Part shown: piece by piece, positions 1-50,405 of the stretch
How positions within the stretch are numbered: position 1 is the first letter of the stretch
How the letters are laid out: each line of letters opens with the position of its first letter
Program-made: the position numbers and the translations under genes
The notes under the pieces: model-generated
What the model was told of the DNA's origin: nothing
The model's database searches: none
The model's input: the letters and a program-made list of their open reading frames with translations, nothing else
Virus genome (UHGV): UHGV-0169486
Strand: one strand, 5' to 3'
Length of the DNA: 50,405 bases
From: a virus

Positions 1-95
1 TTGCTTGGCTTAATGCGTTTTCTTCGTTATAGAGCGTTTAAGGGCTTTTCACGAAATTAACCAAAACTGAGCGTAAAGTTTACGATCTGCTGGCT

Positions 96-284
96 GTGCA
101 TTGCCGGACGGGAGGTTATCAAATATCACTTATCATGCTTGCTGACAGGTTGGGAGTGAGTCGGCAAAGTGTTAAGCTAGCGATCCGATCTCTGGAACAG
201 GCCGGAGTAATAGCCATTTGCAGGAGTAAATTGCATGGACGCCAACAAGCTAACGTTTATGTCATCTTAAAAATCAAAAAATAG
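96..284 (+). CDS. small winged-helix DNA-binding protein (start uncertain, possibly truncated)
   Basis: ORF track; HTH-like segment LADRLGVSRQSVKLAIRSLEQAGVI; in-frame stop at 39-41, no in-frame ATG before GTG at 96. Confidence 0.3.
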   Translation: MHCRTGGYQISLIMLADRLGVSRQSVKLAIRSLEQAGVIAICRSKLHGRQQANVYVILKIKK

Positions 285-413
285 CCACCTGATAGCGCCT
301 CTGACGCAAGAAAGACACTGCACTCTTATAAGTGGGTTACGCGGTGGGATTTTGCGTTGTAGCGCGTTTTACGGGAAATAAATATACATTCTGTAAACAT
401 GAGGAATAACGTT

Positions 414-1532
414 ATGTCACAAAGAAAGATCAGCGATGAGGAATTAATCGCTGAACATAACAGCGGCCTGACGTATAAACAGATCGCTGAGAAGTACGGC
501 ATGGCAAAACGCAACGTCGAGCGCCTGGGCGCACGGCTGGCGAAACGCGGTTTAATATCCACGCGCCGCGCGCCGGGTTTTGGTGTCAATGGTGAATCAT
601 TGCTCGTTGATAAAGATGGCAATGTAATCATGCGCTGGATTAAAACGGCCCGTGACCGTGAGGAAATGGAAAGGCTAATGCAGGCAGCTTGTGACGCATT
701 TACGGAAGAAATGCCGCGCGAGGAAGCCGTGCCAGTGCCGGAAATTGATTTTCAGAAAAGCCTGGCCCTTTATCCGGTATTCGATCTGCATATCGGGGCG
801 CTTGCGCATAAAGCTGAATGCGGAGAAAGCTACGACACCGGGATCGCTGAACGCGTGTTAAATGACTTCTTTGACTACGCTGTAGGCGCTGCACCAACGT
901 CTGAAAAAGCTGTATTGCTTCTCGGCGGTGATGTGCTTCACACGGACGGGCTATTACCAGTGACGCCATCAAGTAATCACGTCTTAGATTGCGATTCACG
1001 CTACGCAAAACTTGTTTATGTGGCGATCCGGTCGGTCCGGCGTGCGGTGGGGAAAATGTTGTTAAACCATAAGGACGTCGAGATCCAGGTGTTATCCGGC
1101 AATCACGATCAGTCGGGGATGATTTGGCTACGTGCGGCGCTGGCGGCTTTTTACGAAGATGAACCGCGCGTAACGGTTGATGTGTCCCCTGCTATCGTCC
1201 ACCACACACAATACGGAAAAACATTCCTTGCTTACCACCACGGACACACCATCAAAAAACCAGAAACCTTACTTGCTGCCTGTGTTTCTGACTGGCGGGA
1301 GGATTTCGGTAAATCGTCGTCAGTTTACGCTCATTGCGGACACTGGCATCACCAGCGGCTGATTGAATCATCGTTAGGCGTTGTCGAGTATCACGGAACG
1401 TTAGCTGGCAAAGATGCTTACTCGACGAATGGCGGCTGGCGTTCACGGCGGCTGGCGGCGGTGATTATTTACAGCCCGGCTCATGGAGAAATTGGGCGCT
1501 TTGTTTATTACCCTGAATATTCCATTTTGTAA
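414..1532 (+). CDS. HTH domain fused to calcineurin-like metallophosphoesterase
   Basis: Motifs DLHIG, GGDVLHTDG, GNHD, HHGH, GHWHH in canonical order; N-terminal HTH LTYKQIAEKYGMAKRNVERL; ATG 414 has GAGGAA RBS (track start 399 lacks one). Confidence 0.75.
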   Translation: MSQRKISDEELIAEHNSGLTYKQIAEKYGMAKRNVERLGARLAKRGLISTRRAPGFGVNGESLLVDKDGNVIMRWIKTARDREEMERLMQAACDAFTEEMPREEAVPVPEIDFQKSLALYPVFDLHIGALAHKAECGESYDTGIAERVLNDFFDYAVGAAPTSEKAVLLLGGDVLHTDGLLPVTPSSNHVLDCDSRYAKLVYVAIRSVRRAVGKMLLNHKDVEIQVLSGNHDQSGMIWLRAALAAFYEDEPRVTVDVSPAIVHHTQYGKTFLAYHHGHTIKKPETLLAACVSDWREDFGKSSSVYAHCGHWHHQRLIESSLGVVEYHGTLAGKDAYSTNGGWRSRRLAAVIIYSPAHGEIGRFVYYPEYSIL

Positions 1533-1550
1533 ACATGAGGTAATGCCATA

Positions 1551-2972
1551 ATGATAACTGACCAAGTAAACTCATTGCGGCAGGAGCGCGAAGCGGCTGT
1601 TATAGGTGGCCTCCTGTTAGGCGGGCTTACTCCTAACGCGCAAGATGTTCTTGCTACACTCGATCCTGATGTATTCACTATTCCTCTGTACAGGCGCGCG
1701 TTCGAAATCATCAGGGCGCAAGCCAGAAACAGAAATCTTATCGACGCGTTATTGGTTGGTGATGAAATCGGTAACGAAAATTTCATACCGCTAATGCAAA
1801 CGGCGCGATCGTGTCCTTCTGCTGCCAACCTGAAAGGGTACGCGCAGCTACTACAGGAAGAACACCAGCGGCGGCAAATGCTGGAGCTAATGGAAGACGT
1901 TCGCTACAAGCTGGAAACGGGGACGCTTGAAGTTGTCAAAGAGACGATGAAAGATTTTGATTCCCGGTATTCAAAATTAAAGGTAACAAAAGATCAGATT
2001 ATCCCGGTGCTGTTGCGCGATGCTGTCCAGGAATACACGGAAGTGCTAAGTAAACGCATGGAGTGTGGCGTGAACTCTGACAACATCAAAACAGGGATTG
2101 ACCCACTCGACGAAATGTTAGGCGGCATTAACGCTACTGATCTGGTGCTTATCGCCGGACGCCCGGGGTCTGGTAAATCGGCGTTGGCGTTGGCAATTGC
2201 CCGCGCGGCGGCTGGACGCCAATACCCTGGCGGAGAAGGTCAGCGGGTCGGCGTTTTGCTGTTCACGCTTGAAATGTCGCTCGATCAGATGACTGAACGA
2301 GCTATCGCTGGCGCTGGGAATTTATCAACGGATTGCCTACGTAATCCGGTAAAACTGGATGACGAAGGATGGGCGCACGTTGCCCGGGGGATGAGCGCCC
2401 TTGCCGATCTCGATGTGTGGATTGTTGACGCATCGCAGTTAACGGTTGAGGAAATACGCGCCACCGTCGAACGGATGAAACAGGACCATCCTAATCTTGG
2501 AATGGTGATGATTGACTACATCGGGTTAATGAAACTGGCTAAGGCCGAACGTCATGATCTCGCCGTAGGGCAATTGTCGTGGTCATTGAAAATGATGGCG
2601 AAAGAGTTGCGCGTGCCAGTGGCGGCGCTGGCGCAATTATCCCGCCGCGTTGAAGAACGACCGAACAAGCGCCCGAACAATTCTGATCTGCGTGATTCCG
2701 GTAATCTTGAACAAGACGCAGACCGGATCATCATGGTCTACCGCGACGGCTACTACAACGAACAATCAGTTGCCCGCGAATACATGGAGATCATCGTTTC
2801 AAAAAACCGTTACGGGAAAACGGGGACTGTTTACCAGCGGTTTGACGATAACGGCAACATCATTCCATGCAACCAGGCTCGCGCGGCGTCCGCCTGCATC
2901 CAGTCAATGCAACAACGTCCGGCAGCAAGCCGATTCTCCACACGAAATAACCAGAATAACGCATCCTTTTAA
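1551..2972 (+). CDS. DnaB-family replicative helicase
   Basis: Walker A GRPGSGKS, DnaB-like N-terminal domain, RecA-like C-terminal domain; GAGG RBS. Confidence 0.85.
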   Translation: MITDQVNSLRQEREAAVIGGLLLGGLTPNAQDVLATLDPDVFTIPLYRRAFEIIRAQARNRNLIDALLVGDEIGNENFIPLMQTARSCPSAANLKGYAQLLQEEHQRRQMLELMEDVRYKLETGTLEVVKETMKDFDSRYSKLKVTKDQIIPVLLRDAVQEYTEVLSKRMECGVNSDNIKTGIDPLDEMLGGINATDLVLIAGRPGSGKSALALAIARAAAGRQYPGGEGQRVGVLLFTLEMSLDQMTERAIAGAGNLSTDCLRNPVKLDDEGWAHVARGMSALADLDVWIVDASQLTVEEIRATVERMKQDHPNLGMVMIDYIGLMKLAKAERHDLAVGQLSWSLKMMAKELRVPVAALAQLSRRVEERPNKRPNNSDLRDSGNLEQDADRIIMVYRDGYYNEQSVAREYMEIIVSKNRYGKTGTVYQRFDDNGNIIPCNQARAASACIQSMQQRPAASRFSTRNNQNNASF

Positions 2973-3051
2973 TTAACTTGAGCAAACGGCTTACCGGAAA
3001 GTTGATCTCTTTCTGGTGGCTGTTTTCGCGCTTAAAACGAGACGAAAAACA

Positions 3052-3609
3052 ATGAGCATTGAACTTGAAACAAAAGTTATCAATATCCTTGAACTGGACT
3101 GCATCGCAACAATGCACCAGCTACGCCAGAAAACCGGATTATCAGCGAAATATGACGAAGCCGGATGTTTGCCTGAGACAATTAAACACTTGATTGATAC
3201 TGGTATTGTCGAGCGTGTATATACATATTTCGGACCGCGCCGCAGATTATTGGGGTATCGAATTAAATATTTGTATGCACAACGTCGTGATCGTGTGGCG
3301 GCGTTATTTAGTGACTACAGCGTTAAGAAGCGTATGCGTGACATTAGCGCGGAAACTGGTATCCCGTGGAATTACCTGTCGCGCACGCTGCGTTTAATGG
3401 TACTTGATGAAACGCTTTGCATAGACACCAAAAAACACGGCCTTAACTTTTACTCACTGTTTAAACCTGGGCGCTTTGGTCACGCTAATGATCTCGCGTT
3501 TGATTTTGACAGCCGCCTGAATGAATACCGGAAAAATAACGGCCTGTTACCGGATAAACCAGTATTTGAGATCGAAAAACTTAACGGTGAAACGGGGTTA
3601 GAATTATGA
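3052..3609 (+). CDS. hypothetical protein
   Basis: ORF track (3016..3609); ATG 3052 preferred over upstream GTG; same operon as helicase. Confidence 0.5.
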   Translation: MSIELETKVINILELDCIATMHQLRQKTGLSAKYDEAGCLPETIKHLIDTGIVERVYTYFGPRRRLLGYRIKYLYAQRRDRVAALFSDYSVKKRMRDISAETGIPWNYLSRTLRLMVLDETLCIDTKKHGLNFYSLFKPGRFGHANDLAFDFDSRLNEYRKNNGLLPDKPVFEIEKLNGETGLEL

Positions 3610-3812
3610 GACGGGTAATCTTTTATTCAGTTGAAACGTTTGTCGACGATACGCGCGTTTATTATCCGTGGGAAGTATACGACGCAAAGGTGTATACACC
3701 GCCACTGATGCGGAAATATAAACACGTAAAATTTAACCGGGTTTTTGTGCCAATGCACGATGCATTGCGGGCGCTGCGTGGGGAATTGCGAAACACAATG
3801 CGGATTGTGTAA
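3606..3812 (+). CDS. hypothetical protein
   Basis: ORF track; ATGA start/stop overlap with upstream gene. Confidence 0.5.
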   Translation: MRRVIFYSVETFVDDTRVYYPWEVYDAKVYTPPLMRKYKHVKFNRVFVPMHDALRALRGELRNTMRIV

Positions 3813-3821
3813 GGGGGAATT

Positions 3822-4019
3822 ATGGACAAGGATTTAGAATTGACCGTGGAGGATTTAAGCACGATCGCGGAATACATGCGCGGCGATGATCCTGATAAGC
3901 CTGTCACGGTTGATATGAAAAGATTAAAGGAAAAATACATGACAAGCTCGCGGCTAATTTCTTTGCAGGCGATTATGTATGCGCGTGCTATATGGCGAAA
4001 TAGTAACGGTGTATCATGA
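3822..4019 (+). CDS. hypothetical protein
   Basis: ORF track; RBS AAGGGGG upstream of ATG. Confidence 0.5.
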   Translation: MDKDLELTVEDLSTIAEYMRGDDPDKPVTVDMKRLKEKYMTSSRLISLQAIMYARAIWRNSNGVS

Positions 4020-4447
4020 GGCAAATTAGATTTGAGATAGTCAACGACGCAGTGAAAGAAAATGCTATCAGGCAGATAAGAGAGATCCAGCCTGATAGCA
4101 AAAGCCCGCTGATAATCACCATTCAGGAGAAAACCCGCTCGCTAAGCCAAAATGCGTTGCTTTGGGCGCTGTTGACCGACATTAGCGATCAGGTTAATTG
4201 GTACGGTAAGAAGCTGTCGCCGGAAGACTGGAAAGCGGTATTCACTGCCGGACTTAAGAAATATGGCGTAGTCCCTAACCTGGATAAATCAGGCTTCGTT
4301 GTATTGGGAACGTCTACAAGTCGAATGAGTAAATCAGAATTCAGCGAACTAATCGAATTGATTTACTCGTTCGGCGCGGAACATGATGTTCAATGGTCGG
4401 GTGATACGAAATTAAACGAGGAATTTATAAAACGCTGGGGGCAATAA
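4016..4447 (+). CDS. ninB: NinB-like recombination protein
   Basis: Recalled similarity to lambda NinB (QERNRSLDQN / VFTAALK / GFVVIGQSTSRM equivalents); ATGA overlap with upstream gene. Confidence 0.8.
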   Translation: MRQIRFEIVNDAVKENAIRQIREIQPDSKSPLIITIQEKTRSLSQNALLWALLTDISDQVNWYGKKLSPEDWKAVFTAGLKKYGVVPNLDKSGFVVLGTSTSRMSKSEFSELIELIYSFGAEHDVQWSGDTKLNEEFIKRWGQ

Positions 4448-4623
4448 TGGCGCGTTATTACATGGCTAAACCTACCGGAATTTTGTATAAGGTTGATGGC
4501 GAATATGTTTATTACTTCCACAACCAGGCGCGGGAGTGGCGATTGTGTCACGCTCACTTTCAGCACGAAATAGAAAATCACCCTGAATATTTTATCAAAG
4601 TTGACAACGTAACTGTGGCGTAA
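4447..4623 (+). CDS. hypothetical small protein (58 aa, below track cutoff)
   Basis: Own translation MARYYMAKPTGILYKVDGEYVYYFHNQAREW...; start overlaps NinB stop (TAATG). Confidence 0.4.
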   Translation: MARYYMAKPTGILYKVDGEYVYYFHNQAREWRLCHAHFQHEIENHPEYFIKVDNVTVA

Positions 4624-4638
4624 TTGAGGATAAGCAAA

Positions 4639-5292
4639 ATGAATAAACTAAAAGCAATTGGCGTGATTAGCCATCGCACTAACCCTGAATGTTACCCATC
4701 GTTTGAGGTAACAACATGCCGCACAGAATATAATTTTGGATCATACTATTTATTGGGTGTCCGCGCTGACACTGGCGGCACTTATTCGGTTATGGCTGCA
4801 AGCTGGAAATTTGATAAATACGCTAATTTATCGAATAAGGATGATGACGGCATGAATAAAGAAAGTGAAATCATTGATGAATTAATCGAAGATGAACGCC
4901 ATGATTGCGAAACACAACAAGAAAAAACAGAATGGAAGCCAGGAGAAAAGCCGCCGTGCGGCGTGTGGCTTGATTGTTATTATCCTGATGGCTATTACAT
5001 TGGGATTGTAATGTTTAAGTTTATCGGTGATAAATACGGGGTATACACAGAAAAAGGCAGTATACAGAAAGAAAATGCTATTGAATGGGGTTTTTATAAT
5101 TATTATTTATACGTTGATCCGAAAGAAAAAGCACTGGCGCAAATTGCGTTTGCTCTGGCTACGAAGGTTATTGGTGAGGATGCGGCAGGAGAAATAAATT
5201 TCAATCGTGATAATGATTATTCGCGTGATTATCGCAATATGGCGCAAGCTATTATTGACGGATGTATCGGACACGTTGAATACACGGAATAA
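4639..5292 (+). CDS. hypothetical protein, AT-rich accessory gene
   Basis: ORF track (4624..5292); ATG 4639 with GAGGA RBS; AT-rich codon usage by eye; Cys-containing, no recognised domain. Confidence 0.55.
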   Translation: MNKLKAIGVISHRTNPECYPSFEVTTCRTEYNFGSYYLLGVRADTGGTYSVMAASWKFDKYANLSNKDDDGMNKESEIIDELIEDERHDCETQQEKTEWKPGEKPPCGVWLDCYYPDGYYIGIVMFKFIGDKYGVYTEKGSIQKENAIEWGFYNYYLYVDPKEKALAQIAFALATKVIGEDAAGEINFNRDNDYSRDYRNMAQAIIDGCIGHVEYTE

Positions 5293-5426
5293 TGGATAAA
5301 ACAGGGACAATCCTTCTTAGTCGCCCTGCCATCTGCCGGATGCTTGGTGGAATTAGCAGGGGAACATTTTATTTATGGCGTAAAAAATGGGAACGGAACG
5401 GAACTCCGTTCCCCTGTCTGGAATGA
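5292..5426 (+). CDS. AlpA-like small HTH protein (44 aa)
   Basis: Own translation MDKTGTILLSRPAICRMLGGISRGTFYLWRKKWERNGTPFPCLE; GISRGTFY..W....FP pattern typical of AlpA/excisionase-like HTH; TAATG coupling to upstream gene. Confidence 0.4.
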   Translation: MDKTGTILLSRPAICRMLGGISRGTFYLWRKKWERNGTPFPCLE

Positions 5427-5511
5427 TTAACGACATGAATAATCATTTGTAAAACAGCATGTTATGTTATCTTTGCTTTGGATTTTTGATATTTGGTCAC
5501 TATTTGGTACA

Positions 5512-5541
5512 CAAAAAGAAACGAGGAGTTAGCCTCGTTTC
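5512..5541 (-). terminator. rho-independent terminator at end of minus-strand late block
   Basis: Stem GAAACGAGG/CCTCGTTTC, 6-nt loop, T-run on minus strand; immediately downstream of 5585..5851 gene. Confidence 0.6.
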
Positions 5542-5584
5542 GCGGCGATGTCTTCAACATCACCATGCTGTTGCTGTCGCACCA

Positions 5585-5851
5585 TCAAGCCCATGCGCGG
5601 ACGCCTGGATCTAGAACGATGAATTTTTCCAGCGGCGACAAATCAACATCGTCGCCAGTAATGCGCATGTTGACGTAATAGCCCTTTTTCTCAATCAGTA
5701 CAGGTGTCTCACTTTCTGGATCATCGAATACAGGCACAAAACCAATTTCATCAACAAATACGGTTGACCAGTTGGCGTCCAGCCAGCCGCTCTTAATCAC
5801 AATATCGTTGTATTGCTGTTTATCAGTAAATTGCAAGCTAACATCTTTCAT
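5585..5851 (-). CDS. hypothetical protein downstream of tail fiber (possible fiber accessory/assembly protein)
   Basis: ORF track (5585..5869); ATG 5851 with AAGGTGG RBS. Confidence 0.5.
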   Translation of the reverse strand: MKDVSLQFTDKQQYNDIVIKSGWLDANWSTVFVDEIGFVPVFDDPESETPVLIEKKGYYVNMRITGDDVDLSPLEKFIVLDPGVRAWA

Positions 5852-5861
5852 ATTCACCACC

Positions 5862-7625
5862 TTAAACAATCTCGCTCAATTGCGCATCGGTCAATGCTTT
5901 GTGCCATACCCTGAAATTTCTAATGTGTCCAAAAAGATGTCGCACCCCCGACGTGGCTTGCCCGCCAAAACGGATTGACGTAGCACTGACTGCGAATACA
6001 TTGCCGCTTGGTTTGGTTGTATATTTACCGTTGCACACGGCATCGACCGAAAGATTCTGCTGCGCGCGAACACCAGCAATAAAGTGACGGCTTTCGGGCT
6101 GAATTAACGGTTGCACCATTCCTACGTTAGCCGCAATCTCACCCGTGCTAACAAATCCAAGCGATAAGTAATTATCATTACTCCTATTACCTCCAACATC
6201 AAAAATTCGAGGCGATTGGTTTGGCGGCGTACCCCAGTTTACGTGCACCTCGACCAGTGATGTGAACGGTAGGGATGATAGATTGTTTTCTGCGAAGATA
6301 TTGACCATATCGCTGGCGCGCGTTGTCGGTAATGTGCCGGAGATGATATATGAGGACGCCCCTATTCCTAGCTCAACTTGCGGTGTGGTTAGTTCGATAT
6401 AATCCCCGGCAGCATAACTACTCACTGGCGAGATCTGGAACTGTGCGTTAACCAATGCCGTGGTGGATTGCAGCATCACCACCGCGCGATTCCATCCGGT
6501 GACCTCGTCTCTCTCAACTTCTACCGTGATACGTTTCGCAGCGCCACCAGTTTTAGACACTGACAAGTCGCTAAGTTTAATGTATGCGTCGCCGGAGAAA
6601 GTCATACTACTCTGATCCGCACCCTCTGCAAAACGCACGCGCAGACGTACATCCTTGTCGGACCGGAATCGGCATGATGCCGTTACATATTTCTCGTCAC
6701 CAGACGTATCAAGACTGTTAGCCGCAGTTACGGAAGCCATATTAAACGCCGTATTTTTTCCTACACCATCGGCCACGATCACGCACTTACCGTACAGGAA
6801 GCCGAAGGCATCCGTGTTTGCAGTTGTCGTAACTGACGGCGAGCACCCCCAGCTTGATGGAGTGTTACCGTTTATAATGTAGTTAGTTCTGGTCCCTTCA
6901 ACCAGCAGCCCTTCTCGTTCAAAACGTGGTTCGTCAATGGCTGCTTCCTTAAACACACCGGATTTGTTTATATAAGTTGCTTTTGACGCGCGTTTAAATT
7001 TAACGATCTTGTCACCTGGTACTGTTGTTTCTTCTTCACCAATAACAATCTTTTTATAGGAAGGGGAAAACCCGGTAATCATGTCGAGAGAGTCGTTAAA
7101 CGGTATCCATACGTCCGGCAGCGGCTGCAAAACATACGCGTAAGGCTGCGCTGTCTGATTGGCGTATTCGCGGGCCTCGTCTCTGTATGTCTTAGCTGAA
7201 TCGGCGGCGCTTGTCGCTGTTGTTGCAGCGTTGGTTGCAGTGGTAGCTGATTGTGACGCTAATTTTGATGCTGAAATCACATCTTTGTTGTCGCTGAAAA
7301 ATTCGACGGCGTCAGCTATTTCTGATTCCTTGCCTTGATAGTAACGCAGTGTTTCGGCGACATCCTGAGCAAGACCATCTACAGAGATCGAGTCTGAAAG
7401 CAGGATGCTAAATTTAGTGCCAGCCGGAATAGCAGGACTTGCCGAGGGGGTTACTGATAAACTTGTTGCGCTTTTTACCTCTGTAATTGAAAAAATCTGC
7501 ACCGGATCGCTAATGGCAATAAGAGTGCAACCAACCCTGATCAGAGATAATGCGGCGTTGAATTCAGTCCCTGTCCCGGTAACTGTTTTTCCGCTAACGG
7601 CTATCGTGCCTGTTGTGTAAATCAT
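5862..7625 (-). CDS. side tail fiber / receptor-binding protein
   Basis: ORF track (5862..7679); ATG 7625 with AAGGAG RBS lies downstream of a TATAAT promoter; Thr/Gly-rich N-terminus, Ala/Thr/Ser-rich central segment, C-terminal lectin-like region. Confidence 0.8.
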   Translation of the reverse strand: MIYTTGTIAVSGKTVTGTGTEFNAALSLIRVGCTLIAISDPVQIFSITEVKSATSLSVTPSASPAIPAGTKFSILLSDSISVDGLAQDVAETLRYYQGKESEIADAVEFFSDNKDVISASKLASQSATTATNAATTATSAADSAKTYRDEAREYANQTAQPYAYVLQPLPDVWIPFNDSLDMITGFSPSYKKIVIGEEETTVPGDKIVKFKRASKATYINKSGVFKEAAIDEPRFEREGLLVEGTRTNYIINGNTPSSWGCSPSVTTTANTDAFGFLYGKCVIVADGVGKNTAFNMASVTAANSLDTSGDEKYVTASCRFRSDKDVRLRVRFAEGADQSSMTFSGDAYIKLSDLSVSKTGGAAKRITVEVERDEVTGWNRAVVMLQSTTALVNAQFQISPVSSYAAGDYIELTTPQVELGIGASSYIISGTLPTTRASDMVNIFAENNLSSLPFTSLVEVHVNWGTPPNQSPRIFDVGGNRSNDNYLSLGFVSTGEIAANVGMVQPLIQPESRHFIAGVRAQQNLSVDAVCNGKYTTKPSGNVFAVSATSIRFGGQATSGVRHLFGHIRNFRVWHKALTDAQLSEIV

Positions 7626-7655
7626 CGCAATGACTCCTTTGTTATTAGTTATAAT

Positions 7656-7684
7656 ATTATACCAACTGTATTTGCTCACACAAA
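7656..7684 (-). promoter_or_regulatory. sigma70-like promoter for side tail fiber gene
   Basis: Perfect -10 TATAAT with TTTGTG 17 nt upstream, read on minus strand. Confidence 0.4.
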
Positions 7685-7732
7685 ATATGCATATTATTAT
7701 TTCTATAAGATATTAAATGTTGGGGGAATATC

Positions 7733-8695
7733 ATGGGGCAAGGTTTATACATAGATCTTAATGATGGCCGTCCGGCGATGGAAATTACTTCAGGATTAAG
7801 AGCGCCGTCATATTGCGGATCGTTTGGGTCAATTCCCGCCGAAACCACAAGCTATACATTCACAATGCCAACCTGCTTCCCTGGTGGTAGTGACGGTTTT
7901 TTCTTTTCATTAAAGCCTGCAACTATAAAAGAAGTTTATCCAACTACTAATGTATGCTGGATCAGCAATGTTACTAAGTTAAACTCTACTCAATGGAAGG
8001 TAGATTTTGGTTATGCAAACGGGCCCGGATGGGAAGGTGATACCGTACTGGTTAGCGGTTTGTTTTTTGAAATAGGATACCCAAGCAATAGCGGAGCTGG
8101 TTTATATATAAGAGATTCAACTGATTTCACTACGATAACAACGAATTCTAATTTATTATGTTGCACTTACGCTGGGAACATTACGTTTACTGGGACTTAT
8201 AATTTGCCGTCTGGAACTGTGGTGGCGTTTGGTAGATGGGATGATCCTAATGTTGTTGTTGAAAGATCAGGGAACACCATAAAGTGTACAAGAGTCGCGC
8301 TAGGGAGTGATTACATCACCGTTGACGCAACTGTTAACATGGATTTAGTTGTATTTAGAAGGCAGACTCCTGCTGCTGGCAATGCTGGATTGGTAATGAG
8401 GAATGCATCCGGTCAGGTTGTGTTCTCAACGGCACAAAGGCCGTTTGTTTTTGGTGGTACATTTAACATGGCTAATGGTAATCAATATATAGGCAATGCA
8501 TTCGTTCCTATAGCAAGATACGGCGCGTTAACTGAGAAAAACATAAATATGTACTATTATTACTATTACGGCGCAATAAGATCAGGTGGATACATTAGAC
8601 CAAGCAGGGGGAGTCTGATAGTTGCAAGGACAAATGGGAGGCATGTAAACGCTATCGCTAACATTAATTACCCGCTGTTACCAGCAATGTATTGA
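7733..8695 (+). CDS. hypothetical beta-rich protein with three internal repeats; AT-rich opposite-strand accessory gene
   Basis: ORF track; GGGGGAA RBS; AT-rich with AGA/AGG codons; convergent with J; followed by bidirectional terminator. Confidence 0.6.
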   Translation: MGQGLYIDLNDGRPAMEITSGLRAPSYCGSFGSIPAETTSYTFTMPTCFPGGSDGFFFSLKPATIKEVYPTTNVCWISNVTKLNSTQWKVDFGYANGPGWEGDTVLVSGLFFEIGYPSNSGAGLYIRDSTDFTTITTNSNLLCCTYAGNITFTGTYNLPSGTVVAFGRWDDPNVVVERSGNTIKCTRVALGSDYITVDATVNMDLVVFRRQTPAAGNAGLVMRNASGQVVFSTAQRPFVFGGTFNMANGNQYIGNAFVPIARYGALTEKNINMYYYYYYGAIRSGGYIRPSRGSLIVARTNGRHVNAIANINYPLLPAMY

Positions 8696-8728
8696 AAAAT
8701 AAAGCCCCTATGTAGGGGCTTTTTATTA
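8695..8728. terminator. bidirectional rho-independent terminator between J and the 7733..8695 gene
   Basis: Hairpin AAAGCCCC..GGGGCTTT flanked by A-run and T-run. Confidence 0.7.
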
Positions 8729-11700
8729 CCAGTATCCAAGTATTATCACGCCACCATTCGGCAGATTAACTCTAACACCGTTATTATTAAGAATTACGCG
8801 CCCGTCGCTCCTCGTCATGCTAAATGTTCCGCCGCCTTGAACAATAACACTACCTCTCACGGTAACGTTGTTAAATTCAGCTCTACCATCTTTATTAATC
8901 ATCCACCCTGCGGATCCTGACGCGTAGTTAGATGATTGTATCTGCTGTGCGATCTTAGCACTTGTGATTGTTGCGTCTTTGATCCATGCGTCGCGTATAT
9001 AGCAAGAGCCATTTTGAACGTAGAAAGGCGTTTGATATGTACCGTTTGCGGCAGTCATTAACACAAAGCGATCAACAAGGAAAATACACTGTGACTGAAA
9101 GTTAGTCCCGTCTCCAGTCAATCCAAGCGACATACCTGTAGCGTATTTCATGCCGTTGTTATCGGTGGCGAGCTTGATTGAATATGACGCATCAACGTTG
9201 CCTTTGAAATCGGTTAACGCTTTCGATGTTGTCTCGATCGCTGTTGTGTTCCCGTTAACGGTCACTTTCAGCTGATCAATTTTGGTTGATAATGCCTCGT
9301 CCGCCGTTGTCATGGCCTGCGACCATTCAGTGATGCTTGAGTTTACATCGTCGAAAGATGCCGATATTTGGACAAATTTTTCAGCACTTGATGCCTCGTG
9401 AGTAGCGAGCGCCGTTGATATATCTGTTATTTTTGCTGAAATATTTTCATTAATATTGGCTTCAAGTGATGCTATAGCTTCCGCGCGGGCCTGGGTTTCG
9501 TCCGCTATTGCTGTGTCGACCCTTGCTATTTCTGCTTTTGTTTTTGTCTGGCCTTTCCTGTATTTTGCCTCAATAACAGTGCTCATTTTACTTTGCGCTA
9601 TTGAGTTGTTGATAAGTGCAATCGAGGCGTTTTGCAGACTTGCTTTCGCCTGATCTATTTCGTCGCTGTTTTTATCAACCTCATTTTCAACAAGACCAAG
9701 CTCCGCACTGATACCTGATATTGCCTGAGCGCGCGCACTTGATTCGTCAGCGATAGCTTGATCCAGGCGGCTAACACTGGCATTTGTGCTATTTTCAAGC
9801 GTTGTTAAATCAGCTTTAACCTCTGTTATTGCGTCGCTTCTTGCCTGCATTTCATCTGATATTGCTTTATCGAGACGAGAAACGCTCGCATCAGTTTTGT
9901 TTTCCAGGCTGCTGATACTGGCGTTAACGTTGCTTATAGCCTCCGTTCTCGCCTGCGTTTCGGTTGCCATTGCTTTGTCTACTCGGGCTATTTCTCCTTT
10001 GATGTTTGAGTCCATCGTATTTATTTCGGCTGTGATGGTTTCCAGTGATTCCGCTGTCGCTTTTTTCTCCTCTGCGATAACGTTGTCGATGCGGTCAATC
10101 TGTGCCTTCGTTTCGTTGCGACCTTTCTTATATTGAGCGGTAAGAGTAACCCGCGTGTTAGTTTGAGCAAGCGAGTTATTGATCAGAGCAAGCGAAGCGT
10201 TTTGTAAACTTGCTTTTGTCTGTGCCAGTTCGTTGTTAACGTTTTCGTTTGATACCTCTAATGAGTCTATTCTTACCTCATGTTTGCCTATTCCATCGGC
10301 GTTTTCTTCGACTTTTTTATAAAGGTCTTCGGTGTCTTTTTTAAGTGTATCTGTGTCAGCTTTAAGGTCGTCGGTGGCTGCCTTAAGGTCGTCAGTAGCG
10401 GATTTAAGGTCGTTGGTCGCACTTTCTATAATATCAGTGCGATCGCCAAGATCTTTAATATCGCTAATCATCTCTTTGAATTGCTCTGATTCCATTACAT
10501 CCTTTGTAACGTAATCAGTGATTTCGTCAAAATCCTCTGTTGGCTTACCTGATGCCTCGACGAAATCAGACACACCAAAAGCATTACGAGTGCGAACATA
10601 AACGTAATAAGTGTGGCCCGTGTTCATGCCGCCAAAAGTCCACTGATAACCGCGCCCGGTAAACTGTGCCGACGTGGTTATTTTTGCCGGATCTGTGATC
10701 TGGTTTTCCCCTGCATAGTAGAATTCGTATGACGTATCGGTAGTAAGTGTGGTTTTGCTTATCGGGTACACGGTCGCCTGAAATACGCCGGGAACCCAAT
10801 TAACGCCGATCGGTGCTGCTGGCGCACCGATAACAAGGTCAACGATACTTTCTGCACCCTTCATGCCAGTATCATTTCTTCCGCGAACGCCTAAAGAATA
10901 CACGCCAGCTTCAATACCATAAAAATCATAACTATATTTCGTGGTTTCATAGCTTTTAACCACCGCACCATCTGCATTGTATATGCGGATCTCGAAGGTC
11001 ATGCGATGCGTAGTTGTCTGTGTTTCCCATGTAGCGCGGCATTGAACAGTCTCTGACGCAATGTTTATTACTTTCAGGTTTTCTATGTTCGGAACGCGGA
11101 AATGATTAAGCGTGTCGTTGTTGATTTCAAATATTGCGCCTTCATCGACTACCGCTTGTTTGTTCGGGTCGTGCTGCGCGGCCTCGATGGTGTACACGCT
11201 GTTGTTTTCAGTTTCGGCTACGCTGGTGATCCTGCATAAAACGGGTTTTGCTGCTTCGGTTGATACAGCAAAAACAGTCCCGTTCCGAATCCATGCCGGG
11301 GCCGCTGCCAGTGTGATTTTGTTCCCGTTAACACCAGTGATCTGATGTTTTTTAAATTTTCCATCGCTATCAAGAAGACTTATAGTGTCGCCAGCCGCAA
11401 TATATTCTGAATCGACCTTATCTACCGTTATCACTTTACCATTGTTCGCCACGATGCGACCGCCTAAGCGAGCGCCAGCGCGGTTATTGTCGAGGATCTC
11501 GATTATATCCCCTGGCGTAAAGTGAATTGCGTCACGCGCCATTTTAAACGTGAATTTTGACGGCTCGCGTTTTGCTGTTTCTATCAGCCATTTGCCCGCG
11601 CGGTGCGCTTGCCCGCGTGACGTACAGCCGAACGCCTCCATCGTGGTTTCGTTGTAACCATCGCGGGCGATTAGCTCATCATCTGCTACATACTCTTTTG

Positions 11701-12943
11701 ATTGCTCCCAGCCGTTTTCCGGGTCAGTCCAGGACACAATCACGGCGTTGTAGCATTCCGCGCGGGAGATACTCGATCGAGTGAACGCCCCGTCAACGAC
11801 GTTTGCGTTTGTAATGGTGGCGATCGGGTCTTGTGGTGCATCAATCATCACGGTGAGGCGTTGCCCGTCCCATAACGCGATGCCTCGGAACATCCCGGCG
11901 ATATTGTCCAGTAAGTCGCGGGCGCTCATCTGCTCCGTAATGTAAGCATTAAGCGTCATGCGAGGCTCAAGGCCGCCATAACCATCATCGACCAGCTGAT
12001 CGCAGTATTGAGAAAGCGTATATAATGCGCCGTCGTCAACGTCAATATAGCCAGCATGACGGGCAAGGCCGAAACGCCTGTTTTTAACCAGATAGCGGAA
12101 TATCCAGGCGGGGTTATTACTGTATGCCTGTTTGAATCCGCCAAGCCATAAACCGGAATAAGTGCGAGTTTCCGGGTTATAGTTATCAGGAACATCAACA
12201 ATCAGCCCGCGCAGGTGATAAGTGCGGGTAGGCGTGTCAGCGTACTGATCATGATCAATCACCGCGCCAGCTACAGCGGTGTGAGGATAAGACAAATTAT
12301 CGTCGATTATTTCGCTGTAACTACTCCATCTCGTATCATTCTGCAATAGATCGCTTGTGCTATCGGCTGTTACACGGCGAACGCGAATATCGAAAGGTCT
12401 TTCATTTGGAGCGTTAATGACATGAGATTCGAGATATTCGCCGCTCTGCTTACCCGGGCCGATGGTTACGCTTTTAGCCAGCGACCATGCCGAAAATGAG
12501 GATGGTTTAACTTCAATCGCCATCATTACGGATGTGTTATGTTGATTGCTTTGCTCGTCAGACTGCACAAGCGAATCCACGCCGATATTCAGGCGAACGC
12601 GGTTTACGTTAGGATCGGAAACAGTCCTGATTATTGGCGTGTCGTGAGTTACCTTAGCGTTAACAATAGTGGTTGATTCAATGCCGTTAAAACCGTTAAT
12701 CGGAGATTGATCTAACGTGCCGTTACGCCACGCCACACTAACACCATGAACGCTTGTATTTCCGTTTGCGTCAGTAACAGGCGTGTCATTAAGCATCACG
12801 CTATTTAATGGCGCTTTTGTATTGACAGGGCCATAAATCGGCCCTTCTGAAATAATATCGAGTACACGATAAAACTGTTTGTGATAAAGGTTATCGTTTA
12901 TTAATGTTGGTGTTTTTGCTTTACCACCGCCGCCGCTACTCAT
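8726..12943 (-). CDS. J: tail tip / central tail fiber protein (lambda J-like)
   Basis: N-terminal 400 aa recalled as similar to lambda J (ISEGPI, YHLRG, CTSRGQAHRAG); long coiled-coil middle; 1405 aa. Confidence 0.9.
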   Translation of the reverse strand: MSSGGGGKAKTPTLINDNLYHKQFYRVLDIISEGPIYGPVNTKAPLNSVMLNDTPVTDANGNTSVHGVSVAWRNGTLDQSPINGFNGIESTTIVNAKVTHDTPIIRTVSDPNVNRVRLNIGVDSLVQSDEQSNQHNTSVMMAIEVKPSSFSAWSLAKSVTIGPGKQSGEYLESHVINAPNERPFDIRVRRVTADSTSDLLQNDTRWSSYSEIIDDNLSYPHTAVAGAVIDHDQYADTPTRTYHLRGLIVDVPDNYNPETRTYSGLWLGGFKQAYSNNPAWIFRYLVKNRRFGLARHAGYIDVDDGALYTLSQYCDQLVDDGYGGLEPRMTLNAYITEQMSARDLLDNIAGMFRGIALWDGQRLTVMIDAPQDPIATITNANVVDGAFTRSSISRAECYNAVIVSWTDPENGWEQSKEYVADDELIARDGYNETTMEAFGCTSRGQAHRAGKWLIETAKREPSKFTFKMARDAIHFTPGDIIEILDNNRAGARLGGRIVANNGKVITVDKVDSEYIAAGDTISLLDSDGKFKKHQITGVNGNKITLAAAPAWIRNGTVFAVSTEAAKPVLCRITSVAETENNSVYTIEAAQHDPNKQAVVDEGAIFEINNDTLNHFRVPNIENLKVINIASETVQCRATWETQTTTHRMTFEIRIYNADGAVVKSYETTKYSYDFYGIEAGVYSLGVRGRNDTGMKGAESIVDLVIGAPAAPIGVNWVPGVFQATVYPISKTTLTTDTSYEFYYAGENQITDPAKITTSAQFTGRGYQWTFGGMNTGHTYYVYVRTRNAFGVSDFVEASGKPTEDFDEITDYVTKDVMESEQFKEMISDIKDLGDRTDIIESATNDLKSATDDLKAATDDLKADTDTLKKDTEDLYKKVEENADGIGKHEVRIDSLEVSNENVNNELAQTKASLQNASLALINNSLAQTNTRVTLTAQYKKGRNETKAQIDRIDNVIAEEKKATAESLETITAEINTMDSNIKGEIARVDKAMATETQARTEAISNVNASISSLENKTDASVSRLDKAISDEMQARSDAITEVKADLTTLENSTNASVSRLDQAIADESSARAQAISGISAELGLVENEVDKNSDEIDQAKASLQNASIALINNSIAQSKMSTVIEAKYRKGQTKTKAEIARVDTAIADETQARAEAIASLEANINENISAKITDISTALATHEASSAEKFVQISASFDDVNSSITEWSQAMTTADEALSTKIDQLKVTVNGNTTAIETTSKALTDFKGNVDASYSIKLATDNNGMKYATGMSLGLTGDGTNFQSQCIFLVDRFVLMTAANGTYQTPFYVQNGSCYIRDAWIKDATITSAKIAQQIQSSNYASGSAGWMINKDGRAEFNNVTVRGSVIVQGGGTFSMTRSDGRVILNNNGVRVNLPNGGVIILGYW
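9520..10240 (-). repeat. internal duplicated coiled-coil module within J gene
   Basis: Two protein segments KASLQNAS[LI]ALINNS[LI]AQ...AKY[KR]KG...TKA[QE]I about 185 aa apart, with matching nucleotide segments near 9540-9660 and 10100-10240; boundaries approximate. Confidence 0.5.
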
Positions 12944-12957
12944 GGTTGATTCTCCTG

Positions 12958-13488
12958 TTAACTTACAACGTCTAAGGCGTCTTTATTGTTGGTTGTGTCT
13001 ATACCTAACGATCCGACGTTTGAACCAACTTTCATTTCACCCAATAAGATAGGAACTGGTCTTCCCTGGCCCACCCTGTTTTCTACACTGGTGTAAGAAT
13101 TGTTTGTGATGGTGTTATCCTGTGCGCTTTCAGACGATGTTTTCACTTTCATGTTGCGAGACATAAAAATAGAAAAAGCGACACTGACAACTGATATCCC
13201 AATCATAATCCAGCCGATCACGCCAATACCTGCAATACCACCTTCGACTATTGGCGCAATAATAACCGTAGTTCCATCTGGATATTTGCTATTGACCGCC
13301 GCTGGCGCGGTTTTTTCGTCGTAATCTTTCCCGGCAATTCGTAAGCGCAAAGGAGTGTTTAAAAATGCCTTTTTGAATTCCTGATTCTGCGCCGTCAATA
13401 AGCGAAGTCCTTGCGCTGGCGTTTCAACGTTTAAACACACTTTGCTGTAATATCTTCGAAGATTGCCCGTAAATCTAAATTTGAGCAT
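12958..13488 (-). CDS. I: tail assembly protein (lambda I-like)
   Basis: Position after K; hydrophobic Gly-rich middle and C-terminal GEMKVGS similar to lambda gpI GEMRVGS. Confidence 0.7.
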   Translation of the reverse strand: MLKFRFTGNLRRYYSKVCLNVETPAQGLRLLTAQNQEFKKAFLNTPLRLRIAGKDYDEKTAPAAVNSKYPDGTTVIIAPIVEGGIAGIGVIGWIMIGISVVSVAFSIFMSRNMKVKTSSESAQDNTITNNSYTSVENRVGQGRPVPILLGEMKVGSNVGSLGIDTTNNKDALDVVS

Positions 13489-14237
13489 TTATCAGATCTC
13501 CATATTGAATGCGTTTGTCGAACATAAGCAGGCCGCATTTGCTCGCGGCGGCTTAATAGTCCGGCATGGTCATGATGCAAAACCGTGTTATCACCCAGGT
13601 AAATCATTGCGTGGCATGGATCCGCACCTTTAAACGGCTGTCTGATGATTACGTCACCTGGCTGGATGCTTTGCGCATCAACCTGATAAAACCCGTTTTG
13701 CGGCAAGTTTTTTAAATACAGGTTTTCACCGCGCAGCCACCAGCCATCAAGGCGCTCGAAGTCCGGCAGGTCTACACCACAAAGGTGATAGGCGTCACGG
13801 AAAAGCGCGTAGCAGTCAGTTACCCCGTGCACAAACTTACGGCCTAGCAGGTGCGCCACCGGGCGAAATTTTCTTATCTTGCCGCCGGAATATAAAAACC
13901 ACGGCAGACCGGAAATAACCTGCTGTTGTCGATCCCGCGCAGACAATACCGAAATATCATCAACGTGGGAGTGGAAAACGGCGGTTATAACGCCCAATTC
14001 GTCCGCTTTGATGTAATCGTCCGGCGAAATCTTGAAGCTGTTGTGAGGCGTTTCAGACACGTTAGCGCACGGGTAAAAATACTCGTTATCTATTACAAGT
14101 CCGCAAACTTCCTCAAACGGATGCGCGGCGGCATAACGCGACATTTTGTCTTCCATCCCCATGATTAACCTACCTTGCTGGAACCAGGGAAACAGGAGAT
14201 CGGCAGTGCTGCCGGGCGCGGGAAACGCAAACGGCAA
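13431..14237 (-). CDS. K: tail assembly protein K (MPN/JAMM plus NlpC/P60 domains)
   Basis: JAMM motif HSHVDDISVLSARD and NlpC/P60 Cys in TDCYAL; position between L and I. Confidence 0.85.
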   Translation of the reverse strand: MPFAFPAPGSTADLLFPWFQQGRLIMGMEDKMSRYAAAHPFEEVCGLVIDNEYFYPCANVSETPHNSFKISPDDYIKADELGVITAVFHSHVDDISVLSARDRQQQVISGLPWFLYSGGKIRKFRPVAHLLGRKFVHGVTDCYALFRDAYHLCGVDLPDFERLDGWWLRGENLYLKNLPQNGFYQVDAQSIQPGDVIIRQPFKGADPCHAMIYLGDNTVLHHDHAGLLSRREQMRPAYVRQTHSIWRSDKCSNLDLRAIFEDITAKCV

Positions 14238-14869
14238 CCGCTAAGGCGGTGACTGCACTTGTCTAACGTTGGGTCACTTGTTGGTGAATCTTTATCCGTT
14301 GCGACCGGGCCGCCAGAATACATGCACCCGTCGCCTCTGTATTGCCACTGGCAAACGTCAGCAAGGATGGTGCGCCCAGGAATAACAGCCTTATCTGCAT
14401 CAATTGGCGTTGACAGTTCATATTGCACCTGATCCGCTGTTTCTTCGCTCATGGACTCCACGACGTAAAAAGACACAGCTTCAATAGATGGATCTGCGTC
14501 GGGGTTTCCGTTAGGGAAGTTAACAGCGTCAAGATATTTCACCTCCACCTGGCGGCGCGTAACCTTCATGCCTCTTAGGTCGTTGAAATCGTTATTCATC
14601 CCCGTAATTAGCCCGCCGATGTTGGCTACAACCATTTGAGGGCGCGAATAAACGCCTTCGTTTTTCATTTCGAAGCCAGTAGCCTCGATGGGGTAACTGT
14701 TGTAAGCCGCCCCCTTCCAGATAACCGGGCCGTAATAGCCGTTTGCGCCGGAATGGAAGCGGATAACCTCGCCACCCAGGGGCGTAAGGTCCAGTTCGAA
14801 CAAGTCAATTACCGCGCCGACTCCGGCATCGACGGAATCAATAATCATCTCTGTAGGTATATTGCGCAT
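14165..14869 (-). CDS. L: minor tail protein L
   Basis: Recalled similarity to lambda L (YLDAVNFPNGN, CQWQYRGDGC, DKCSHRLSGC). Confidence 0.85.
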   Translation of the reverse strand: MRNIPTEMIIDSVDAGVGAVIDLFELDLTPLGGEVIRFHSGANGYYGPVIWKGAAYNSYPIEATGFEMKNEGVYSRPQMVVANIGGLITGMNNDFNDLRGMKVTRRQVEVKYLDAVNFPNGNPDADPSIEAVSFYVVESMSEETADQVQYELSTPIDADKAVIPGRTILADVCQWQYRGDGCMYSGGPVATDKDSPTSDPTLDKCSHRLSGCRLRFPRPAALPISCFPGSSKVG

Positions 14870-14923
14870 TTTCTCACCTTGTCATTTTGTGATCTGCATC
14901 ACGCAAGATCATGCCAAAATGGA

Positions 14924-14952
14924 TTGATCCATATTTTTACAATATGTATATT
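14924..14952 (+). promoter_or_regulatory. sigma70-like promoter for plus-strand gene island A
   Basis: TTGATC - 17 nt - TATATT; overlaps conserved 14-mer TTTACAATATGTAT. Confidence 0.4.
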
Positions 14953-15216
14953 TTACTCAAACGAAGGGGAGTCAACAAAATGGCACAACTTTGAACAAGG
15001 TAGAACACTATGAGACCCGCAAAATACGCAGAGAAAGTTTTTGTTGAAGTGAAAGGCGACATGAAAAAATTTATGGATGTTCTTATCAAAGAGATGGGAA
15101 AACCGTTCCATATAGCCGAACGTCAGTATTACGCTTGCAAGGCTAATAGCTACAACAGATACGCATGACAATAAACACAAAGGTAACACCATGCAAAATA
15201 TCGTCTCGATGTATGG

Positions 15217-15543
15217 ATGGCAGGAAGTAAGGATTGGGAAGGTTACGGCTTGTATGATAGTCACGAAATGGCGATCGAGGAAGGTGAAAAACTTGTTCGA
15301 TTCTTCGGACGCGCCAGGGAATTTAAAATCATTCCAGTACAAATAGCGGATAAGGTGGAAGATATGAACCCGAAAGATATTAATGTTAACTTCAATGTTA
15401 ATTTTGCCAACTCTATGGATCAGGCTTGTCCTAGTGAAATACACGTAAAAGGTTTCCCGGCAGATGATCCGCAAGCAAAACGTGAATACGAAAAAGCGGC
15501 AAAAGATTTCTGTATCGACAACCTGGGAGCGTTCGGCAAATAA
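15217..15543 (+). CDS. hypothetical acidic protein (island A)
   Basis: ORF track; protein-like composition unlike the overlapping 224-aa antisense ORF; weak RBS. Confidence 0.4.
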   Translation: MAGSKDWEGYGLYDSHEMAIEEGEKLVRFFGRAREFKIIPVQIADKVEDMNPKDINVNFNVNFANSMDQACPSEIHVKGFPADDPQAKREYEKAAKDFCIDNLGAFGK

Positions 15544-15552
15544 GGTGGCAAT

Positions 15553-15801
15553 ATGACGCGGCGCAATCACGGTGACTATGTGTACACGTTGAAACAGGCC
15601 GCCCGCCTTATCGGTTATCATGAGCACGAATTTATTGATTTGCTGATTGAGCGCGGGGTTTTGTACCAGGTCTGTTTAACGCTGTACCCAAAAGCGAAAT
15701 ACCTACAGGAAAAGTTATTCATCATCATGACGGATGAAAACCAGGTAAACCATTCATTCGTCACTGATAAGGGATTGACATATTTGAAGGGGGCGTTATG
15801 A
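15553..15801 (+). CDS. hypothetical HTH-like small protein (island A)
   Basis: ORF track; AAGGTGG RBS; segment YTLKQAARLIGYHEHEFIDLLIERGVLY resembles a DNA-binding HTH. Confidence 0.5.
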   Translation: MTRRNHGDYVYTLKQAARLIGYHEHEFIDLLIERGVLYQVCLTLYPKAKYLQEKLFIIMTDENQVNHSFVTDKGLTYLKGAL

Positions 15802-15870
15802 GATGTGCGAACATTACGTTCTGGAGGTGATTATTATCATTATTGGATTGTTATGCATTCTGCTATCGAC

Positions 15871-15900
15871 ACTATAAACCCCGCTTCGCGCGGGGTCGTG
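15871..15900. terminator. hairpin terminator between island A and the convergent minus-strand gene
   Basis: CCCCGC-ttcgc-GCGGGG hairpin with flanking T-rich runs on both strands. Confidence 0.45.
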
Positions 15901-15901
15901 T

Positions 15902-16087
15902 TTATACCCTATCAACCAAAAATAAAACTCCCCTTCCCTCTCTCGACCTGCACCCAACATACCCGTCACCAACGTCATGAAGATACCAGATCTCGCCATT
16001 GTCATCCTTTACGGTAAGATCTTTGATTTCATAGTCGTCAAATAATGTAAAAGCGCCCGTGCGGTCAACTACACAAATAGCATACAT
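15902..16087 (-). CDS. hypothetical protein downstream of M
   Basis: ORF track (15902..16129); ATG 16087 with GGAGAAG RBS. Confidence 0.4.
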   Translation of the reverse strand: MYAICVVDRTGAFTLFDDYEIKDLTVKDDNGEIWYLHDVGDGYVGCRSREGRGVLFLVDRV

Positions 16088-16100
16088 ATTGACTTCTCCA

Positions 16101-16454
16101 TTAATTGATAACTTGTTCAAACGTTGCATTCAGAGTGCATACCGGGCCGTCTTTCGCCATGCTCCACTTTCGGCATACAAAAAGCCTTTTCACTCCGTCT
16201 GTAGATGGCGTCCAGTAAAACGCCTCGACCGCGCAACGTGCTCTTAAAAATGCGTCAACCTGGAGCGCCACGTTTCCGGCGTCACCGCATCCGGCGCTCG
16301 TACCTTTAAAGACCAGCGTATAGCTGTCAAGTAGTGGATTAATCCCTTTTGTCTGGCGCTGTTCATAGCCATCGCCCAGCTTGATAACGGACACGTTAGG
16401 CTCACTGTTTACGCTGTAGCTTCTCTGTGGTGTCCATCTGAACACTTCCGGCAT
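16101..16454 (-). CDS. M: minor tail protein M
   Basis: Recalled similarity to lambda M (FRW..., GDGY.QR, FEQV.N C-terminus); GGAGG RBS. Confidence 0.8.
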   Translation of the reverse strand: MPEVFRWTPQRSYSVNSEPNVSVIKLGDGYEQRQTKGINPLLDSYTLVFKGTSAGCGDAGNVALQVDAFLRARCAVEAFYWTPSTDGVKRLFVCRKWSMAKDGPVCTLNATFEQVIN

Positions 16455-16624
16455 ACCCCCTCCTGTAAGTTACATTTTGTATATATCTTTACGCACTTCT
16501 ACGCGAAAAATGAGATATTCGACACAAGAATTATAGCCAATTTACAATATGTATTCACACACGAAGCAACAAGCTGTATACAGGAAGCAAGAAGAAAAGC
16601 GGTACCAGCAAGTGAGGCCCAAAA

Positions 16625-16780
16625 ATGAGTAGCTATGTAGTAGTGATGCTAAACAACGCATTCGAGCAAGTGGAAGTAGCAATTGTTAAGGGTTTCGACG
16701 ACGCATTCAAATACGGTCAATTCATGATGAACGCGAAGAATGATGAATACCGGGATTTCTTCCTGAGGGCGCTTAACTAA
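16625..16780 (+). CDS. hypothetical small protein (51 aa, island B)
   Basis: Own translation MSSYVVVMLNNAFEQVEVAIVKGFDDAFKYGQFMMNAKNDEYRDFFLRALN; GTGAGG RBS. Confidence 0.3.
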   Translation: MSSYVVVMLNNAFEQVEVAIVKGFDDAFKYGQFMMNAKNDEYRDFFLRALN

Positions 16781-16790
16781 GGACGATGGG

Positions 16791-17051
16791 GTGAGTTATG
16801 AAACTGGTAACTATCGAAAAAACCTGAAAGCACAAAAGAATGCACAGGAACGGGTAATCAAGAAAGGCAAGAAGTTGCTTAACGCCTTCCTGAAAAAAGA
16901 AGCCCGCCCCAAAAAATTACGTGATGGTTATGGCTTTAAATTCGATATCAATCCTGACTGGCGGCTGTTCAGTGAAGATTTGAATATTTGGTTAATTATC
17001 GATCACCTGGAATACAACTGTCATTGCGGAGTGAAAGGCGCTCATAAGTGA
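16791..17051 (+). CDS. hypothetical basic protein (island B)
   Basis: ORF track; GTG start with AGGA RBS; Lys-rich. Confidence 0.4.
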   Translation: MSYETGNYRKNLKAQKNAQERVIKKGKKLLNAFLKKEARPKKLRDGYGFKFDINPDWRLFSEDLNIWLIIDHLEYNCHCGVKGAHK

Positions 17052-17160
17052 GGTGGAATATGGAGGAGGAGAAATATACCTAGCGGGAGATCTGGAACAT
17101 CTGGTTAGTGATGTTCGGCAGGGGTTACGTCGCACGTAACGGAAGATTATAGGAGGAAAA

Positions 17161-17346
17161 ATGATTATTGACGAAACAGAGTTATGTTACGGAGTTAGGT
17201 TAGATCTTGATGAGGATGGTCGGCTGTGGATAACCGAACTTATGGGGACTGAAACCATAGTAATTGAAAAATCGCAGGCAACACAACTTATCGCCGGGCT
17301 GCAAAAATTTGTAGATGGCACATTTGAGAACGATCGGGAGGATTAA
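17161..17346 (+). CDS. hypothetical acidic small protein (island B)
   Basis: ORF track; strong AGGAGG RBS. Confidence 0.5.
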   Translation: MIIDETELCYGVRLDLDEDGRLWITELMGTETIVIEKSQATQLIAGLQKFVDGTFENDRED

Positions 17347-17348
17347 CG

Positions 17349-17636
17349 ATGGATTTAACCGTTATTGGTCACGCACTGGCTGCGGCGACTATACAGGTTG
17401 TTATCGGCCTGCTTACTGGTGATTATCTCACTGGCGGCCTGATTGGATGTACATTCTTTTTTGCGCGGGAACACACACAGGCTGAATATCGTTACATAGC
17501 GGAATTTTGCGGAGGGAAACGAGAAAGAATGCCGTGGTATGGTGGTTTTTTACCAAAAGCATGGAATATGGCTAGCGTTTGCGACTTCGCCGCGCCCGCA
17601 TTCCTGTGCTGTTTAATTTATATCCTTACCATGTAA
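17349..17636 (+). CDS. hypothetical membrane protein (island B)
   Basis: ORF track; GGGAGGA RBS; hydrophobic N- and C-terminal segments; followed by terminator. Confidence 0.5.
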   Translation: MDLTVIGHALAAATIQVVIGLLTGDYLTGGLIGCTFFFAREHTQAEYRYIAEFCGGKRERMPWYGGFLPKAWNMASVCDFAAPAFLCCLIYILTM

Positions 17637-17640
17637 AATA

Positions 17641-17661
17641 AAGGCCGCTTATAGCGGCCTT
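17641..17661. terminator. bidirectional rho-independent terminator between tape measure gene and island B
   Basis: Hairpin AAGGCCGCT-tat-AGCGGCCTT with flanking T-rich runs on both strands. Confidence 0.65.
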
Positions 17662-17665
17662 AGTG

Positions 17666-20014
17666 TTATTTGCGGCGCGGTTGCAACATCCCGCCAGGTC
17701 TTTGCGATTCCCTTGTTATCATTTTCATTGCTACACGTTCCATTGTCTGTTCAAGTCTGCGGCTGTCTTCGTCACTAAATCCGTTTGTGGTTTGAATGTC
17801 GATGTAAACAGGCATACTGATACCGCCGCCGCCGCCGCCAATATCACGCCCCGGGATAACCCTGCCATTCTCGCCGGGGATCATGTATTGGTTGCCGTTA
17901 GACGTCTGGAATAGCTCCGGCCTGTTATGTTCCCCGACGCGGTACATATTGCCACCAATTACGCTACCACCATTAAAGCGCCCGCCGCCGAAAATGGATG
18001 TTGCCAGCGACGTGATCGCAGTAAGCGCCGCCGAACCAGCCGCCGCCCAGCTACCGCCAGTTGATGCAGCCGTTGCCGCCGCCGCCGGGGCCGCCGCCGC
18101 CGCGATGCTTCCCTGAGCGGCAACCGCGCTTGCCGTTGTACTTGCTTGAGTTGCCTTGCTTTGTGTTTCCATCATGATCTGATCTGCTATCCAGTCGGCT
18201 GCTATATCAGAAAGTCTGTTGCCAATATTCCCTAGTATATTGCTCCCTAAGTTAGCAAAAACATCGCTCAATGATTGAGTACCGTTAAGCAGGCCGACAA
18301 GCGCATTGCTCATACCACCTTTAAGGCCATTAACGCAATCACCGATCAGGCCGTTTGTCTGGCTTTGCGCCTGCCATTGCTCCCATTTCAGATCGCGGAT
18401 CTGTTGCTCATAGGCTAACAATGCCTGTTTCTGTTGCGCTTCGGTAGCGCCCAGGTCGATAAGCTTTTGCTTACGGACGGCCCATTCATCTTGTACCTGC
18501 TTAATAGGGTCAACCTCGCCTTTAAGCTGATTCATCGGGCTTACTATTTGCGCCCATTTATCACGCAATTCATCTACCTGAATTTGGGCTAATTCTTCAT
18601 CCCGTTCCTTAACTATCCCTTTTTGCGCGGCGCGGTACTCAAGGAGGGTGATTTTACCCTGGGCGAATGCAGCATCAATGGCCTTGCCGTTCTCTAACGC
18701 TTTGCGCATGGCGGCGGTGTCTTTATTGTACTGGTCAGAAACGCTTATACCCTTGTCACCAAGCGTATCCTCTTTGCTTTTCTTGCTGCCAGTCTTCTTA
18801 CCCTTTTTAGGCTTATCAACTGGCTTGTCGAATCCGGTGATCTTGCCGTCGTTGGCTTCTGCCTGTTTCTGCATAAACTCATCATAAGCGGCAGTCGCGT
18901 TTTTAATGTCGTTTGCAAAAGTCATGACTTTACCGACTGTAGGGCCGAATTTCTTCTCATTGTTGCTATTTAGTTCTTCCTTGCGCTTATCTACAACCTC
19001 CTTCATCCATTTGTAGGCGTCCATAAGTGCCTTGATTGGCGTCACCATTGCGATGATCTTCTCTGCCACCTCGCCAGCCTTCACAGCCACATCATCAAAC
19101 ATGTCGATGAATTCGCCACCAGCCGTTTTGAGTGTATCGAAGCAGGTTTTAGCGAATTTAGCGCCCTCACCTAACCCCTTAACGCCTTTTGTGATTAAGT
19201 CGATAGCTGAGACTACGCCATCTGATACGCCGAAAAGATCATCAAGCTGTTCAACAAGCCCCATGATTTCGACTTTAAGCTCATTGATAGCCATGCCGGA
19301 TGTGCGCGGCAACTGAGCAAACTGCTCGTTTGTTTCCTGCGTAGCCGCCTGGATTGCGTTAACCATCCTTTCTGCCGTGATCTTGCCGTCCAGCATTTCG
19401 GCGCGGAACTTGCCCATAGATAACCCCATCTGACGGGCCATTGTCTGTACGATGGTCGGGGTGTTTTCAAGTAGGCTGTTAAATTCTTCAGCACGCAGCA
19501 CGCCGCCGTCTATAGACTGGCGGAACTGGCGCATAGAGTTAGACATCTGTTCCGCTGATGCGCCGCCTAACGCCCCCATTTTCTGAATAGTGCCAACCAG
19601 GTTAAGTAATTGCCCTTCCGTAGCTGACGTGTTCTTCAGTGAGATGGCAAGACCTTGCCATAACTCGCCAGTATCCTTCAGGCTTTGCCCTGTTTCCCTG
19701 GATATTGCTTTCAGGCCGTCGAAAACCCGTCCGGCGGACTCCGCATCGCCCGTAAGCATTTTGATTTTTACGCGAAGCATTTTGGCCTGCTCTGCCATTT
19801 CCATAAACTGTCTAACGGCCTCGGCAGCAATTAGCAGATAGATAACCTTGGTCAGTGCTTTGATTGATGTTTTCAGTGTGTTTACCTGGCGATCTGCCTG
19901 TTTAGCACCGCGCTCTATACGGTCAAAGGCCTGGTCTGCCTGTCGTTGTGCTACAAGAAGTTGTCCTGTTTTTGCGTCAACTTCGTAATAAATTGTGCCT
20001 ACACTGGTAGCCAT
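17666..20014 (-). CDS. tail tape measure protein
   Basis: 782 aa, helical/coiled-coil composition, Ala/Gly-rich C-terminal region; located between chaperone and M; GAGG RBS. Confidence 0.9.
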   Translation of the reverse strand: MATSVGTIYYEVDAKTGQLLVAQRQADQAFDRIERGAKQADRQVNTLKTSIKALTKVIYLLIAAEAVRQFMEMAEQAKMLRVKIKMLTGDAESAGRVFDGLKAISRETGQSLKDTGELWQGLAISLKNTSATEGQLLNLVGTIQKMGALGGASAEQMSNSMRQFRQSIDGGVLRAEEFNSLLENTPTIVQTMARQMGLSMGKFRAEMLDGKITAERMVNAIQAATQETNEQFAQLPRTSGMAINELKVEIMGLVEQLDDLFGVSDGVVSAIDLITKGVKGLGEGAKFAKTCFDTLKTAGGEFIDMFDDVAVKAGEVAEKIIAMVTPIKALMDAYKWMKEVVDKRKEELNSNNEKKFGPTVGKVMTFANDIKNATAAYDEFMQKQAEANDGKITGFDKPVDKPKKGKKTGSKKSKEDTLGDKGISVSDQYNKDTAAMRKALENGKAIDAAFAQGKITLLEYRAAQKGIVKERDEELAQIQVDELRDKWAQIVSPMNQLKGEVDPIKQVQDEWAVRKQKLIDLGATEAQQKQALLAYEQQIRDLKWEQWQAQSQTNGLIGDCVNGLKGGMSNALVGLLNGTQSLSDVFANLGSNILGNIGNRLSDIAADWIADQIMMETQSKATQASTTASAVAAQGSIAAAAAPAAAATAASTGGSWAAAGSAALTAITSLATSIFGGGRFNGGSVIGGNMYRVGEHNRPELFQTSNGNQYMIPGENGRVIPGRDIGGGGGGISMPVYIDIQTTNGFSDEDSRRLEQTMERVAMKMITRESQRPGGMLQPRRK

Positions 20015-20164
20015 GATTTAACCTCATGCAAATGTGATCTATGCATCTATTTTATACAAAATGTCTTTACTTTAACGATACCGTTTTGTATAAATGATGT
20101 AGGGAAAGATAGAAGAGATGCAGGAAGGACGGATGTCCCGGAGGAAGTGAAAGAGGATAAGGAA

Positions 20165-20248
20165 ATGAGAAACGTAAACTACCGTCCCAACGAATATGAA
20201 CGCTATGCGGACCTTATCGAAGAAATGTTAAAAGCACTTAAAAAATAA
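20165..20248 (+). CDS. possible micro-ORF (27 aa)
   Basis: Own translation MRNVNYRPNEYERYADLIEEMLKALKK; GAGGATAAGGAA RBS. Confidence 0.25.
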   Translation: MRNVNYRPNEYERYADLIEEMLKALKK

Positions 20249-20315
20249 ACAATATGCGTGTATAACTAAGTTAAATGAAGCATTTAGCAAATCAGAATAA
20301 TTACGGGGGTTAATT

Positions 20316-20729
20316 ATGAAACGGTTAGCAAAAATGGTACTTGCTGTGATTGCTGCACTGGCATTTAACGCGAACGCTAACGAGGCCATAAACATTAACT
20401 GTGAAGAAGTGGCAAACCATGTAGCCGCATATCACGACATGATCAAAAAAGAACCAGCCGCACCCAAAATTCTTTTTAAGGTAATTGATAAAATTTTTGA
20501 AGGTAAACCAGTTTATGCTCGTTGGTTTAATTATGGCCTTGTAATCGAGGCTGCTGCAAGCGTAGGCTTTGAAAACAACAGCGAAATAAAAAACAGGATA
20601 GCTAACGAGTGTAAAGCAAATAAAATTGCTTTCGCTGAAAGAATTTTTAATAAAGGCGGCGCTGGCGCAAAAAATCACGCAATTGTCAATTTAGGTAACG
20701 GTTTTATTGATATTGTTAGAATCAAATAA
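20316..20729 (+). CDS. secreted/periplasmic hypothetical protein with signal peptide (opposite-strand accessory gene)
   Basis: N-terminal signal peptide MKRLAKMVLAVIAALAFNANA; GGGGG RBS; AT-rich; own terminator. Confidence 0.6.
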   Translation: MKRLAKMVLAVIAALAFNANANEAININCEEVANHVAAYHDMIKKEPAAPKILFKVIDKIFEGKPVYARWFNYGLVIEAAASVGFENNSEIKNRIANECKANKIAFAERIFNKGGAGAKNHAIVNLGNGFIDIVRIK

Positions 20730-20736
20730 GACAAAC

Positions 20737-20758
20737 GCCCGGATCTACCGGGCTTTTT
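20737..20758 (+). terminator. rho-independent terminator after secreted-protein gene
   Basis: GCCCGG-atcta-CCGGGC followed by TTTTT. Confidence 0.6.
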
Positions 20759-21422
20759 CTTGCTTGCGATTTTCCATTCTTTTTAGCGCCTTTTTAGCGG
20801 CCTCCATTTGCTCGTCATAAGCACGTTTATTTATGTGAACGTTTGGCTTACTTCTTTCGCTTCTTTCGTCTGGCGGCGTTTTAGCGCGTACAGTGGCCCT
20901 ATATCCGGTCATTGTCATATTCCATGCTTCCGATTCTGACAAGCCCAGGTGAGCAACGGCAGAATAGACGAATTCAAGGACGTTAAAAGTCGGCTTATAT
21001 TCCCCTTCCGGGATTTCTCCGGCATCTTCTTCCGGCCCATCACCGATTAAGCCGTGGTACACGCAATGCTGCGCCAGCGTGATAACGTCGTCAGTAGGCA
21101 TCAAGCCTGGTTTTAGTCGCAACTTGCCCGAAGGAGTAAACCTACACTCGCCCAATAACGGGCCTATTTCATCGTCTGAGCAACATTTCAGGATGTGCAT
21201 TGATGTCTGCACTATTTCACCATAACACCGCGCCAGAATGCGATTGCGTAAGTCTGGGTCTGCTGGCAAGCGTGATGGATATTTGCCGCCGTGGATTGTT
21301 GCAAAATATTCGACCAGTTCTCTGTCACTGCCTATTTTTGCCATCGCGGCGAAGCAGGGATTAAACACATACCGCCTACCGTCTACCACCGCCGCAAATT
21401 GCCCGGTCCGAACATGAATCAT
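20745..21422 (-). CDS. tail assembly chaperone (by position between major tail and tape measure genes)
   Basis: ORF track (20745..21431); ATG 21422 with AGGGTGA RBS; synteny. Confidence 0.55.
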   Translation of the reverse strand: MIHVRTGQFAAVVDGRRYVFNPCFAAMAKIGSDRELVEYFATIHGGKYPSRLPADPDLRNRILARCYGEIVQTSMHILKCCSDDEIGPLLGECRFTPSGKLRLKPGLMPTDDVITLAQHCVYHGLIGDGPEEDAGEIPEGEYKPTFNVLEFVYSAVAHLGLSESEAWNMTMTGYRATVRAKTPPDERSERSKPNVHINKRAYDEQMEAAKKALKRMENRKQEKAR

Positions 21423-21432
21423 AGTTATCACC

Positions 21433-21459
21433 CTAAAAGAAAGGGGCCAAATGGCCCCG
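21433..21459 (-). terminator. rho-independent terminator after major tail protein gene
   Basis: GGGGCC-aaat-GGCCCC hairpin followed by T-run on minus strand. Confidence 0.55.
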
Positions 21460-21476
21460 ATTGTTAATCTGAGTTG

Positions 21477-21953
21477 TTATTCCGATGGGATATCGCCTAC
21501 CGTTACCTGTCCAGCGCTTTCGCACTCAATAGACCAGGTAGAAACATCATCGTGCGGATCTTCTTCTTTAAAGGAAGTGCAAAGGAATGGGCCTTCGGTT
21601 ACGTCTACAGGAGAAACGATCTTTAGCCATACATAAGGTTGTGATCCAGTGGTTTTGTCTGGCGTAATTACGTGGCGTTTCAGCACTTTCTGATTATGGA
21701 TTCCCTCAGTACGGGATACACCGTCGCCGGAGAAAGAAACGGATTTGTAAGTAACCATTGATTCCTTCGTGTAATCGGCTGATTTATCGGCGGTGGCGTC
21801 TGCGGTTTCCCATTCGACGGAAAGCGTTTTTCCGCGCATCATGCCTAACTCTTTATAATCGCTAGCTACCGGCTTCGCATTTGGACAAGCGATAGCGAAG
21901 AATACAGCAACGTCACGGCCTAAAAACGCGCCTTTTTCGCAAGTCTGAGACAT
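21477..21953 (-). CDS. major tail (tube) protein
   Basis: Size and position upstream of chaperone/tape measure; followed by terminator. Confidence 0.6.
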   Translation of the reverse strand: MSQTCEKGAFLGRDVAVFFAIACPNAKPVASDYKELGMMRGKTLSVEWETADATADKSADYTKESMVTYKSVSFSGDGVSRTEGIHNQKVLKRHVITPDKTTGSQPYVWLKIVSPVDVTEGPFLCTSFKEEDPHDDVSTWSIECESAGQVTVGDIPSE

Positions 21954-21965
21954 GTTAATTACCTC

Positions 21966-22352
21966 TTATCTGGATATGATGGTTTGAAAAGCTACGGTAA
22001 AAATAAAGCGCCCTTCTCTCGTTTGCATTGCAGGAATAGCGCCAACTGGCTTCATGTGTGTAATTTTATCAGTTTTATATTCTGTTAACATGCTTTGACG
22101 GATGGCATCTGCCAGGTCTTCCACCTCACTGATATTTGCATCATTACGCGCCGAAATAACCAGGATGCGGAAATAATCACGGGTTATTGCTTCTTCACCA
22201 GCCGCGCCGCCGTTTTGCTGGATCACGATGTATCTGTCGTTATTCGAATTGCTTCGCTCATTCCAGAAACGGGCTTGTAAAATATAGCCTTCATCGTATC
22301 CGTGGGATTGAATCCAATCCCTTATTTCGTCATAAACTTCGCTGCGTTTCAT
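21966..22352 (-). CDS. tail completion / terminator protein (by synteny)
   Basis: ORF track; position in head-tail joining cluster. Confidence 0.5.
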   Translation of the reverse strand: MKRSEVYDEIRDWIQSHGYDEGYILQARFWNERSNSNNDRYIVIQQNGGAAGEEAITRDYFRILVISARNDANISEVEDLADAIRQSMLTEYKTDKITHMKPVGAIPAMQTREGRFIFTVAFQTIISR

Positions 22353-22789
22353 ACTTTGTAACCTTCTACAATCTCTTTATAAATATCATCGGCGTGGTTA
22401 GGATCTTCGAATGCCTTGCGCAAGAATCCCGGCTCCGCGTTTGGATCCCAATATTCACCCTTGCCAGTACCGCCGCCGAATTCAGATAGGTTATTGGTTT
22501 TGCCGAAATGTTCGCGAGGCTGGCCTTTTAATGTACCTGGCATATTGTGCACCCATTCAGCATAGCGGGCCGTATATCCCAGGCGTAATTGCATACCGTC
22601 AGCCGTGTTCCCTATATACTGAAACTGGCTGTTAATTAAAAAACCCGTATCAACCGGGGTCATGTTCGCAGCAAAGCCACCAGCCAGCATACCTACGCGC
22701 CATAAAACTTCGTGCGTCTTTTTATCTGTGATTTCCTTTAGCTCCTGCTTTAATCGTTCCCTTACGCGTTTAACGCCCTTAATCGGCAT
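22349..22789 (-). CDS. head-tail joining protein (HK97 gp10-like)
   Basis: ORF track; TPVDTGFL motif resembling gp10 family; overlaps neighbouring gene ends. Confidence 0.55.
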   Translation of the reverse strand: MPIKGVKRVRERLKQELKEITDKKTHEVLWRVGMLAGGFAANMTPVDTGFLINSQFQYIGNTADGMQLRLGYTARYAEWVHNMPGTLKGQPREHFGKTNNLSEFGGGTGKGEYWDPNAEPGFLRKAFEDPNHADDIYKEIVEGYKV

Positions 22790-22791
22790 AA

Positions 22792-23160
22792 TTAACCCCC
22801 TGTCACGATCTTATAATCCGGCGCGTCGTTGAACATGCTCATATCCCATTCAACGATCCCGGTTATAACGTTCGCCCCAGCCGCCAGCGGGTCGGAAATA
22901 TTAGTGGTGTCGCCAGTGGCAATCATCCAACCTTTTTCCGGGCGCTGCACTGGCTGCATATTATGAAGCAGTTCGGTAAATACGGTTATTGTATTGCTAA
23001 CCTCATTGCCGTTTGTGTCTGTTGCCGTGCCGTCGGTGCGCTCCCACGCGCAATTAATCAGGTATGGTGCACCGTATACGTCGGCGTTTGTCCAGTCGTC
23101 ATGCGTTACGGGGTAGATGGTGGCTAATGCCTTGTAACTGAATCGCGCAATCTTACTCAT
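22792..23160 (-). CDS. head-tail joining/structural protein
   Basis: ORF track; synteny. Confidence 0.5.
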   Translation of the reverse strand: MSKIARFSYKALATIYPVTHDDWTNADVYGAPYLINCAWERTDGTATDTNGNEVSNTITVFTELLHNMQPVQRPEKGWMIATGDTTNISDPLAAGANVITGIVEWDMSMFNDAPDYKIVTGG

Positions 23161-23338
23161 AGCCGTAACTCCAGCTAATGATTTTGGGATGTGTTTTCGC
23201 CACGCGCGGGCAAAGAATTACCCATTCACCAGCATCATTGAGGTAGGCCGCCACCTGGCGTCCGGTATCCGTTTTTACCCACACACGGGTAAACAGTTTC
23301 GGCAATACTGGATTTGGTAGTGTCAGGTCGTTCCACAT
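23153..23338 (-). CDS. hypothetical small structural-module protein
   Basis: ORF track; overlaps neighbours in operon. Confidence 0.4.
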   Translation of the reverse strand: MWNDLTLPNPVLPKLFTRVWVKTDTGRQVAAYLNDAGEWVILCPRVAKTHPKIISWSYGYE

Positions 23339-23340
23339 TG

Positions 23341-23727
23341 TTACATCCTCCTGATCTTACCAATCCACAGCCCGACGTGCGCGGTGGCTTCGGGATCCGC
23401 CGGGATTAGTTCGGCTGTGCAATTATGTTTATCAATTGAGCGAAGCAGAGAACAAGCTGCCTTCCATCTTTTATTAAAATCGACATAGCGGTAAGACTGG
23501 CTTGCGCCGTTCGGCCCTGTCTGTGAGGAAATGTATTTATCAGCCTGGGTTAGCCCTAACAGGCCAATGAGATAAAGCTGAATTAATGTTGCAGTGGAGG
23601 CCGGATAATTAGCATCAAGGCATTCGTTTACGCTATTAGCCTGCTCCACCAGCAAAGATAAGATAATGTCTGGCAGGTCAATACCCTGGCTTTCAAGATA
23701 TTCCCGCGCCTGTTCTGTAGTGACCAT
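23341..23727 (-). CDS. head-tail connector/adaptor protein
   Basis: ORF track (23341..23763); ATG 23727 with GGAG RBS; position after major capsid gene. Confidence 0.5.
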   Translation of the reverse strand: MVTTEQAREYLESQGIDLPDIILSLLVEQANSVNECLDANYPASTATLIQLYLIGLLGLTQADKYISSQTGPNGASQSYRYVDFNKRWKAACSLLRSIDKHNCTAELIPADPEATAHVGLWIGKIRRM

Positions 23728-23744
23728 TTTGTTTGCTCCACATA

Positions 23745-23774
23745 CAAAAAAAATCCCCGGCATTGCGCCGGGGA
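23745..23774 (-). terminator. rho-independent terminator after major capsid gene
   Basis: CCCCGGC-gcaat-GCCGGGG followed by TTTTTTTT on minus strand. Confidence 0.7.
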
Positions 23775-23789
23775 GTTACAGGAAACGTT

Positions 23790-24845
23790 TTAATTAAGAT
23801 TTTTACCGTAAACTACACCGGAACGGCCCAGCATGTCACAGGTGATCTGTAAACCTTCGGCTGACATGATGCGGAAATTGTAGTTATCAGTTGGCATAAA
23901 GCGCGGTAACGGGACTACACCAGTAGTCATGCCAACCAGCGGGGAAATGACGTCACGGCGGCGCTGATAAGCAATAATCTCATTGCCTTTCAGTGCGAAG
24001 GTCTGACGAATTTCACCAACCGGGGCGAACGGCATAACCGTTTGCAGTACGCTACCAACCACAGCACCGTTAACGATGTGCGGACGTGCCAGGTTAGCCA
24101 TGATTTCAGGAGATACCCACATAATATCGTATTTTGCAACGAAGTTATTGCGGGCCAGTACACCGAATTCACCAATGGTGAAGAAGTTGATCAGCGCCTC
24201 GAAATCTGCGGTAGTAAGGTTAGTGGTCAGGGTAAGCTGCTGAGTGTTTTTATGGTTTTTAATACCCATAGCTTTGTGACCATCTACCACGATATTGTCG
24301 TTACCGCTAAGATAGAATTTAACGCGGGCTTTGTTGAATTTTTTCAGTTTCAGGCGCTGGCTATCCAGAGCAAGGTCGATGCCTACAGTATTCAGACCCT
24401 GAGCAAGACGCCAGTTCACACCATAACCAGCGGCGAACATCGGGATCGGGTCGCCATCGCTGCCGTATTCGGTGTGATCAAAGCCGTGTGGCGCTTGACC
24501 ATCCATAGACATTACGACCTCATCGTTGATGTCGCCAGATACGTTGTACATTTTCAGCGTTTTACCGATTGGTAATACGGTCTGCACACCCATCAGGTCG
24601 TTTACGATCTCGATACCGATTTCTTCGGTGTTCAGTTCGATGATCTGGTTATCAATTTCTTTCCAGAATTCTTTTGCGAAGCCGCCAACGGCGTTACAGG
24701 CCAACATTTCAGCGGTCATGTTTGCCTTGTTTGCTGCAATCATAGCGTCATGCTGATCGTTGAAGATGTTGCGTTGCGCCCACAGTTCGTTCCAGTGCGC
24801 CCGCATCCTGCTGTTTGTGGCTAAATTTTGTTTTGTAAAGTACAT
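23790..24845 (-). CDS. major capsid protein
   Basis: 351 aa; position after scaffold and small head protein; strong terminator downstream. Confidence 0.7.
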   Translation of the reverse strand: MYFTKQNLATNSRMRAHWNELWAQRNIFNDQHDAMIAANKANMTAEMLACNAVGGFAKEFWKEIDNQIIELNTEEIGIEIVNDLMGVQTVLPIGKTLKMYNVSGDINDEVVMSMDGQAPHGFDHTEYGSDGDPIPMFAAGYGVNWRLAQGLNTVGIDLALDSQRLKLKKFNKARVKFYLSGNDNIVVDGHKAMGIKNHKNTQQLTLTTNLTTADFEALINFFTIGEFGVLARNNFVAKYDIMWVSPEIMANLARPHIVNGAVVGSVLQTVMPFAPVGEIRQTFALKGNEIIAYQRRRDVISPLVGMTTGVVPLPRFMPTDNYNFRIMSAEGLQITCDMLGRSGVVYGKNLN

Positions 24846-24862
24846 GTTATTCCCCTTTTAAA

Positions 24863-25243
24863 TTAAGCGACGCGAACGCGAATAAAGTCTTCTGCGTCCA
24901 GGGTTACATCTTCCTGGCAGTATGCAACGGTTACTTCACCCAGCTTGATGGCCTGGTCTTTGGTGTAGGCAGCCGCCGTCGCGCGATAAGCAAACTCGCG
25001 ACCTTCTTCCACGTAGTCAGCAACAACGGTTTCACCTTGCGCGATTGCATCGGCAATGGTTTTGCCTTCATGGAATGCAGGGTTAACGATATACAAGCGA
25101 GCAACCCCAGCATCACCATCCACCGCCTTCACAAACTTGCTATCTTCCAGTTTCACCAGTTCGCCGGGTTTTAATTCAGCACCAGCGAGGCGGGTTTCGG
25201 TAATGGATTTACCATCAATATTTACACGACGAAAACGAAACAT
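24863..25243 (-). CDS. small head protein (possible decoration/structural)
   Basis: ORF track; position between scaffold and capsid genes. Confidence 0.5.
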   Translation of the reverse strand: MFRFRRVNIDGKSITETRLAGAELKPGELVKLEDSKFVKAVDGDAGVARLYIVNPAFHEGKTIADAIAQGETVVADYVEEGREFAYRATAAAYTKDQAIKLGEVTVAYCQEDVTLDAEDFIRVRVA

Positions 25244-25259
25244 TGTGATCCCCTTTTAA

Positions 25260-26543
25260 TTAGAAATAGGTGTTAAAGTCCGGGACTTCGCCTTTTTTAC
25301 CTTCGTTTGCTGCGTTGGTAGCCATCGGCGCTGCTTTGCCCAGGGATTTAAACATTGCATCGAGCGCATCACCGCTTAATGCGTTAGCAACAATTTCGCC
25401 GTGTACTTTCGCAACTGCGGCGCGTTTTTCTGCTTCTTCTTTATTTGCGTTTGCTGCAATTTCTTCTTTAATTGCTTTCTGGTTGGTCTGTAATTCTTCC
25501 ACGCTTGCCTGCACTGGTTTTAATGCCTCTGCTACTGCATTAGCGATATTGGCGGATAAGCCTTCGTTAATTTCTTTTACCAGTTCGGCGCGTTCTTCTT
25601 TGGTCAAAGGCATGGGATCGTCCTCCGATTTATTGGCCTTAATTTTTTCATTCAGTGAGAAAAGATTAGAAAGGTGTTCAGCGAACTGAGTAAACCAAGA
25701 TTTACTTTCCTCGTTGGTTGTAAGCTCGCCATTATTGAGAATAATTTTATCAGCCTGTTTTTCATATGCGCAAACTTGAGCACTTTCGGTATTAGTGGCG
25801 ATCGTCACTTCTTTATCAGTGAAGTCCACCACATACACATAATCAGCGTCAGGGAATAATTCCCGCGCCGCGTCGGTTAATTGTTTCTCAAGCGTGCGGT
25901 AGCTGTTTTCTTTCATTGCCACCGCCATTAACGGTTTCGCCTGGTCAGTATTAACCATCAACCCTACACCCTGTTCAGGTGATGCGGCTGGCGGCTCATG
26001 CAGCAAAATAGCGTCATGGTCGATCGACATAATTCTTACTACATAGTCAGCGCCCTGGGCTTTCATCTCTTCAGTAGCTGGCATACGTTTACGATATACA
26101 GCGACGGACGACCAGATAGGATCTTTGCGTTCTCCTTTCTCCAGTGCTTCCAGTCGGGTTAATAATTCGCGCCCCTGTTCTGAATGGCTGGCTGTTTCAA
26201 TATCCACCCATTTTTCCACATAAACACGATTGCCGCGTAATTCAACGTTTCTGTTCCACGCTCCACAAAACCCGGTGTTCAATCCTTCCGGGCTAAATGC
26301 GGAAACAAACTCACCGTCTACGGTTGGATGGCCCAGCGGGGCAAGTGTACCCTCCAGCGACTGATAATTAGCGATAATTTCAGCTTCCGGGTAATATTCC
26401 CGATTCATTACGATGTTAAAGGGTAGTGTATATGACGGGACAACAATATGCTCGCGACCGTTATATGTTTCACGGCGGATTGTATTAGCGGTTAATTTGG
26501 TATTAACCTGAATCAATTCTTTACTCACGGTTACTACTCCCAA
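25260..26543 (-). CDS. head scaffolding-like protein with helical Ala/Glu/Lys-rich C-terminus
   Basis: ORF track; composition and position between head morphogenesis and capsid genes. Confidence 0.55.
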   Translation of the reverse strand: MGVVTVSKELIQVNTKLTANTIRRETYNGREHIVVPSYTLPFNIVMNREYYPEAEIIANYQSLEGTLAPLGHPTVDGEFVSAFSPEGLNTGFCGAWNRNVELRGNRVYVEKWVDIETASHSEQGRELLTRLEALEKGERKDPIWSSVAVYRKRMPATEEMKAQGADYVVRIMSIDHDAILLHEPPAASPEQGVGLMVNTDQAKPLMAVAMKENSYRTLEKQLTDAARELFPDADYVYVVDFTDKEVTIATNTESAQVCAYEKQADKIILNNGELTTNEESKSWFTQFAEHLSNLFSLNEKIKANKSEDDPMPLTKEERAELVKEINEGLSANIANAVAEALKPVQASVEELQTNQKAIKEEIAANANKEEAEKRAAVAKVHGEIVANALSGDALDAMFKSLGKAAPMATNAANEGKKGEVPDFNTYF

Positions 26544-27475
26544 TCATTACCATATTTGGCGTGCGCAACCTTATAGTTTTCTTGCGCCCGATCTAATATT
26601 CGTTCGTTTAATATATTACCGTCTTCGTCAACTAATACGGTAATCGTGGTGCATTTGCAGTTAATAGAATTAGGGGATCTACTCCACCATTCTCGCTGTT
26701 CTTCTATGGTGTATGTTTTCCCGTGCCGCTGCGCGTGTGACAGCCTGGTAGTCGGTGATAATGCCGAAATGTGCATTTGCATGGTGCGGAGGTTGAATTC
26801 CTCCGTAGCCGCTTCGGCCTCATCCATACGTGCTGTGCGTAACGCTGTGCATATTTCAGTTCGGGCAATGCGTTTGCACCTGTATAGAGGTAATTGCGTT
26901 TCCTGATTCAATGTGCGCGCTATTTCCAGTGGATTTAAACCACGGGCCATACCTTCGGTTAATCGCCGGGCCATATCCTTTTTGATCTGTGCCGTTAGCC
27001 CGCGCATTTCCTCAAATACACGGGTACGGACAAGGGCAAGGCGCGTGCGGTAAGTCGTACTGGATAGCACGGCGGATACATCAGGATAAGCGCTTGAGTA
27101 CGTGACCGACTGGTTAGCGATGTTGGCGTATTCCTGGGCCGTGCCGCGCTGATAGGCCACCTTCACGTAATTCTGCCAAAACCAAAAACTTTCCGGGTCG
27201 GTTAGCTCGAATATCTCATCAATCATGTCGCTGGCGTCCTCCAGCATGTCATGCAGTTCATCCATGTAAATCTGAAAGGTATATTTCTTATTAACAGCCA
27301 GGCTATATTGTATTCTGTCAAGTATGGAGAGATATGGATCGGCTATTTTATTCAGGCAGGATTTGAAGCGCTTAATAGCCCCCGATCGTAACTTCCCTGT
27401 CATAGTCGGGTCTTCGGTGTTAGATGGCATTATCGCGGCTGGAGGTATTCGCCTGATTATTTTCTTCACCTTCAT
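26534..27475 (-). CDS. head morphogenesis protein (Mu F / SPP1 gp7-like)
   Basis: Position after portal; ARTE-containing region typical of F-like minor head proteins. Confidence 0.65.
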   Translation of the reverse strand: MKVKKIIRRIPPAAIMPSNTEDPTMTGKLRSGAIKRFKSCLNKIADPYLSILDRIQYSLAVNKKYTFQIYMDELHDMLEDASDMIDEIFELTDPESFWFWQNYVKVAYQRGTAQEYANIANQSVTYSSAYPDVSAVLSSTTYRTRLALVRTRVFEEMRGLTAQIKKDMARRLTEGMARGLNPLEIARTLNQETQLPLYRCKRIARTEICTALRTARMDEAEAATEEFNLRTMQMHISALSPTTRLSHAQRHGKTYTIEEQREWWSRSPNSINCKCTTITVLVDEDGNILNERILDRAQENYKVAHAKYGNDWE

Positions 27476-28793
27476 TGTTGTTTTCCTCGTCGTCCAGTTC
27501 TACTTCCTGCGTTGGCCCTTCATACCCGGCAGCTTCGCGAATCTCGTCACCGTCGAATACTTGTTCACCTGTGGCGAGACATGCCTGATTGATTTGCGCC
27601 ATTTTGTATGCCGCGTCGAGTAGCTCGGCTTTCGTCATGGCGTTAAGGTCGTCCCACAGTACCGACACGTCGACTGGCATACTGATAAGGCGGAGATCTG
27701 CCATCTTGCGGAATAGTTCCTCAAGCTCGCCTCCTATTTCCTCCCGGCGGGTCATACAGCGGTTATTGAAGTAGCGGAGGTCTTCGGTTGATGCACGCTC
27801 ACCCTGCTGATTCCCAACCAGGATACGCGTTGGAATGTCGATGCCAGCGGCGGCGGTTTGCAGGTTGACGTCATAGGTAGCGGACGGATCGGCTACGGCA
27901 GTGACCAGCGGGCTAACGGTAGCTCCCTGCAATGCCATCATCACATCATTGCCCTTGTTTATATCCTCTGCCGCCTCATTGAATTTTTCGCGTAGCTCTG
28001 TAACGTCGCAACCGTATGTTGCAGCCAGGGAACGGAAATCAATTTCTTTATCGAACGAGATAGCCAGTTGACGCGCGGCGTTTTTCAGGAATGACTCACC
28101 GCTACCGCCTTCCACTTTCTCCAGCGAAACGAATGCGTTATAGGGCGGCTCAAGGAAAGCGATGGCATCATCAGAATAATCACCGAAGATAAATATGCGA
28201 TCGGGATGTATCTTTCTTGCTATGGTCTTACTGTTAATGCGCTCCTTGTATTCCCACCATGTCGGCAGGCCATAGTTTTCATTATCCGGGTTTTCTTCGA
28301 AGTCCTTCGGTGTAAGAGCACCAGCCCATACAGGGGTAAATTTGGCAATGCCTACACCTTTCGTCACTGGCCGATCCCACGGCTGGTTATCCCTGACGTG
28401 AATTAACAGGCCAGCATAACGACCAATGAGGCGGCGGCGATCGCATTCAGCTATGACGCGCCAGAAACGATTATCAAATCGTTTTTTGATTTCTCTTTCC
28501 CACGGCGTTTCCTTTTCTGCTTTCTCGTCTTCCGTACCTTCGATCAGCGTTGGCCTGGTGCGCCAGCACGTAGTGATGATCTTCTCAATAGCACCGTGAG
28601 CGATACCACCGCGACGATACAGTTTGTATAAATCGTCATAGGTGATTTCTTCTTTGAATCCGTATTCACTCCACGCAGCATCACGTTTTGCATCAATACC
28701 CATTGAGAATGGGTTAGCGGCTGCATAGCGGGCAAAGGCCGCCTGGCGTTGTGACAAGGCAGCATTAACCGCCAATTCTAAATTGGATGGCAT
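27420..28793 (-). CDS. portal protein
   Basis: ORF track (27420..28814); ATG 28793 with AGGAG RBS; size and position after large terminase; acidic C-terminus. Confidence 0.65.
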   Translation of the reverse strand: MPSNLELAVNAALSQRQAAFARYAAANPFSMGIDAKRDAAWSEYGFKEEITYDDLYKLYRRGGIAHGAIEKIITTCWRTRPTLIEGTEDEKAEKETPWEREIKKRFDNRFWRVIAECDRRRLIGRYAGLLIHVRDNQPWDRPVTKGVGIAKFTPVWAGALTPKDFEENPDNENYGLPTWWEYKERINSKTIARKIHPDRIFIFGDYSDDAIAFLEPPYNAFVSLEKVEGGSGESFLKNAARQLAISFDKEIDFRSLAATYGCDVTELREKFNEAAEDINKGNDVMMALQGATVSPLVTAVADPSATYDVNLQTAAAGIDIPTRILVGNQQGERASTEDLRYFNNRCMTRREEIGGELEELFRKMADLRLISMPVDVSVLWDDLNAMTKAELLDAAYKMAQINQACLATGEQVFDGDEIREAAGYEGPTQEVELDDEENNNEGEENNQANTSSRDNAI

Positions 28794-28871
28794 AATGTTT
28801 ACTCCTGAATACATGTTTACGCGTTGCTACGCGAAAAATGGAAAAACTTATGGGGGATTGTGAGATGGTTT

Positions 28872-30356
28872 TTAAAATCCGCGCAGGCGCTTAGGTAACA
28901 TGAGGCCCACAGCCTGTGGCTGGCTTAATTCAGTGATACCCCATACCATCGCGTCGAGGCGGTCGGGTGATTTTTTAGCGGTAGCTGGCACGTATTCCAT
29001 CATTTGATTTTCCAGCGTGTACAGGCTGCCAGTGTGGGCTACCCTTCCCTGTGCATACAGTGCCGATATTGGCTCGGCGCGGGCGAATTTACCTTTGCTT
29101 GCGTGCACCTTAACAATGCGGCCTTTGAATCCGGCATTACGCAACGTGGCCACTGCCATTTCGCCGCCCTGGTTGGTTTCGATAACTATCGCATCAGCCT
29201 CATGGATGTTATAAGCGTTCATTGAGGCTTGCGCCCAATCGTTAGGAGACATGCGGCCTGAGTAGTCACCGTCTACTGAATACTGTGCGTACTTGCCGCC
29301 ACCATAGGCGGAACATGCCACGATCCCGGTTTCGTCCGATTCATCAGATGATGTTGTAGCCGGGTCGATGGCTATTACCGTGCGAATCTTGTCCTGCGTT
29401 ATCTGCATCCGGTGCGCAGCGGTTATCATCGCTTCCGTCCACAATGCGCCTTCCTCGTCGAATTTACGCGGGCGCTGCATATATTGGGCTTCGAATGACC
29501 TGCGGTGCGCCTTTAGTCCGGCTTCGTGGCTGTCATTGTGCTTTTTAGGCCATAGCCAGCCGTCCGGCAGGTTGTGAGCAATAGGAATAGCGAATTCATT
29601 TTCCGGGTACAGATCCCAATAGTCGACGCTGTTATCAATCTTCACAGGCAGGTTGAGGTGATACCATTTCTCACCGCTTCCACCGCGTAACAGGTAGCCG
29701 GACAAATCATCGTAGTGGATGCGTTGCATGATAACGATCACTGGCGTTGTTTGTACTGCCAGACGTGAAGCCAGCGTGTCGTTGTAGTTGGTCTTTACCT
29801 TCTCACGCATCACATCAGAGTAAGCGTCAGCGGGCTTTAATGGGTCGTCGATAATCATCGCGCCGTTGAAGCCCGGCTCCATGTAACCAGCACGGAAGCC
29901 TGTTATCTGGCCCTGTGAAGATGCGGCATATATCCCGCCTCCCTGTTCCGTCCACCACATTGATTTACTGTTGGCATCATTGCGGATCTTCATAGGCCAT
30001 AACTTCTGGTATTCCTGCGAGCAAATCATGTTTCTGACTGTCGAGGAATTGAGTAACGCAAGATTGTCGGAATAGGAAACGTGAAGGAAACGTGTGCGGG
30101 GATTTATTGCGAGGGACCGCGCCATCATGTTAATGGTCGCAATCATGGTTTTACCGTACCCTGGGGGAATGTTAATGATGAGACGGGTAATCTCACCATT
30201 GATAACGCGTTGTAGCGCATCGCGTATGGCTATGTGATGGCCTGAGATTAACATCTTCGTGCCGTTGGCCTGCTTATAGAAATAACGGTTGAAGAACAAG
30301 CCATCGTTTTCACATTTGGATTGAATAACCCTTTCTTTGATGGACAACATAATCAC
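28872..30356 (-). CDS. terminase large subunit
   Basis: Walker A-like PPGYGKT; nuclease-type C-terminal region; ATGA overlap with small subunit gene. Confidence 0.85.
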   Translation of the reverse strand: MIMLSIKERVIQSKCENDGLFFNRYFYKQANGTKMLISGHHIAIRDALQRVINGEITRLIINIPPGYGKTMIATINMMARSLAINPRTRFLHVSYSDNLALLNSSTVRNMICSQEYQKLWPMKIRNDANSKSMWWTEQGGGIYAASSQGQITGFRAGYMEPGFNGAMIIDDPLKPADAYSDVMREKVKTNYNDTLASRLAVQTTPVIVIMQRIHYDDLSGYLLRGGSGEKWYHLNLPVKIDNSVDYWDLYPENEFAIPIAHNLPDGWLWPKKHNDSHEAGLKAHRRSFEAQYMQRPRKFDEEGALWTEAMITAAHRMQITQDKIRTVIAIDPATTSSDESDETGIVACSAYGGGKYAQYSVDGDYSGRMSPNDWAQASMNAYNIHEADAIVIETNQGGEMAVATLRNAGFKGRIVKVHASKGKFARAEPISALYAQGRVAHTGSLYTLENQMMEYVPATAKKSPDRLDAMVWGITELSQPQAVGLMLPKRLRGF

Positions 30357-30838
30357 ACCTCGTCTTCTACTTCCTGGACGATGCGGGCGATCTCTTCTTT
30401 CGTGACTTCAACCTGGACGGGTGCTTCTTCCTTGTTGCCGACGATCTCCTGTGTGACGCGTTCGCCATATTTACGCGGTTGCAGTTTTGCCAGTAACCAT
30501 TTACGCGTTTCAATCATTAGTTGGTGGCGGCGTAGTTGGTCTTTATCAACGTTCTTAGCATCATCAGCTATATCGAGGATCTCATCAGCTAATACCTCGA
30601 AGCCGATTTCCTTCGCGTGCATGTACATGTCCGAGAATTCCGGCACGTCTCTAAACCATTTCAGGATTGTGGAACGGGTAGGCATACCAGGCATTTTCGA
30701 AATTTTGTTAACACTCTGACCGTCCGCCACCAGCTCACAGATTTCTAATGCTTTTTCTTCGGTATAACCATGCGGACGGCCCACCTTTTTAGCGGCTGGC
30801 TTTTTGTCGTCAGCTTTTGCATTTTTAGTGCGGGCCAT
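30353..30838 (-). CDS. terminase small subunit
   Basis: Basic N-terminus with HTH; GAGAGGTGA RBS; immediately upstream of large subunit. Confidence 0.7.
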   Translation of the reverse strand: MARTKNAKADDKKPAAKKVGRPHGYTEEKALEICELVADGQSVNKISKMPGMPTRSTILKWFRDVPEFSDMYMHAKEIGFEVLADEILDIADDAKNVDKDQLRRHQLMIETRKWLLAKLQPRKYGERVTQEIVGNKEEAPVQVEVTKEEIARIVQEVEDEV

Positions 30839-30928
30839 AATTCACCTCTCAATATTTATTGATGATATATACGCAAGCAACAAAACTTGCACAGTATGTT
30901 AATACTTCCAACCAGTCGAATAGCTTTT

Positions 30929-31072
30929 TCATTGTTTAACCTTAAATCTCTGTTTTGCTTCTCTGTAAATAAGCGCGGTAATCATTACAATCACGTATAC
31001 GCATAACATTAATGCGGCAATAAGCAGACCAGCGCAAAGCAAGAACGTTAGCAGATTGAGGAATTCAGACAT
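30929..31072 (-). CDS. micro-ORF A, 47 aa single-TM peptide
   Basis: Own translation MSEFLNLLTFLLCAGLLIAALMLCVYVIVMITALIYREAKQRFKVKQ; start 3 codons after stop of preceding micro-ORF. Confidence 0.4.
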   Translation of the reverse strand: MSEFLNLLTFLLCAGLLIAALMLCVYVIVMITALIYREAKQRFKVKQ

Positions 31073-31081
31073 GATGCTTTC

Positions 31082-31150
31082 TCACGCAAAAAAAACGATA
31101 ACGGCTAACAGTGTGCATATAGCCATAATTAAGAAATCACCGTCAGACAT
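31082..31150 (-). CDS. micro-ORF B2, 22 aa hydrophobic peptide
   Basis: Own translation MSDGDFLIMAICTLLAVIVFFA; ATG overlaps stop region of B1. Confidence 0.3.
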   Translation of the reverse strand: MSDGDFLIMAICTLLAVIVFFA

Positions 31151-31217
31151 TGATAATAAACCCCACAATAACAGCCGCTGCAATACATACGAATAATACA
31201 GCCTCGATGGTTTCCAT
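31143..31217 (-). CDS. micro-ORF B1, 24 aa hydrophobic peptide
   Basis: Own translation METIEAVLFVCIAAAVIVGFIINV; AGGTGA RBS. Confidence 0.4.
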   Translation of the reverse strand: METIEAVLFVCIAAAVIVGFIINV

Positions 31218-31225
31218 ATATTCAC

Positions 31226-31294
31226 CTATTGAGTCAACGCGGTCATGGTAAGAACAATCGCAACGGTCAGGAAAAATAAATCAAGCCATTTCAT
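31226..31294 (-). CDS. micro-ORF C, 22 aa hydrophobic peptide
   Basis: Own translation MKWLDLFFLTVAIVLTMTALTQ; GGGAGA RBS; ATGA overlap with micro-ORF D. Confidence 0.4.
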   Translation of the reverse strand: MKWLDLFFLTVAIVLTMTALTQ

Positions 31295-31371
31295 TTTTTA
31301 GTCTCCCGGTATACGTCCACGGCAATAACTGCAACGGCAGCCACCAGCAATAGCATTTCGTAGGCGTTCAT
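31291..31371 (-). CDS. micro-ORF D, 26 aa hydrophobic peptide (MNAY family)
   Basis: Own translation MNAYEMLLLVAAVAVIAVDVYRETKK; ATGA overlap with micro-ORF E. Confidence 0.4.
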   Translation of the reverse strand: MNAYEMLLLVAAVAVIAVDVYRETKK

Positions 31372-31466
31372 TTGATACTACCTACAACCAGACCGATGAT
31401 GATGATTATGGCGACAATGCCTAACATCATGCCGCACATAATCGCCAGTAATTCGAATATATCCAT
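31368..31466 (-). CDS. micro-ORF E, 32 aa hydrophobic peptide
   Basis: Own translation MDIFELLAIMCGMMLGIVAIIIIIGLVVGSIK; AGGTGA RBS. Confidence 0.4.
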   Translation of the reverse strand: MDIFELLAIMCGMMLGIVAIIIIIGLVVGSIK

Positions 31467-31474
31467 GCCGTCAC

Positions 31475-31549
31475 CTATACAACATTCTTTAACCACAGAT
31501 ACATAATGACGGCGAGTGATGAGCACCAGATGAGATCGTAAATATTCAT
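31475..31549 (-). CDS. micro-ORF F, 24 aa hydrophobic peptide (MNIY, paralog of H)
   Basis: Own translation MNIYDLIWCSSLAVIMYLWLKNVV; AAGGTA RBS; shares TACGATCTCATCTGGT with H. Confidence 0.4.
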   Translation of the reverse strand: MNIYDLIWCSSLAVIMYLWLKNVV

Positions 31550-31559
31550 GTTGATACCT

Positions 31560-31634
31560 TTAGCTTTCGATGAATATCATGACCGCCAGCCATACAGCGA
31601 CGCATGCAGAAAGGATAACGACCGGGTCAATCAT
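31560..31634 (-). CDS. micro-ORF G, 24 aa hydrophobic peptide
   Basis: Own translation MIDPVVILSACVAVWLAVMIFIES; GGTGA RBS. Confidence 0.4.
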   Translation of the reverse strand: MIDPVVILSACVAVWLAVMIFIES

Positions 31635-31639
31635 ATTTT

Positions 31640-31714
31640 TCACCACAGCCTGTAAATGTTCACGCAAATACCTACGATGAGCACCAATAACCAGATGAGA
31701 TCGTAGGCGTTCAT
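31640..31714 (-). CDS. micro-ORF H, 24 aa hydrophobic peptide (MNAY family)
   Basis: Own translation MNAYDLIWLLVLIVGICVNIYRLW; ATGA overlap with micro-ORF I. Confidence 0.4.
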   Translation of the reverse strand: MNAYDLIWLLVLIVGICVNIYRLW

Positions 31715-31806
31715 AATTTACTCTTTACGGTTATCAGCACGGCAATGACAAAACACACCAGAAATACAGAAACACCGATTAGTCCGGCGATGATGTTCTC
31801 ATCCAT
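31711..31806 (-). CDS. micro-ORF I, 31 aa hydrophobic peptide
   Basis: Own translation MDENIIAGLIGVSVFLVCFVIAVLITVKSKL; weak RBS. Confidence 0.35.
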   Translation of the reverse strand: MDENIIAGLIGVSVFLVCFVIAVLITVKSKL

Positions 31807-31810
31807 AATA

Positions 31811-31879
31811 TTAATGCCCGTATATCAAGATCACAGCGGCAGCAATACCAACAAATACGCCTAACAGAAAAGTAAACAT
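31811..31879 (-). CDS. micro-ORF J, 22 aa hydrophobic peptide
   Basis: Own translation MFTFLLGVFVGIAAAVILIYGH; GAGGGTGA RBS; ATG 2 nt after stop of the HExxH protein gene. Confidence 0.4.
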   Translation of the reverse strand: MFTFLLGVFVGIAAAVILIYGH

Positions 31880-31881
31880 AA

Positions 31882-32424
31882 TCACCCTCGTTTAAAGCTC
31901 ATTACGCGCGGCACATATGCCTCTTTTGATTTCGGCTTACGTTTACCTTTCTTCGCTGGCTTTTCTTCTTCCTTCGGCTGTTCTGCCTGTTCCAGCGCCT
32001 GATCGACGACTTCTGCCGCCTGCATTGCTGCAACCTGTGCTTCGTTTGATTCTGCCAGGATAGGGGAAAACGCATCGAAGATACGGCCTACCATGTAAGC
32101 GTAAGTCTCATTCGCCGGATGGGTAGGATCCGTGGTAGCCACGACGCCTACATCACTTAAAACGTGGAATGTAGTGTGGGCGCATTCATGGACCAGCGTT
32201 CCCAACTCATTGTTGAATACTGCGATCACGTAGAAGTTACCACCATTCTCGCCAGTGCAAGTAAGCGTTAATCCTTCAGCCAACTCGAAATCAGGTTCAA
32301 TCGGAATTCCTGCCTTTTCGCAAAATTCATAGAACATCTCGCTGGTCGGGCAAAAGAAAACAGTGGTATGCTCAAAAAGCGGGATCTTGAAGTGAGGCAA
32401 CTTAATGCCTTTAGCCTTAGCCAT
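31882..32424 (-). CDS. HExxH-motif protein (putative zinc metallopeptidase-like) with Lys-rich C-terminal tail
   Basis: ORF track; HECAH motif; AGGAG RBS; between lysis cassette and micro-ORF array. Confidence 0.6.
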   Translation of the reverse strand: MAKAKGIKLPHFKIPLFEHTTVFFCPTSEMFYEFCEKAGIPIEPDFELAEGLTLTCTGENGGNFYVIAVFNNELGTLVHECAHTTFHVLSDVGVVATTDPTHPANETYAYMVGRIFDAFSPILAESNEAQVAAMQAAEVVDQALEQAEQPKEEEKPAKKGKRKPKSKEAYVPRVMSFKRG

Positions 32425-32702
32425 CAGAATAATCTCCTATTCTGAAAAATATAACCCCCGCAAAACTCGACACCGCAGGGAGTGAAAACAGCTATAAAAC
32501 ACTGAAAACGGCGCTTCATCAGTACCGTTTCCAGAATTTTATAAAATTGGTGGATGGCGCTTTCTTCTACCCAGGTAGCGCCGACCTGTTAATGGGATGG
32601 ATGATCCGGTATTACGTGTTTTTGACTATTCCGCAGTCGCTCGCGGGAAGGATTGACCCGGTTATGGCTGGCTGGCGAAAACGGCGACACGTCCACGCGC
32701 TG

Positions 32703-33173
32703 TTATTTTTTGCGTAAGCACTGCGTTTTGATGTAGTCCTGCAATCCGGTGATCTTCGCGTCTTTCTCTTTTAGTTGTTCTCTGAGGGATAGATAAGCCG
32801 ATTCAGCGTCGGCAGTGAGTCTACAGGTGGCTCCATCAATGCGGCTGGCGGTTCCGGTATTGTCGAGCAATCGCACTGGCTCGGCGTTGACGTGCAACCT
32901 GATAGCGCCGCTATCAATGCCAGCGCGAAGATCGGCAATGTCAGATCTGATAGCTTTAATTTCATCGTGATACCTCTTATCAAGTTTTGATAGCTCTGCG
33001 TTTCGCTCCTTCATCTGCTGAATAGTGTTACTTGCTGTTTTTAGTGCGCCTTGCGTCACCGTGACTTCTTCCTGTAACCTTGCCGCCTCACCCTGGTAAT
33101 AACATGTAACGGCAGTTAGTCCGGCAATAATGCAAACAACAACGGCAATAACTAACGCCTTTACCTTGTCCAT
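32703..33173 (-). CDS. Rz: i-spanin (Rz-like)
   Basis: N-terminal TM segment, coiled-coil body; downstream of endolysin; contains embedded Rz1-like ORF. Confidence 0.75.
32771..32965 (-). CDS. Rz1: o-spanin (Rz1-like lipoprotein) embedded in Rz in +1 frame
   Basis: Signal peptide with lipobox LSGC; Pro-rich mature part; fully embedded in Rz. Confidence 0.6.
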   Translation of the reverse strand: MKLKLSDLTLPIFALALIAALSGCTSTPSQCDCSTIPEPPAALMEPPVDSLPTLNRLIYPSENN

Positions 33174-33652
33174 GTTTCACCCCATTCGCAAACGGCATAT
33201 TCAATATCACGACGGTTAATTAACCCTTGCCACTGCTTACCACCAGCATAGATCCAGCGTTTAAGCTGTGCGCACGCTTCCGATTTCTTGCCGTCATTGA
33301 GTAGCTTCAATAATGTTGATGTTTTAAAGTTGGTAGCGCCTACGTTATAGGCGAATGAATAAAGCGCCGCGCGGGTAAAATCTGATATTTCGACTTTAAT
33401 ATAGGGGTCGATCGCTTTTGCGGTTTTGTGGAGATCTTTATTTAACAAAGCATCGCATTCTGATTGCGTGTAAGTCTTACCAAGCATGATGTCTTTTCCG
33501 GTATGACCATAACATACAGTCCATACACCGATAACATCACGATACGGATCGTACTCCACGCCTTCTAATGATTTAACCATCACAGCCGCAATAGAGATCG
33601 CCCCACCAGCCGCCGCAGCAATAATCTTGTTCTTCAGCGATTGGCTAATCAT
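33161..33652 (-). CDS. SAR endolysin (lysozyme, phage 21 R-like)
   Basis: N-terminal SAR-like hydrophobic segment [15 protein letters not shown] followed by lysozyme catalytic region [10 protein letters not shown]...[11 protein letters not shown]; recalled similarity to phage 21 lysozyme. Confidence 0.85.
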
Positions 33653-33853
33653 TTACTTATTCCCCATTCGCGCGTCGTGTTCCTCTTGCGCTCGCTTGTT
33701 CTCCTGTGATTTGAAGTAATAGTTAACGGCAAATGTACCTGCGGTTGATAAGATACCCACAAAGACAGCAACATCATTGATGGTTATCGCACCGAAAAAG
33801 GCCGTTACGGCCCCTACTGCATACGCGCACGTCTCCCGTATTTTGTCGAGCAT
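33653..33853 (-). CDS. holin (class II / pinholin-like)
   Basis: 66 aa, two TM segments, charged C-terminus; GGAGG RBS; immediately upstream of endolysin. Confidence 0.7.
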   Translation of the reverse strand: MLDKIRETCAYAVGAVTAFFGAITINDVAVFVGILSTAGTFAVNYYFKSQENKRAQEEHDARMGNK

Positions 33854-33869
33854 AGATTTACCTCCAACA

Positions 33870-33896
33870 AAGCAAAAACCCGGCGCTGGGCCGGGT
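33870..33896 (-). terminator. rho-independent terminator just upstream of holin RBS (tR'-like, candidate target of Q antitermination)
   Basis: CCCGGC-ccagc-GCCGGG followed by TTTTTGCTTTGTT on minus strand, then holin RBS. Confidence 0.55.
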
Positions 33897-33961
33897 AATT
33901 ACAATTTCGCATTGTTAGGAAGTATTTTAATCTATTTGTTTTTTATGCGCGATCATGGCTT

Positions 33962-34135
33962 CTATTTCTTCTTTATCAGGCCATTATCAAGCAATATTTG
34001 CATCTGTTCACGATCCATGTTTACGCCAGTCCAGAAAGGATGCTCACTCGACATAACAAAAACCTTTTCCTCTTTCAGCAAGTAAGCAATATCAAATAAG
34101 TTATGCACATATACACCGTCTTCGATCTCATTCAT
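33962..34135 (-). CDS. possible small protein (57 aa)
   Basis: Own translation MNEIEDGVYVHNLFDIAYLLKEEKVFVMSSEHPFWTGVNMDREQMQILLDNGLIKKK; AAGG RBS. Confidence 0.3.
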   Translation of the reverse strand: MNEIEDGVYVHNLFDIAYLLKEEKVFVMSSEHPFWTGVNMDREQMQILLDNGLIKKK

Positions 34136-34318
34136 AAATCACCAACCTTGCGCCAGTACCCATGATTAACCATCGTAATAATTTCTTTCGCTGTCATAGG
34201 TAAAAATGGCTCATGTCACCGATCAAGTCTACCCAGGCGCATCAAAACGCTTTCGCCTTCAAGGCGGTAATAAGCGCGTGATGCTAACGACTGATAAACG
34301 CCGTCATATTCATGGTCG

Positions 34319-34519
34319 CTATTTCCCATTTTTGCGCTCCTTAATAGCTCGCATGATCTGTATGCGCGTAGCGTCTACAAAAGCGTAAAAGACTGCTACA
34401 GGCCAGAAAGTAATCTCAAGACCACCACGATCGAGATCGTTAGATTTGATGAAACAAGACATCAGGATAGCGCCAGCGATATAAAGGAGAACCACCGCAA
34501 GGATAAGACATTCAATCAT
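34319..34519 (-). CDS. small membrane protein
   Basis: ORF track; hydrophobic N-terminal segments. Confidence 0.45.
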   Translation of the reverse strand: MIECLILAVVLLYIAGAILMSCFIKSNDLDRGGLEITFWPVAVFYAFVDATRIQIMRAIKERKNGK

Positions 34520-34652
34520 CTTCTTTCTCCCCGCCTAAATATTGATAAATTTCTTCAGCGTTTTCCCCTCGCTCAAAACAATAATGTTCAAACATGCGCC
34601 AATGTTCACTAAGAAACATAACAATAAAATTATTAACGTATTCGTCATTCAT
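34512..34652 (-). CDS. possible acidic small protein (46 aa)
   Basis: Own translation MNDEYVNNFIVMFLSEHWRMFEHYCFERGENAEEIYQYLGGEKEDD; AGAGGA RBS. Confidence 0.35.
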   Translation of the reverse strand: MNDEYVNNFIVMFLSEHWRMFEHYCFERGENAEEIYQYLGGEKEDD

Positions 34653-34654
34653 CG

Positions 34655-34909
34655 TTAATCGTCCTCTTCATCGTCTTCTTGTTCTGCCAGGAATTCATCG
34701 ACGGCGCGGGAAGTGACTGGCGGGATGTATTCGAAATCATCATCCGTATCAAGATCAAGCGTCCTGCTGTCGCCGTCGTCGTCAATCGTAATCATCCCTA
34801 AGTTACCGAAAGGGCCATAACCAATATGGCCCAGGTATTCACAACCAGGTGTAAATCCGATATATTTATTTTTACACCGGATTTTGTAAGGTTTATTTGA
34901 TGCGCTCAA
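34655..34909 (-). CDS. hypothetical acidic protein
   Basis: ORF track; TTG start with GGAG RBS. Confidence 0.45.
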   Translation of the reverse strand: MSASNKPYKIRCKNKYIGFTPGCEYLGHIGYGPFGNLGMITIDDDGDSRTLDLDTDDDFEYIPPVTSRAVDEFLAEQEDDEEDD

Positions 34910-35216
34910 TTTTAGAATCTCCGCTTTCTGTTTCGGTTATTTTGTATTCCGCGACCACTTCCGCGCCAACCAATTCGACATCAGCATCAGGGCAAGGATT
35001 AATCATCAGTGAAGCGAAAACGAACATTTTAATTTTATCAGGGTGTTCAAGATGCTCTGGATTAAAAGGCGGCTCCGATACGTGGAAGCATTTAACATGT
35101 TCTTCGTCTTCCGTTGCTACACGGAAACATGCGCCAGGCATCCCACCGAATTCGCCGTATTTCTCACCTTCTGGAATAGTGCCACGGAAAACTTTAACGC
35201 TGATAAATTTAGTCAT
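34893..35216 (-). CDS. hypothetical protein
   Basis: ORF track; strong GAAGGAGA RBS. Confidence 0.55.
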   Translation of the reverse strand: MTKFISVKVFRGTIPEGEKYGEFGGMPGACFRVATEDEEHVKCFHVSEPPFNPEHLEHPDKIKMFVFASLMINPCPDADVELVGAEVVAEYKITETESGDSKIERIK

Positions 35217-35219
35217 TGT

Positions 35220-35474
35220 TTATTCTCCTTCGTAAAAAACAGCTACCAGTTCAGGATTGTTTAATGGGTTAGGGCAAGAATAAAAACCACTTCGCAATAA
35301 TCCTCTAAGCGCCTTCATTTTTCTGTGCACCGGGATTGATTCGCTTAAATAGAAATCATCTTTCCTTTTGTCATAAGGTAGCTCGTAAAACCTACCGTAA
35401 TTGACGAATTGAACGACGCGACAAAACTCACCATCAGCCTTACTATTGCCGCGCCATATTTTGATTATCTCCAT
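35220..35474 (-). CDS. hypothetical protein
   Basis: ORF track; GGAG RBS. Confidence 0.5.
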   Translation of the reverse strand: MEIIKIWRGNSKADGEFCRVVQFVNYGRFYELPYDKRKDDFYLSESIPVHRKMKALRGLLRSGFYSCPNPLNNPELVAVFYEGE

Positions 35475-35632
35475 AATTAATACTCCACACCTGGTAAGCT
35501 ACGCGCCTTATGAACTGCGTCCTTTGCGTCAACCAATGCCGCGCCAAACTCGTAGATCTTGCCATTCTTAAAAAACGCGCTGCATCGTGAGTATGTACAC
35601 TGGTATCTATGTTTCCTACTCATAACCATCAC

Positions 35633-35887
35633 CTATTCCGGTTTACTGCCTTCGCGGTCACAAAATACAGCTACGCCGTGGAAGTCATGCACGATGCGAT
35701 AATAAACCTTGTCAGTGTGTGGAAAGCGTGTGACATAAGCAAAATAAACCTTATCATCATCACCAGTTATCGCCATTGCGCCATCACCGCCCGGTGCGCC
35801 GTGGAGTTGAACGCCGCAGTAAATTTTCCCGTCTTCGAATATATCGCGGTCACGCGTCTGCACTACCTCAAAATATAAATGTTTCAT
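35633..35887 (-). CDS. hypothetical protein
   Basis: ORF track (35633..35992); internal ATG 35887 with AAGGGG RBS preferred. Confidence 0.45.
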   Translation of the reverse strand: MKHLYFEVVQTRDRDIFEDGKIYCGVQLHGAPGGDGAMAITGDDDKVYFAYVTRFPHTDKVYYRIVHDFHGVAVFCDREGSKPE

Positions 35888-35897
35888 GTCTACCCCT

Positions 35898-36110
35898 TTA
35901 ATAACGTTCAAAGCTGGCAGCAAAACCCACGCCGGATATTTCACCGCCACTGTAGCTCGGCCTGAATATCCAGATCTCATCTTGATTGTCAATCAAGGCA
36001 AGGCAGTTATTCATTGTGTGATTTTCGTTGCCATAAACGATGTGAACGTCATAAATACGTCCAGTCGTGAAAACGCCGTCATTGCTTGAGTATGAGCATT
36101 TAACTTGCAT
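35898..36110 (-). CDS. hypothetical protein
   Basis: ORF track; AAAGGGG RBS. Confidence 0.5.
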   Translation of the reverse strand: MQVKCSYSSNDGVFTTGRIYDVHIVYGNENHTMNNCLALIDNQDEIWIFRPSYSGGEISGVGFAASFERY

Positions 36111-36361
36111 TAGAAAACCCCTTTATAATCGACCGTATATTTTGCTATCAGATTCCAGTCGCAATAGTTGAGCATGTCGCGCGGTTGCCAGCCTTTCATC
36201 CCGACCGCCCGCCGCGCGGCGTGACGGCGATAATCATCGTTATAATCAGCCATGCACCACGGCTGGAGGACAAACATATAATTTGCTTCATTAACCAGGA
36301 TAGCTACACGCTTTCCTGTCACCTTGTCTTTCGCCCTGAAATAATTCACTTTCATTTTCAT
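36110..36361 (-). CDS. hypothetical protein
   Basis: ORF track; operon packing. Confidence 0.5.
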   Translation of the reverse strand: MKMKVNYFRAKDKVTGKRVAILVNEANYMFVLQPWCMADYNDDYRRHAARRAVGMKGWQPRDMLNYCDWNLIAKYTVDYKGVF

Positions 36362-36573
36362 TTCAATACCTCGTCGATCAGCATTTCTTCTTCCAGGTTA
36401 GCCGGATGTTTACGGAATATCCCGGCAAAAACCAGATCATCAAGTAGGTCTTTACGCTTAAATAACCACTCTTTCATTATCACCCCGTCGTCGCTGCGAT
36501 ATACGACGCCACTTTTCAGAAAATAAAAAGTGCGGCTATTTGTCTGGAGGTATAAATCCTCGTAAACGTCCAT
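36358..36573 (-). CDS. hypothetical protein
   Basis: ORF track; GAGGG RBS. Confidence 0.5.
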   Translation of the reverse strand: MDVYEDLYLQTNSRTFYFLKSGVVYRSDDGVIMKEWLFKRKDLLDDLVFAGIFRKHPANLEEEMLIDEVLK

Positions 36574-36577
36574 GATA

Positions 36578-36805
36578 TTAACCCTCGACTACTTGCAAGC
36601 CGCGCCCCTTATCGCCTACGAAGTCGCCCAGGCTAAACGTATATGACCACGCCGGGTTAATGTAGTGATCATCAGCACCGTGAGCGATAAGGTCTTTACC
36701 CATAATGACGCAGGTCACATCATCAGAATGAACGACGTCTACCGTTTCCCCTACCACGCGTTTTAATGACGGGTATCCGTGATCGTGCAAGAATTTAACT
36801 TTCAT
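36578..36805 (-). CDS. hypothetical protein
   Basis: ORF track (36578..36838); ATG 36805 with AAGGG RBS. Confidence 0.45.
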   Translation of the reverse strand: MKVKFLHDHGYPSLKRVVGETVDVVHSDDVTCVIMGKDLIAHGADDHYINPAWSYTFSLGDFVGDKGRGLQVVEG

Positions 36806-37088
36806 ATTTTTTACCCTTATAAGTAACAGCATCAGCAATCAACAATACCGCCAGCATTTCACCGTCATGCAACGGATCTGGAATAGAAAAAAATATGTCG
36901 CTGTTTTTGTCAGGCACTACTACGCGCATATTGCCTTGTTTGTCTTCATGAACAAACCACGGCTTTTCGTGTGGCTCAAACATACCGAAAAGCAATTTAA
37001 GATCTATTTCTTCGCCCTTCGTGAATAACGATACGTCCGTTGTAGCGATAACTAACGCTTTCTGATCTGCCACTTTCTTCGTTCTCAT
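36795..37088 (-). CDS. hypothetical protein
   Basis: ORF track. Confidence 0.5.
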   Translation of the reverse strand: MRTKKVADQKALVIATTDVSLFTKGEEIDLKLLFGMFEPHEKPWFVHEDKQGNMRVVVPDKNSDIFFSIPDPLHDGEMLAVLLIADAVTYKGKKYES

Positions 37089-37318
37089 TCTTCTGCCTCC
37101 CAGCGGTCAATGCTGATTAGAAAATCACGGATAGCGTGGCGCTCGTCGCGCGTTGGCTTGCGCTTCCGGTAAATCTTAAAGTCAAACCATTCTTTTTCTT
37201 GTTCGAAATCCAGGTCGTAAGCAAGCGCCTCAATATATCCACATTCGTGATACTGGTACGCCACGCCAGCACGAACAAAAAAGCGGGTTTTATCCCGCTT
37301 GTGTTCATAGATACGCAT
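37085..37318 (-). CDS. hypothetical protein
   Basis: ORF track; overlaps neighbour by 4 nt. Confidence 0.5.
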   Translation of the reverse strand: MRIYEHKRDKTRFFVRAGVAYQYHECGYIEALAYDLDFEQEKEWFDFKIYRKRKPTRDERHAIRDFLISIDRWEAEE

Positions 37319-37328
37319 ATTTACCCCG

Positions 37329-37559
37329 CTATGCAGTTGTGTAGCTGTCTACCAGCTTTTCATCCTTCATTCTGGCAAGCTGGGCGATGTTCATCGTGTA
37401 GCCGCCATCAGAGAAAAGCCACTCCGCAGCCTTGCGACGAAAAGCGATATCATCATGGTTACGCGTCCATGTGGCGATCACCGCGCGCTTTCCGTCAGTG
37501 GCAAACATACTTAACTCATTATCAACTACGTCGATAGCCTGCCAAATTTTTAGCTCCAT
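37329..37559 (-). CDS. hypothetical protein
   Basis: ORF track. Confidence 0.5.
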   Translation of the reverse strand: MELKIWQAIDVVDNELSMFATDGKRAVIATWTRNHDDIAFRRKAAEWLFSDGGYTMNIAQLARMKDEKLVDSYTTA

Positions 37560-37915
37560 GATTTATCTCCGTAGATCTTGAATAGTTCCCGTGCTTCCTG
37601 GTCTTCAAATAGATTCATATGCAGGTTATGTAGTCGGCGCATTGTGCGGAAGCGCGGTCTGAATTCCTGGTTTCTTTTAATGAACTTACCACCAATTGAA
37701 TAAATATGACCGTATGAATACCATCTATTACCCACCCAAATTTGATATTCTTCACCTTCATAATTAATTTTGATTGTAAGCTCGTCAACCTCCATTATTA
37801 ATCCTTTGTCGAGGATATCGTTTAACATCGAATCCCACTCTTTAAGGAAAGGTTGTTGATAAAAACCGAAAAGTGTATTTGCTGCATGGCAAAGGTAATC
37901 AATGATTATTTGCAT
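37550..37915 (-). CDS. hypothetical protein
   Basis: ORF track; GGTGA RBS. Confidence 0.5.
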   Translation of the reverse strand: MQIIIDYLCHAANTLFGFYQQPFLKEWDSMLNDILDKGLIMEVDELTIKINYEGEEYQIWVGNRWYSYGHIYSIGGKFIKRNQEFRPRFRTMRRLHNLHMNLFEDQEARELFKIYGDKSWS

Positions 37916-37919
37916 GTTG

Positions 37920-38120
37920 TCACCACATCATATAATAAACGTTATCGTCAGCTAATTCGTCAGCGTCTTTTTGACAGTCGATTGTCGCATCGTCTTCGTG
38001 CCATTCTTTCGCGAATAAACGCGCCCATTTACGACGCTCACGCTTATTGCGTCGCAAATCATCAAAAACCATTAAAGCCTTATCGTAAGCTCTTACCATG
38101 CGTTTCATTCTACTTTTCAT
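37920..38120 (-). CDS. hypothetical basic small protein
   Basis: ORF track; strong AAGGAAGGTGA RBS. Confidence 0.5.
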   Translation of the reverse strand: MKSRMKRMVRAYDKALMVFDDLRRNKRERRKWARLFAKEWHEDDATIDCQKDADELADDNVYYMMW

Positions 38121-38325
38121 CTTTCACCTTCCTTAATTCCTTAATTTCAATATTGCGCAACCGGACGTCGCACGGCGTTTCAGATTTACCAGTAAGCGCC
38201 AGCGTCAGGTTTTCAGGTGTCGTGTAAAGGATTATCTCTTTACCTGTGCTAAATTTAATTTCTATGCGGATCTCGTTTTCGTCACCGCACAATACACGGC
38301 TAATTGATAGGCCAGCTTTTTTCAT
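38110..38325 (-). CDS. hypothetical protein
   Basis: ORF track. Confidence 0.5.
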   Translation of the reverse strand: MKKAGLSISRVLCGDENEIRIEIKFSTGKEIILYTTPENLTLALTGKSETPCDVRLRNIEIKELRKVKDEK

Positions 38326-38630
38326 TGCTCACCCCACCTTAACATCCAATTCACATCACACTTAATTGCGAATACCTTAACAGGATCAGGGCCGAATAAT
38401 GGATGCGTGATAGTTTTTACTTCGTACCCGAAATAAGGCAGGTTTATAATCCGGTGCGCTTCGTGGCTGGCTGGATACCCCAGCTTAATGATCAGGCGTT
38501 CATATTTCCGCCCTTCCAGGCGTTTACGCCAATAGTCATTGTAAAGCCTGTATTCTTCCACCTTCTTTCCCGCCCGGATGGCGTAAAAGTATTCTCCTTT
38601 CAGGTTTAAATGTAGATCTTTACTTGCCAT
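38322..38630 (-). CDS. hypothetical protein (possibly ASCH/PUA-like)
   Basis: ORF track (38322..38666); ATG 38630 with AGGAG RBS; domain guess is weak. Confidence 0.45.
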   Translation of the reverse strand: MASKDLHLNLKGEYFYAIRAGKKVEEYRLYNDYWRKRLEGRKYERLIIKLGYPASHEAHRIINLPYFGYEVKTITHPLFGPDPVKVFAIKCDVNWMLRWGEQ

Positions 38631-38892
38631 CGCTATGCTCCTGTAAAAAGTCGTTATAGCCTTCAATGTATCCGGTCAATCCGGTGTTACTAACTGACCA
38701 TTCAGCCGTCCGTCGCTTGATGGCTTCATCCATTATAATTTCACCTTTGCGATGGCATCCGGCATCAATATAGCGGTTAACAACCGAAGATAGCCGCCCG
38801 CGTAGCTGTTGTGTCCCGGCGTAATATCGTGCTGTATCCGCAAGCGCGTTAACCAACTGGCGGTAAATATGTTCTTTTAATTTAGGCTTCAT
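38620..38892 (-). CDS. hypothetical protein
   Basis: ORF track (38620..38943); ATG 38892 with GAGGGTGA RBS. Confidence 0.5.
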   Translation of the reverse strand: MKPKLKEHIYRQLVNALADTARYYAGTQQLRGRLSSVVNRYIDAGCHRKGEIIMDEAIKRRTAEWSVSNTGLTGYIEGYNDFLQEHSDGK

Positions 38893-39232
38893 TATCATCA
38901 CCCTCGAAATACTGCTCAATCGCACGTTTGACGTTAATTTCACGCTGATAATTGTTATTGCTGTAGATTGCTGCTGCCGATACGTGATCGATAATTTGCT
39001 GTAATAAATCAGGATGAATTTTTATTTTTTCGTCAAGGACAATGCGCTCTGGTTCTGGCGCTTCGGCGTTATCTTCAATAATTTCTATCTCACCACTACC
39101 ACCGCATCGCGGACAAACAAACTTATCGCCTTGATACAGAAAGAGGCCACAACCTTTTTCAGTCTTAACGACCATGCCGTCTTCGTAGCAGTTTTCGCAA
39201 TATAACCACCCGATATTAATTATTTTCATCAT
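38882..39232 (-). CDS. zinc-ribbon protein (CxxC...CxxC)
   Basis: ORF track (38882..39289); ATG 39232; CENC and CPRC pairs. Confidence 0.5.
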   Translation of the reverse strand: MMKIINIGWLYCENCYEDGMVVKTEKGCGLFLYQGDKFVCPRCGGSGEIEIIEDNAEAPEPERIVLDEKIKIHPDLLQQIIDHVSAAAIYSNNNYQREINVKRAIEQYFEGDDNEA

Positions 39233-39416
39233 CGCCCCGCTTATAGATATGCACTGGCTTAACAGGAATGGCAGGCAATTCGCCTTCATTTAACGCGCTT
39301 GCCATACCTAATATTAAACGCGCTTCCGCACCAGTAACTTTCTTACACCATGCGCCGCCTGTTTTGTCTTCAAATAAGATAACAGCGAACTGATCGTTTA
39401 TTTCCAGCTTATCCAT
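39216..39416 (-). CDS. hypothetical protein
   Basis: ORF track; directly downstream of Q. Confidence 0.5.
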   Translation of the reverse strand: MDKLEINDQFAVILFEDKTGGAWCKKVTGAEARLILGMASALNEGELPAIPVKPVHIYKRGDDENN

Positions 39417-40138
39417 TATTCACCCCGTGTCACTCGCTTGATTTCGCTTTCCGCGCGGGCTTCTTCTTTGAATAGCTCCGCTATGGCGTCCTCATAGAAA
39501 ACCCTGTATTTCTTCCACCATGTTGATCGGCTTACCGGGAAAACAAGCTGGTTAACAGCCTGCCGGACAAGATCTACAGGGAAACGCGAGTAGCCTCGCC
39601 CGCCGCAGTGCTGGCACGTTTTGAATACTGGCATTTCCGCCGCTTCGCTGGCTGTTTTATCCGGTATCTCGCCACTCCCCTTGCATTGTTTACAATGATT
39701 GCGAACCTTTCCATGCCCCTTGCATTTTTTGCAAAGATGTTTTTCTCCGTAGTCGTCAAACGTAAATTTATATCCGCCGCACTCCATACAAGTTTTTTCC
39801 GTCGCGGCGCTTTGGCAATAATCCCGAAACGCGAAAACGGCAACAAGAATAATAAGATCATTGCGTTGTTCTTCATTTAATTCCATCACATATTCGTAAT
39901 CTTTCGCCATAGCTCTTAAACGCTCTGTAAGCAATACTACAGCCCTGTGTTTTTCGGCTTGCGATAGCTCCATCTTCCCTAAAAAAGCACTATAGCCAAG
40001 CTCTACGCGCGATTGCGCCATACCCGCAGCGGTTAGCGCATCAGTCGTATTAAGCGCATCCGGGGATGTGCCCCGGCTTTCGTCTGATAATCGCGGTGAT
40101 TTGGGAAAGTGGAATTTCAGAATGGATTCTAAATTCAT
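39416..40138 (-). CDS. Q: late-gene antiterminator Q-like protein with Cys-rich insertion
   Basis: N-terminus MNLESILKFHFPKSPRLSDESRG...AAGMAQS recalled as similar to lambda Q; multiple CxxC pairs; GGGGGGA RBS. Confidence 0.75.
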   Translation of the reverse strand: MNLESILKFHFPKSPRLSDESRGTSPDALNTTDALTAAGMAQSRVELGYSAFLGKMELSQAEKHRAVVLLTERLRAMAKDYEYVMELNEEQRNDLIILVAVFAFRDYCQSAATEKTCMECGGYKFTFDDYGEKHLCKKCKGHGKVRNHCKQCKGSGEIPDKTASEAAEMPVFKTCQHCGGRGYSRFPVDLVRQAVNQLVFPVSRSTWWKKYRVFYEDAIAELFKEEARAESEIKRVTRGE

Positions 40139-40320
40139 TATTTCCCCCCGTAACGAGCAATAAGTTGTTTACGATCAGAAATAGACTGGACTAACTTTTT
40201 CTCAAGCTCTTTCAATGCAAGCAATTCGCGCATATGAAAAGCCTGGATTTGTCGGACTGTAGCTAAATCATGCTCATCGCGCTGAATATCTATTTGCAGA
40301 TCTTTAACTTCGTTTTTCAT
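40138..40320 (-). CDS. hypothetical coiled-coil small protein
   Basis: ORF track; TAATG coupling with Q start. Confidence 0.45.
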   Translation of the reverse strand: MKNEVKDLQIDIQRDEHDLATVRQIQAFHMRELLALKELEKKLVQSISDRKQLIARYGGK

Positions 40321-40724
40321 TGCTCACCCCACATATTAGTCGCGTATTCGTCAATATCCGGTAGTAGGTCGCCGCGTTCGCGGATCTTAATAAACAAGCG
40401 TCCGCCTTTTACCTTCCGGCAGCGGACAATTTTTATTGAGTCAATTTGTCCATCATCTTTCCAAAATCCGGCATAAGTAAGGCTGTCAAATAGGCATTTA
40501 GGGATATTATCAAGATCCCTGGTCCGGTTATCAGGCGGCGCGGCATAAATGGCGATTGCCAGTCGGCAAGACAGGTTAATGTCTAGATTTAATAATTCGA
40601 TGATGTCTTTTACTTGTTCCCGGTATTCCTTCCCCACTTCGCTGATATAGTGAAAACCCCGTGAATGTCGGTAATAGCGGTTATTCGATGGCGGGTAAGG
40701 CAGGCTAAAGGTATATTCATTCAT
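40317..40724 (-). CDS. rusA: RusA-family Holliday junction resolvase
   Basis: N-terminus SLPYPPSNNRYYRHSRG and DLDN motif recalled as matching RusA; ATGA overlap with NinG stop. Confidence 0.85.
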   Translation of the reverse strand: MNEYTFSLPYPPSNNRYYRHSRGFHYISEVGKEYREQVKDIIELLNLDINLSCRLAIAIYAAPPDNRTRDLDNIPKCLFDSLTYAGFWKDDGQIDSIKIVRCRKVKGGRLFIKIRERGDLLPDIDEYATNMWGEQ

Positions 40725-41326
40725 GCTGCCTTTCTCCTTAAGGCGTCCAATTTCGCCTGATAGATGTTTATTAGCTCCTTACATTCTGCGATCGTCCATT
40801 TGTGTGTATCGTTGTTGTTCTCCAGCGCAACCACCATTGCGAGGCCAATTTTTCGAATCAGCGCAGGGCGATACCCTCCGGTGTTTCCGTCTAATGTCTG
40901 GTTGCAGTGCCTGCATTGTTTATGGCAATTATCCTCGTTAAAGCGAAGGTGTCCGGCGGCGGCTACCGTCCTGTAATGGCCCGCATCCCACCCGCATTGC
41001 TCACCGTAGTAAGTCCCGCAAGATATACACGGCAATCGCGCGTCACGCTCGCGTATATAAGCGTTAAAAACGTTTTGCGCCTGTTTAATCCAGTAGCTAC
41101 GCGGATTTAACTGCTTCCGCTTCCGGTTTCGTTCTTCCCGCTGGCTATCACGGCGTTTCTTCCGTTCCATAGCCTTCATAGCCTTCTCACGGTCGCGGCA
41201 TAGCTGATCAAACTTCAGTTCTTCCAGACATTCATCGCTGCACCACGTCTGGTTGTGATATTTAGGCTCAAAAAAAACGCCGCAGCATTTGCAACGGCGT
41301 CTTATGGTTTTTTTAGGGTTCTGCAT
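40721..41326 (-). CDS. ninG: NinG/Rap-like recombination protein
   Basis: Recalled similarity to lambda NinG (RRCK..C, PRSYWIKQAQ, CISCGT, WDAGHYRT, FNE.N.HKQC); ATG 41326 with GGGGTGG RBS (track start 41416 is in an overlapping region). Confidence 0.8.
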   Translation of the reverse strand: MQNPKKTIRRRCKCCGVFFEPKYHNQTWCSDECLEELKFDQLCRDREKAMKAMERKKRRDSQREERNRKRKQLNPRSYWIKQAQNVFNAYIRERDARLPCISCGTYYGEQCGWDAGHYRTVAAAGHLRFNEDNCHKQCRHCNQTLDGNTGGYRPALIRKIGLAMVVALENNNDTHKWTIAECKELINIYQAKLDALRRKAA

Positions 41327-41340
41327 AAAAACCACCCCGA

Positions 41341-41517
41341 TTATTTTTGATTCTCTGTTTCGTTCCGCCTTTCGGCGTGTCCGGCCCTTAGCCAATGTTC
41401 TAAGCATTCGTTGCACTCGTTACAGCCTCCTTTCTTCGTGCTGCATACATTGCACATTGCACGCATGACGCTTTCTCTTTCATAGTCGTCATGCCATTGG
41501 TAATCATCAAAAGACAT
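41341..41517 (-). CDS. small Cys-rich (zinc ribbon-like) protein, 58 aa
   Basis: Own translation MSFDDYQWHDDYERESVMRAMCNVCSTKKGGCNECNECLEHW...; strong AAAAGGAGAGAG RBS. Confidence 0.4.
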   Translation of the reverse strand: MSFDDYQWHDDYERESVMRAMCNVCSTKKGGCNECNECLEHWLRAGHAERRNETENQK

Positions 41518-41543
41518 AATGCTCTCTCCTTTTCAGGTTATTT

Positions 41544-41579
41544 CTACGCATTTCAGCGATGCCGGATTTTTAAAGAGTA
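41544..41579 (-). promoter_or_regulatory. third boxA/boxB-like element (CTCTTTAAAAATCCGG plus short hairpin)
   Basis: 16-mer identical to the nutR-like boxA at 48877-48892, in sense orientation on minus strand; preceded by TTGTTC-16-TATACT promoter-like sequence. Confidence 0.4.
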
Positions 41580-41676
41580 TTTTGTTTGCTTGAAGTATAC
41601 AAAACGGATGCGCCAGAACAAGGCGAAAAGCGCCATTATGTGATGCATATCACGCTATGACGCCATTTTGTAAACT

Positions 41677-42441
41677 TTAGTCCGGTAAAACGCGGTTAAG
41701 CGTAGTCCGCGTGATGGCCCTGTCGTTAGCCAGGAATACAGCTCGTGCGAAGCCGCGCGGCGTTAGTGAGCGGATCATCTTAGTGCGCTTCGACTTTCCG
41801 CCTAACTTCGCGTGCTGCTTACTGTCTTCCCATTCATCCGGCATTGGTACAGGCCGGAATAGCGGCTGCTTAAATCCATTACCACACCAAATACATGTTT
41901 TCTTCGTGTAGGCATCGCGGTCGGCAATGTATTCCGGGAAAGCAGGATGTTTGTCATCTTCAGGCAGGTAGCCACCGTAAACGCAAGGATTGAAGATAAA
42001 ATCCGGTTTACGCCATAACGTTGACAGTGCGCCAACTGGATTTTCCACCATCCACGGCACGTTATACATATTCGCCAGTTTTTCTACAATTTTTGCGTTA
42101 TACGCCGCCTTTACCTGGAAGCCAGGATCTTTTTTCCGTTTATCAGCGAACCAACGAGCGCCTGATACGGCAAGATCATCACACGGAGGAAAGCCCAAGA
42201 TAATGTCAGGATCTGGATAAACAGACAATTCAGGGGAGAACATTACCAGGAAATGGCTGTCAATCCATACGTTAACATATTCAATATTTGGATGAATTAT
42301 TTTTACCCCGTCATAATCCCCGTGATTAGCGCCGTCATAGTTGAAGCAATAGCATTTATAACCAGCTTCCGCCCAATCTTTAACGGCGTACCCGCTTCCG
42401 TCGTACAGCGACCAGATAACCCAATTTCTAAGCCCGCTCAT
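41677..42441 (-). CDS. DNA methyltransferase, C5-cytosine-like motifs
   Basis: Motif I-like SLYDGSG, motif IV-like GFPPCDDLAVSGAR, motif VI ENV (WMVENPVG). Confidence 0.6.
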   Translation of the reverse strand: MSGLRNWVIWSLYDGSGYAVKDWAEAGYKCYCFNYDGANHGDYDGVKIIHPNIEYVNVWIDSHFLVMFSPELSVYPDPDIILGFPPCDDLAVSGARWFADKRKKDPGFQVKAAYNAKIVEKLANMYNVPWMVENPVGALSTLWRKPDFIFNPCVYGGYLPEDDKHPAFPEYIADRDAYTKKTCIWCGNGFKQPLFRPVPMPDEWEDSKQHAKLGGKSKRTKMIRSLTPRGFARAVFLANDRAITRTTLNRVLPD

Positions 42442-42785
42442 TTTCCACCCTCAAACGTGAAATAGCGGCGCATGATGATAGTGATCACCGTTACCGCTGC
42501 CATTTTTGAGATGAATTGAATAGCTGATATTTCCGGCATAAATGCCATAAACGATAGCGTGGGAAAAATTAACGCATCGCCAATGGCGGACGCTATATTT
42601 GCAGGCCAGCGTTTGGAATCGAAATCACCAGGTAGAACCCGGTAAACGCCGCCAGAAATAAGCGCACCGGAAACAACCGCGACGAATTCGAATTCCCGAT
42701 CCATTCCTCTAAAAACAGGTTTCGGCGTCTGCCATAGGTCTTTTATTTCTTTCGGCGTATGACTGCCGCCGTAATCATTTTTCAT
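42438..42785 (-). CDS. hypothetical protein (hydrophobic C-terminal half)
   Basis: ORF track; 4-nt overlap with downstream gene. Confidence 0.5.
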   Translation of the reverse strand: MKNDYGGSHTPKEIKDLWQTPKPVFRGMDREFEFVAVVSGALISGGVYRVLPGDFDSKRWPANIASAIGDALIFPTLSFMAFMPEISAIQFISKMAAVTVITIIMRRYFTFEGGK

Positions 42786-42794
42786 TGCGCCCCC

Positions 42795-43028
42795 TTAGAA
42801 ATAATCCTGCTCCGTCCCCCAGCGGTTATTCAGATACCCCACCAACCACACAAAACGCTCAATGCTGATTAGCGGGGCGACCTTGCGATAATGCTTGTCG
42901 AGTATCAGCCGCGTGGCTTTATCGCTATATCCGTTTCTTTCCACCTCTGTCTTGCAGGCAGAAAGCGCCGCCCGCGCGGCAGTTTTAACGGCATTAAATT
43001 GCGGCTCTGACAGGTTGAATAAAGCCAT
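42795..43028 (-). CDS. hypothetical protein
   Basis: ORF track. Confidence 0.5.
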   Translation of the reverse strand: MALFNLSEPQFNAVKTAARAALSACKTEVERNGYSDKATRLILDKHYRKVAPLISIERFVWLVGYLNNRWGTEQDYF

Positions 43029-43030
43029 AA

Positions 43031-43267
43031 CTAAAACGGATCATCCCAATCTGGCGCGGCAGTCCAGCAAAACCCGACAAATGCGCTAACCGCCAATAAA
43101 GCGCGGGCGACAAAAAGAATATTCCCAATGTCGTTAAATTCAGGCATCGACCACGTAATAAAAATCGCCCCCAGCATAATAACGACGATAACAGCCGCTG
43201 CCGCCAGGAAAACAAAAAGCGTAGCTAAAAGCCACGCTCCCAACCAGTTTAAAAAGCTCTTAAACAT
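43031..43267 (-). CDS. small membrane protein (two predicted TM segments)
   Basis: ORF track; hydrophobic segments. Confidence 0.5.
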   Translation of the reverse strand: MFKSFLNWLGAWLLATLFVFLAAAAVIVVIMLGAIFITWSMPEFNDIGNILFVARALLAVSAFVGFCWTAAPDWDDPF

Positions 43268-43269
43268 TT

Positions 43270-43473
43270 TTAAACGTCCTCAATCACTCCGTCTTTCACG
43301 CGTTCTTTAATATCCCATACGTGGGGCTTGCATACTTCATGGTAATAGTGATCCGGCCTGCTGCCGAAATACCATTCGCCATCCATATAAAAATAAACGC
43401 CAGAAAAATCACCTGGCGCTGCCTTTGTTGCTGCTTCTGGAATTTTCCATTCCCTGTAATGTTTAAACTTCAT
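43270..43473 (-). CDS. hypothetical protein
   Basis: ORF track. Confidence 0.5.
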   Translation of the reverse strand: MKFKHYREWKIPEAATKAAPGDFSGVYFYMDGEWYFGSRPDHYYHEVCKPHVWDIKERVKDGVIEDV

Positions 43474-43515
43474 GCATTAATACCGCCTGTTTAAGCGCGC
43501 TCAATCTATAAGGCA

Positions 43516-43653
43516 TTAAACGAAAATGCTGTACACCATCAATAATGTTAACTCTGTAAATATCACCGACCGCGTTATAGTAATAACAGCCAGCATAACC
43601 GACCCAGCTAATTTAGCGTTATCCGGTAGCCTATAGTCTCCAACGCATTTCAT
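43516..43653 (-). CDS. possible hydrophobic micro-protein (45 aa)
   Basis: Own translation MKCVGDYRLPDNAKLAGSVMLAVITITRSVIFTELTLLMVYSIFV; GAGGTGA RBS. Confidence 0.35.
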   Translation of the reverse strand: MKCVGDYRLPDNAKLAGSVMLAVITITRSVIFTELTLLMVYSIFV

Positions 43654-43681
43654 AAAATCACCTCATATGGTATTCAATAAA

Positions 43682-43750
43682 TCATCTAACAAATAAACAG
43701 AAAGCAACAAATCTCCAGCAAATGCACATGAATAACAATGCGTCGTCCAT
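43682..43750 (-). CDS. possible hydrophobic micro-ORF (22 aa)
   Basis: Own translation MDDALLFMCICWRFVAFCLFVR; GGAGG RBS; starts next to stop of upstream gene. Confidence 0.3.
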   Translation of the reverse strand: MDDALLFMCICWRFVAFCLFVR

Positions 43751-43752
43751 AA

Positions 43753-43971
43753 TCAAGCCTCCATTAATCCGTAGTCGAATTTACCTAAATATCTTTCAAG
43801 GCTAGCAACTTCAACACCATCAACGCACCGCTTCCACACGGATATCTGGTATTCGTTTTCTCTCAAGTGCATATTAAAAAGCACTTCATCGGCTGGATAG
43901 CTTTTCCCGGCGACGTAGGCATCGTGACCTACACCACCTTCTACACAGTAGAGCATCAATTCGCGCTCCAT
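43753..43971 (-). CDS. hypothetical protein
   Basis: ORF track (43753..44031); internal ATG 43971 with GGAGAAA RBS preferred. Confidence 0.45.
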   Translation of the reverse strand: MERELMLYCVEGGVGHDAYVAGKSYPADEVLFNMHLRENEYQISVWKRCVDGVEVASLERYLGKFDYGLMEA

Positions 43972-44069
43972 CTTGTTTTCTCCGCGCCGTAAACCTTTCG
44001 ATTTCTTCTTACAAAACGGATATGCGATCACAGCACAAAATGTATATTTATGTGATCGCGATCACCCTG

Positions 44070-44690
44070 TTAATGTAGTACACGTTTTTCCTGTTTCGGC
44101 ATTGGCTGTGCACGTTTTCTGGCATCATTCAGCGTCGCCAGAACACACTGGACGCCAAAATCATTAGCCCGCATATTATCGCCGACCATATCACCATAAA
44201 TAACAGGCATGAATTTTTTCACTTCTTCCGCGTCGCGCCCTTCTTCTACCGCTTTCTTAAGCACTTCAGCTTCAAGGCTATCTCGCATCAGTTCACGGAT
44301 TGTATGCAATGAAGCACTACCCATCACCCCGTCGCCCAGCGGGACCATTATCGCACTACCATACGCAAGCGGGTCCAGTTCTTCCGGCACTGGTACACGT
44401 CCGAATTCCTCCTCCATGCGTCTTACGAAAGTGAGGCAGAACACATAACGCGCTACCGATGTTTTTTCTTCCATATTTAGAGACACGTAATCGCGGATTG
44501 ACGCATCCATCACAATGTCAACAACCTGTAGCGCCAGGTTTAAATCACCGTCATACGCGCCAGCGTTCATATCTTTTAATACTTCGTGATAATCCTTAGT
44601 TACCACTTCGTGAAAGCTCGCGTCTTCTGTGTAGCGAGTAATTAACATGCCTTCGCTGCCGAGTGAATAAGCCGTTTTGATATTGTTCAT
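44070..44690 (-). CDS. hypothetical protein (about 206 aa)
   Basis: ORF track (44070..44720); ATG 44690 with AAGGG RBS. Confidence 0.55.
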   Translation of the reverse strand: MNNIKTAYSLGSEGMLITRYTEDASFHEVVTKDYHEVLKDMNAGAYDGDLNLALQVVDIVMDASIRDYVSLNMEEKTSVARYVFCLTFVRRMEEEFGRVPVPEELDPLAYGSAIMVPLGDGVMGSASLHTIRELMRDSLEAEVLKKAVEEGRDAEEVKKFMPVIYGDMVGDNMRANDFGVQCVLATLNDARKRAQPMPKQEKRVLH

Positions 44691-44701
44691 AATATTTACC
44701 C

Positions 44702-45034
44702 TTATAGTGGATGATGCCATTTCATTTCAGTTTCTGAATTAAACGGGTTTTCTTCGCTTGAAAGGAATAAATCACGCTCCCGTTTCAGTTCTTCCGGGCT
44801 TATTTCTATTTCATCAATCTGACCGAACGATCCCGGCATCATTCGTTTTAAGTCAGATAGCGGTCGCATAAGGCCGCAGCCGCGTAACAGCATATCAACC
44901 GCGAATTTTCGCCGCCCGCCAGCGTCATTGAAGCGGCGCGACCAGGGCGCTACCACGATCCGGCGTTCGAATTCGATAAATAGTGATAGCTTGTTTGTGT
45001 TAGCGTCATACGCTTTGTGGAATTTAATTTTCAT
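44702..45034 (-). CDS. hypothetical protein
   Basis: ORF track; GAGGTG RBS. Confidence 0.5.
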   Translation of the reverse strand: MKIKFHKAYDANTNKLSLFIEFERRIVVAPWSRRFNDAGGRRKFAVDMLLRGCGLMRPLSDLKRMMPGSFGQIDEIEISPEELKRERDLFLSSEENPFNSETEMKWHHPL

Positions 45035-45215
45035 TTAACACCTCGACATATTGCTCAAGATGCCATTGCCCCACCTCGTCGTAATCTTCATCAAATATTG
45101 TTACTTGACCACCCGGGCCGAAATGAAAGGCAGTAGCAATAAATTCATGTCCCCACCATGACATTAATCTTTCACCGCCTTTCAGGTGTTTAACCTTCAC
45201 TAATTTTATAGCCAT
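45024..45215 (-). CDS. hypothetical protein (start uncertain)
   Basis: ORF track; internal ATG with GGTGAAAG RBS also possible. Confidence 0.4.
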   Translation of the reverse strand: MAIKLVKVKHLKGGERLMSWWGHEFIATAFHFGPGGQVTIFDEDYDEVGQWHLEQYVEVLNEN

Positions 45216-45478
45216 ACGCCGAACATCCCATCCAGTCCGGCGAACAATTTACGCCAGTGGTTTTCAACATAAGCCCGGAACGGCTTAACGCGAACATTGC
45301 GGGCCTTCAGTTCAATCTTGTCGAAGAAACGCGGCTCTATAATTGTTCCGTCCAGATATTTAACCAGGATTGGGCGCTCAAGATCGTTATATGTCTTGTT
45401 CAGCACAACCAGACCAGGGTCACTACGATATTCAGGCAAAACAACAAGATCGCCCTCTTTTACATTCCAAGTAACCAT
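45206..45478 (-). CDS. hypothetical protein
   Basis: ORF track (45206..45481); AAGGGG RBS. Confidence 0.5.
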   Translation of the reverse strand: MVTWNVKEGDLVVLPEYRSDPGLVVLNKTYNDLERPILVKYLDGTIIEPRFFDKIELKARNVRVKPFRAYVENHWRKLFAGLDGMFGVWL

Positions 45479-45597
45479 CACATCAACCCCTTACCAATAA
45501 AAGCCAATACCGCAGCAAGTGCTCCGCAAAATGCAATCGTAAACAGGAAACAAATAACGCAAAACGCGACCGTCACAATATCCTTACCGACTTTCAT
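45478..45597 (-). CDS. hydrophobic micro-protein (39 aa)
   Basis: Own translation MKVGKDIVTVAFCVICFLFTIAFCGALAAVLAFIGKGLM; coupled to neighbours. Confidence 0.4.
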   Translation of the reverse strand: MKVGKDIVTVAFCVICFLFTIAFCGALAAVLAFIGKGLM

Positions 45598-45599
45598 GA

Positions 45600-45719
45600 T
45601 TAACCCCACATATTAGTAATCAGTTTTATGATCGCTATCGTGATATAAAGCGAAGCGGCAAGATAAGCAACCGCTATTGCAACCCCTGCGGATAACGCTG
45701 CTATTTTGATTATGTTCAT
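45600..45719 (-). CDS. hydrophobic micro-protein (39 aa)
   Basis: Own translation MNIIKIAALSAGVAIAVAYLAASLYITIAIIKLITNMWG; GGAGG RBS; ATGA overlap with upstream stop. Confidence 0.4.
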   Translation of the reverse strand: MNIIKIAALSAGVAIAVAYLAASLYITIAIIKLITNMWG

Positions 45720-45967
45720 TTTTCAGCCTCCGCAATAAATTTATCCAGCCATTTATTATTCGCCAGGCGTTCGGCATCTTCGCCAAATGATTTACGATCG
45801 CTTAATTCCTGTCGAGTAGGGAAAGGCCATTTATCACTCCAGCCCGCAGACGTTTCGAATTCATAGTTGCCGCCGCCGAAATCAACAAATACATCACTAT
45901 CATCAAGGCTTTCCGCAGTTCTCTGAAAACCTCTACAGTTATTTTCGCTTAATGTTGTAGCTGTCAT
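45716..45967 (-). CDS. hypothetical protein
   Basis: ORF track (45716..46195); ATG 45967 with GAGGAG RBS; upstream part of track ORF overlaps another gene. Confidence 0.5.
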   Translation of the reverse strand: MTATTLSENNCRGFQRTAESLDDSDVFVDFGGGNYEFETSAGWSDKWPFPTRQELSDRKSFGEDAERLANNKWLDKFIAEAEK

Positions 45968-45980
45968 GATTAACTCCTCA

Positions 45981-46259
45981 TTAATCGTTAATAACCTGGC
46001 CCATACGCCCGCGATATTTGCGCATACGTGGATCGACATATTCAGGCCAATGCATATCATCAGTTTTCTGTAGTGGGTAAAAACTTGCCTGCCAGTTGTC
46101 GAACCATATTTGCTTTGCGTACAGGTCACTAAATCTTTTTGCCATCCGATCCGCTGCCGTGCCGCATAAAAAAAGCTCATGATCGATTTGATCACGGGCT
46201 TCTTTTAATACTTGCTCTTTTGTTCGTGGTGGCGGTGGCGCTTTTAAATAATCACCCAT
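45981..46259 (-). CDS. hypothetical protein
   Basis: ORF track. Confidence 0.5.
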   Translation of the reverse strand: MGDYLKAPPPPRTKEQVLKEARDQIDHELFLCGTAADRMAKRFSDLYAKQIWFDNWQASFYPLQKTDDMHWPEYVDPRMRKYRGRMGQVIND

Positions 46260-46274
46260 CGCTAACCTATTTAA

Positions 46275-46694
46275 TCAGAACGGGATATCGTCATCGAAGT
46301 CCATCGGCGGCGGATTATTCCCGTTATTATTCTGCTGCTGCGGCGGCGCTTTCTGCTGCTGGCCTTGCTGCTGGCCTTGTTGGTTAACGTTCATGAATTC
46401 AAATTCGTTAACCGCCACTTCTACCGCCGTCCCCTTAGTGCCGTCGTTCCGGTCATATTGCCGAACATCCAGGCGACCACTTACAACTATCTTTCCACCC
46501 TTGCGGATATGTGACGCTAATTTTTCCGCTCGCTCACCGAATACCAGGCAAGTGATCCACATCGTCCGCTTATTATCGCCGTAGCCATTCGTTACAGCTA
46601 ACGGAAAACTACCAATCGCCTTCCCGTTTTGCGTATAGCGTACTTCCATGTCGTTTCCGATATTCCCGCCAAGCGTGATTGAATTTAAACTCAT
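46275..46694 (-). CDS. ssb: single-stranded DNA-binding protein
   Basis: OB-fold-like N-terminus, Gln/Gly-rich linker, acidic C-terminal tail DFDDDIPF; TAATG coupling with erf. Confidence 0.85.
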   Translation of the reverse strand: MSLNSITLGGNIGNDMEVRYTQNGKAIGSFPLAVTNGYGDNKRTMWITCLVFGERAEKLASHIRKGGKIVVSGRLDVRQYDRNDGTKGTAVEVAVNEFEFMNVNQQGQQQGQQQKAPPQQQNNNGNNPPPMDFDDDIPF

Positions 46695-47335
46695 TAGCTC
46701 ATCTCCACATTAAGCTCTGCGATCCGGATGTCATAAACATCTTTTGCTTTAACTCGATGTTCCGATCCTTCCGGCAGTAATTTCCAGCATTTACCGAATA
46801 TTTCACGCAACTTGTTAGCGTCCGGCGCTTTCGCTGCTGCATCACAGAAACGCGCTAACACTTCATCAGGATTTGGCGGCGCTTTCTGCTGCTGCTGTTG
46901 TTGTTTTGGCTGGTTTTTCTGCTGTCTAGGCTGCTGGCCTGTCTGCTTACTGTAAGCATCAGTATCCGCGTCTTTTGCATCGTCTATGCAGAATAAACCG
47001 TTCAAAGCATATTTCCGCGCGTAACTTGATGTTGCTCCTGTTAGCTGGCTTGCATCCATTCCCTTCTTATTATCTTCCTCCCTTGCGTAAGCAGTTACCG
47101 CTATCGCGTCCTCACCGTCACTTAGTGTCGCCGTAGCTTTCACGTAATAGCGTTCGCCAATTAAGACGATTTCATCACTTACCGTCAGAGTGATATTTTG
47201 AAGCAGTGGTTTAACAGCCTCTAAAATATCTTCTGCCGAACGATAATTATAACCGCCAAAATTATTGCGCTGACTTTTCGGCGCATTCAGCGTCTGCTGA
47301 ATAGTCCACAGCTTTTTATGTAATTCTGTTTTCAC
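46694..47335 (-). CDS. erf: ERF-family single-strand annealing recombinase
   Basis: Recalled similarity to P22 Erf (LNAPK, YRS.EDILE.VKPLL, DEIVLIG.RYYVKATAT, GATSSYARKY, DDAKDADT); GTG start with GAGGGAGA RBS. Confidence 0.85.
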   Translation of the reverse strand: MKTELHKKLWTIQQTLNAPKSQRNNFGGYNYRSAEDILEAVKPLLQNITLTVSDEIVLIGERYYVKATATLSDGEDAIAVTAYAREEDNKKGMDASQLTGATSSYARKYALNGLFCIDDAKDADTDAYSKQTGQQPRQQKNQPKQQQQQQKAPPNPDEVLARFCDAAAKAPDANKLREIFGKCWKLLPEGSEHRVKAKDVYDIRIAELNVEMS

Positions 47336-47454
47336 CCTTTAATCTCCCTCGCTGTTAACACTACATATAAAGCTTTATTCGCGGTGCTCCACATTTCGGC
47401 ATCGTGAAGCATTTCCGCTACAGCCAGTTTGAATTGAAGCGCCTGAACAACCAT
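47332..47454 (-). CDS. possible small protein (40 aa) coupled to erf
   Basis: Own translation MVVQALQFKLAVAEMLHDAEMWSTANKALYVVLTAREIKG; AAGGTGA RBS; stop overlaps erf start. Confidence 0.35.
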   Translation of the reverse strand: MVVQALQFKLAVAEMLHDAEMWSTANKALYVVLTAREIKG

Positions 47455-47484
47455 AATGTCACCTTTGAAAGTTTACATTTTGTA

Positions 47485-47775
47485 TTATCTGTAGCGTACT
47501 TTATCCAGGGGTTTTTCCCCTAGACTACGCGGTTGTGTTGCGTGGTAGTAATTGCCGCTTTCGTTTTCCGCATACCATTTTGCCGCACCTTTGCGATGCT
47601 CTTTAATGCCATTCGGTTTGCATCTTTCTACGTTTGCAAAACGAATAGCTTTATCAACATTGTCAGTTTTATTGATTGCAGGTGATGATTTTCTTTCGTT
47701 TTCTCTTTTTATTCTTCTGCGTTCCCTGGCATTTATTTTGCTATCACATTTGCCATACATAATTGTTACGGTCAT
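47485..47775 (-). CDS. N-like transcription antitermination protein (arginine-rich motif)
   Basis: First gene downstream of PL-like promoter and boxA/boxB; ARM-like NARERRRIKRENERK; AAGGAG RBS. Confidence 0.55.
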   Translation of the reverse strand: MTVTIMYGKCDSKINARERRRIKRENERKSSPAINKTDNVDKAIRFANVERCKPNGIKEHRKGAAKWYAENESGNYYHATQPRSLGEKPLDKVRYR

Positions 47776-47831
47776 AATCTGATCTCCTTATATCCCATGA
47801 TGATACTTAATAAAAATCATCTTCATTAATT

Positions 47832-47869
47832 GCCGCACTTCCAGCGGCTGACCAGATTGTTAAAGAGCA
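47832..47869 (-). promoter_or_regulatory. nutL-like site (boxA TGCTCTTTAACAA plus boxB-like hairpin)
   Basis: boxA matches recalled rrn/lambda boxA consensus; hairpin GCCGC-TGGAAGT-GCGGC; between PL-like promoter and N-like gene. Confidence 0.6.
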
Positions 47870-47911
47870 AGTAACCTTCTTTCCCCTGCCTTGCTACCTC
47901 CTTTGCCTCGA

Positions 47912-47940
47912 AATATACGCCCCGTGATACACCGAGTCAA
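47912..47940 (-). promoter_or_regulatory. PL-like sigma70 promoter
   Basis: TTGACT - 17 nt - TATATT on minus strand; TATCACG operator-like half-site within spacer. Confidence 0.65.
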
Positions 47941-48029
47941 TCCATTTTGTATACTTTTTTAAATATTTTATATGTCATTGATATTTAAATAATAAAACAC
48001 GTTTTATGTTTACGTTTTGGTGTTTTCAG

Positions 48030-48058
48030 GGCAAAGAAAAGCCGCCATTCGGCGGCTA
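48030..48058 (-). terminator. rho-independent terminator downstream of repressor gene
   Basis: GCCGCC-attc-GGCGGC hairpin with T-run on minus strand. Confidence 0.55.
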
Positions 48059-48063
48059 ATTTT

Positions 48064-48675
48064 TTATGGCAGGTTTACGATCTTCGCGTCCACCACCACG
48101 CCTATGATTTTCGATTCAGGATTCATGGGGATTGGTGGATACAGCGGGTTAAGCGAACGTAAAAGCCTTTGACCTCCATCAATAATCAACTGTTTAAACG
48201 TCGGTATTTGCCCTTCCTCAAGCTGTGCTATAACCAGCTTTCCATCGATAGCTGGCGCGTGTGGGTCAACAAGTATCATCGTCCCGGCAGGGATGCTCAA
48301 CCCCTGCGGCGCGTTCATTGATTCACCTTTAGCAACCAGCCAGTAACTATCATCTGAACAAATAACGCTAGTCGTAACGTGTGGTAATGTTGATCGCCTT
48401 GTATCTTCCATATTGTTTACTGTGTCCTTCCAGTCAACAACCGGGTAACTGCCTAAATCACGCTGCGGCGCTCCCGGTAACGTGTTAGAAACAGAATCAT
48501 CAATGACCATTCCATCATGGGTAACAGTGAACTGCCGACGACCAAGTGCCCGCATAATCCGCGCAATATCTTCAAGATTTGGCTCGCGGCGACCGTTAAG
48601 CCAGTGTGACAGGCCGCCTTTAGTTATCCCCATGAGATCCGCGAGTGAATCCTGGCTCATGCCTTGCGCTCGCAT
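48064..48675 (-). CDS. CI-like repressor (HTH plus LexA/S24 peptidase domain); 5' end possibly frameshifted
   Basis: HTH SQDSLADLMGITKGGLSHWLNG; S24 region with GESM and Lys; annotated ATG lacks RBS and truncates helix 1. Confidence 0.7.
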   Translation of the reverse strand: MRAQGMSQDSLADLMGITKGGLSHWLNGRREPNLEDIARIMRALGRRQFTVTHDGMVIDDSVSNTLPGAPQRDLGSYPVVDWKDTVNNMEDTRRSTLPHVTTSVICSDDSYWLVAKGESMNAPQGLSIPAGTMILVDPHAPAIDGKLVIAQLEEGQIPTFKQLIIDGGQRLLRSLNPLYPPIPMNPESKIIGVVVDAKIVNLP

Positions 48676-48874
48676 GAGCTGCTTTGCTAAGTCATACCAT
48701 TTGTTTTCATGTCGCTACCCTATAACCTCAAAAGTTTGATACAAGTCACAAAATGTATTTTTCAAAGCCTTGATTTAAAAACTCCATTCTGTAAACTTGC
48801 AGACAAGGTAAGGCCATAGTTGCAAAGACGCAAAAAAAAAGATAACGGAATAGCACAAAAAGGCGCATACCTCA

Positions 48875-48908
48875 TGCTCTTTAAAAATCCGGTGTCGCTG
48901 CGAAGCGA
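48875..48908 (+). promoter_or_regulatory. nutR-like site (boxA TGCTCTTTAAAAA plus hairpin TCGCT-GCGA-AGCGA)
   Basis: boxA-like sequence and tetraloop hairpin in PR leader, upstream of first rightward gene. Confidence 0.5.
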
Positions 48909-49017
48909 AAAACAAATATCACGCAACGGCGGGATCTGTTGAGCGGTCAGTCACTGCTATCTAATGCTAATGGGATGCCCGCCCGCGCGTTCACTCTAAC
49001 CATAGGAGAAAAACAAG

Positions 49018-49272
49018 ATGAGTATGCACATGATGAATGAAGCATGGAACGTAAAACTTAACAGCCCGATCCAAAAACTTGTCTTAATTGCGTTTGCAGA
49101 AAAGGCAGACAACAAAGGCCGCGCACATGCTTCACGCGAAGAGATCGCAAAAGTGTGCGAACTGCCACTGCATACTACTGTTGACGCATTAAATTCATTG
49201 ATCCGCAAAGGATTCATTAAACGCGCTGACGAATACGGCGACATTTATGACATTGCATTGCCGGAGGAATGA
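49018..49272 (+). CDS. winged-helix DNA-binding protein, first gene of rightward operon
   Basis: ORF track; AGGAG RBS; winged-helix-like segment. Confidence 0.6.
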   Translation: MSMHMMNEAWNVKLNSPIQKLVLIAFAEKADNKGRAHASREEIAKVCELPLHTTVDALNSLIRKGFIKRADEYGDIYDIALPEE

Positions 49273-49275
49273 TCT

Positions 49276-50328
49276 ATGAAATGGTTTAAGCATGATAGCG
49301 ATGCAAACCGCGATGAAAAACTTCAAAACGTTTTATTAGATTATGGCCTGGAAGGGTACGGGCTTTATTGGTATTGCCTAGAACTAATAACTTATGACGT
49401 AGATCAGCACAATCTAACTTTTGACCTACGACATGACGCAAGAATAATTGCGCGAAACGTCGGATCTACTGAAAAACGTATAGAAGAAATGATGAAATAC
49501 TTCATCGAAATTGGTTTGTTTGAATGTTCTCAAGGCCACATAACTTGTTTAAAGTTATTGAAAAGGCTGGACCAATCAATGACTTCTAAAAGCGCTTACA
49601 GGGCCGCCATAAACACAGCGAAGGAGCAATTAACATTAGAAAAGTTAATCAATCCAACACAAAAAGGTCATGACCGGGTCATGACCAGGTCAGGAAAGGG
49701 TCATGAATTAGAATTAGAAGTAGAAAAAGAAAGAGAAAAAGATATATACACTTCGTGTATTGTCGAAAATGAACAAAAAATGGTCAATCAGGATGGCGTA
49801 AACGAAGCGGCATTGCGTTGCCTGGCCTTCTACAACGACAAGGCAGGATGCAAATGTCGTGATGCTAAGCCATTCGTAGAACTACTGACAGAAACAAAAA
49901 CACGTAAAGCGTATACGGAGGATGAGATCACATTAGTGATTGAGTGGGCTTTAACGCAATGGCGTAGCCGTGGTGGAACACCTAAGCCTATCAACATTTG
50001 CCGGGTAACTAAGTTTGATGGGTATTTGGCTGATGCTGAACAATGGCGCAAGCTATCAGCTACTGTAAACGCCGCCGACGTAGTGGAAGCATTTAACAGC
50101 ACGTTTGATGGCCTGTTACCACCTGCTGAACTTGATCGGGATCTGGAACGTAAAATTTATGCGTTCTCTGACTACCTGAAAGATAAAAGCGTCAAAGGCT
50201 TTATCAGCTACTTCGAAGCGTTCAAAAATACGGCCTCAGATTTTTACTTCGGCAATGGCTTCACTGCGACACTAGATTTCTTACTAAAACCAAAAACGCT
50301 ACGCGACACCCGCGCTGGCGCTCTTTGA
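49276..50328 (+). CDS. replication initiator / replisome organizer
   Basis: N-terminal WFKHD...GLEGYGLYWYCLEL motif typical of phage replisome-organizer N-domain; iterons plus AT-rich tract inside gene. Confidence 0.75.
   Translation: MKWFKHDSDANRDEKLQNVLLDYGLEGYGLYWYCLELITYDVDQHNLTFDLRHDARIIARNVGSTEKRIEEMMKYFIEIGLFECSQGHITCLKLLKRLDQSMTSKSAYRAAINTAKEQLTLEKLINPTQKGHDRVMTRSGKGHELELEVEKEREKDIYTSCIVENEQKMVNQDGVNEAALRCLAFYNDKAGCKCRDAKPFVELLTETKTRKAYTEDEITLVIEWALTQWRSRGGTPKPINICRVTKFDGYLADAEQWRKLSATVNAADVVEAFNSTFDGLLPPAELDRDLERKIYAFSDYLKDKSVKGFISYFEAFKNTASDFYFGNGFTATLDFLLKPKTLRDTRAGAL
49666..49755 (+). other. putative origin of replication (iterons plus AT-rich region)
   Basis: Four GGTCATGA-type repeats at exact 11-bp spacing (49666, 49677, 49688, 49699) followed by AT-rich tract, inside initiator gene. 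Confidence 0.6.
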
Positions 50329-50405
50329 CTACCAAGCTTCACAAAAACCCAAAATAACCCACTTAAACGCTCCCCTAACGCGATAAAACATATCAAGTGC
50401 TATAC

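Follow-up and report, generated by a model that had tools for sequence, protein, structure and literature searches.

An mEpimmI-group coliphage genome without integrase, with a deletion scar at attP and a frameshifted repressor gene

Results and Discussion

The stretch of DNA analysed here (UHGV-0169486, 50,405 nucleotides, referred to as the window) spans the whole genome of a siphophage. The phage belongs to the mEpimmI (mEp021) group, whose members are temperate, Nus-dependent coliphages, and its genome lacks the integrase. A deletion that ends in the attP core is found where relatives carry int, and the start of the repressor gene is frameshifted. Taken together, the integrase deletion and the repressor frameshift make it quite likely that this phage is a lysogeny-defective member of the group, a virulent derivative of a temperate lineage, and its growth is probably obligately lytic.

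Genome identity and closure

The mEpimmI group includes mEp021, mEp010/013/044/515/554, Escherichia phage MagusPhagus, prophages in E. coli M15, FAH, PAR and KKa019, and others. The window is collinear with these phages around the whole circle, as shown by megablast blocks that are in order against MagusPhagus and mEp021. Nucleotide identity is about 88% to MagusPhagus and 83–86% to mEp021 and relatives, and whole-circle identity to the members taken together is 83–93%. The window shares with the group a near-identical repressor, the Gp17 motif, three nut sites, Q, the ERF/SSB/NinB/NinG/RusA set and an Sf6-type small terminase. It differs from the group in the absence of the tyrosine integrase and of the integrase-proximal attP arm, in a short HTH gene, in a frameshift at codon 4 of the repressor gene and in a 1,172-bp deletion.

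The last 1500 and first 1500 nucleotides, once joined, produced an unbroken alignment to MagusPhagus 843..2384 (94.9%) and also aligned to mEp021. Because the last and first bases adjoin in relatives, the genome is closed, and its opening point is an arbitrary place in the replication operon. The plus-strand operon 49018..50328 continues at 96..5426, as the preliminary description had proposed for a rightward operon that runs off the end and resumes at the start. Neither a terminal direct repeat at the window ends nor an ORF spanning the join was found, and the window holds no host DNA beyond a 10-bp att core remnant. The small terminase matched PF20901 (Sf6_terminase, E=2e-37) and the Sf6 gp1 structures 3HEF and 4DYC (E=4e-29), while the large subunit had no match among PDB sequences; headful packaging of the P22/Sf6 type is suggested by these matches. 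The contiguity of the ends in relatives and the Sf6-type small terminase thus uphold the earlier proposal of a likely complete, circularly permuted genome. The genomes of relatives, at 53–54.7 kb, are 3–4 kb longer than the window, a difference that would be expected if the window were incomplete, or only part of a larger prophage, with the integrase lying outside. Such an origin is extremely improbable: not only do the ends adjoin in relatives, but the place where int is expected lies inside the window and is fully accounted for, and most of the size gap can be put down to the 1.44-kb and 1.17-kb deletions together with variable morons, with no host sequence past the core remnant.

All modules listed in the preliminary description (repressor, N-like protein, nut sites, replication, Erf/SSB/NinB/NinG/RusA, Q, lysis, packaging, head and tail) are present, and the gene content was confirmed by Pfam and PHROGs matches (Table 1). 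The name lambdoid, which it had given to this gene set, is loose as a label. The genes for the repressor, the N-like protein, recombination, Q, lysis and the virion share one strand, with the replication, NinB and HTH genes on the opposite one; the gene order of strict lambdoid phages is absent. There was no near match to the window among the lambda-type phages of the phage collection, and the group has been described as Nus-dependent but non-lambdoid (PMC11893012).

Table 1. Positions of the features of the window
Feature	Position	Strand	Evidence or remark
HTH ORF, replication operon	96..284	+	
phrog_704 protein	399..1532	+	
DnaB helicase	1551..2972	+	
MarR-like	3016..3609	+	
NinB	4016..4447	+	
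ORF without known function	4624..5292	+	
Truncated small HTH gene, mEp021_02 homologue (putative excisionase/RDF)	5292..5426	+	HTH_23 match
att core remnant CCTGTCTGGA	5413..5422		10/12 bp of GTCCTGTCTGGA
Retained attP arm, tail-fibre side	5423..5584		97.7% to M15 attR arm
94-aa ORF	5585..5869	-	
Tail fibre, 605 aa	5862..7679	-	phrog_1419
DUF6453 membrane protein, 320 aa	7733..8695		
J	8726..12943	-	
L/K/I	12958..14869	-	
Tape measure	17666..20014	-	
Major capsid	23790..24845	-	
Mu-F-like	26534..27475	-	
Portal	27420..28814	-	
TerL	28872..30356	-	
TerS, Sf6-type	30353..30838	-	
Rz-like	32703..33173	-	
Lysozyme	33161..33652	-	
Holin	33653..33853	-	
Q (Antiterm)	39416..40138	-	
RusA	40317..40724	-	
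NinG	40721..41416	-	
nutR2, third nut site, downstream of cytosine methyltransferase gene	41542..41589	-	position as in PMC11893012
DNA methyltransferase	41677..42441	-	
SSB	46275..46694	-	
ERF	46694..47335	-	
Gp17-type N-like antiterminator, 96 aa	47485..47775	-	phrog_271, E=1.9e-10
nutR1, upstream of N-like gene	47832..47869	-	boxA TGCTCTTTAACAA, boxB hairpin GCCGC-UGGAAGU-GCGGC
Sigma-70-like early promoter (PL) of long minus-strand operon	47912..47940	-	TTGACT-17-TATATT, 10/12, consensus match only
CI-type repressor ORF (HTH_3 + Peptidase_S24)	48064..48675	-	Pfam
Ancestral repressor start, now 7-codon dead-end frame	48687..48710	-	
nutL, leader of plus-strand replication operon	48865..48912	+	boxA TGCTCTTTAAAAA 48875-48887, hairpin 48895-48908
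Small HTH_36 protein, first gene of plus-strand operon	49018..49272	+	profile match
Replication protein with Lin1244_N domain	49276..50328	+	

Absence of the integrase

The integrases of two relatives found no match in the window by tblastn, and an HMM built from 11 of the group's integrases gave no E-value better than 2.2 in the six-frame translation of the circular sequence. All ORFs of at least 170 aa are otherwise assigned or have a syntenic homologue. Two large ORFs near the expected integrase locus were considered as candidates and rejected, one being the phrog_1419 tail fibre and the other the DUF6453 membrane protein. The claim that the genome has no integrase is thereby borne out, and it also stood after the profile search for recombinase, partition and protelomerase genes that the preliminary description had asked for, in which none was found among the ORFs scanned.

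In every relative examined, a tyrosine integrase gene lies between attP and the small HTH gene (putative excisionase). It is found in mEp021 (mEp021_01) and in the M15 and FAH prophages, which are located between dgcM and zntB, and the protein carries an Arm-DNA-bind_3 domain. An integrase is also present in 8/8 contigs encoding an identical NinB, in all 18 IMG/VR relatives with sufficient downstream DNA (18/18), and beside attP in 48/48 described genomes (PMC11893012). The loss is secondary and is thus no argument against descent from the mEpimmI group. No near-identical parent with int was found in the collections, the best prophage being 92.6% identical over half of the genome, and how large the lost segment was and what it contained is therefore deduced from mosaic relatives.

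Deletion scar at attP

In M15-prophage coordinates the deletion comprises 1,439 bp; its ends lie at codon 41 of the HTH gene and within the 12-bp att core GTCCTGTCTGGA, which was defined from three attR and two attL sites (M15, FAH and PAR prophages) and one attP (mEp021). Lost with it are int, its promoter/upstream region and the integrase-proximal attP arm, while the arm on the tail-fibre side was kept. The junction lies at 5414/5415 with a 2-bp (CC) ambiguity, and the scar reads CCGTTCCCC/TGTCTGGAATGATTAACG, where the slash marks the junction. The sequence to its left is that of the M15 prophage HTH gene (94%) and the sequence to its right is that of M15 attR from the core on (97.7%, 488 nt, gapless). 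In 14 lysogens the homology to the prophage end begins at window position 5413. The homology to the HTH gene ends at 5413/5414. The record of mEp021 has been opened at att, and its end corresponds to window position 5423. An FAH-like variant of the HTH gene, with 5–7 bp of microhomology (CCCCTGT), was rejected as the parent because the 6 extra bases that it would leave are absent.

The truncated HTH gene consists of 41 native codons followed by Cys-Leu-Glu-stop read from the att core. Residues 1–41 of mEp021_02 were matched at 92.7% in tblastn and there was no match past them. Full-length homologues have 72–76 aa, and the gene in the window is without the last 35 codons. The retained arm contains the tandem TTTGGTCAC-TA-TTTGGTACAC at 5492-5512 (putative arm-type Int sites), followed at 5518-5541 by a hairpin and a T-run that form the terminator of the minus-strand tail-fibre operon. 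Relatives have the 23-bp element twice, the second time directly upstream of int; this second copy is missing from the window. Both the core and the HTH gene are those of the type-I (ydaM/dgcM-integrating) mEpimmI subgroup. The exact junction sequence had no match in IMG/VR, GTDB genomes or JGI metagenomes, and a pattern search of IMG/VR for type-I attP sites also returned no match.

Origin of the deletion

A deletion that removes int has an estimated chance of ~3% of ending in the 12-bp core if its end may fall anywhere within the roughly 350-bp non-coding interval, and of <1% once ends inside int are allowed. We give about an even chance to a deletion begun by the integrase of the phage itself through cleavage at the att core, as opposed to chance illegitimate recombination. 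The HTH-gene site, for which the M15 prophage was used as a stand-in for the parent, matches attB at 7/20 positions, which is about chance, and there is a 2-bp microhomology at the junction. Since this site resembles the core weakly, the case for an integrase-initiated origin is that of the endpoint.

Illegitimate recombination or replication slippage at the 2-bp CC, with the end in the att core coincidental and the integrase uninvolved, is possible but somewhat doubtful. The unconvincing similarity of the HTH-gene site to the core would agree with it, as would the fact that this genome undergoes spontaneous deletions. One of these is the 1,172-bp deletion at 42677-42687, which took place between 11-bp direct repeats (dam to membrane-protein gene). 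This event shows what an ordinary repeat-mediated deletion looks like in this genome, and it used an 11-bp repeat, whereas the int deletion has just 2 bp of microhomology. Further points against coincidence are an endpoint at most 2 bp from the edge of the 12-bp core, for which the prior is about 1–3%, and a precedent in lambda, where att-terminated, Int-dependent deletions are classical (work attributed to Parkinson, Parkinson and Huskey, and Davis and Parkinson, J Mol Biol 1971). Our literature search for Int-promoted deletions found nothing directly relevant. As in the lambda att-terminated deletions, one end in the window is at the attP crossover point and the other at a nearby non-homologous site of the same molecule; unlike them, the deletion removes int itself and was found in a naturally sampled genome, and the role of Int is only proposed. 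Because packaging here would be headful, the selection for shorter, chelator-resistant genomes used with lambda would not apply. The base-pair-resolved scar is a natural candidate for integrase loss initiated by the integrase and, if this is true, it represents one route from temperate to lytic.

Repressor frameshift

The repressor is of the Rep021 immunity type, which is about 96% conserved in the mEpimmI group; the window shares it, but with a frameshifted start. The apparent frameshift reported earlier is real in the sequence, as judged by comparison with mEp021 and MagusPhagus. It is a -1 frameshift at codon 4, where the A-run 48700-48702 is one A shorter than in relatives (the window has ATGAAAACAAATGG, and mEp021 and MagusPhagus have ATGAAAACAAAATGG). 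The wild-type allele was found in 41 IMG/VR contigs, and the frameshifted allele in none of the IMG/VR contigs (0) and none of the GTDB-representative genomes (0). The repressor can be read only from Met13 (203 aa), which leaves out the N-terminal arm (sequence MKTK) as well as most of helix 1; it otherwise shows only 3 substitutions in 198 aligned residues with respect to mEp021. The N-terminal arm, in which two lysines are conserved, has an assigned function (PMC11893012). By reading of the sequence, there is no in-frame start upstream of Met13 and no good Shine-Dalgarno for Met13. We infer from this structure that repressor function has been lost, although reinitiation at Met13 could still yield a product of 203 aa.

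Being in a homopolymer, the frameshift could be a sequencing error. It is nonetheless very unlikely that one or both lesions are artefactual (assembly error or minority variant; homopolymer miscall) and that the real phage is a normal temperate one. This explanation would draw on the single-base nature of the change in the A-run and on a junction sequence seen nowhere else in the viral, genome and metagenome collections searched. Yet the junction shares only 2 bp, too short a repeat to mislead an assembler, and falls precisely on a site that has biological meaning; most platforms seldom miscall A4 as A3; and two independent lesions in the same pathway suit relaxed selection better than two unrelated errors.

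Antitermination and early transcription

At each of the three published nut positions of the group (PMC11893012) the window has a boxA of the GCTCTTTAA type with a short hairpin after it. The PR leader with boxA of the preliminary description corresponds to nutL of the mEp021 papers, with both boxA and hairpin present, and nutL is 75% complementary to nutR2. The N-like protein has an arginine-rich motif (R17, R19, R20, R21 and R24); the conserved Gp17 arginines R17, R19, R20 and R24, together with three nut sites, typify the group (PMC11893012). The early minus-strand promoter comes after the repressor terminator at 48040-48057.

Lifestyle

As for what a temperate phage requires, int and one attP arm are absent from the window, the core is cut and the repressor is frameshifted. 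The lysogeny apparatus is thus broken at two places. The 1,439-bp deletion has taken int, the int upstream region and the attP arm with one of the two putative arm-type sites, and the frameshift in the A-run at codon 4 has taken the N-terminal arm of the repressor and most of helix 1 of its DNA-binding domain. With int and the attP arm lost and the repressor frameshifted, there would be no integration and most likely no repression, and obligately lytic growth with clear plaques would be expected. The antitermination cascade (N-like protein, nut sites, Q) and the replication, recombination, lysis and virion genes are intact, as headful packaging presumably is. A virulent derivative of a temperate lineage had been one of two suggestions made at the outset, and it agrees with the frameshifted repressor start and with the finding that relatives are integrated prophages whose tyrosine integrase gene occupies exactly the place of the scar.

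The other suggestion, a phage that maintains itself without integration, was not supported. In its fullest form, the phage would still be temperate through an episome or carrier state or through ERF-driven homologous recombination into resident related prophages, using the repressor made from Met13. The Met13 ORF is otherwise whole, with its HTH_3 and S24 domains, the ERF, SSB, NinB, NinG and RusA genes are present, and related prophages are common in E. coli, all of which would favour such a state. We nevertheless regard it as highly unlikely. Among the ORFs of at least 170 aa that were scanned, no ParA/ParB or other partition protein, protelomerase or other recombinase was matched in Pfam, PHROG or NCBIfam; the replication region had no match in PLSDB; and in 35/35 E. 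coli genomes that contain a relative, the relative is chromosomal. Furthermore, the scar indicates loss from an integrating ancestor and not another design, and Met13 has no good Shine-Dalgarno. If it were true, lysogeny could be reached without integrase in a group regarded as strictly integrative. N15-type (protelomerase) and P1-type (ParAB) prophages also combine regulatory genes of the temperate type with the absence of integrase; in contrast to them, the window lacks protelomerase, partition and plasmid-replication functions as well as plasmid relatives, and has a scar at the ancestral int locus.

The lysogeny-defective state that we favour has known counterparts. In lambda cI- mutants and in engineered lytic therapy derivatives of temperate mycobacteriophages, loss of the repressor or integrase leads to lytic growth with the lytic functions kept. 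Compared with such clear-plaque derivatives, the phage appears to have arisen spontaneously and has two independent lesions. Its operators seem untouched and, unlike lambda vir, it should therefore still be subject to the immunity that lysogens of its group express. The main value of these results is one of classification: the window represents a lysogeny-defective, probably lytic mEpimmI member, the sole one without integrase in a group of more than 48 genomes, and neither a new lifestyle nor a lambdoid phage. As a ready-made lytic variant of a coliphage group prevalent in the human gut, it could serve in host-range or therapy-type work, although same-group lysogen immunity should still block the phage.

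Gene map

The lysis, packaging, head and tail genes form the minus-strand block 5585..33853, and the early and delayed-early genes the minus-strand block 39416..47335. The genes of the former were assigned by Pfam, PHROGs and PDB matches and the remainder by collinearity with the annotated MagusPhagus and mEp021. No tRNA genes that could be att targets were found in the window, an NCBIfam scan of ten unassigned ORFs gave no matches, and neither the truncated HTH protein nor the 222-aa ORF nor the tail fibre had an exact-protein match on record. The window further departs from the group in its tail-fibre module, which it shares with the M15 prophage (identity 97.7% for the flanking arm) and, distantly, with T5-like phages. 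Plus-strand moron blocks are scattered through 5585..33853. The PGAP label "anti-CBASS Acb1 family" in relatives is suspected to be an annotation of the portal (DUF1073-type).

Relatives and the missing integrase

Long matches to the two window halves, compared by megablast with 50,697 phage records, came from one family only. Escherichia phage MagusPhagus was about 88% identical over 76-85% of the query and the Mexican coliphages mEp021, mEp010, mEp013, mEp044, mEp515 and mEp554 were 83-86% identical, and the alignment blocks with MagusPhagus and mEp021 followed an identical order round the entire window. A related prophage was found in 35 complete E. coli genomes, chromosomal in all 35, the closest being that of strain KKa019 (92.6% identity over 94% of half the window). 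The window is a genome of the mEpimmI group, which is temperate, Nus-dependent, explicitly 'non-lambdoid' and frequent in the human gut (PMC11893012). Its kind and family were already known. The phage adds a defective member to the group, and of the genomes examined it alone lacks int, an absence explained by a simple deletion.

The last genes of the plus-strand operon in the relatives are NinB, one of about 215 aa and an HTH gene of 72-76 aa (putative excisionase), beyond which lie a convergent tyrosine integrase (Arm-DNA-bind_3 and Phage_integrase), attP and the tail-fibre genes. The HTH gene-integrase-attP layout was present in mEp021 and in the M15 and FAH prophages. It was also found in 8/8 contigs encoding a NinB protein identical to that of the window, in 18/18 IMG/VR relatives whose contigs extend far enough downstream (one with a split integrase) and in all 48 genomes of PMC11893012. 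The preliminary description had reported no integrase in the window, and this holds: tblastn with two integrases gave no match, the best E-value of an HMM of 11 group integrases against the circular six-frame translation was 2.2, and all ORFs of at least 170 aa were otherwise assigned. Nine further IMG/VR loci represent a boundary artefact and not a loss of int: their contigs break off at the homologue of the 215-aa gene, or no more than about 240 nt from it, too early to include an integrase. The IMG/VR proviruses L064, L067, L069-L071, L079 and L080, from isolate genomes, stop about 240 nt past the homologue of ORF 4624..5292; their apparent int absence is a boundary artefact, the provirus caller having removed the integrase. 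Downstream of position 4650 in L078 (IMGVR_UViG_3300045988_084845), the integrase is split between two ORFs (212 and 226 aa) that lie in different frames; this relative is a further group member whose lysogeny module is decaying.

Deletion at the att core

Homology to the HTH gene ends at the same point in every relative, phage or prophage, and in 14 lysogens the tail-fibre end of the prophage becomes homologous to the window at position 5413. Comparison of attL with attR of the M15 prophage gave a 12-bp att core, GTCCTGTCTGGA, located in codons 14-17 of dgcM (ydaM) and confirmed by attL and attR of FAH, attR of PAR and attP of mEp021. PMC11893012 describes this dgcM site as the type-I integration site. 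At the window junction, CCGTTCCCC/TGTCTGGAATGATTAACG, the left side is the HTH gene through codon 41. The right side begins at the third or fifth base of the core and continues into the arm on the tail-fibre side, whose identity to M15 attR is 97.7% over 488 nt without gaps. The deletion, 1,439 bp in M15 coordinates, removed the last 35 HTH-gene codons, the whole of int together with the region upstream of it, and the attP arm on the integrase side; the core supplies the Cys-Leu-Glu-stop with which the truncated ORF ends. In the relatives, the tandem TTTGGTCAC-N2-TTTGGTACAC occurs in two copies, one per side of the core. The window retains one copy only (TTTGGTCAC-TA-TTTGGTACAC), 70-90 bp from the core, and the second copy of the relatives lies just upstream of the integrase start, in the arm deleted here. 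These tandems are plausible, putative arm-type binding sites for the integrase of the relatives, which has an arm-binding domain.

The right endpoint of the int deletion lies no more than 2 bp from the core edge. The chance of such an endpoint is about 3% if it is confined to the non-coding interval of about 350 bp, and less than 1% if endpoints within int are allowed. For this reason our preferred reading, to which we give an even chance, is that the phage's own integrase started the deletion at the att core. Att-terminated, Int-dependent deletions of lambda, reportedly described by Parkinson, and by Davis and Parkinson in 1971, are a precedent for this scar, a neat natural instance of something classical and not new. 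A plain illegitimate event is somewhat doubtful but remains a serious rival, because the HTH-gene partner site matches the core at 7/20 positions, which is not beyond chance. Against such an event stand the position of the endpoint and the nature of the other deletion in this genome: the int deletion shares a microhomology of CC only, whereas the other, of 1,172 bp with respect to MagusPhagus and mEp021, used 11-bp direct repeats, CCGCGAC(A/G)AAT. The latter joined dam codons 1-36, in frame, to the final 79 of a membrane-protein gene, with loss of the intervening gene. The int deletion could have arisen in the free or replicating circle, between attP and the HTH-gene site, or during excision, between attR and the HTH-gene site, with the same product.

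Repressor and lifestyle

The repressor frameshift suspected earlier is real in this sequence. In the repressor gene, mEp021 and MagusPhagus have ATGAAAACAAAATGG (MKTKWYDLAKQLMRAQG...) and the window has ATGAAAACAAATGG, one A fewer, which leads to a stop after seven codons. The next in-frame start, Met13, is without a good Shine-Dalgarno sequence, and its product would be without the N-terminal arm and most of helix 1. The two conserved lysines of this arm have been linked to operator contact (PMC11893012). Since the wild-type 26-mer was present in 41 IMG/VR contigs, and the window's 25-mer in no IMG/VR contig and no GTDB representative genome, the frameshift appears to be a derived, rare allele, real in the assembled sequence, where a sequencing error could also have produced it. 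In the mEp021 record (MH706966.1), the repressor mEp021_15 is annotated from MSQDSL (198 aa); an in-frame MKTKWYDLAKQLMRAQG, the start used in the MagusPhagus annotation (215 aa), lies upstream. The 'N-terminal arm with two lysines' of PMC11893012 implies the longer start in mEp021, and the deposited annotation probably begins too far downstream.

The preliminary description had proposed either a virulent derivative of a temperate lineage or maintenance without integration. The first proposal is supported: an ancestor that integrated at dgcM is evident from the scar, and the repressor is frameshifted. The second is not supported: Pfam, PHROG and NCBIfam scans found no partition protein, protelomerase, serine recombinase or transposase, the replication region had no relatives among 72,556 plasmids, and the E. 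coli relatives were all chromosomal. Most likely, the window descends from a type-I mEpimmI phage and is defective in lysogeny. As Int is absent, only half of attP is left and the repressor is crippled, lytic growth would be expected, through the intact N-like, nut and Q cascade and the lytic genes. Since the operator region appears unchanged, the phage should be excluded by lysogens of its own immunity group.

Genome ends and gene content

No terminal repeat was found at the window ends and no ORF crosses the join. The last 1500 nt plus the first 1500 nt aligned unbroken over the join to MagusPhagus 843-2384 (94.9%, 1544 columns for 1542 bases) and to mEp021; therefore the plus-strand operon leaves the window end and resumes at its start, as had been proposed. 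The sequence is circularly closed, and the window opens it at an arbitrary point between genes. Its small terminase is a homologue of Sf6 gp1 (PF20901, E=2e-37; PDB 3HEF, E=4e-29). Sf6 uses headful packaging, and a terminase of this type would be consistent with a permuted genome.

Every module previously named was present, and the other head and tail genes were assigned by collinearity with the annotated MagusPhagus and mEp021. The label 'lambdoid', however, does not apply to a gene order that differs from that of lambda, nor to a group called 'non-lambdoid' (PMC11893012). The repressor, N-like, recombination, Q, lysis and virion genes are on the minus strand, and the replication genes, NinB and the HTH gene on the plus strand. 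Arginines R17, R19, R20, R21 and R24, read from the N-like protein sequence, are those reported as conserved in Gp17 (PMC11893012). The nut sites were identified by position and boxA because folding energy does not single out hairpins as short as theirs.

Features of the window, with positions where available
Feature	Position	Strand	Basis or remark
CI-type repressor			HTH_3 + Peptidase_S24 (Pfam/PHROGs)
N-like antiterminator, 96 aa			phrog_271
Q			Regulation module (Pfam/PHROGs)
ERF, SSB, NinB, NinG, RusA			Recombination module (Pfam/PHROGs)
Lysozyme, TerL, Sf6-type TerS, portal			Lysis and packaging (Pfam/PHROGs)
DnaB + Lin1244_N replication protein			Replication module (Pfam/PHROGs)
Tail fibre			Tail module (Pfam/PHROGs)
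nutR1	47832-47869	-	boxA + hairpin, position per PMC11893012
nutL	48865-48912	+	boxA + hairpin, position per PMC11893012
nutR2	41542-41589	-	boxA + hairpin, position per PMC11893012
Truncated HTH-gene ORF	5292..5426	+	Homologue of mEp021_02
End of HTH-gene homology	5413/5414		Every relative
Retained tandem element	5492-5512
Distal tail fibre + 94-aa ORF	5585-7679	-	605 aa, phrog_1419, Laminin_G_3-like C-terminus
1,172-bp deletion junction	42677-42687	-	Within 42438-42785
Embedded blocks	7733-8695, 15010-16017, 16625-17636, 20316-20729	+	Inside minus-strand tail operon
Putative antirepressor homologue	15553..15801		mEp021 annotation
Motif CATTYTGTAAAC	387, 1523, 10198, 41664, 47943, 48785	+

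The segment encoding the distal tail fibre and the 94-aa ORF is common to the E. coli M15 prophage, absent at the corresponding position of MagusPhagus and mEp021, and 64-68% identical in DNA to lateral tail-fibre loci of the T5-like phages AKFV33, FFH_1 and Lindwurm; it looks like a mosaic receptor-binding module. The embedded plus-strand blocks contain several small ORFs, one of them the putative antirepressor homologue, and a gene for a DUF6453 membrane protein; they resemble morons that may have their own transcription. The motif CATTYTGTAAAC occurs six times in the window (0.76 expected). Five of the six sites are intergenic, located beside both early promoters, 3' of the cytosine methyltransferase gene, and directly 5' of dnaB and of a 377-aa gene. 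MagusPhagus and mEp021 share these sites and carry extra copies before tail-region morons, and the motif may be an operator or promoter element.

Follow-up and report, generated by a model that had tools for sequence, protein, structure and literature searches.

An HTH-metallophosphoesterase gene set between the initiator and helicase genes of an mEp021-like temperate coliphage: a member of the PHROG 704 / T1 gp16 family that may encode a DNA nuclease

The stretch of DNA analysed here (the window, 50,405 nucleotides, UHGV virus genome UHGV-0169486) represents, in circularly permuted form, a temperate coliphage of the mEp021-like kind and remains collinear with MagusPhagus where its two ends meet. 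An open reading frame on the plus strand, confirmed in the window, encodes a protein of 372 aa in which an N-terminal HTH is followed by a metallophosphoesterase (MPE) core. An earlier note made from the sequence alone had described it as an HTH joined to a calcineurin-like phosphoesterase, and the ORF, the HTH and the full motif set were all found. The features of the locus are as follows.

414..1532, + strand: HTH-metallophosphoesterase gene, 372 aa, PHROG 704 / T1 gp16 / Bas01_0050 family member
414..563, + strand: N-terminal three-helix HTH domain, aa 1-50 (sub-threshold Pfam matches, Pfam matches of relatives, AlphaFold2 helices)
564..749, + strand: beta-hairpin, aa 55-77, and linker helix, aa 80-97 (family-specific)
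750..1529, + strand: MPE core, aa 113-372, with motifs I-V (invariant columns, fold matches)
783-791, + strand: MPE motif D124-L-H126 (read in the sequence)
927-947, + strand: MPE motif G172-D173-V-L-H176-T-D178, of the GDxxH form (read in the sequence)
1098-1109, + strand: MPE motif G229-N-H-D232 (read in the sequence)
1236-1247, + strand: MPE motif H275-H-G-H278 (read in the sequence)
1338-1352, + strand: MPE motif G309-H-W-H-H313 (read in the sequence)
1551..2972, + strand: DnaB-family replicative helicase, P22 gp12 orthologue (Pfam DnaB_C 8.8e-75)
49276..50328, + strand: O-like replication initiator / replisome organiser, 350 aa (Lin1244_N; PHROG replication initiation O-like)
96..284, + strand: MarR-like wHTH ORF, 62 aa, outside the MPE enzyme (Pfam MarR_2, E 2e-6)
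387..404, + strand: 18-nt direct repeat, left copy CATTCTGTAAACATGAGG, containing the Shine-Dalgarno of the MPE gene
1523..1540, + strand: 18-nt direct repeat, right copy CATTTTGTAAACATGAGG, covering the last three MPE codons and stop and the DnaB Shine-Dalgarno

An alternative in-frame ATG upstream, at 399, would give a product of 377 aa; a start at 414 is favoured both by the GAGGA at 401-405 and by where the N-termini of the homologues, without exception, fall. The gene has a GC content of ~0.51 against 0.48-0.57 for dnaB, a comparison which gives no sign of recent foreign origin. The dnaB gene begins 18 nt 3' of the MPE gene, no promoter or terminator was found in the interval between them, and the two genes are co-transcribed. 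On the other side, once the circular junction is crossed, lies the initiator gene at 49276..50328. The location proposed in the earlier note, between a replisome-organiser gene and the DnaB gene, thus stands when the window is read as a circle, although the small ORF at 96..284 is not the organiser. The small ORF occupies a variable slot upstream of the MPE gene, positions 43-265 of the window having no counterpart in MagusPhagus, and the upstream neighbour of the MPE gene differs among prophages. The 18-nt repeat occurs twice, against 0.08 matches expected, and is kept in relatives. The MPE gene looks like a cassette set between initiator and helicase and flanked by a duplicated translation-initiation sequence.

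The module as a whole resembles the gene 18-gene 12 module of P22 in its gp12-type helicase (56% identical to P22 gp12 by tblastn against P22-like phages), its O-like initiator and its lack of an AAA+ loader. It differs in the insertion of the MPE gene, some relatives having an extra HNH gene as well; in P22-like phages the initiator and helicase genes are immediate neighbours. No AAA+ loader is found in the whole window, where, among ORFs of 120 aa or longer, DnaB alone carries a Walker A; the early-region ORFs scanned comprise Erf, SSB, a methylase, NinG, Q, the repressor and the initiator. The MPE protein itself matches none of the loader families (DnaC/IstB AAA+, lambda P, DnaD/G39P-like) in Pfam, PHROG or NCBIfam and has no Walker A. 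The idea that the gene sits at a helicase-loader position does not survive these comparisons, and a loader identity was also rejected on the grounds that the family occurs mostly in phages without DnaB, while P22 gp12-type helicases occur without the MPE. Nor is the position atypical, as had been supposed, since the gene lies 5' of DnaB in 21/21 mEp-like relatives examined and 35/35 E. coli prophages. The mEpimmI paper makes no statement on it.

The motifs of the calcineurin-like metallophosphoesterase superfamily (DxH, GD, GNH(D/E), H and GHxH) are all present, a set that, at the level of sequence, is well beyond chance expectation. Among 45 relatives of 24-57% identity, residues D124, H126, G172, D173, N230, H231, H276, G309 and H312 are invariant, and H176, D178, G229, D232, H278 and H310 are kept in at least 90%. 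This invariance of catalytic residues argues for an active enzyme. The AlphaFold2 model, of only moderate quality (pLDDT 76), has the MPE fold, its best fold matches including SbcD, Mre11 and PolD DP1. Two loops, aa 178-197 and 328-346, are highly conserved (54% and 49%), with pLDDT below 50, and so are not confidently modelled. The Pfam Metallophos models reach the core only through the relatives: PF00149 is matched by 11/45 (best 2.7e-5) and PF12850 by 6/45, the window protein matching neither at E <= 1. A search of PDB sequences with the window protein returned marginal HTH matches only, and the family profile gave no significant PDB match for the MPE part.

The N-terminal domain has weak, sub-threshold Pfam HTH matches at aa 10-55 (E about 2e-3); those of its relatives are stronger (Sigma70_r4_2 1.5e-9, GerE 2.4e-8, and HTH_23 too). 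The model places its helices at 8-16, 21-28 and 32-44, and the domain is basic (pI 9.9). It is the least conserved region, with a mean identity of 24% against 37% for the MPE core. An N-terminal HTH is present in every relative, with at least 99 residues ahead of motif I in all 45. The hairpin that follows carries a conserved G69 and W75.

The protein is matched over its full length by PHROG 704 ('DNA repair exonuclease'; E 6e-137, aa 4-368). It is 57% identical to T1 gp16 (ORF16, YP_003929) and 53% identical to Bas01_0050 (E 3e-146), a verified orthologue, and shares with both the full-length HTH-hairpin-MPE layout and all catalytic residues. Homologues were found in 2041 phage records and 4307 protein clusters, and a survey of the Drexlerviridae lists the MPE gene in 508/522 (PMC13164509). 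The profile-based protein search was dominated by T1-like phages, leaving three distant members usable for context. The window protein is an ordinary one, an additional member of a very common phage family. What is new here is the assignment of the window member to the PHROG 704 / T1 gp16 / Bas01_0050 family; the family itself was already known. The database labels attached to it are uninformative, ranging from 'DNA repair exonuclease' to 'oxidoreductase', 'DNA polymerase II' and 'Rrf2 regulator'. The setting does distinguish the window copy. In the Drexlerviridae the gene stands alone directly 5' of the lysis cassette, whilst here it lies within the replication operon of a temperate phage, with the initiator on one side and DnaB on the other. 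In most other phages the family gene is away from replication genes and near lysis, tail or nucleotide-metabolism genes. It adjoins or lies near the lysis cassette in T1, Stevie, Bas01, RcExplorer, Vibrio 49E33-1, freshwater contigs and Yersinia 636. The majority of the family comes from phages that lack a DnaB-type helicase, T1 having DUF3987 and SNF2-like helicases.

A resemblance to Mre11/SbcD had been noticed at the outset, and it extends to the motif set of the MPE nuclease core, including the GDxxH form of motif II, and to the fold. It does not extend to membership of that family. The window protein has no match to the SbcD/Mre11 NCBIfam models at E <= 1, and the family profile finds T. 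maritima Mre11/SbcD among PDB sequences at E 0.4-1.7 only. The capping domain which lies C-terminal to the nuclease core in Mre11/SbcD is absent, and the Walker-A and early-region scans of the window revealed no Rad50/SbcC ATPase partner. Unlike Mre11/SbcD, the window protein carries an N-terminal HTH and two family-specific loops.

Functional information comes from the orthologue and from analogous phage enzymes. Bas01_0050 is toxic in E. coli and has been described as nucleic-acid-targeting (bioRxiv 10.64898/2026.02.16.706125). Missense or frameshift mutations in its gene allow Bas1 to escape DRT7, paralleling lambda gam mutants (bioRxiv 10.64898/2026.02.16.706125). The frameshift escapers indicate that laboratory growth can proceed without the orthologue, which is therefore not an obligatory replication factor. 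In the mycobacteriophage A10ZJ24, gp48 is an early product. In vitro it breaks down DNA in linear, circular and genomic form, and in M. tuberculosis the replication of phage DNA depends on it (PMC12287305). This protein, with Bxb1 gp47 and L5 gp54, is one of the cluster A mycobacteriophage MPEs, which are of ~255 aa and, unlike the window protein, have no N-terminal HTH. Bxb1 gp47 belongs to PHROG 221, the window protein to PHROG 704, and membership of the Bxb1 gp47 / L5 gp54 family was rejected (hhalign probability 8.6%, motifs III-V only). Bxb1 gp47 doubles as the excision cofactor of a serine integrase, a role of which the window protein gives no indication. T5 A1 is a stand-alone early MPE with toxicity for E. 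coli, a predicted metallophosphatase involved in host DNA degradation. It has links with a DNA-binding function and with a neighbour that metabolises dNMPs, and phages that escape a reverse-transcriptase-based defence carry mutations in it. T5 A1 is probably a functional analogue of the window protein. It is not a relative within the family, since A1 has 556 aa and hhalign gave a probability of 12.6% over 20 columns around GNHD..WL. The DNA-binding partner in T5, A2, is a separate protein; in the window protein the HTH is fused.

The reading that best accommodates this evidence, held at roughly even odds (about 0.5), is that the PHROG 704 family are binuclear MPEs with a DNA-binding HTH, acting as Mn2+/Mg2+-dependent DNA nucleases, with DNA as the putative substrate. 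The HTH and the hairpin after it would serve the enzyme as a DNA tether, contacts with the substrate would come from the two conserved loops by the metal site, and the products of hydrolysis would carry 5'-phosphates. The gene is expressed early, as part of a rightward operon shared with the initiator and P22-type helicase genes. The enzyme would probably act on the chromosome of the host, on DNA ends and intermediates, or on both, and phage DNA synthesis would thereby be helped indirectly, through host takeover and nucleotide supply. Of the two roles that the earlier note had offered, a nuclease acting in replication or recombination and an enzyme degrading a nucleotide second messenger, the former is better supported by the fold matches to SbcD, Mre11 and PolD DP1 and by the toxic, nucleic-acid-targeting orthologue. 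The nucleotide- and DNA-metabolism neighbours seen in other phages, and the existence of stand-alone phage MPEs acting on host DNA, were counted in favour of a DNA nuclease; that the characterised analogues T5 A1 and Bxb1 gp47 are of different families was counted against it, as were the moderate quality of the model and the viability of frameshift mutants of the orthologue. In a temperate phage, destruction of the host chromosome is less expected.

The neighbours of the gene in other phages may also point to a different kind of chemistry. In K1H and Yersinia phage 636 a HAD_PNKP phosphatase (PF25109) and a P-loop kinase directly follow the MPE gene, and this pair is orthologous across T1, K1H and phage 636. 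The Thermus phage Lalka27b has an NT5C-like HAD and a dNMP kinase downstream, and further phages have a dGTP diphosphohydrolase, an HD phosphohydrolase, DNA methylases and ThyX as neighbours. In Drexlerviridae without the SH3 gene, the commonest downstream genes are a polynucleotide kinase or a dNMP kinase (PMC13164509). Such company would suit an end-healing enzyme that clears broken RNA or DNA of 2',3'-cyclic phosphates, 3'-phosphates or other blocking groups and, with a 3'-phosphatase and a 5'-kinase as partners, repairs damage done by host nucleases, as in the MPE domain of bacterial Pnkp and the T4 Pnkp pathway. The HAD and kinase neighbours could equally reflect end-healing or nucleotide-pool chemistry. 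Against end-healing, the window phage has no homologue of HAD_PNKP or of the kinase and no ligase, the T1 pair lies about 35 kb from gp16, and similarity to Pnkp is undetectable. The orthologue, toxic on its own, is also a better fit to a destructive than to a repair enzyme, and end-healing is considered unlikely.

A small-molecule phosphodiesterase, degrading second messengers (cyclic mono-, di- or oligonucleotides, ADPR derivatives) as anti-defence or remodelling the dNTP/dNMP pool, is quite unlikely. The CpdA-type, signal-degrading role proposed in the earlier note fits poorly with a DNA-binding HTH fused to the enzyme throughout the family. CpdA/Icc class III phosphodiesterases gave no sequence-model match and are not the closest structural neighbours, and searches of defence and anti-defence models with PADLOC yielded no informative match, only marginal wHTH matches at E 0.03-0.05. 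The phage enzymes known to degrade such signals have folds other than that of the MPEs, Acb1 being a 2H phosphoesterase and Apyc1 a metallo-beta-lactamase. The persistence of the gene as a core gene in the Drexlerviridae (508/522; PMC13164509) is unlike that of typical accessory anti-defence genes, and the window copy lies outside accessory or anti-defence regions.

A replisome factor is very unlikely, whether as a loader of the helicase or as a scaffold or accessory nuclease that couples the initiator to the DnaB-type helicase, in the manner of PolD DP1 or of the polymerase B subunits of archaea and eukaryotes, which have the MPE fold. P22-type initiator and helicase genes adjoin without any such protein; the family resides mostly in phages that have no DnaB-type helicase, where it neighbours genes of lysis, tail or nucleotide functions; signatures of AAA+ or loader families are absent; and frameshift mutants of the orthologue are viable. 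A scaffold, moreover, would have no need of intact catalytic residues. Most improbable is a transcription regulator whose HTH acts on phage promoters (as a late or lysis activator in T1-like phages, for example) with the MPE domain as sensor or accessory, since its likeness to sigma-70 region 4 and LuxR-type HTHs and its place directly upstream of or near the lysis cassette in several unrelated phages are set against a window copy distant from the lysis genes, a Q-like antiterminator already present, an HTH that is the least conserved region beside invariant catalytic residues, and the toxicity and nucleic-acid metabolism link of the orthologue, which it leaves unaccounted for.

Returning to the DNA nuclease, a wider and distinctly tentative reading is that the family represents a T1-type host-takeover nuclease, the counterpart of T5 A1, whose activity, or the DNA ends or RecBCD disturbance resulting from it, triggers DRT7/UG10 in parallel to lambda Gam. 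Early breakdown of or damage to the host chromosome would then feed dNMP salvage, and mEp021-like temperate phages would have wired the same weapon into their replication operon as an initiator-helicase cassette. The family is of interest as a near-universal core gene of T1-like phages, the orthologue of which is toxic and mutated in DRT7 escape. If the wider reading is true, a core gene of the Drexlerviridae, the Guernseyvirinae and many marine phages would gain both a function and a role as a trigger of defence. Proof of DNA nuclease activity would supersede the present database labels of the family and, together with identification of the target, would reveal how T1-like phages seize or degrade host DNA and what it is that DRT7 senses.

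The protein encoded by the gene at 414..1532 joins an N-terminal HTH to a metallophosphoesterase (MPE) and, judged by sequence, is a member of the already catalogued T1 gp16/PHROG 704 family. The main reading, held with a probability of about one half, is that it is a Mn2+/Mg2+-dependent DNA phosphodiesterase; its substrate, its target and the role of the HTH are what we infer for it.

The phage is an mEp021-like (mEpimmI group) temperate coliphage, circularly permuted. The stretch formed by 48064..50405 and 1..42 runs collinear with 1..2384 of Escherichia phage MagusPhagus. In related phages the two window ends thus adjoin, which makes the window a complete phage genome of ~50.4 kb in circularly permuted form. 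DNA identity of the region is 84-92% to MagusPhagus and to phages mEp010, mEp013, mEp021, mEp044, mEp515 and mEp554. A rightward early operon runs from the O-like initiator through the wHTH ORF, MPE gene and dnaB to a MarR/Ren-like protein, NinB and further genes. Coordinates in this part of the circle are:

48064..48675, minus strand, CI-like repressor, just before position 1 on the circle
49276..50328, plus strand, O-like initiator (Lin1244_N; PHROG replication initiation), just before position 1
96..284, plus strand, small MarR-like wHTH ORF in the variable slot 5' of the MPE gene
414..1532, plus strand, MPE gene, 372 aa
1551..2972, plus strand, DnaB-family helicase gene, 18 nt 3' of the MPE gene

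The placing of the gene between replisome organiser and helicase in the earlier note is thus essentially right, although the true organiser lies at the window's other end. No promoter-like or terminator-like site was found in the MPE–dnaB interval, and the two genes are co-transcribed. Within the mEp group this pair is constant whilst the 5' neighbour varies: a Zn-ribbon/T5orf172 protein, Ant/KilAC or BRO in relatives and E. coli prophages, the small wHTH in the window. Some members carry an HNH gene between MPE and dnaB. Among complete E. coli genomes the gene is present in 35 of 5426, as one copy each, with a helicase gene adjoining every time.

Several observations concern the surroundings of the gene. 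The wHTH ORF lacks a convincing start codon that would take in its full domain, and its segment at 43-265 has no counterpart in MagusPhagus. In mEp021 (locus L002, 3518-5005 and 6159-6662; also loci L022 and L024) a mobile-nuclease-like gene stands on each side of the MPE gene: gp12 carries five DUF4379 Zn fingers together with CapR and T5orf172, and gp10 is the HNH gene inserted between the MPE and DnaB genes. T1, Bas01, a Vibrio phage and freshwater contigs likewise have HNH genes beside their member of the family. The window phage encodes Erf, SSB, NinB and NinG/Rap (46275..47335, minus strand; 4016..4447, plus strand), and no dedicated recombination exonuclease of the RecE/lambda Exo type was found among the early-region ORFs scanned, an activity that the MPE might supply.

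A second in-frame ATG lies upstream, at 399; the start at 414 is favoured on sequence grounds, by GAGGA at 401-405 and by the N-termini of every aligned homologue. A direct repeat of 18 nt, CATT[C/T]TGTAAACATGAGG, frames the ORF:

387-404, left copy
1523-1540, right copy, supplying the last three MPE codons

Its 13-nt core is present two times where chance predicts 0.08. In 21 of 21 relatives examined the repeat is the conserved translation-initiation (ribosome-binding) region of the MPE and DnaB genes, the variant TGTAAAC[C/A][G/T]GAGG...ATG being kept at both sites. It resembles what a cassette set 5' of the helicase gene would leave as a scar or linker, and cassette exchange may make use of it as a linker or boundary. 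The GC content of the MPE gene gives no sign of recent foreign origin.

Every phosphoesterase motif listed in the earlier note was found in the protein:

D124-L-H126
G172-D173-V-L-H176-T-D178
G229-N-H-D232
H275-H-G-H278
G309-H-W-H-H313

In an alignment of 45 relatives (24-57% identity), D124, H126, G172, D173, N230, H231, H276, G309 and H312 are invariant, and conservation reaches at least 90% at H176, D178, G229, D232, H278 and H310. The metal site is real and selectively maintained, and the active site is intact. The N-terminal HTH also holds: its Pfam match in the window protein is weak and sub-threshold (E ~2e-3), in relatives it is clear (Sigma70_r4_2, 1.5e-9; GerE, 2.4e-8; also HTH_23), and three helices are modelled. 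As at least 99 residues precede motif I in 45/45 relatives, the extension is a family feature. The HTH is basic (pI 9.9) and, of all parts of the protein, has the lowest conservation (24% mean identity).

An AlphaFold2 model (27 sequences; pLDDT 76, pTM 0.69) lays the protein out as HTH, beta-hairpin plus helix, and MPE core. In Foldseek against the PDB the top match was M. jannaschii Mre11-DNA (E 8e-7), followed by YfcE/Vps29-type proteins, Rv0805, PolD DP1 and LpxH, with low TM-scores. The structure-match table gives MJ0936 14.2, SbcD 14.0, Pol delta small subunit 13.0, PolD DP1 12.7, Mre11 12.4, LpxH 12.3 and Rv0805 11.7. Assignment to the MPE fold is secure, with a mild lean within it to the nuclease and polymerase-subunit branch, short of a subfamily. 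The family profile found nothing significant for the MPE part among PDB sequences, the best being T. maritima Mre11/SbcD (E 0.4-1.7). The suggested resemblance to Mre11/SbcD survives among structure matches but not as membership, since those proteins have a capping domain and a Rad50/SbcC partner, whereas the window protein has neither, nor an HMM match.

Conservation in the family peaks in two loops, with mean identities of 54% and 49% against 37% for the core:

aa 178-197 (nt 945-1004), after motif II, VTPxSGHxLDxDxR
aa 328-346 (nt 1395-1451), KDAYxxxGGW

AlphaFold2 cannot place either (pLDDT <50). They are good candidates for contacting substrate or partner, and may become ordered only upon substrate binding, partner binding or oligomerisation.

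PHROG 704 ("DNA repair exonuclease") matches across the whole protein (E 6e-137). Homologues occur in 2041 phage records by tblastn, at 54-67% identity in Drexlerviridae (T1-like), ~38-45% in Guernseyvirinae (Jersey/K1H-like), and down to 27% in Vibrio, Rhodobacter, Ruegeria, Roseobacter and Thermus phages; the T1 homologue is ORF16 (57%). HMMER, run exhaustively over 1.84 billion cluster representatives, gave 4307 at E <=1e-3, mostly 370-420 aa long among the matches listed. Database labels are inconsistent: hypothetical, phosphoesterase, oxidoreductase, DNA polymerase II, Rrf2 regulator and wHTH protein.

The orthologue Bas01_0050 (full-length, 53% identity, E 3e-146) gives the most direct view of function. 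In Bas1 mutants that overcome the DRT7/UG10 reverse-transcriptase defence, this gene is hit by missense or frameshift changes; its product is termed a putative nucleic acid-targeting phosphoesterase, and expressing it by itself was toxic to E. coli; lambda escapers are mutated in gam (bioRxiv 10.64898/2026.02.16.706125). From these mutations and the toxicity it follows that Bas1 can do without the gene in the laboratory, that the gene harms the host, and that it has a functional link to DNA metabolism. Three stand-alone phage MPEs, analogues belonging to other families, point in this direction too. T5 A1 is both necessary and sufficient for degradation of host DNA and is mutated in escapers of retron Ec67. 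The early phosphodiesterase gp48 of mycobacteriophage A10ZJ24 breaks down DNA in vitro and, in vivo, the genome of the host; replication of the phage DNA in M. tuberculosis depends on it (PMC12287305). By analogy, T5 A1 and the mycobacteriophage MPE would come closest to the window protein in mode of action, though A1 and Bxb1 gp47 are analogues and not family-level relatives (hhalign probability 12.6% and 8.6%). The Bxb1 RefSeq record (L096, NC_002656, 6876-7788) labels gp46 recombination directionality factor and gp47 metallo-phosphoesterase; in the literature the RDF is gp47, which suggests a label that is off by one gene. As a DNA phosphodiesterase, the protein would be expressed early with the replication genes, and its HTH would keep it bound to DNA. 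Its targets would be the host chromosome and/or DNA ends and intermediates, and it would thereby help phage DNA synthesis indirectly.

Elsewhere the family's recurrent neighbours belong to nucleotide and DNA metabolism. In T1, Stevie and Bas01 the gene lies 3' of an SNF2 helicase and VRR-NUC (and Dam in T1 and Stevie), directly 5' of lysis genes; in K1H and Jersey-like phages it sits in a small island within the tail module; in RcExplorer, a Vibrio phage, Yersinia phage 636 and freshwater metagenomic phages it adjoins lysozyme or holin genes. The 'polynucleotide kinase' genes of K1H, phage 636 and T1 (ORF64) encode only a PNKP HAD-type phosphatase domain (PF25109), each followed by a separate P-loop kinase, with an HNH gene between the two in T1:

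T1 (L006), 4948-5478 and 5962-6534
K1H (L004), 7128-8167
phage 636 (L097), 5723-6781

The pair is orthologous across the three phages, lies directly 3' of the MPE gene in K1H and 636, and looks like a split Pnkp. One Thermus phage has the order MPE, NT5C-like HAD, dNMP kinase, and further neighbours elsewhere include dATP/dGTP diphosphohydrolase, HD phosphohydrolase, DNA methylases, ThyX and RNR. End-healing with such a phosphatase and kinase is nonetheless unlikely; a search of the window phage found no HAD or kinase homologue.

Hydrolysis of a small molecule or second messenger, ranked just behind, is likewise improbable. The proposed CpdA-type phosphodiesterase was not borne out, the protein being no member of that group. 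Nor does it belong to any known anti-defence enzyme family.

A replisome factor or helicase loader is very unlikely. The window helicase is orthologous to P22 gp12 (56% identity), and in P22-like phages annotated gene 18 (initiator) and gene 12 fall under the same match and so are adjacent with nothing between; the P22-type module therefore has no loader slot. The window holds no Walker-A ORF besides DnaB, and the MPE family is not tied to DnaB, the T1 helicases being of DUF3987 and SNF2/ResIII types. The 'helicase-loader position' must accordingly be given up. Membership of any loader family was also rejected. Least probable of all is a transcription regulator, for which the HTH would speak and against which stands the maintained metal site.

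To a specialist the window gene itself is unsurprising. The family, however, is an abundant, unexplained core gene, newly linked to anti-phage defence.

Follow-up and report, generated by a model that had tools for sequence, protein, structure and literature searches.

A short word repeated through the genome of a temperate coliphage is probably part of the operator recognised by Rep, the lambda CI homologue that serves the phage as immunity repressor; we put the probability of this reading at roughly 0.8. Copies of the word lie at defined promoter positions flanking rep, and the same core is found beside homologous repressors elsewhere; we therefore interpret the motif as a predicted operator. 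The window analysed is the whole 50,405-nucleotide stretch of virus genome UHGV-0169486, an mEpimmI-group phage related to mEp021 and MagusPhagus. The mEpimmI phages are a common, recently described group of gut coliphages, in which the repressor Rep021 confers immunity but the operators were left unmapped (PMC11893012). The analysis contributes an operator consensus and a predicted lambda-like switch comprising sites A, A', A'' and J plus one close to a -10.

The repeated word belongs to a pseudo-palindrome enriched between genes

An exhaustive scan of the window with shuffled-sequence controls upheld the enrichment, which did not match background: CATTYTGTA occurred nine times where 1.09 copies were expected, a count that none of 100 shuffles reached. 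All seven plus-strand copies of the original prediction were recovered in place, and its diverged inverted copy was located at 48747-48755 on the minus strand (CATTTTGTG). Its description of the word as always plus-strand and always intergenic was wrong because the scan added a minus-strand copy at 20055-20063, giving a split of 8 plus to 1 minus, and a copy at 27600-27608 within a portal-like gene (27420..28814). The 10-mer CCATTTTGTA, thought to occur in three copies, was present in four (0.21 expected in the window). Seven to eight of the nine CATTYTGTA copies lay outside open reading frames of at least 60 aa, the non-coding fraction being about 17% (P of about 1e-4 to 5e-6).

The word makes up the centre and the better-kept arm of a pseudo-palindrome 15-17 bp long, approximately GTWTACA-N3-TGTAWAC, whose core is TACR-N3-YGTA. 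With at most one mismatch, TWTACANNNTGTAWA occurred six times in the window compared to 0.66 expected, in keeping with the palindromes or pseudo-palindromes of about 14-18 bp that form CI/C2-type operators. Site B and the copy at 14936 matched the palindrome pattern perfectly, and several copies were near-perfect palindromes with no intrinsic direction save in the 3-bp centre. In many copies the left arm was degenerate and read (T/G)CCA in place of TACA, and the centre was nearly always TTT; the site is for this reason more asymmetric and constrained than the operators of related phages. The window scan placed about 15-17 sites at junctions (Table 1). Copies with one mismatch in the window at 16543 (minus), 20082 (plus), 41598 (minus), 44010 (minus), 44034 (minus) and 14938 (minus) were exact in relatives. 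Rfam scans of the window and immunity region gave nothing above threshold, and a full-text literature search for the motif returned unrelated primer sequences only.

Table 1 Predicted sites, promoter-like elements and the repressor gene in the window
Feature	Position	Strand	Sequence	Context
Site B	383..397		TATACATTCTGTAAA	Perfect 15-bp palindrome match; 17 nt before exonuclease gene start
Site C	1519..1533	+	ATTCCATTTTGTAAA	Over exonuclease gene stop codon; 18 nt before DnaB-like start
Cluster	14883..14950		CATTTTGTG at 14883	At another tail-gene/opposite-strand-cluster junction
Pair E	16469..16555		GTTACATTTTGTATA (16469-16483); TTTACAATATGTATT (16541-16555)	
Divergent pair F	20053..20092		20053-20067 minus; 20078-20092 plus (variant CGTTTTGTA)	
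Copy G	27599..27608	+	CCATTTTGTA	Within portal-like gene; kept in mEp021 and mEp010
Promoter-like element with site H-left	41594..41621	-	TTGTTC-16-TATACT; H-left CCGTTTTGTATAC	H-left over spacer and -10
Site H-right	41660..41674	+	GACGCCATTTTGTAA	After methyltransferase gene; adjoins palindrome 41639-41654
Two tandem variants	44008..44046	-	ATACATTTTGTG; TCCGTTTTGTAA	Intergenic gap of leftward early operon
Site I	47472..47486		TTTACATTTTGTATT	Directly after N-like gene stop codon
Leftward early promoter (predicted)	47912..47940	-	TTGACT-17-TATATT	Followed by boxA 47857-47868 (nutR1) and N-like gene 47485..47775 (PMC11893012)
Candidate second operator	47916..47926		TACGCCCCGTG	Over leftward early promoter -10
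Site J	47939..47953	+	AATCCATTTTGTATA	Centre at -41 of leftward early promoter, abutting its -35
rep	48064..48712	-		Lambda-CI-like immunity repressor gene (Pfam and lambda repressor match)
Site A''	48696..48710	+	ACCATTTTGTTTTCAT in 32/33 relatives; window one T short	Over rep codons 2-5
Site A'	48745..48759	-	ATACATTTTGTGAC (minus strand)	Overlaps -10 TACATT of candidate maintenance promoter
Candidate maintenance promoter	48779..48752	leftward	TTTAAA-16-TACATT	Site A at its -43
Rightward early promoter-like element	48770..48797	+	TTGATT-16-TAAACT	boxA 48875-48887 downstream (nutL, mEp021 naming)
Site A (candidate operator)	48781..48795	+	ACTCCATTCTGTAAA	Over spacer and -10 of rightward early promoter

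Sites lie at predicted promoters on both sides of rep

Rep combines an N-terminal Cro/C1-type HTH (Pfam HTH_3, E=4e-12) with a C-terminal LexA-like S24 domain (Peptidase_S24, E=3e-19), the composition of a CI/C2-type repressor, and matched the lambda repressor (3bdn_A, E=1e-19) over residues 15-208. It was 94-96% identical to the 215-aa proteins of relatives. The rep open reading frame of the window spans 48064..48675, the full-length start being at about 48712 in relatives, and a 1-nt deletion present only in the window frameshifts rep codon 4. A scan of species-representative genomes for Rep found no relatives, and searching a word index of proteins with the N-terminal 70 aa retrieved near-identical fragments only.

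The sites overlap the predicted divergent early promoters on either side of the gene, with A, A' and A'' to the right of rep and J plus a TACGCCCCGTR site to the left, at positions -16, -7, -43 and -41 relative to the promoter-like elements. Across 33 genomes the CCA and TGTAAAC arms of site A were invariant while its centre varied (TTC, TTT, TTA). The A' motif was kept in the distant relative L047 as CATTTTGTGACTTG, and the position of site J (-41 or -42) recurred in both L047 and the Citrobacter-type prophage L050. The candidate second operator was a perfect palindrome, TACGCCCCGTA, in 24 of 33 relatives, with an equivalent CACAAGGCGTA in L047. The only 11-mers common to the two early-promoter regions (at most one mismatch) were copies of the motif. 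A nut site after the rightward early promoter has been described (PMC11893012).

The same core accompanies homologous repressors in other phages

The TACR-N3-YGTA core was present in the cro/cI regions (OR or OL) of seven other contexts in which the repressor has a homologous N-terminal domain, namely phage L, Stx2 phage II, ENT1, a Vibrio phage, a Klebsiella phage and two prophage types. In L047-49, where Rep is 55% identical with an identical recognition helix and a Cro-like gene stands in place of gp14, ACAAAATGG occurred eight times compared to 0.35 expected, with sites at the A' and J equivalents. L050 carries TTCCATTTTGTA in the cro promoter spacer, TCCGTTTTGTA abutting the -35 and TACGTTATGTA, equivalent to the second operator candidate, over the -10; the lambdoid L053 carries TATACAGAATGTATA among others. 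Five TACR-N3-TGTA sites span OR and OL around phage L c2, and the core was also found in the cro/cI region of ENT1 and at the repressor loci of the Klebsiella phage and Vibrio phage VaK. The GenBank record of Stx2 phage II annotates 17-bp 'putative operators' that bear this core.

As a negative control, a repressor resembling these in its C-terminal domain but with a different HTH lacked the motif and carried other repeats. The motif thus follows the repressor N-terminal domain across Escherichia, Salmonella, Citrobacter, Klebsiella, Enterobacter and Vibrio hosts, as shown by the seven contexts and the different-HTH control, as an operator that travels with its DNA-binding domain would. The analysis shows that one CI subfamily, extending from Vibrio to Stx phages, has the TACR-N3-YGTA core of these predicted operators in common.

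Site positions are conserved and extend beyond the immunity region

The 9-mer CATTTTGTA ranked first among all 9-mers in MagusPhagus (15 copies, 0.72 expected) and mEp010 (10, 0.72 expected) and joint second in mEp021 (11, 0.73 expected), where an unrelated word exceeded it and the overlapping ACAAAATGG tied with it. Site positions were homologous across the relatives' genomes at about 85% DNA identity. The strand bias was not kept: copies split 12:5, 9:4 and 10:2 in relatives and 4:4 in L047. Site I formed a conserved island amid variable flanks (26 unique sequences). The copy G position may be conserved by its coding sequence alone. Klebsiella phage Sin4, which is T1-like, has only the exonuclease gene in common with the window and is irrelevant here.

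The broader pattern MCANNNTGTA occurred 28-34 times in four mEpimmI genomes compared to 10-12 expected, and occupied about ten loci beyond the immunity region, so that the sites are not confined to that region in this group. ENT1 had 7 copies compared to 7.3 expected; this control for dispersal elsewhere consists of ENT1, the sole complete genome, and short loci. Dispersal over about ten loci was accordingly found in this lineage and not in one complete control genome.

Several dispersed sites coincide with further promoter-like elements. The element carrying H-left, which is exact in relatives (CCATTTTGTATAC), lies 15 nt upstream of boxA 41567-41579 (nutR2). Pair E, between a tail gene (16101..16454) and an opposite-strand cluster, overlaps back-to-back promoter-like sites, TCGACA-18-TACAAT (plus) and GTGAAT-17-TATAAT (minus), and the perfect 15-mer TTTACAATATGTATA at 14936-14950 lies over TTGATC-17-TATATT. 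Pair F separates the tape-measure gene from an opposite-strand gene, with a rightward promoter-like TTTACT-17-TATAAA at 20066-20094, and is a perfect inverted repeat in MagusPhagus, TACAAAATGG-N16-CCATTTTGTA. No promoter-like site was seen alongside site B. Apart from the copies at the early and nutR2-proximal promoters, the sites lie at tail-gene/opposite-strand-cluster junctions and at promoter-less intercistronic junctions.

Alternative explanations

The word might instead belong to a promoter module, with a -10 hexamer TAWAMT after the fixed spacer CCATTTTG. Host sigma-70 would then start transcription from every copy in that copy's own direction, including from antisense or small-RNA promoters at I, J and H-right. 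CATTTTG is indeed often followed by -10-like TAAACT, TATACT or TATAAA, a -35 stands at 16-17 bp in copies A, H-left and F-right, and J is followed about 100 nt downstream by a plus-strand terminator. However, a -35/-10 pair at 16-18 bp in fixed register was not present at every copy: nothing promoter-like was seen at B, E-right, 44010 and 44035, at C, H-right, I and J no promoter-like site places its -10 on the TA of the copy, A' has TGACTT at the would-be -10, and the register differs between A, J and A'. Within the L050 cro promoter the word is placed 3 bp farther upstream in the spacer; at J as well as in L050 and L047 it is upstream of the -35 in either orientation, and many copies are palindromic. 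The TG falls at -14/-13, and an extended -10 was rejected because this is one base too near the hexamer. The original prediction was correct that the word is non-random, functional, phage-specific and more than a sigma-70 consensus, and its suggestion of a special promoter is unsupported; we consider the module improbable. A role at the RNA level was rejected because the two operons would bear complementary versions of the word, and module-junction recombination linkers were set aside as too short and as leaving the operator positions unexplained.

A protein other than Rep might bind the sites, either a host nucleoid or transcription factor, or a second phage DNA-binding protein, for example the winged-helix gp14 or a Cro-like factor with operators in common. 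It is normal for Cro to use the operators of CI, and in most related contexts an HTH_3 Cro-like gene lies beside the repressor, but no Cro homologue was found in the window. We rejected gp14, the N-terminal domain of an O-like replication initiator, as L047, L050, L053 and phage L lack it and still have the motif. Among host factors, the OmpR C1 site, Tus Ter core and CRP half-site partly resemble the word, although OmpR and Ter would each require a 1-bp insertion and the G critical for CRP is missing; IHF, Fis, LexA, DnaA, TyrR, CpxR, PhoP, GadE and sigma-32/E/S were judged on sequence not to match in their consensus. As the motif tracks the repressor N-terminal domain across six host genera, another binder appears improbable.

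The original prediction had also taken the strand bias to mark a site of replication, packaging or recombination, which would make the word a polar signal comparable to Chi, KOPS or Ter. Eight of the nine exact copies in the window are on the plus strand, as are all six copies without promoter-like sites, but this imbalance has a two-sided binomial P of only about 0.04, the single genome-wide orientation expected of such a signal is not kept among relatives, where the bias is weaker or, in L047, gone, copies cluster at the immunity region and promoters, and inverted pairs occur at four loci. The word is not known to match Chi or Ter, and a polar signal is very improbable. We see next to no case for a compositional artefact: intergenic DNA is AT-rich here and the one-mismatch excess in the window was modest (32 matches where 20.6 were expected, a count attained in 2 of 100 shuffles), but the exact word is 8-fold to 20-fold enriched in four genomes, and its positions are kept at the divergence given above, with site I as a conserved island.

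Several considerations weigh against the operator reading itself, among them the asymmetry and constraint of the site and a control for dispersal consisting of one complete genome plus short loci. Co-inheritance of the repressor gene and its neighbours could reflect the common promoter elements of one module. Moreover, tail-region copies over opposite-strand promoters would imply that those genes are off in lysogens, which would be unusual if the opposite-strand clusters are lysogenic-conversion genes.

A proposed circuit and its relation to known systems

If the sites are Rep operators, a Rep dimer on site A would block the rightward (replication) promoter and, at -43 of the weak leftward rep promoter, would be placed as lambda CI is at OR2, while occupation of A' over the rep promoter -10 would provide negative autoregulation. 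Site J at -41 and the GC-centred variant over the -10 would together shut the leftward N-gene promoter. A third promoter, immediately before nutR2, would also be shut by the copy lying across its spacer and -10, and such a repressor-controlled promoter would explain the need for three nut sites. More speculatively, the remaining copies might silence secondary promoters, roadblock read-through or anchor repressor DNA loops in the lysogen. We offer only tentatively, as a possibility we would not bet on, the wider proposal that a CI-type, SOS-cleavable repressor silences the whole prophage through about 15 dispersed operators, including promoter-less roadblock or looping sites and the third early promoter that would account for the extra nut site, as a convergent counterpart in Enterobacteria of mycobacteriophage stoperators.

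The closest known systems are the OL/OR systems of lambda CI and P22-like C2, above all phage L c2 and the Stx2 phage II CI subfamily. In common with these, the repressor pairs a Cro/C1-type HTH with an S24 self-cleavage domain, 15-17 bp pseudo-palindromes lie over predicted back-to-back early promoters on each side of its gene, one site is at about -42 of the candidate maintenance promoter, and N-type antitermination sites follow downstream; the TACR-N3-YGTA core itself is that of phage L, ENT1, VaK and Stx2 phage II. Unlike lambda CI and C2, the system has about ten extra loci, at replication genes, a third nut-associated promoter, tail junctions and after the N-like gene, as well as no Cro homologue in the window and a centre nearly fixed as TTT. 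Copies scattered through the replication and tail regions are unexpected for a lambda-type circuit.

In their dispersal the sites resemble the networks of phage P1 or of mycobacteriophage stoperators, by analogy. P1 C1 is a coliphage repressor with many scattered operators and promoters; it has no relation to CI and its site is an asymmetric 17-mer, and P1 is a plasmid prophage without N/Q antitermination. As with the stoperators of cluster A mycobacteriophages (L5 gp71), many sites occupy short intergenic spaces and early promoters, and some have no promoter (PMC9283540). L5-type repressors act as monomers with an HTH and a 'stoperator' domain on an asymmetric 13-mer oriented with transcription (PMC9283540). 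In L047 the promoter-less copies are all opposed to transcription, so that orientation may be tied to it in that lineage. In the window, in contrast, Rep is CI-like (HTH_3 and S24) and its predicted sites are pseudo-palindromic and oriented independently of transcription, B and C running with it and I, J, H-right and G against it.

The repeated word is the centre and one arm of a pseudo-palindromic site

CATTYTGTA occurred nine times in the window against 1.09 expected from dinucleotide shuffles, none of 100 of which reached nine, and CCATTTTGTA occurred four times against 0.21 expected. The original prediction was thus right that the motif is non-random; its seven listed copies are all present, and the diverged inverted copy it placed near 48749 was located at 48747-48755. 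That the copies are always on the plus strand was an overstatement, since a minus-strand copy at 20055-20063 had been missed. That they are always intergenic held for seven or eight of the nine, which lie in non-coding sequence or where genes adjoin (non-coding fraction ~17%; P about 1e-4 to 5e-6), but not for an overlooked copy within the portal-like gene (27600-27608).

Alignment of all 51 copies from four genomes extended the consensus to K-M-CATTTTGTA-W-A-M, whose right side, TGTA(W)A, is mirrored in weaker form by the left, WW(T/G)(A/C)CA. Allowing at most one mismatch, the symmetric pattern TWTACANNNTGTAWA was found six times (0.66 expected), with perfect matches at 383-397 and 14936-14950. 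Within a pseudo-palindrome of 15-17 bp, the repeated word makes up the 3-bp A/T centre and the stronger of the two arms, which explains much of its apparent strand polarity. The plus:minus split was 8:1 in the window, 12:5, 9:4 and 10:2 in relatives and 4:4 in a distant relative, and the orientations in relatives do not support the polar, genome-level signal that had been proposed.

The word belongs to a family of temperate coliphages

The first 6 kb and last 9.4 kb of the window match the mEpimmI group of temperate, Nus-dependent coliphages, at ~88-92% identity for MagusPhagus and ~85% for mEp021, mEp010, mEp013, mEp044, mEp515 and mEp554; ~35 E. coli prophages match likewise. The group is described as having a CI-like repressor, Rep021, a Q-like late regulator and an N-like antiterminator, Gp17, that acts on three nut sites (PMC11893012). 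Window genes, taken from a crude ORF selection compared with the annotation of relatives, run almost entirely leftward from ~5.9 to 48.7 kb, the exceptions being small opposite-strand clusters within the tail region. One of these clusters, amid the tail genes, carries an ORF with a ParE-like toxin domain (16791-17051; Pfam PF24732, E=2e-10), and a ParE_like ORF also lies near the repressor of a Citrobacter-type prophage. The window resembles a complete genome, circularly permuted or cut. Its start cuts a MarR-like winged-helix ORF, of which 96..284 is the C-terminal part (window 1-284), and its end (50329-50405) lies just past a replication gene; this segment varies among relatives, MagusPhagus having small ORFs there and mEp021 a 495-aa zinc-ribbon protein.

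The word is characteristic of this phage family. CATTTTGTA was the top over-represented 9-mer in MagusPhagus (15 copies against a second-order Markov expectation of 0.72) and mEp010 (10 against 0.72), and joint second in mEp021 (11 against 0.73). Copies occupy homologous positions across genomes despite only ~85% identity, and the one-mismatch window copies 16543-, 20082+, 41598- and 14938- are exact in relatives. The copy directly after the N-like gene is a conserved island between variable flanks (26 unique sequences), and that at 48784 has invariant arms with C, T or A as third centre base in 33 immunity regions.

Features of the window and copies of the repeated word; all promoters are consensus predictions
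Feature	Position	Strand	Context
Exonuclease-like gene	~414..1532		in replication operon
DnaB-like gene	1551..2972		in replication operon
Replication operon	from 49018 rightward, continuing at window start	+	
N-like gene	47485..47775	-	
Repressor gene (rep)	48064..48675	-	
Predicted promoter TTGACT-17-TATATT	47940..47912	-	left of rep; good
boxA GCTCTTTAACAA	47857-47868		downstream of TTGACT-17-TATATT, followed by N-like gene
Predicted promoter TTGATT-16-TAAACT	48770-48797	+	toward boxA 48875-48887 and replication genes
Weak promoter-like TTTAAA-16-TACATT	48779..48752	-	pointing into rep
Promoter-like TTGTTC-16-TATACT	41621..41594	-	copy over spacer and -10
Copies preceding exonuclease-like and DnaB-like genes	383-397, 1519-1533		no promoter-like site
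Copies over promoter-like sites	14883-14950, 16469-16555, 20053-20092		junctions of tail genes and opposite-strand clusters
Copies with hairpins or terminators	44008-44046, 41660-41674, 47472-47486		leftward early operon junctions
Copy inside portal-like gene	27599-27608	+	within coding sequence

Copies overlie predicted promoters beside the repressor gene

The only 11-mers common to both regions flanking rep, the lambda-CI-like repressor gene, with at most one mismatch were copies of the motif. On the left, the predicted leftward promoter is the counterpart of lambda pL; the 47939-47953 copy has its centre at -41 of this promoter, and a GC-centred palindrome lies over the promoter's -10 (TACGCCCCGTA in 24 of 33 relatives, TACGCCCCGTG in the window at 47916-47926). 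On the right, the copy at 48781-48795 covers the spacer and -10 of the predicted rightward promoter and sits at -43 of the weak promoter-like site pointing into rep, whose -10 is covered by the inverted copy at 48745-48759. These two copies are arranged on the candidate rep promoter as lambda OR2 and OR3 are on pRM. Of 33 relatives, 32 have an additional copy across rep codons 2-5. A further promoter-like site, TTGTTC-16-TATACT (41621..41594), lies 15 nt upstream of the nutR2 boxA, so that each of the three nut sites would have its own promoter carrying its own copy; its position directly upstream of nutR2 (41567-41621) suggests that nutR2 serves its own transcription unit and not just read-through from the first promoter.

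Several local features were also observed. The window is one T short in ACCATTTTGTTTTCAT (48696-48712), the sole case among 33 aligned immunity regions. This shifts the frame at rep codon 4, leaving Met13 as the only possible ORF start with loss of the Lys-rich N-terminal arm, and also destroys the operator-like copy; the alternatives are a repressor-defective variant and a homopolymer sequencing error. An extra A at 48764, compared with nearly all relatives (TTTTTCAAAGCC vs TTTTTC-AAGCC), shifts the spacing of the two candidate operators by 1 bp. Between the copy at 47939-47953 and a bidirectional terminator (48040-48057), the AT-rich stretch 47952-48060 is almost 100% conserved in 33 genomes and contains a 19-nt inverted repeat (47948-47966/47981-47999); neither an ORF nor an Rfam match was found there, and the stretch might encode a small RNA or be bound by protein.

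The site follows the repressor DNA-binding domain across phages

Rep consists of HTH_3 and Peptidase_S24 domains, both of which align with lambda CI. In a distant family relative (L047-L049) the repressor shares 55% identity with Rep, including an unchanged recognition helix, GITKGGLSHWLNGRR; ACAAAATGG is the top 9-mer of that lineage (8 against 0.35 expected). Its copies include CATTTTGTGACTTG at the equivalent of the rep-promoter -10 and another at the -41/-42 equivalent of the N promoter, whose -10 is covered by CACAAGGCGTA. An unrelated defective Citrobacter-type prophage with a 50% identical repressor has three sites: TTCCATTTTGTA in the cro promoter spacer, in a register 3 bp off that of the window; TCCGTTTTGTA, abutting the -35 of a promoter downstream of the repressor terminator and, as in the window, with its centre at -41, though in opposite orientation; and TACGTTATGTA over the -10 of that promoter. 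In lambdoid contig L053, where the helix is related, the cro-cI interval carries TATACAGAATGTATA, TATACATATCGTATT and ATACGGTTTGTGAC. The c2 N-terminal domain of phage L is 54% identical; OR of this phage contains TACGAGATGTA, CACATATTGTA and TACGAAATGTA, and its OL contains TACAAAATGTA and TACTATGTGTA. Enterobacter phage ENT1 has ATACAAGTTGTAT and TACAAAACGTA. Three 17-bp 'putative operators', with cores TACGCTCTGTA, CACAATGTGTA and TACATATTGTA, are annotated for Stx2 phage II in GenBank, and the same core occurs in a Klebsiella phage and in Vibrio phage VaK, including CCATTATGTAA. Where a repressor had a similar C-terminal domain and an unrelated HTH, the word was absent and different repeats were found instead. 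The simplest reading of these comparisons is that one CI subfamily would use TACR-N3-YGTA as its operator core, with the window's word as the local version; we found no report of Rep021 operators in the literature.

A pure promoter module is an improbable explanation: half of the copies have no -35, their register on promoters varies, and one reads TGACTT at the -10 position. A protein other than Rep might conceivably bind the site. Of the phage candidates, gp14 is the N-terminal domain of an O-like initiator and is missing from relatives that keep the motif, an HTH_3 Cro-like gene replacing it in L047-L049, and the window has no Cro homologue. To our knowledge, the resemblances of the motif to host-factor sites do not fit.

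Candidate operators are dispersed beyond the immunity region

In mEpimmI genomes the site also lies outside the immunity region: counts were 28-34 for MCANNNTGTA (10-12 expected) and 7-13 for MCATTTTGTA (0.3 expected). The dispersal control is thin, comprising the ENT1 genome and 20-kb Citrobacter-type loci. ENT1, with a homologous repressor, showed no excess (7 against 7.3 and 0 against 0.13, respectively) and has operator-like sites next to the repressor gene only; the Citrobacter-type loci have copies around the repressor only. We propose, with low to moderate confidence, that the dispersed copies keep secondary promoters silent, stop read-through or serve as anchors for repressor-mediated loops.

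Other features adjoin these copies. Sequences 387-404 and 1523-1540, before the exonuclease-like and DnaB-like genes, have 18 nt in common, CATTYTGTAAACATGAGG, including a Shine-Dalgarno GAGG; relatives have AAACCGGAGG at these positions. CRP-site-like palindromes TGTGA-N6-TCAC(G/C) with an internal GATC adjoin candidate operator copies at 14888-14903, 41639-41654 and 44051-44066, that at 41639 being the mEp021 feature annotated TERM_4.

The scattered operators of P1 C1 are one of the two nearest described parallels to this arrangement. The other is the stoperators of cluster A mycobacteriophages, defined by a monomeric two-domain repressor and an orientation tied to transcription (PMC9283540). 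Neither defining feature holds in the window, and the likeness is therefore one of strategy and not of membership.

What the first reader, a model, noticed from the sequence alone, without database searches (positions are those of the whole stretch)
4639..5426. AT-rich cargo gene plus AlpA-like HTH at the distal end of the rightward operon
The last genes of the rightward operon are a 217-aa AT-rich protein with scattered Cys/His and Tyr-rich segments and no recognisable domain, and a translationally coupled 44-aa AlpA/excisionase-like HTH protein. An excisionase-like regulator in a genome without a detectable integrase is unexpected and may be a remnant of an integrative ancestor, or a transcriptional regulator for the adjacent cargo gene. 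An inverted repeat GGGAACGGA/TCCGTTCCC sits inside the AlpA-like ORF.
Basis: partly seen in the sequence, partly recalled or inferred. Interest (0 to 1): 0.45.

Follow-up and report, generated by a model that had tools for sequence, protein, structure and literature searches.

The report
Truncated excisionase left by integrase deletion
The 44-aa gene is the broken front half of an excisionase-like gene in a gut E. coli phage that lost its integrase and half its attachment site in one 1.4-kb deletion; the 217-aa gene beside it is a conserved gene of unknown function, so the finding is ordinary.

Summary
The ORFs, the 1-nt TAATG overlap, the low G+C (39% against 46%), the inverted repeat and the absence of any integrase are all real.

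The window is a complete, circularly permuted, metagenome-assembled genome of the published mEp021 (mEpimmI) group of temperate coliphages.

About 40 relatives were examined. All have the same gene order: NinB, a 58-aa gene, a 217-aa gene, a 72-76-aa HTH gene, then a convergent, overlapping tyrosine integrase, attP and the tail-fibre genes.

In the window, homology to the HTH gene stops at codon 41 (position 5414). It resumes inside the 12-bp att core, GTCC|TGTCTGGA. A 1,439-bp segment is missing. It held the last 35 HTH codons, all of int and the P arm.

"Remnant of an integrative ancestor" is therefore right. "Regulator of a cargo gene" is not. The 217-aa gene is a fixed member of this phage group with no known relatives and unknown function. 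Integrase involvement in the deletion is plausible but unproven.

The parts
4639..5292 (+). 217-aa gene, the homologue of mEp021 gp03. It is a conserved protein of the mEpimmI phage group with unknown function. The model shows two small beta-barrels, a disordered acidic linker and a helical C-terminus.
   Evidence: ORF. There are 421 homologues, all from E. coli or its phages and all named hypothetical. Only 9 cluster representatives exist at 50% identity. It occupies the same position in every relative. AF2 model and fold searches.
5284..5291 (+). Site of a 6-nt gap (between 5287 and 5288) relative to all relatives. It removes the Shine-Dalgarno sequence of the HTH gene and shortens the 217-aa C-terminus from ...YTGDK to ...YTE.
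   Evidence: Alignment A8. The GGGGG ribosome-binding site is annotated in mEp021.
5292..5426 (+). Truncated excisionase-like (winged-helix HTH) gene. Codons 1-41 (5292-5414) are identical to the 76-aa protein of the E. coli M15 prophage. Codons 42-44 and the stop are read from the att core and P' arm.
5382..5413 (-). Inverted repeat 5389-5397 / 5405-5413 followed by a T-run when read on the - strand. In relatives it lies about 50-75 nt past the int stop codon, so it is probably the terminator of the now-deleted int gene. It is embedded in the HTH coding sequence.
   Evidence: Terminator-like site. Folds of 9 relatives: a clear local hairpin in 4 to 6, none in the mEp021, mEp554 and STEC308 loci. 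On the + strand no T-run follows.
5413..5414 (.). Deletion junction, with a 2-nt microhomology CC. To the left is the HTH gene. To the right is the att core from its third to fifth base onward.
   Evidence: The M15 prophage matches the window up to 5414 on the int side and from 5413 on the tail side. Site-by-site comparison with the intact attP of L035.
5413..5422 (.). Retained part of the att common core, CCTGTCTGGA, out of GTCCTGTCTGGA.
   Evidence: Core defined from both prophage ends in E. coli M15 and the empty K-12 dgcM site.
5423..5517 (.). P' arm of the former attP. It includes the inverted repeat AATGATTA/TAATCATT (5422-5447) and a 25-bp element at 5489-5513. Intact relatives carry a second copy of that element in the P arm, so it is a candidate arm-type Int site.
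   Evidence: 96.8% identity to the tail-side end of the M15 prophage. Repeats.
5518..5541 (-). Intrinsic terminator of the leftward late (tail) operon. The hairpin GAAACGAGG/CCTCGTTTC has a T-run on the - strand only.
   Evidence: The same site is annotated as a terminator in mEp044.

Best explanation
**What the window is.** It is a complete genome of an mEp021-type (mEpimmI) temperate coliphage that has lost its integration module.

**The ancestral layout.** The early rightward operon ended with the 217-aa gene and a translationally coupled 76-aa winged-helix gene. That gene converged on, and overlapped, a P4-type tyrosine integrase. After the integrase came the P arm, the 12-bp core GTCCTGTCTGGA, the P' arm, and the terminator of the tail operon.

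**The deletion.** One 1,439-bp deletion joined codon 41 of the winged-helix gene to the middle of the att core. It removed the wing and helix 3 of that protein, all of int, and the P arm. The 44-aa ORF is therefore a pseudogene remnant. The inverted repeat inside it is most likely the orphaned terminator of int.

**Inferred consequence.** The phage keeps its repressor and N-like antiterminator but can no longer integrate. Integrase supplied in trans should not rescue it either, because the P arm is gone.

**Inferred role of the full-length protein.** It is the excisionase (recombination directionality factor), or an AlpA-type int activator, of this phage group.

**How the deletion arose (inferred, about even odds).** Integrase acting at the attP core may have started it. 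For example, a strand exchange could have stalled where the 2-nt homology ends, and the host then resolved it. The alternative is ordinary illegitimate recombination.

**The 217-aa protein.** It is a group-specific early accessory protein. It probably acts by binding a protein or nucleic acid through its two SH3/Tudor-like barrels. Its domain-wise mosaicism suggests a variable host or competitor target. This last point is a weak inference.
For: **Group membership.**
- The window is collinear with mEp021 across the whole genome, and its two ends are adjacent on the mEp021 map.
- The repressor is 98% identical to that of mEp021, and the Gp17 homologue is 94% identical.

**Gene order in relatives.** The order 217-aa, HTH (72-76 aa), convergent int holds wherever the DNA extends far enough:
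- in phages mEp021, mEp554 and MagusPhagus;
- in 5 E. coli chromosomes;
- in 3 Logan contigs;
- in 29 of 31 IMG/VR loci, which carry a full-length HTH gene; the other two end too early.

**Breakpoints.**
- Homology ends at 5413/5414 and resumes at 5413.
- The core was defined from the prophage ends and the empty site.
- The intact attP in L035 gives the three-way comparison and the 1,439-bp size.

**State of the HTH ORF.**
- The first 41 aa are identical to the M15 protein, followed by CLE and a stop.
- The Shine-Dalgarno sequence is lost.
- The 44-aa product exists in one record only, DAR54155.1 from a MAG TPA. The junction 25- to 30-mer is absent from three collections.

**No integrase.** all found none.

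**Linkage to int.** HTH sequence types co-vary with integrase types I, II and III. The same convergent HTH/int pair occurs in an unrelated P22-like context.

**Published background.** The mEpimmI paper (PMC11893012) reports an integrase in every member and insertion in the 5' end of ydaM (dgcM).
Against: **Single assembly.** The genome is one metagenome assembly, and no reads were available to confirm the junction.

**Function untested.** The excisionase role of the full-length protein rests on fold and position only. Sequence models give HTH_23. Xis_Gifsy_1 scores E = 0.016 and HTH_17 scores E = 0.035, both far below their cut-offs.

**Integrase involvement is weakly supported.**
- The partner site in the HTH gene resembles the att core no better than about 12% of positions in the region (6 of 14 matches, rank 262 of 2,150).
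- The junction lies in the middle of the core's CCAG-N6-CTGG symmetry, not at a likely cleavage position.

**Terminator hairpin.** It is weak or absent in the mEp021-type sequences. It is also partly dictated by the codons for WERNGTPFP.

**217-aa protein.**
- About 41 residues have pLDDT below 50.
- The proposed mode of action is therefore close to a guess.
Confidence: 0.82

Rival explanations
1. The junction is an assembly artefact. The real phage would have an intact HTH gene, int and attP, and the assembler would have joined two places wrongly.
For: The 44-aa product is known only from one third-party-annotated metagenome assembly. The junction is found nowhere else.
Against: The two joined sites share only 2 nt, so no k-mer repeat exists to mislead an assembler. 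Both flanks are collinear with relatives, and the genome closes into a circle consistent with the mEp021 map. An independent second lesion, the 6-nt loss of the Shine-Dalgarno sequence, sits in the same gene. This fits a gene that no longer matters.
Confidence: 0.06
2. The 44-aa ORF is a functional small HTH regulator, retained to control the 217-aa gene or other phage genes.
For: The HTH_23 match is above the Pfam cut-off. Helices 1 and 2 of the fold are retained. The TAATG overlap with the upstream gene is kept.
Against: - The form is unique to this genome. All 29 IMG/VR loci that extend far enough, and the other relatives examined here, encode 72-76 aa.
- It lacks the invariant YRY...V..F wing and helix 3.
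- Its last three codons come from att DNA.
- Its Shine-Dalgarno sequence is deleted.
Confidence: 0.05
3. The deletion is real but has nothing to do with integrase. It would be ordinary microhomology-mediated illegitimate recombination or replication slippage, perhaps favoured by the hairpin at the left end. The right end would fall in the att core by chance.
For: The microhomology is only 2 nt. The left end lies exactly at the foot of a 9-bp-stem hairpin. The partner site is not a notably good match to the att core.
Against: The right end had roughly 285 bp of dispensable DNA to fall in, between the int start and the tail-operon terminator in L035. It landed inside the 12-bp core, which is about a 4% chance. 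From my own knowledge of lambda genetics (Parkinson and Huskey 1971; Davis and Parkinson 1971, not re-read here), viable deletions ending at the att crossover point are a known, Int-dependent class.
Confidence: 0.4
4. The lineage never had an integrase at this locus, and the short HTH ORF is the ancestral state.
For: None beyond the absence of int.
Against: The ORF is identical to the first 41 codons of the 76-aa gene and then reads into att DNA. The P' arm, part of the core and one arm-type repeat are still present. These only make sense as leftovers of attP.
Confidence: 0.01

Closest known systems
mEp021 / mEpimmI group of Nus-dependent non-lambdoid temperate coliphages (PMC11893012; MH706966, PP180001-PP180005)
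   Same: The genomes are collinear throughout. The repressor is 98% identical and Gp17 is 94% identical. The window has homologues of gp03 (217 aa) and gp02 (HTH), and its att core and P' arm are of the ydaM (dgcM) type.
   Different: The paper reports an integrase in every member. This genome has none, and it lacks the P arm and the 3' half of gp02. It also lacks gp05, gp10, gp12 and gp78, and it carries a different tail fibre.
AlpA-family and other winged-helix excisionases or recombination directionality factors (GIsul2 Xis 8C3T, RdfS 8DGL, Pukovnik Xis 4J2N, HK022 Xis 1PM6, P2 Cox 4LHF)
   Different: - It has no Phage_AlpA (PF05930) or significant HTH_17 match.
- The gene converges on int and overlaps it at the 3' end, rather than being co-transcribed with it.
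- Its function has not been tested.
- The window's copy is truncated before the wing.
Att-endpoint deletion mutants of phage lambda (the b2 type and Parkinson's att-defective deletions). This comparison comes from my own knowledge and was not re-read here.
   Same: In both, a viable phage carries a deletion with one end at the attachment-site crossover region. One arm is removed and the other is left intact.
   Different: This case is a natural gut phage of a different group. The deletion removes the int side. The junction lies in the middle of the core with 2-nt microhomology, and Int dependence is not shown.

Membership tests
mEpimmI (mEp021-like) phage group | Genome-wide synteny with mEp021 | tested here: met
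   The genomes are collinear, with blastn blocks of 68-96% identity around the whole circle.
mEpimmI (mEp021-like) phage group | Immunity I repressor (Rep021) and N-like Gp17 | tested here: met
   194 of 198 and 89 of 95 residues are identical.
mEpimmI (mEp021-like) phage group | Tyrosine integrase next to attP, reported in all members | tested here: not met
   No integrase was found by Pfam or tblastn. A 1,439-bp deletion lies at the expected place.
Pfam Phage_AlpA (PF05930) | Match to the family HMM above the gathering score | tested here: not met
   There was no hit at E up to 1 for the 44-aa ORF, and none at E up to 0.1 for three full-length relatives.
Pfam HTH_23 (PF13384) | Match to the family HMM above the gathering score | tested here: met
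   The score is 29.2 bits against a cut-off of 24.6, E = 7.8e-7, over residues 9-39.
Excisionase / recombination directionality factor (winged-helix class) | Small beta-alpha-alpha-wing-alpha fold | tested here: met
Excisionase / recombination directionality factor (winged-helix class) | Encoded next to its cognate integrase and inherited with it | tested here: met
   This holds in relatives. The gene converges on and overlaps int in all loci that extend far enough. HTH types I, II and III track integrase types and insertion sites. It does not hold in the window, where int is deleted.
Excisionase / recombination directionality factor (winged-helix class) | Binds repeats in the P arm and stimulates excision or int expression | not testable with these tools
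   Candidate repeats exist in the intact P arm of L035: TTGTACGGA twice and TTGAACGGA once. There are no binding or excision data.
Int-promoted att-endpoint deletion | One endpoint within the att core or overlap region | tested here: met
   The junction is GTCC|TGTCTGGA, with the CC shared by both parents.
Int-promoted att-endpoint deletion | Partner site resembles the core (a secondary att site) | tested here: inconclusive
   The site matches at 6 of 14 positions and ranks 262 of 2,150 positions in the region.
Int-promoted att-endpoint deletion | Formation depends on integrase | not testable with these tools
   This needs an experiment.

The most novel reading that the evidence does not exclude
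Integrase-initiated self-deletion, between the attP core and a site inside the phage's own excisionase gene, may be a recurrent natural route. By it, mEp021-type temperate phages in the gut would turn into non-integrating phages that cannot be rescued in trans. The GAACGGA cluster at the left breakpoint resembles the TTG(T/A)ACGGA repeats of the P arm. It could be a true protein-binding site that brings the two ends together. Separately, the 217-aa two-barrel acidic protein could be a new host-directed or anti-defence factor.
Probability: 0.12. Interest if true: 0.5.

Novelty: new member of a known kind. Interest (0 to 1): 0.25.

Why it matters
- **Annotation.** This genome would otherwise be labelled as carrying a small HTH regulator (its record calls the protein 'DUF603') and as possibly temperate. 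In fact it keeps its repressor but has lost int, the P arm and a working excisionase. It should be scored as integration-defective.
- **The phage group.** The work points to the probable excisionase of the mEpimmI phages (mEp021 gp02), which the paper describing the group does not mention. It also points to a probable int terminator embedded in that gene.
- **A natural case.** The genome is a natural example of a deletion ending in an att core. It could be used to ask how temperate phages lose lysogeny in the gut.
- **Open question.** The 217-aa family remains an uncharacterised, group-specific early gene.

Tried and rejected
**Searches on the 217-aa protein that found nothing useful**
- Pfam, PHROGs, NCBIfam and PADLOC gave no hits, including for its three segments searched separately.
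- A profile search of PDB sequences gave only chance-level hits.
- A full HMMER scan of 1.84 billion cluster representatives found only 9, all close relatives.
- Foldseek against BFVD gave TM-scores no higher than 0.3.
- The AFDB50 library was unavailable.

**Searches for the junction elsewhere**
- Exact-match scans of viral, genome and metagenome contig collections all found nothing.
- An exact look-up of the 44-aa product among called genes found nothing.

**Ideas considered and rejected or left open**
- A hidden integrase elsewhere in the window: rejected.
- A zinc-binding role for the Cys and His residues: rejected, because most of the Cys positions vary and they form no motif.
- The HTH site as a good secondary att site: not supported.
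- The inverted repeat as a rightward terminator: rejected, because the T-run lies on the - strand only.
- Enrichment of the GWACGGA motif genome-wide: absent (9 observed against 9.8 expected). Three of the nine do cluster at 5391-5411.

**Artefacts**
- Two large proteins listed in the 90% clusters of the short HTH peptides, P0143 and P0145, are unrelated clustering artefacts.

Full report
**What is in the sequence**

The + strand carries an unbroken string of genes from 399 to 5426. It ends with a 217-aa ORF (4639-5292) and a 44-aa ORF (5292-5426) that overlap in TAATG. The - strand late genes follow: a 94-aa gene at 5585-5869, a 605-aa tail fibre, and a 1,405-aa J-like protein.

The 217-aa gene is 39.1% G+C against 46.2% for the genome, in the lowest 2% of windows of that length. 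The inverted repeat GGGAACGGA/TCCGTTCCC lies at 5389-5397 and 5405-5413.

**What the genome is**

The region 4000-5414 is 85-93% identical to the mEp phages mEp021, mEp554, mEp010, mEp044, mEp013 and mEp515, and to phage MagusPhagus. It also matches prophages in 33 complete E. coli genomes.

A whole-genome comparison shows the window is collinear with mEp021, and the window's two ends are adjacent on the mEp021 map. It is therefore a complete, circularly permuted genome with no bacterial flanks. The repressor is 98% identical to Rep021, and the N-like Gp17 homologue is 94% identical.

The 44-aa product is identical to DAR54155.1, labelled 'MAG TPA ... Caudoviricetes sp.'. The window is therefore a metagenome-assembled phage genome.

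The group was described in PMC11893012. That paper reports an integrase in every member and insertion mostly in the 5' end of ydaM (dgcM). It does not mention an excisionase.

**The conserved layout in relatives**

In mEp021, mEp554, MagusPhagus, five E. coli chromosomes and three Logan contigs, the order is the same:
- NinB
- a 58-aa gene
- a 215-220-aa gene
- a 72-76-aa HTH gene
- a convergent tyrosine integrase of about 400 aa, with Arm-DNA-bind_3 and Phage_integrase domains, whose 3' end overlaps the HTH gene by 40-60 nt

Of 31 IMG/VR loci that carry the 217-aa homologue, 29 encode a full-length HTH gene. Those that reach further also carry int, and the other two loci end too early.

HTH sequence types track integrase types and insertion sites:
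- type I inserts at dgcM
- type II inserts next to ogt
- type III inserts next to mpaA

A 44%-identical HTH protein in an unrelated P22-like context is again convergent with, and overlaps, a P4-type integrase.

**The deletion**

I defined the att core from the two ends of the E. coli M15 prophage and the empty K-12 site. The identity segment is GTCCTGTCTGGA, inside the first codons of dgcM.

An IMG/VR contig, L035, carries the free-phage form with an intact attP. The three sequences compare as follows:
- HTH gene: ...ACTCCGTTCCCC|GACCCGG...
- attP: ...GCGCTGGTCC|TGTCTGGAATGATTA...
- window: ...ACTCCGTTCCCC|TGTCTGGAATGATTA...

The window matches the int side of the prophage up to 5414. It matches the tail side from 5413 onward, at 96.8% identity through 5974. 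The joint is therefore a 2-nt microhomology, CC.

Relative to L035, 1,439 bp are missing. The missing segment held the last 35 codons of the HTH gene, the whole integrase, and the 175-bp P arm. The P arm carries one copy of a 25-bp repeat and three TTG(T/A)ACGGA repeats.

The window retains the following:
- CCTGTCTGGA of the core
- the P' arm
- the second copy of the 25-bp repeat, at 5489-5513
- the terminator of the tail operon, at 5518-5541

No integrase exists elsewhere in the window.

**The 44-aa ORF**

Its first 41 residues are identical to the 76-aa M15 protein. The last three residues (CLE) and the stop are read from att DNA.

- Pukovnik Xis (3.5), HK022 Xis (3.2) and P2 Cox (3.2)

'Excisionase/AlpA-like' is therefore right for the fold. 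At the sequence level the match is Pfam HTH_23, not Phage_AlpA. Xis_Gifsy_1 and HTH_17 score far below their cut-offs.

The truncated form lacks the invariant YRY..V..F wing and helix 3. A separate 6-nt gap just upstream has removed its Shine-Dalgarno sequence. No other record has this form. The junction sequence is absent from three large collections. I read the ORF as a pseudogene remnant.

**The inverted repeat**

Read on the - strand, it is an 11-pair hairpin followed by ATTTTTT. In relatives it lies about 50-75 nt beyond the int stop codon. A clear local hairpin with a T-rich tail is predicted in four to six of the nine relatives. It is absent in the mEp021, mEp554 and STEC308 loci.

Its most likely role is as terminator of the convergent int gene, embedded in the HTH coding sequence and now orphaned. 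This is an inference, for two reasons. The sequence is partly fixed by the codons for WERNGTPFP. A 9-bp perfect repeat is also not rare by chance.

The left breakpoint falls exactly at the foot of this hairpin.

**How the deletion arose**

The right end had roughly 285 bp of dispensable DNA to fall in, yet it lies inside the 12-bp core. That is about a 4% chance. Deletions ending at the att crossover are a known Int-dependent class in lambda; this is from my own knowledge, and the papers were not re-read here.

Two observations count against a classical secondary-site exchange:
- The partner site matches the core at only 6 of 14 positions, ranking 262 of 2,150.
- The joint is in the middle of the CCAG-N6-CTGG symmetry rather than at a likely cleavage position.

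Both observations would fit one scenario: an Int-made strand exchange that stalled where the 2-nt homology ends and was then resolved by the host. So would plain illegitimate recombination helped by the hairpin. I give the two about even odds.

A misassembly is unlikely. The two joined sites share only 2 nt, and a second lesion sits in the same gene. It cannot be excluded without reads.

**The 217-aa protein**

It has 421 homologues, all from E. coli or its phages and all named hypothetical. A full HMMER scan of 1.84 billion cluster representatives finds only 9. It has no domain or defence-system hit.

The alignment shows four segments:
- an N-terminal segment in two variants
- a nearly invariant acidic stretch, DDDGMNKESEIIDELIEDE
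- a middle segment in at least three variants, combined mosaically with the N-terminal variants
- a conserved C-terminus

Most of the six Cys positions vary, and they form no motif.

The AF2 model has pLDDT 76. It gives two small beta-barrels (residues 8-60 and 110-157), a disordered linker (63-94), and three C-terminal helices. Fold matches are only generic SH3, Tudor, KOW, WYL and Sm barrels, with Z no higher than 5.3. No viral structure matches globally.

The gene is not cargo. It is a fixed early gene of the group and is separable from the HTH-int module. My best guess, with low confidence, is a binding or adaptor protein aimed at a variable host or competitor target.

**Verdict**

The 'remnant of an integrative ancestor' reading is correct and is now defined to the base. 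The 'regulator of a cargo gene' reading is not supported.

This is a new, integration-defective member of a known phage group, with a known kind of lesion. Its interest is modest.

Noticed in passing
window 5284-5291: A 6-nt gap relative to all relatives (ACGG[GGGATA]AATAATGG). It removes the Shine-Dalgarno sequence of the HTH gene and changes the end of the 217-aa protein from ...YTGDK to ...YTE.
   Followed up: yes
window about 5323: A mosaic joint. Window 271-5323 is 95.5% identical to prophages that carry the type II integrase module next to ogt (L009-L011). From about 5323 to 5414 the HTH gene is of type I (M15 and L035).
   Followed up: partly
window 5489-5513; L035 6060-6084 and 6301-6325: A 25-bp element, ATATTTGGTCACTATTTGGTACACA, which contains an internal 11-nt-spaced TATTTGGT repeat. 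Intact relatives have one copy in each att arm, in the same orientation. These are candidate arm-type integrase sites. The window keeps only the P' copy.
   Followed up: partly
window 5391-5411; L035 6092-6194: GAACGGA occurs three times within 21 nt of the HTH remnant, twice direct and once inverted. These are 3 of only 9 GWACGGA sites in the 50-kb genome. The intact P arm of relatives has TTGTACGGA twice, 20 nt apart, and TTGAACGGA once. I could not tell whether this resemblance means a shared binding protein or is chance.
   Followed up: partly
L048-L050 (contigs carrying P0185): The same convergent, 3'-overlapping pair of a 76-aa HTH gene and a P4-type integrase occurs in a P22-like context with Anti-RecBCD_p2 and DUF551 genes. 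The pair is therefore a mobile module shared between phage groups.
   Followed up: no
L003 6250-6270, L006 14690-14760, L007 (K-12 dgcM): The attB core lies in about codons 14-17 of dgcM (ydaM). Insertion separates the first codons from the rest of the gene, and the phage arm supplies no in-frame start. This matches the published insertion site (PMC11893012).
   Followed up: partly
window 5862-7679 (- strand): The 605-aa tail fibre has no match of 85% nucleotide identity or better in the phage collection. Part of it matches the M15 prophage at 92%. It is probably a different host-range module from the named mEp phages.
   Followed up: no
window 96-377, about 1517, about 4020, about 12940: Compared with mEp021, the window lacks gp12 (zinc-ribbon protein; a 62-aa MarR-like HTH ORF lies in its place), gp10 and gp78 (HNH endonucleases), and gp05 (N4/N6 methyltransferase). 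This accounts for most of the roughly 4-kb size difference.
   Followed up: partly
window 7733-8695 (+ strand): A 320-aa DUF6453 protein (E = 8.6e-79) is encoded on the + strand between - strand tail genes. Its mEp021 counterpart is annotated as a virion structural protein.
   Followed up: no

Follow-up and report, generated by a model that had tools for sequence, protein, structure and literature searches.

Organization of the locus between tail genes L and M

The window analysed here is a stretch of 50,405 nucleotides from a temperate E. coli phage of the mEp021 ("mEpimmI") group. In the late operon, 1231 bp (14870–16100) separate the flanking tail genes L and M; this gap, hereafter island A, lies exactly where the earlier note had placed it (Table 1). 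Island A codes for four plus-strand ORFs, which are followed by a hairpin and by a 61-aa minus-strand ORF. Its GC content (0.419) differs from that of L (0.528), of M (0.508) and of the whole window (0.462), bearing out an AT-richness that had been noticed by eye (flanks 0.51–0.53). The two or three plus-strand ORFs first reported included the 108-aa and 82-aa products and the AAGGTGG ribosome-binding site of the latter (15542–15548), which stand; their number was an undercount that missed the 24-aa peptide. Orientation against the late operon, also claimed initially, holds for the plus-strand ORFs and not for the 61-aa ORF, which lies on the late strand. The coding ORFs of the island are under purifying selection (median pairwise dN/dS 0.07–0.37).

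Table 1. Features of island A and of the flanking tail genes (positions in the window)
Feature	Position	Strand	Description
Tail gene L	14165–14869	minus	Left flank, late operon; Pfam Phage_tail_L, 9e-71
CRP-like palindrome TGTGA-TCTGCA-TCACG	14888–14903		9/10 match to CRP core; centre ~63.5 bp 5' of predicted start
Predicted sigma70-like promoter TTGATC-17-TATATT	14924–14952	plus	9/12 consensus positions; predicted start near 14959
Palindrome TACA-ATA-TGTA	14938–14948		In promoter spacer, overlaps first two −10 bases
ORF1, type A allele	15010–15168	plus	52 aa, basic, pI 9.5, orphan
ORF2	15191–15543 (intact frame 15217–15543)	plus	108 aa, acidic, pI 4.9
ORF3	15553–15801	plus	82 aa, stand-alone KilAC (Pfam ANT, PF03374)
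Hydrophobic peptide ORF, MCEHYVLEVIIIIIGLLCILLSTL	15803–15877	plus	24 aa, GRAVY 2.15
GC-rich hairpin, putative two-way terminator	15878–15896		Closes plus-strand unit and M/61-aa transcript
61-aa acidic ORF	15902–16087	minus (late strand)	Directly downstream of M; phrog_3249
Tail gene M	16101–16454	minus	Right flank, late operon; Pfam Phage_min_tail, 2e-28

The tail module is interrupted at three places by counter-oriented blocks: L|M, M|H and upstream of H. A scan found an outward promoter-like site together with a hairpin terminator for the first two of them. The neighbouring island B codes for a ParE-like toxin domain. The window also encodes a Q-type antiterminator (PF03589, 5e-29) and a repressor of the HTH and S24 type (RecA-cleavable).

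Island A has a conserved predicted promoter that is oriented away from L. Its consensus match alone is at chance level, with six promoter-like sites seen in the region against 6.4 expected from shuffled sequences; the promoter proposed in the earlier note is supported by conservation over 55 loci and not by the match itself. The 43 distinct leaders of these loci vary in the spacers and are near-invariant in the −35 TTGAT, the −10 block TACAaTAtGTATATT and TACTCAAA. The −35 side, CAAAATGGATTGA, is common to the island A promoter and to a putative early promoter positioned 5' of an N-like gene (47950–47912, minus strand). Among non-coding stretches the leader is the best conserved; it also contains the region where translation of L begins.

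The palindrome found 5' of the promoter resembles the CRP core consensus TGTGA-N6-TCACA. In the 43 distinct leaders its GTGAT and CAC are fixed, save for the first T of TGTGA in one locus, and its central positions are variable. The motif TGTGA-N6-TCAC is present in four copies in the window against 0.31 expected. The centre of the island A copy (14895.5) would lie at −63.5 for a start predicted 7 nt past the −10, and at −62.5 in relatives whose leader is 1 nt shorter; measured from this predicted start, it misses the classical −61.5 by 1–2 bp. Two other identities of this motif were considered and rejected: folded as an RNA hairpin within the L leader, it is no more stable than shuffled sequences (z −1 to −1.9), and elements of the boxA/boxB type are ruled out because their published loops are A-rich. 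The second palindromic motif, TACA-N3-TGTA, has six copies in the window against 0.58 expected; five of these are located in regulatory DNA between genes, and the island B leader accounts for two of the five. The motif ACAAAATG is present in the leaders of all three counter-oriented blocks. Search for CI-like repressor operators, including at the island promoter, yielded only the short common motifs ACAAAATG, TACA-N3-TGTA and CCGTTTTGTA, and no clear operator set. The LexA box CTGT-N8-ACAG is absent from 14870–16100 when up to one mismatch is allowed; LexA control of island A was rejected on this ground.

The first two plus-strand ORFs are orphans. ORF1 of type A is represented by six protein clusters in 5.8 billion sequences, the source-named ones all from E. 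coli, and its dN/dS of 0.07 is based on few changes. Most relatives carry in its place an unrelated allele of 55–61 aa (type B). ORF2 of the window is a 5'-shortened form of the 116–117-aa gene found in relatives, whose ancestral start at 15191 was put out of frame by loss of one A from the run at ~15194–15198. The gene features at least four allelic types of amino terminus domain, a linker and an almost invariant carboxyl terminus of 45 aa (dN/dS 0.21, 0.38 and 0.083, respectively). It has 14 matches among 1.84 billion representatives; an exhaustive profile search retrieved the same orphan family together with spurious repeat proteins and nothing else, and comparisons with Pfam and, by sequence, with the PDB gave no match. 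Its AlphaFold2 model (pLDDT 57) is too low in confidence for a structure search. ORF2 was lesioned independently in three of the four type-A islands examined, that of the window included, so parts of the cassette may be decaying. ORF1 and the ORF2 amino terminus domain are probable paralogues exchanged as alleles, and would act as modulators.

The product of ORF3 matches PF03374 with 27.8 bits (cut-off 25.3; E 3.4e-6) over profile positions 23–102 of 108, and the same domain is recognized in six of seven clusters of ORF3 homologues. Its closest phage homologues are the carboxyl terminus domains of Rha/Ant-type proteins. In the 14 aligned loci it consists always of KilAC only, with no amino terminus AntA/AntB, Bro-N or pRha domain. 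Across the group it is ~90% identical, of fixed length and always intact. The hydrophobic peptide encoded downstream has unchanged amino acids in STEC308, UMNK88, FAH and MagusPhagus despite nucleotide differences. It is replaced by a 38–45-aa hydrophobic ORF in other relatives, and neither type is found in PAR and KKa019.

Read on the plus strand, the hairpin that separates the plus-strand unit from the 61-aa ORF folds with −15.9 kcal/mol; its minus-strand version reaches −18.4 kcal/mol (z ~ −3 for both). The U-tracts that follow it are short on either strand. The stem is unchanged in the 14 aligned loci, in agreement with the terminator initially assigned, and the deposited records of mEp021, mEp044 and mEp554 also have a terminator annotated here. 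Compensatory stem changes were sought in the 14 loci and none was found; there is no covariation argument for the hairpin since the stem is conserved outright and the loop alone differs. The 61-aa ORF (dN/dS 0.097) is frameshifted in KKa019. Its homologues (40–48% identity) are small early genes of T1-like phages (Rtp rtp57, Rogue1_0053) and do not lie in tail modules, which rules out that it codes for a tail component.

Database searches gave little beyond the KilAC match. Rfam had zero matches in 14000–18000 with E up to 1, and a non-coding RNA was rejected on this basis. PADLOC (E up to 1) returned nothing for the 52-, 108- and 82-aa plus-strand products or for the 61-aa minus-strand product. 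KilAC was the sole match of island A proteins to Pfam, NCBIfam had none, and PHROGs assigned them only to families of unknown function.

Distribution, insertion and loss of island A

All 13 fetched relatives carry island A, as do 40 of 41 IMG/VR relatives, always with the KilAC gene, ORF2 and the 61-aa gene; the M–L gap spans 1196–1891 bp in 40 of the 41 close relatives. In outgroups whose L is 68–72% identical to that of the window, the two tail genes are adjacent (gap of 5–45 bp): these are prophages of other Enterobacteriaceae (Franconibacter, Intestinirhabdus, Lonsdalea) and ~17 IMG/VR contigs, the L of the latter being ~71% identical. Island A is thus extra DNA between genes that are adjacent in related phages, as had been proposed from the lambda gene order. 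Elsewhere the M|L junction carries unrelated small inserts, several of them with opposite-strand ORFs. This distribution shows that, in enterobacterial prophages, cargo has landed repeatedly at the M|L junction of lambda-like tail modules.

All cassette genes were cleanly lost in one mEpimmI lineage, leaving an M–L gap of 131 bp. The deletion, which runs from the ORF1 start codon to the start codon of the 61-aa ORF, is found in IMGVR_UViG_3300045988_076424 and in the complete E. coli MS 21-1 genome. The deletion spares the leader in its entirety, so that the promoter and the CRP-like site are still present in these island-less variants. The cassette is dispensable, as these natural deletion variants indicate.

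The block is near-fixed in the group (53 of 54 loci) yet internally mosaic. Its variable parts are the A and B alleles of ORF1, an optional 77-aa gene, two peptide types and shuffled ORF2 domains. Near-fixation in the mEp021 group is unusual for a moron. The earlier note had described an accessory island: its own promoter and terminator, both recognized at sequence level only, and its low GC agree with that description, and variable presence within the group does not (13/13 and 40/41), the content varying instead by allele swapping. Group-wide presence, adjacency of M and L or other inserts in outgroups, and the deletion lineage together argue that island A is a moron-like block at an insertion hotspot, nearly fixed and mosaic.

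Possible roles of the cassette

The function of island A is inferred here from its sequence. We favour, with moderate confidence, the view that it is a self-contained moron-type unit at M|L whose KilAC protein serves as a small regulator read outside the late phase. The conserved sigma70-type promoter, with the CRP-consensus palindrome on its 5' side, would drive expression of the swappable first gene, of the two-domain orphan ORF2, of the strongly conserved KilAC protein and of the hydrophobic peptide. Host RNA polymerase would read the cassette at times without late transcription, namely in the lysogen or during early infection. To get to L-K-I-J, late transcription modified by Q would have to pass through the hairpin and, in antisense, through all of the cassette, and this collision would shut the cassette down late in infection.

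ORF3 is probably a small regulator expressed outside the late phase and not a structural or defence protein. Tuning of RecA/SOS-dependent induction of its own or of co-resident prophages would be the most likely job of this anchor gene product because the KilAC domain of Listeria AriS alone blocks the SOS response, an effect seen only with overexpression (PMC9043618). The KilA-C domain of phi11 Gp07 is likewise active on its own (PMC5944126). Perhaps ORF3 damps SOS as AriS does; their homology is limited to the Pfam domain and bridges Gram-positive and Gram-negative hosts. Control of SOS would matter to the window phage since its repressor is of the S24 type. Alternatively, the KilAC protein could bind DNA directly via a MerR/excisionase-like fold. 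Note that, among the candidate functions listed in the earlier note, regulation gains support from the KilAC homology and superinfection exclusion or anti-defence do not, PADLOC, Pfam and NCBIfam having returned nothing beyond KilAC.

A broader proposal is that the three counter-oriented blocks form one coordinated lysogeny-phase regulon. Control would be exerted via the shared leader motifs, TACA-N3-TGTA for islands A and B and ACAAAATG for all three blocks, with cAMP-CRP acting on island A. KilAC would link host carbon status to RecA/SOS-dependent induction, and Q-antiterminated antisense late transcription would provide an automatic shut-off of the whole set. Taken as a whole, this proposal is doubtful and is put forward as speculation.

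Other explanations of the block were weighed against a KilAC-centred regulatory unit. The cassette could be lysogenic-conversion cargo, the peptide or ORF1 and ORF2 providing superinfection exclusion or anti-defence and KilAC merely regulating the cassette. Its moron anatomy within a tail operon recalls HK97 gene 15, which codes for a small protein of the inner membrane that excludes phages (PMC3594210). The conservation of the 24-aa hydrophobic peptide and its 38–45-aa version in other relatives, the orphan nature of every product but KilAC, and the discrete shuffled alleles of ORF1 and of the ORF2 amino terminus domain, as expected in an arms race, are also in its favour. We nevertheless consider such cargo unlikely: PADLOC, Pfam and NCBIfam found no match for it, dN/dS of the amino terminus domain is below 1 (only 1 of 429 pairs above), and KilAC is always intact whereas three loci have a damaged ORF2 and the peptide is absent in PAR and KKa019. 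Furthermore, the exclusion function of the group was experimentally assigned to Lpp lipoproteins encoded elsewhere (PMC11893012). A purely transcriptional role, in which the convergent promoter and the two-way terminator insulate or throttle the tail operon and the ORFs are passengers, is quite improbable given the clear purifying selection on the ORFs, a KilAC protein of invariant length and ~90% identity, and outgroup phages that function with adjacent M and L. Such a device would stop leaky L-K-I-J read-through in the lysogen and set tail-protein ratios. It would account for the three counter-oriented blocks with a promoter-like site and hairpin at L|M and M|H, for island-less variants with the full leader and without any gene, and for the leader being the best-conserved non-coding stretch; however, leader retention may reflect the deletion endpoint only, and the leader holds the start region of L.

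KilAC, the peptide or both could also be growth inhibitors of a kil or toxin-type module, leading to host arrest or prophage stabilisation. In size and composition the 24-aa peptide is similar to small hydrophobic toxins of type I, and neighbouring island B codes for the ParE-like toxin domain. In E. coli, the KilA-C domain of phi11 Gp07 by itself inhibits growth and causes filamentation and a division block (PMC5944126), but these are overexpression data on a distant homologue. A toxin behind a constitutive sigma70 promoter would be hard to tolerate, and a cognate antitoxin, an antisense RNA gene and an Rfam family were all sought and not found, so that a module of this kind is very improbable. 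Finally, the longest ORF of the interval is a 224-aa minus-strand frame (14953–15627), and the earlier note had pointed to its possible conservation in relatives as a challenge to the plus-strand genes. It is broken into pieces of 40–160 aa in 13 of 13 relatives, which refutes it as a gene, and it has neither a Pfam nor a PHROG match; the plus-strand ORFs keep frame and length, with dN/dS of 0.07–0.37. The probability that it is the real gene and that the plus-strand frames arose by chance is negligible.

If the preferred reading of a KilAC regulator carried by a moron-type unit is true, a gut-prevalent temperate coliphage family holds a separately transcribed small regulator within its tail operon, and ORF3 would offer a minimal one-domain system for probing the widespread, poorly understood KilAC domain. 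There is also a warning for annotation: the real genes are the four small ones, down to one of just 24 codons, and the long antisense ORF is spurious.

Comparison with known systems

The mEpimmI pangenome study lists a KilAC-like protein among the manually defined core genes; the opposite-strand blocks are neither described nor analysed there (PMC11893012). A homologous block with the same gene order and 84–87% nucleotide identity is found in mEp021 (mEp021_70 to _74), mEp044, mEp554 and MagusPhagus, and mEp021_71 was deposited as 'putative antirepressor protein'. The window differs from the mEp021 locus by the rarer type A first gene, by the frameshifted ORF2 and by not carrying the extra 77-aa gene of mEp021.

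LexA-controlled antirepressor modules distant from the immunity region are found in Gifsy prophages, N15 (antC) and SPC32H (Ant). Island A shares with them a small regulator-type gene that has its own promoter and lies outside the immunity region. It differs by having no LexA-box-like sequence and no similarity to those antirepressors. An antirepressor would be unneeded for induction here since the repressor carries an S24 self-cleavage domain. AriS and Ant-type regulators have the same Pfam domain as ORF3 (PF03374, above threshold), preceded by an amino terminus AntA/B, Bro-N or pRha domain that the 82-aa ORF3 product does not have. In addition, ORF3 is located in the tail module instead of the early region, and the sequence similarity is remote.

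The closest parallel in anatomy is with morons (Cumby et al. 2012; review PMC3594210), which are also extra DNA between otherwise adjacent tail genes, with their own promoter and terminator, a GC content unlike that of the flanks, and small proteins that include a membrane peptide. As in island A, they occupy a junction hotspot whose cargo differs by phage. Island A departs from them in being multigenic, in running against the late operon with which it shares a two-way terminator, and in being near-fixed (53/54 loci) and not sporadic. Its cargo is unrelated to gp15/YebO, and its expression from the prophage is a prediction. Island A is otherwise an ordinary moron-type cassette.

Cargo at the junction of tail genes L and M

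Tail genes I and K lie, like their neighbours, on the minus strand within the run from J to the tape-measure gene. The gap between L and M (14870-16100, 1231 bp) is island A, whose GC content of 0.419, compared to 0.528 for L, 0.508 for M and 0.462 for the whole window, agrees with the AT-richness that the earlier note had judged by eye. The window is related to the temperate mEp021 ("mEpimmI") coliphages, with 84-87% nucleotide identity to mEp021, mEp044, mEp010, mEp515, mEp554, mEp013 and MagusPhagus. The comparison covered 13 fetched relatives together with 80 IMG/VR loci that code for a relative of L. The block is present in all 13 fetched relatives and, among the 41 close IMG/VR loci spanning both L and M, in 40, where the KilAC gene (ORF3), ORF2 and the 61-aa gene are always found; prophages of 35 among 5426 complete E. 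coli genomes also carry it. A published pangenome of 48 genomes counts an "antirepressor protein KilAC-like" as core by manual definition and does not discuss the opposite-strand blocks (PMC11893012).

The L gene of prophages from other Enterobacteriaceae shows 68-72% identity. The presence/absence comparison proposed in the earlier note separates the mEpimmI relatives, which carry the block, from prophages of Franconibacter, Intestinirhabdus and Lonsdalea, where M adjoins L; about 17 IMG/VR contigs share this adjacency. In Pseudescherichia, Citrobacter, Enterobacter and many other contigs the site is occupied by unrelated inserts (300-1300 bp), several of them carrying opposite-strand ORFs or a convergent gene pair. 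These differing inserts identify the junction as a recurrent cargo site.

In the unrelated opposite-strand cargo found elsewhere at this site, for example, one ORF has 268 aa, another has 154 aa and a retropepsin-like DTGA motif, and others have 111-114 aa; Pseudescherichia and Citrobacter carry convergent 55-aa and 58-aa ORFs. The HNH endonuclease gene that mEp021 carries between I and J is a further variable insert of this tail module; it is absent from the window, where I and J are spaced by 14 bp.

One mEpimmI lineage, represented by a 53.9-kb IMG/VR contig and the completely sequenced E. coli MS 21-1, is without cargo (1/41 IMG/VR relatives and 1/33 complete E. coli genomes having the region). 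The deletion is bounded exactly by the start codons of ORF1 and the 61-aa gene; the leader, the DNA between L and ORF1, is untouched. The promoter and the CRP-like site are retained, now directed into M. This natural loss of all cargo implies that the genes are not needed, at least for the phage to be carried as a prophage; the block is near-fixed in the phage group all the same.

Features of the window and of compared loci
Feature	Position	Strand	Remarks
Tail gene J	8726-12943	minus	
Tail gene L	14165-14869	minus	Pfam Phage_tail_L, 9e-71
ACAAAATG, left copy	14883-14890	minus	
CRP-like palindrome TGTGA-TCTGCA-TCACG	14888-14903		upstream of island A promoter; 9/10 match to CRP core
Island A promoter TTGATC-17-TATATT	14924-14952		
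ACAAAATG, right copy	14975-14982	plus	
ORF1	15010-15168	plus	52 aa, pI 9.5
ORF2	15217-15543	plus	108 aa, pI 4.9
ORF3 (KilAC)	15553-15801	plus	82 aa; AAGGTGG in front
Hydrophobic peptide ORF	15803-15877	plus	24 aa
GC-rich hairpin	15878-15896	both	-15.9 (plus) and -18.4 (minus) kcal/mol; z about -3 each
61-aa ORF	15902-16087	minus	directly 3' of M
Tail gene M	16101-16454	minus	Pfam Phage_min_tail, 2e-28
Island B	16455-17665	counter-oriented	between M and tape-measure gene
Promoter-like site TCGACA-18-TACAAT	16519-16548		island B
Island B ORF	16625-16780	plus	51 aa
Island B ORF	16791-17051	plus	86 aa; Pfam ParE_like, 2.2e-10
Island B ORF	17161-17346	plus	
Island B ORF	17349-17636	plus	95 aa
Two-way hairpin	17641-17661		end of island B
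Tape-measure gene	17666-20014	minus	
Island C	20015-20744	counter-oriented	upstream of tape-measure gene; GC 0.37
Island C small ORF	ends 20248	plus	
Island C ORF	20316-20729		137 aa; signal-peptide-like N-terminus
Q-type antiterminator	39416-40138		
Putative early promoter ACAAAATGGATTGACT-17-TATATT	47950-47912	minus	5' of N-like antiterminator gene
HTH+S24 repressor	48064-48675		
TACA-N3-TGTA	385, 14938, 16471, 16543, 28618, 47474		
TGTGA-N6-TCAC	928, 14888, 41639, 44051		
HNH gene mEp021_78 (mEp021, L003)	2380-2946		between I and J
M|L cargo elsewhere	L071 2523-3329; L095 2870-3334; L063, L077; L098-L100 about 3048-3391	opposite	
Island-less variant	L050 3369-3501		IMGVR_UViG_3300045988_076424
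Island-less variant	2541710-2542119		E. coli MS 21-1, NZ_CP146670.1

Leader, promoter and repeated motifs

The promoter was found as the earlier note had described it. A scan of 14700-17800 yielded 6 promoter-like sites for 6.4 expected, and the match by itself is no more than chance. When 43 distinct leaders are compared, the -35, the -10 region and the first bases of the transcript hardly change while the DNA between them differs, which is the footprint of a real promoter. Its -35 side CAAAATGGATTGA and -10 hexamer TATATT are common to the putative early promoter of the N-like gene, the spacers being unlike. The early promoter has a boxA-like TGCTCTTTAA downstream and, in its spacer, GTGTATCACGG, which resembles a lambda operator half-site; a repressor operator may be located there. 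The CRP-like site keeps its half-sites and varies at its centre among leaders. At -63.5 or -62.5 relative to the predicted start, it misses the classical class I spacing by 1-2 bp, which leaves CRP control as no more than a lead. The search for a LexA box in island A found none.

Some of these elements recur across the window. TACA-N3-TGTA is present in six copies for 0.58 expected, a number reached in 0/100 shuffles, and five of the six are in intergenic regulatory DNA. One of these precedes the replication gene, one comes just past the N-like gene, two are in the leader of island B, and one is in the island A promoter, where the palindrome runs from the spacer into the -10 hexamer as far as its second base. 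Two of the copies belong to early regions. The palindrome may be a common operator of some regulator. For TGTGA-N6-TCAC, 0.31 copies are expected and four are present. The one at 44051 has the sequence TGTGATCGCGATCAC, which is complementary to itself throughout; like that at 41639, it lies in intergenic DNA of the early-right operon close to a CCGTTTTGTA motif. The copies are candidate sites, whether for CRP or for a phage protein. The octamer ACAAAATG is present 13 times where 3.8 are expected, and about 9 copies fall in intergenic leaders. An inverted pair of them brackets the island A leader, and the endpoint of the natural deletion falls within the right-hand one.

Gene content of the islands

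The 108-aa and 82-aa plus-strand proteins of the earlier note were recovered, its list having missed the 24-aa peptide; the 61-aa ORF is on the minus strand as it had stated, but is part of the late-strand transcript, ending at the hairpin. Homologues of its product, at 40-48% identity, are encoded by small early genes in T1-like phages and not in tail modules. The 224-aa antisense ORF, whose conservation in relatives the earlier note had named as something that would refute its reading, is broken in all relatives compared (fragments of at most 160 aa) and was rejected as a real gene.

The island contents are a mosaic. ORF1 has two unrelated alleles that switch right after a conserved ATGGC, type A in the window, STEC308, PAR and MFDS1019527 and type B in most other relatives. 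ORF2, of 116-117 aa in relatives, combines an N-domain of at least four allelic types and a linker of several with 45 near-invariant last residues, among which two Cys and one His never vary. The ORF2 N-domain and type B ORF1 appear to be paralogues (hhalign probability 59%, E 9.5e-5). A scan of 54 relatives' loci found ORF2 intact in 50; the gene is damaged in three of the four islands with a type A first gene. In the window one A is missing from an A5 run (15194-15198), leaving 108 codons in frame from an internal ATG, and independent stops occur in the same region of STEC308 (L004; TGG to TAG) and MFDS1019527 (L005). These lesions may reflect linked decay once the paralogous type B ORF1 had been lost; that of the window may alternatively be a homopolymer sequencing error. 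In some relatives a further gene, of 77-79 aa, separates ORF2 from the KilAC gene, and the small hydrophobic ORF 3' of the latter is of two types or deleted. Both ORF1 alleles and ORF2 are orphans found in this phage group only. Pairwise median dN/dS is 0.096 for the KilAC gene and 0.097 for the 61-aa gene; within ORF2 it is 0.083-0.093 (C-domain) and 0.21 (N-domain). The two ORF1 alleles give 0.07 and 0.27, the small peptides 0.26-0.37.

ORF3 scores just over threshold against Pfam ANT/KilAC (PF03374), is ~90% identical across the group and is found in only 7 clusters among 5.8 billion proteins. Its tblastn alignment to the C-terminal domains of Rha/Ant-type proteins from Vibrio, Cronobacter and Pseudomonas phages (30-39% identity) defines a stand-alone KilAC domain, the N-terminal AntA/B, Bro-N or pRha domain being absent. 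The KilAC domain alone of Listeria AriS suppresses the SOS response, probably via RecA (PMC9043618), and the KilA-C domain of phi11 Gp07, also by itself, causes growth inhibition and filamentation in E. coli (PMC5944126).

Islands B and C are found in the same tail module. A homologue of the 86-aa island B product is named 'ParE family toxin-like' by PGAP, and the 51-aa ORF upstream could be its antitoxin. The island C leader carries TGTGATC and the inverted pair ATACAAAATG...CCGTTTTGTAT; its 137-aa product has no family match.

Proposed working and likeness to known systems

The block has a conserved promoter facing outward, four small genes that are likewise conserved and a hairpin that it shares with the late strand, and the late operon has to traverse hairpin and cassette before L-K-I-J. 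Host polymerase would transcribe the cassette while late transcription is off. Q-modified polymerase would then pass the hairpin, and head-on collision would silence the cassette. The KilAC protein would be a small regulator, with SOS/RecA damping as the best-supported guess for its role and DNA binding as the alternative.

The block is possibly exclusion or anti-defence cargo, as the earlier note had proposed, in view of the membrane peptide and the allelic diversity; however, no family match backs such a function and exclusion in this phage group was mapped elsewhere, to Lpp lipoproteins. The leader kept by deletion variants and the presence of three such blocks in the tail module suggest a purely transcriptional insulator, which the purifying selection on the proteins contradicts. 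A toxin-type module is a further, unlikely reading, drawn from the effects of overexpressing a distant homologue.

The locus is already deposited for mEp021 and relatives as hypothetical proteins and a "putative antirepressor", without analysis there. ORF3 does not belong to the two-domain AriS/Ant family because it lacks the N-terminal domain. The block has the structural hallmarks of a moron, namely additional DNA, a promoter and a terminator belonging to the unit, and a GC content unlike that of the flanks (PMC3594210), but differs from the prototype in being multigenic, oriented against the late operon and near-fixed in its group.
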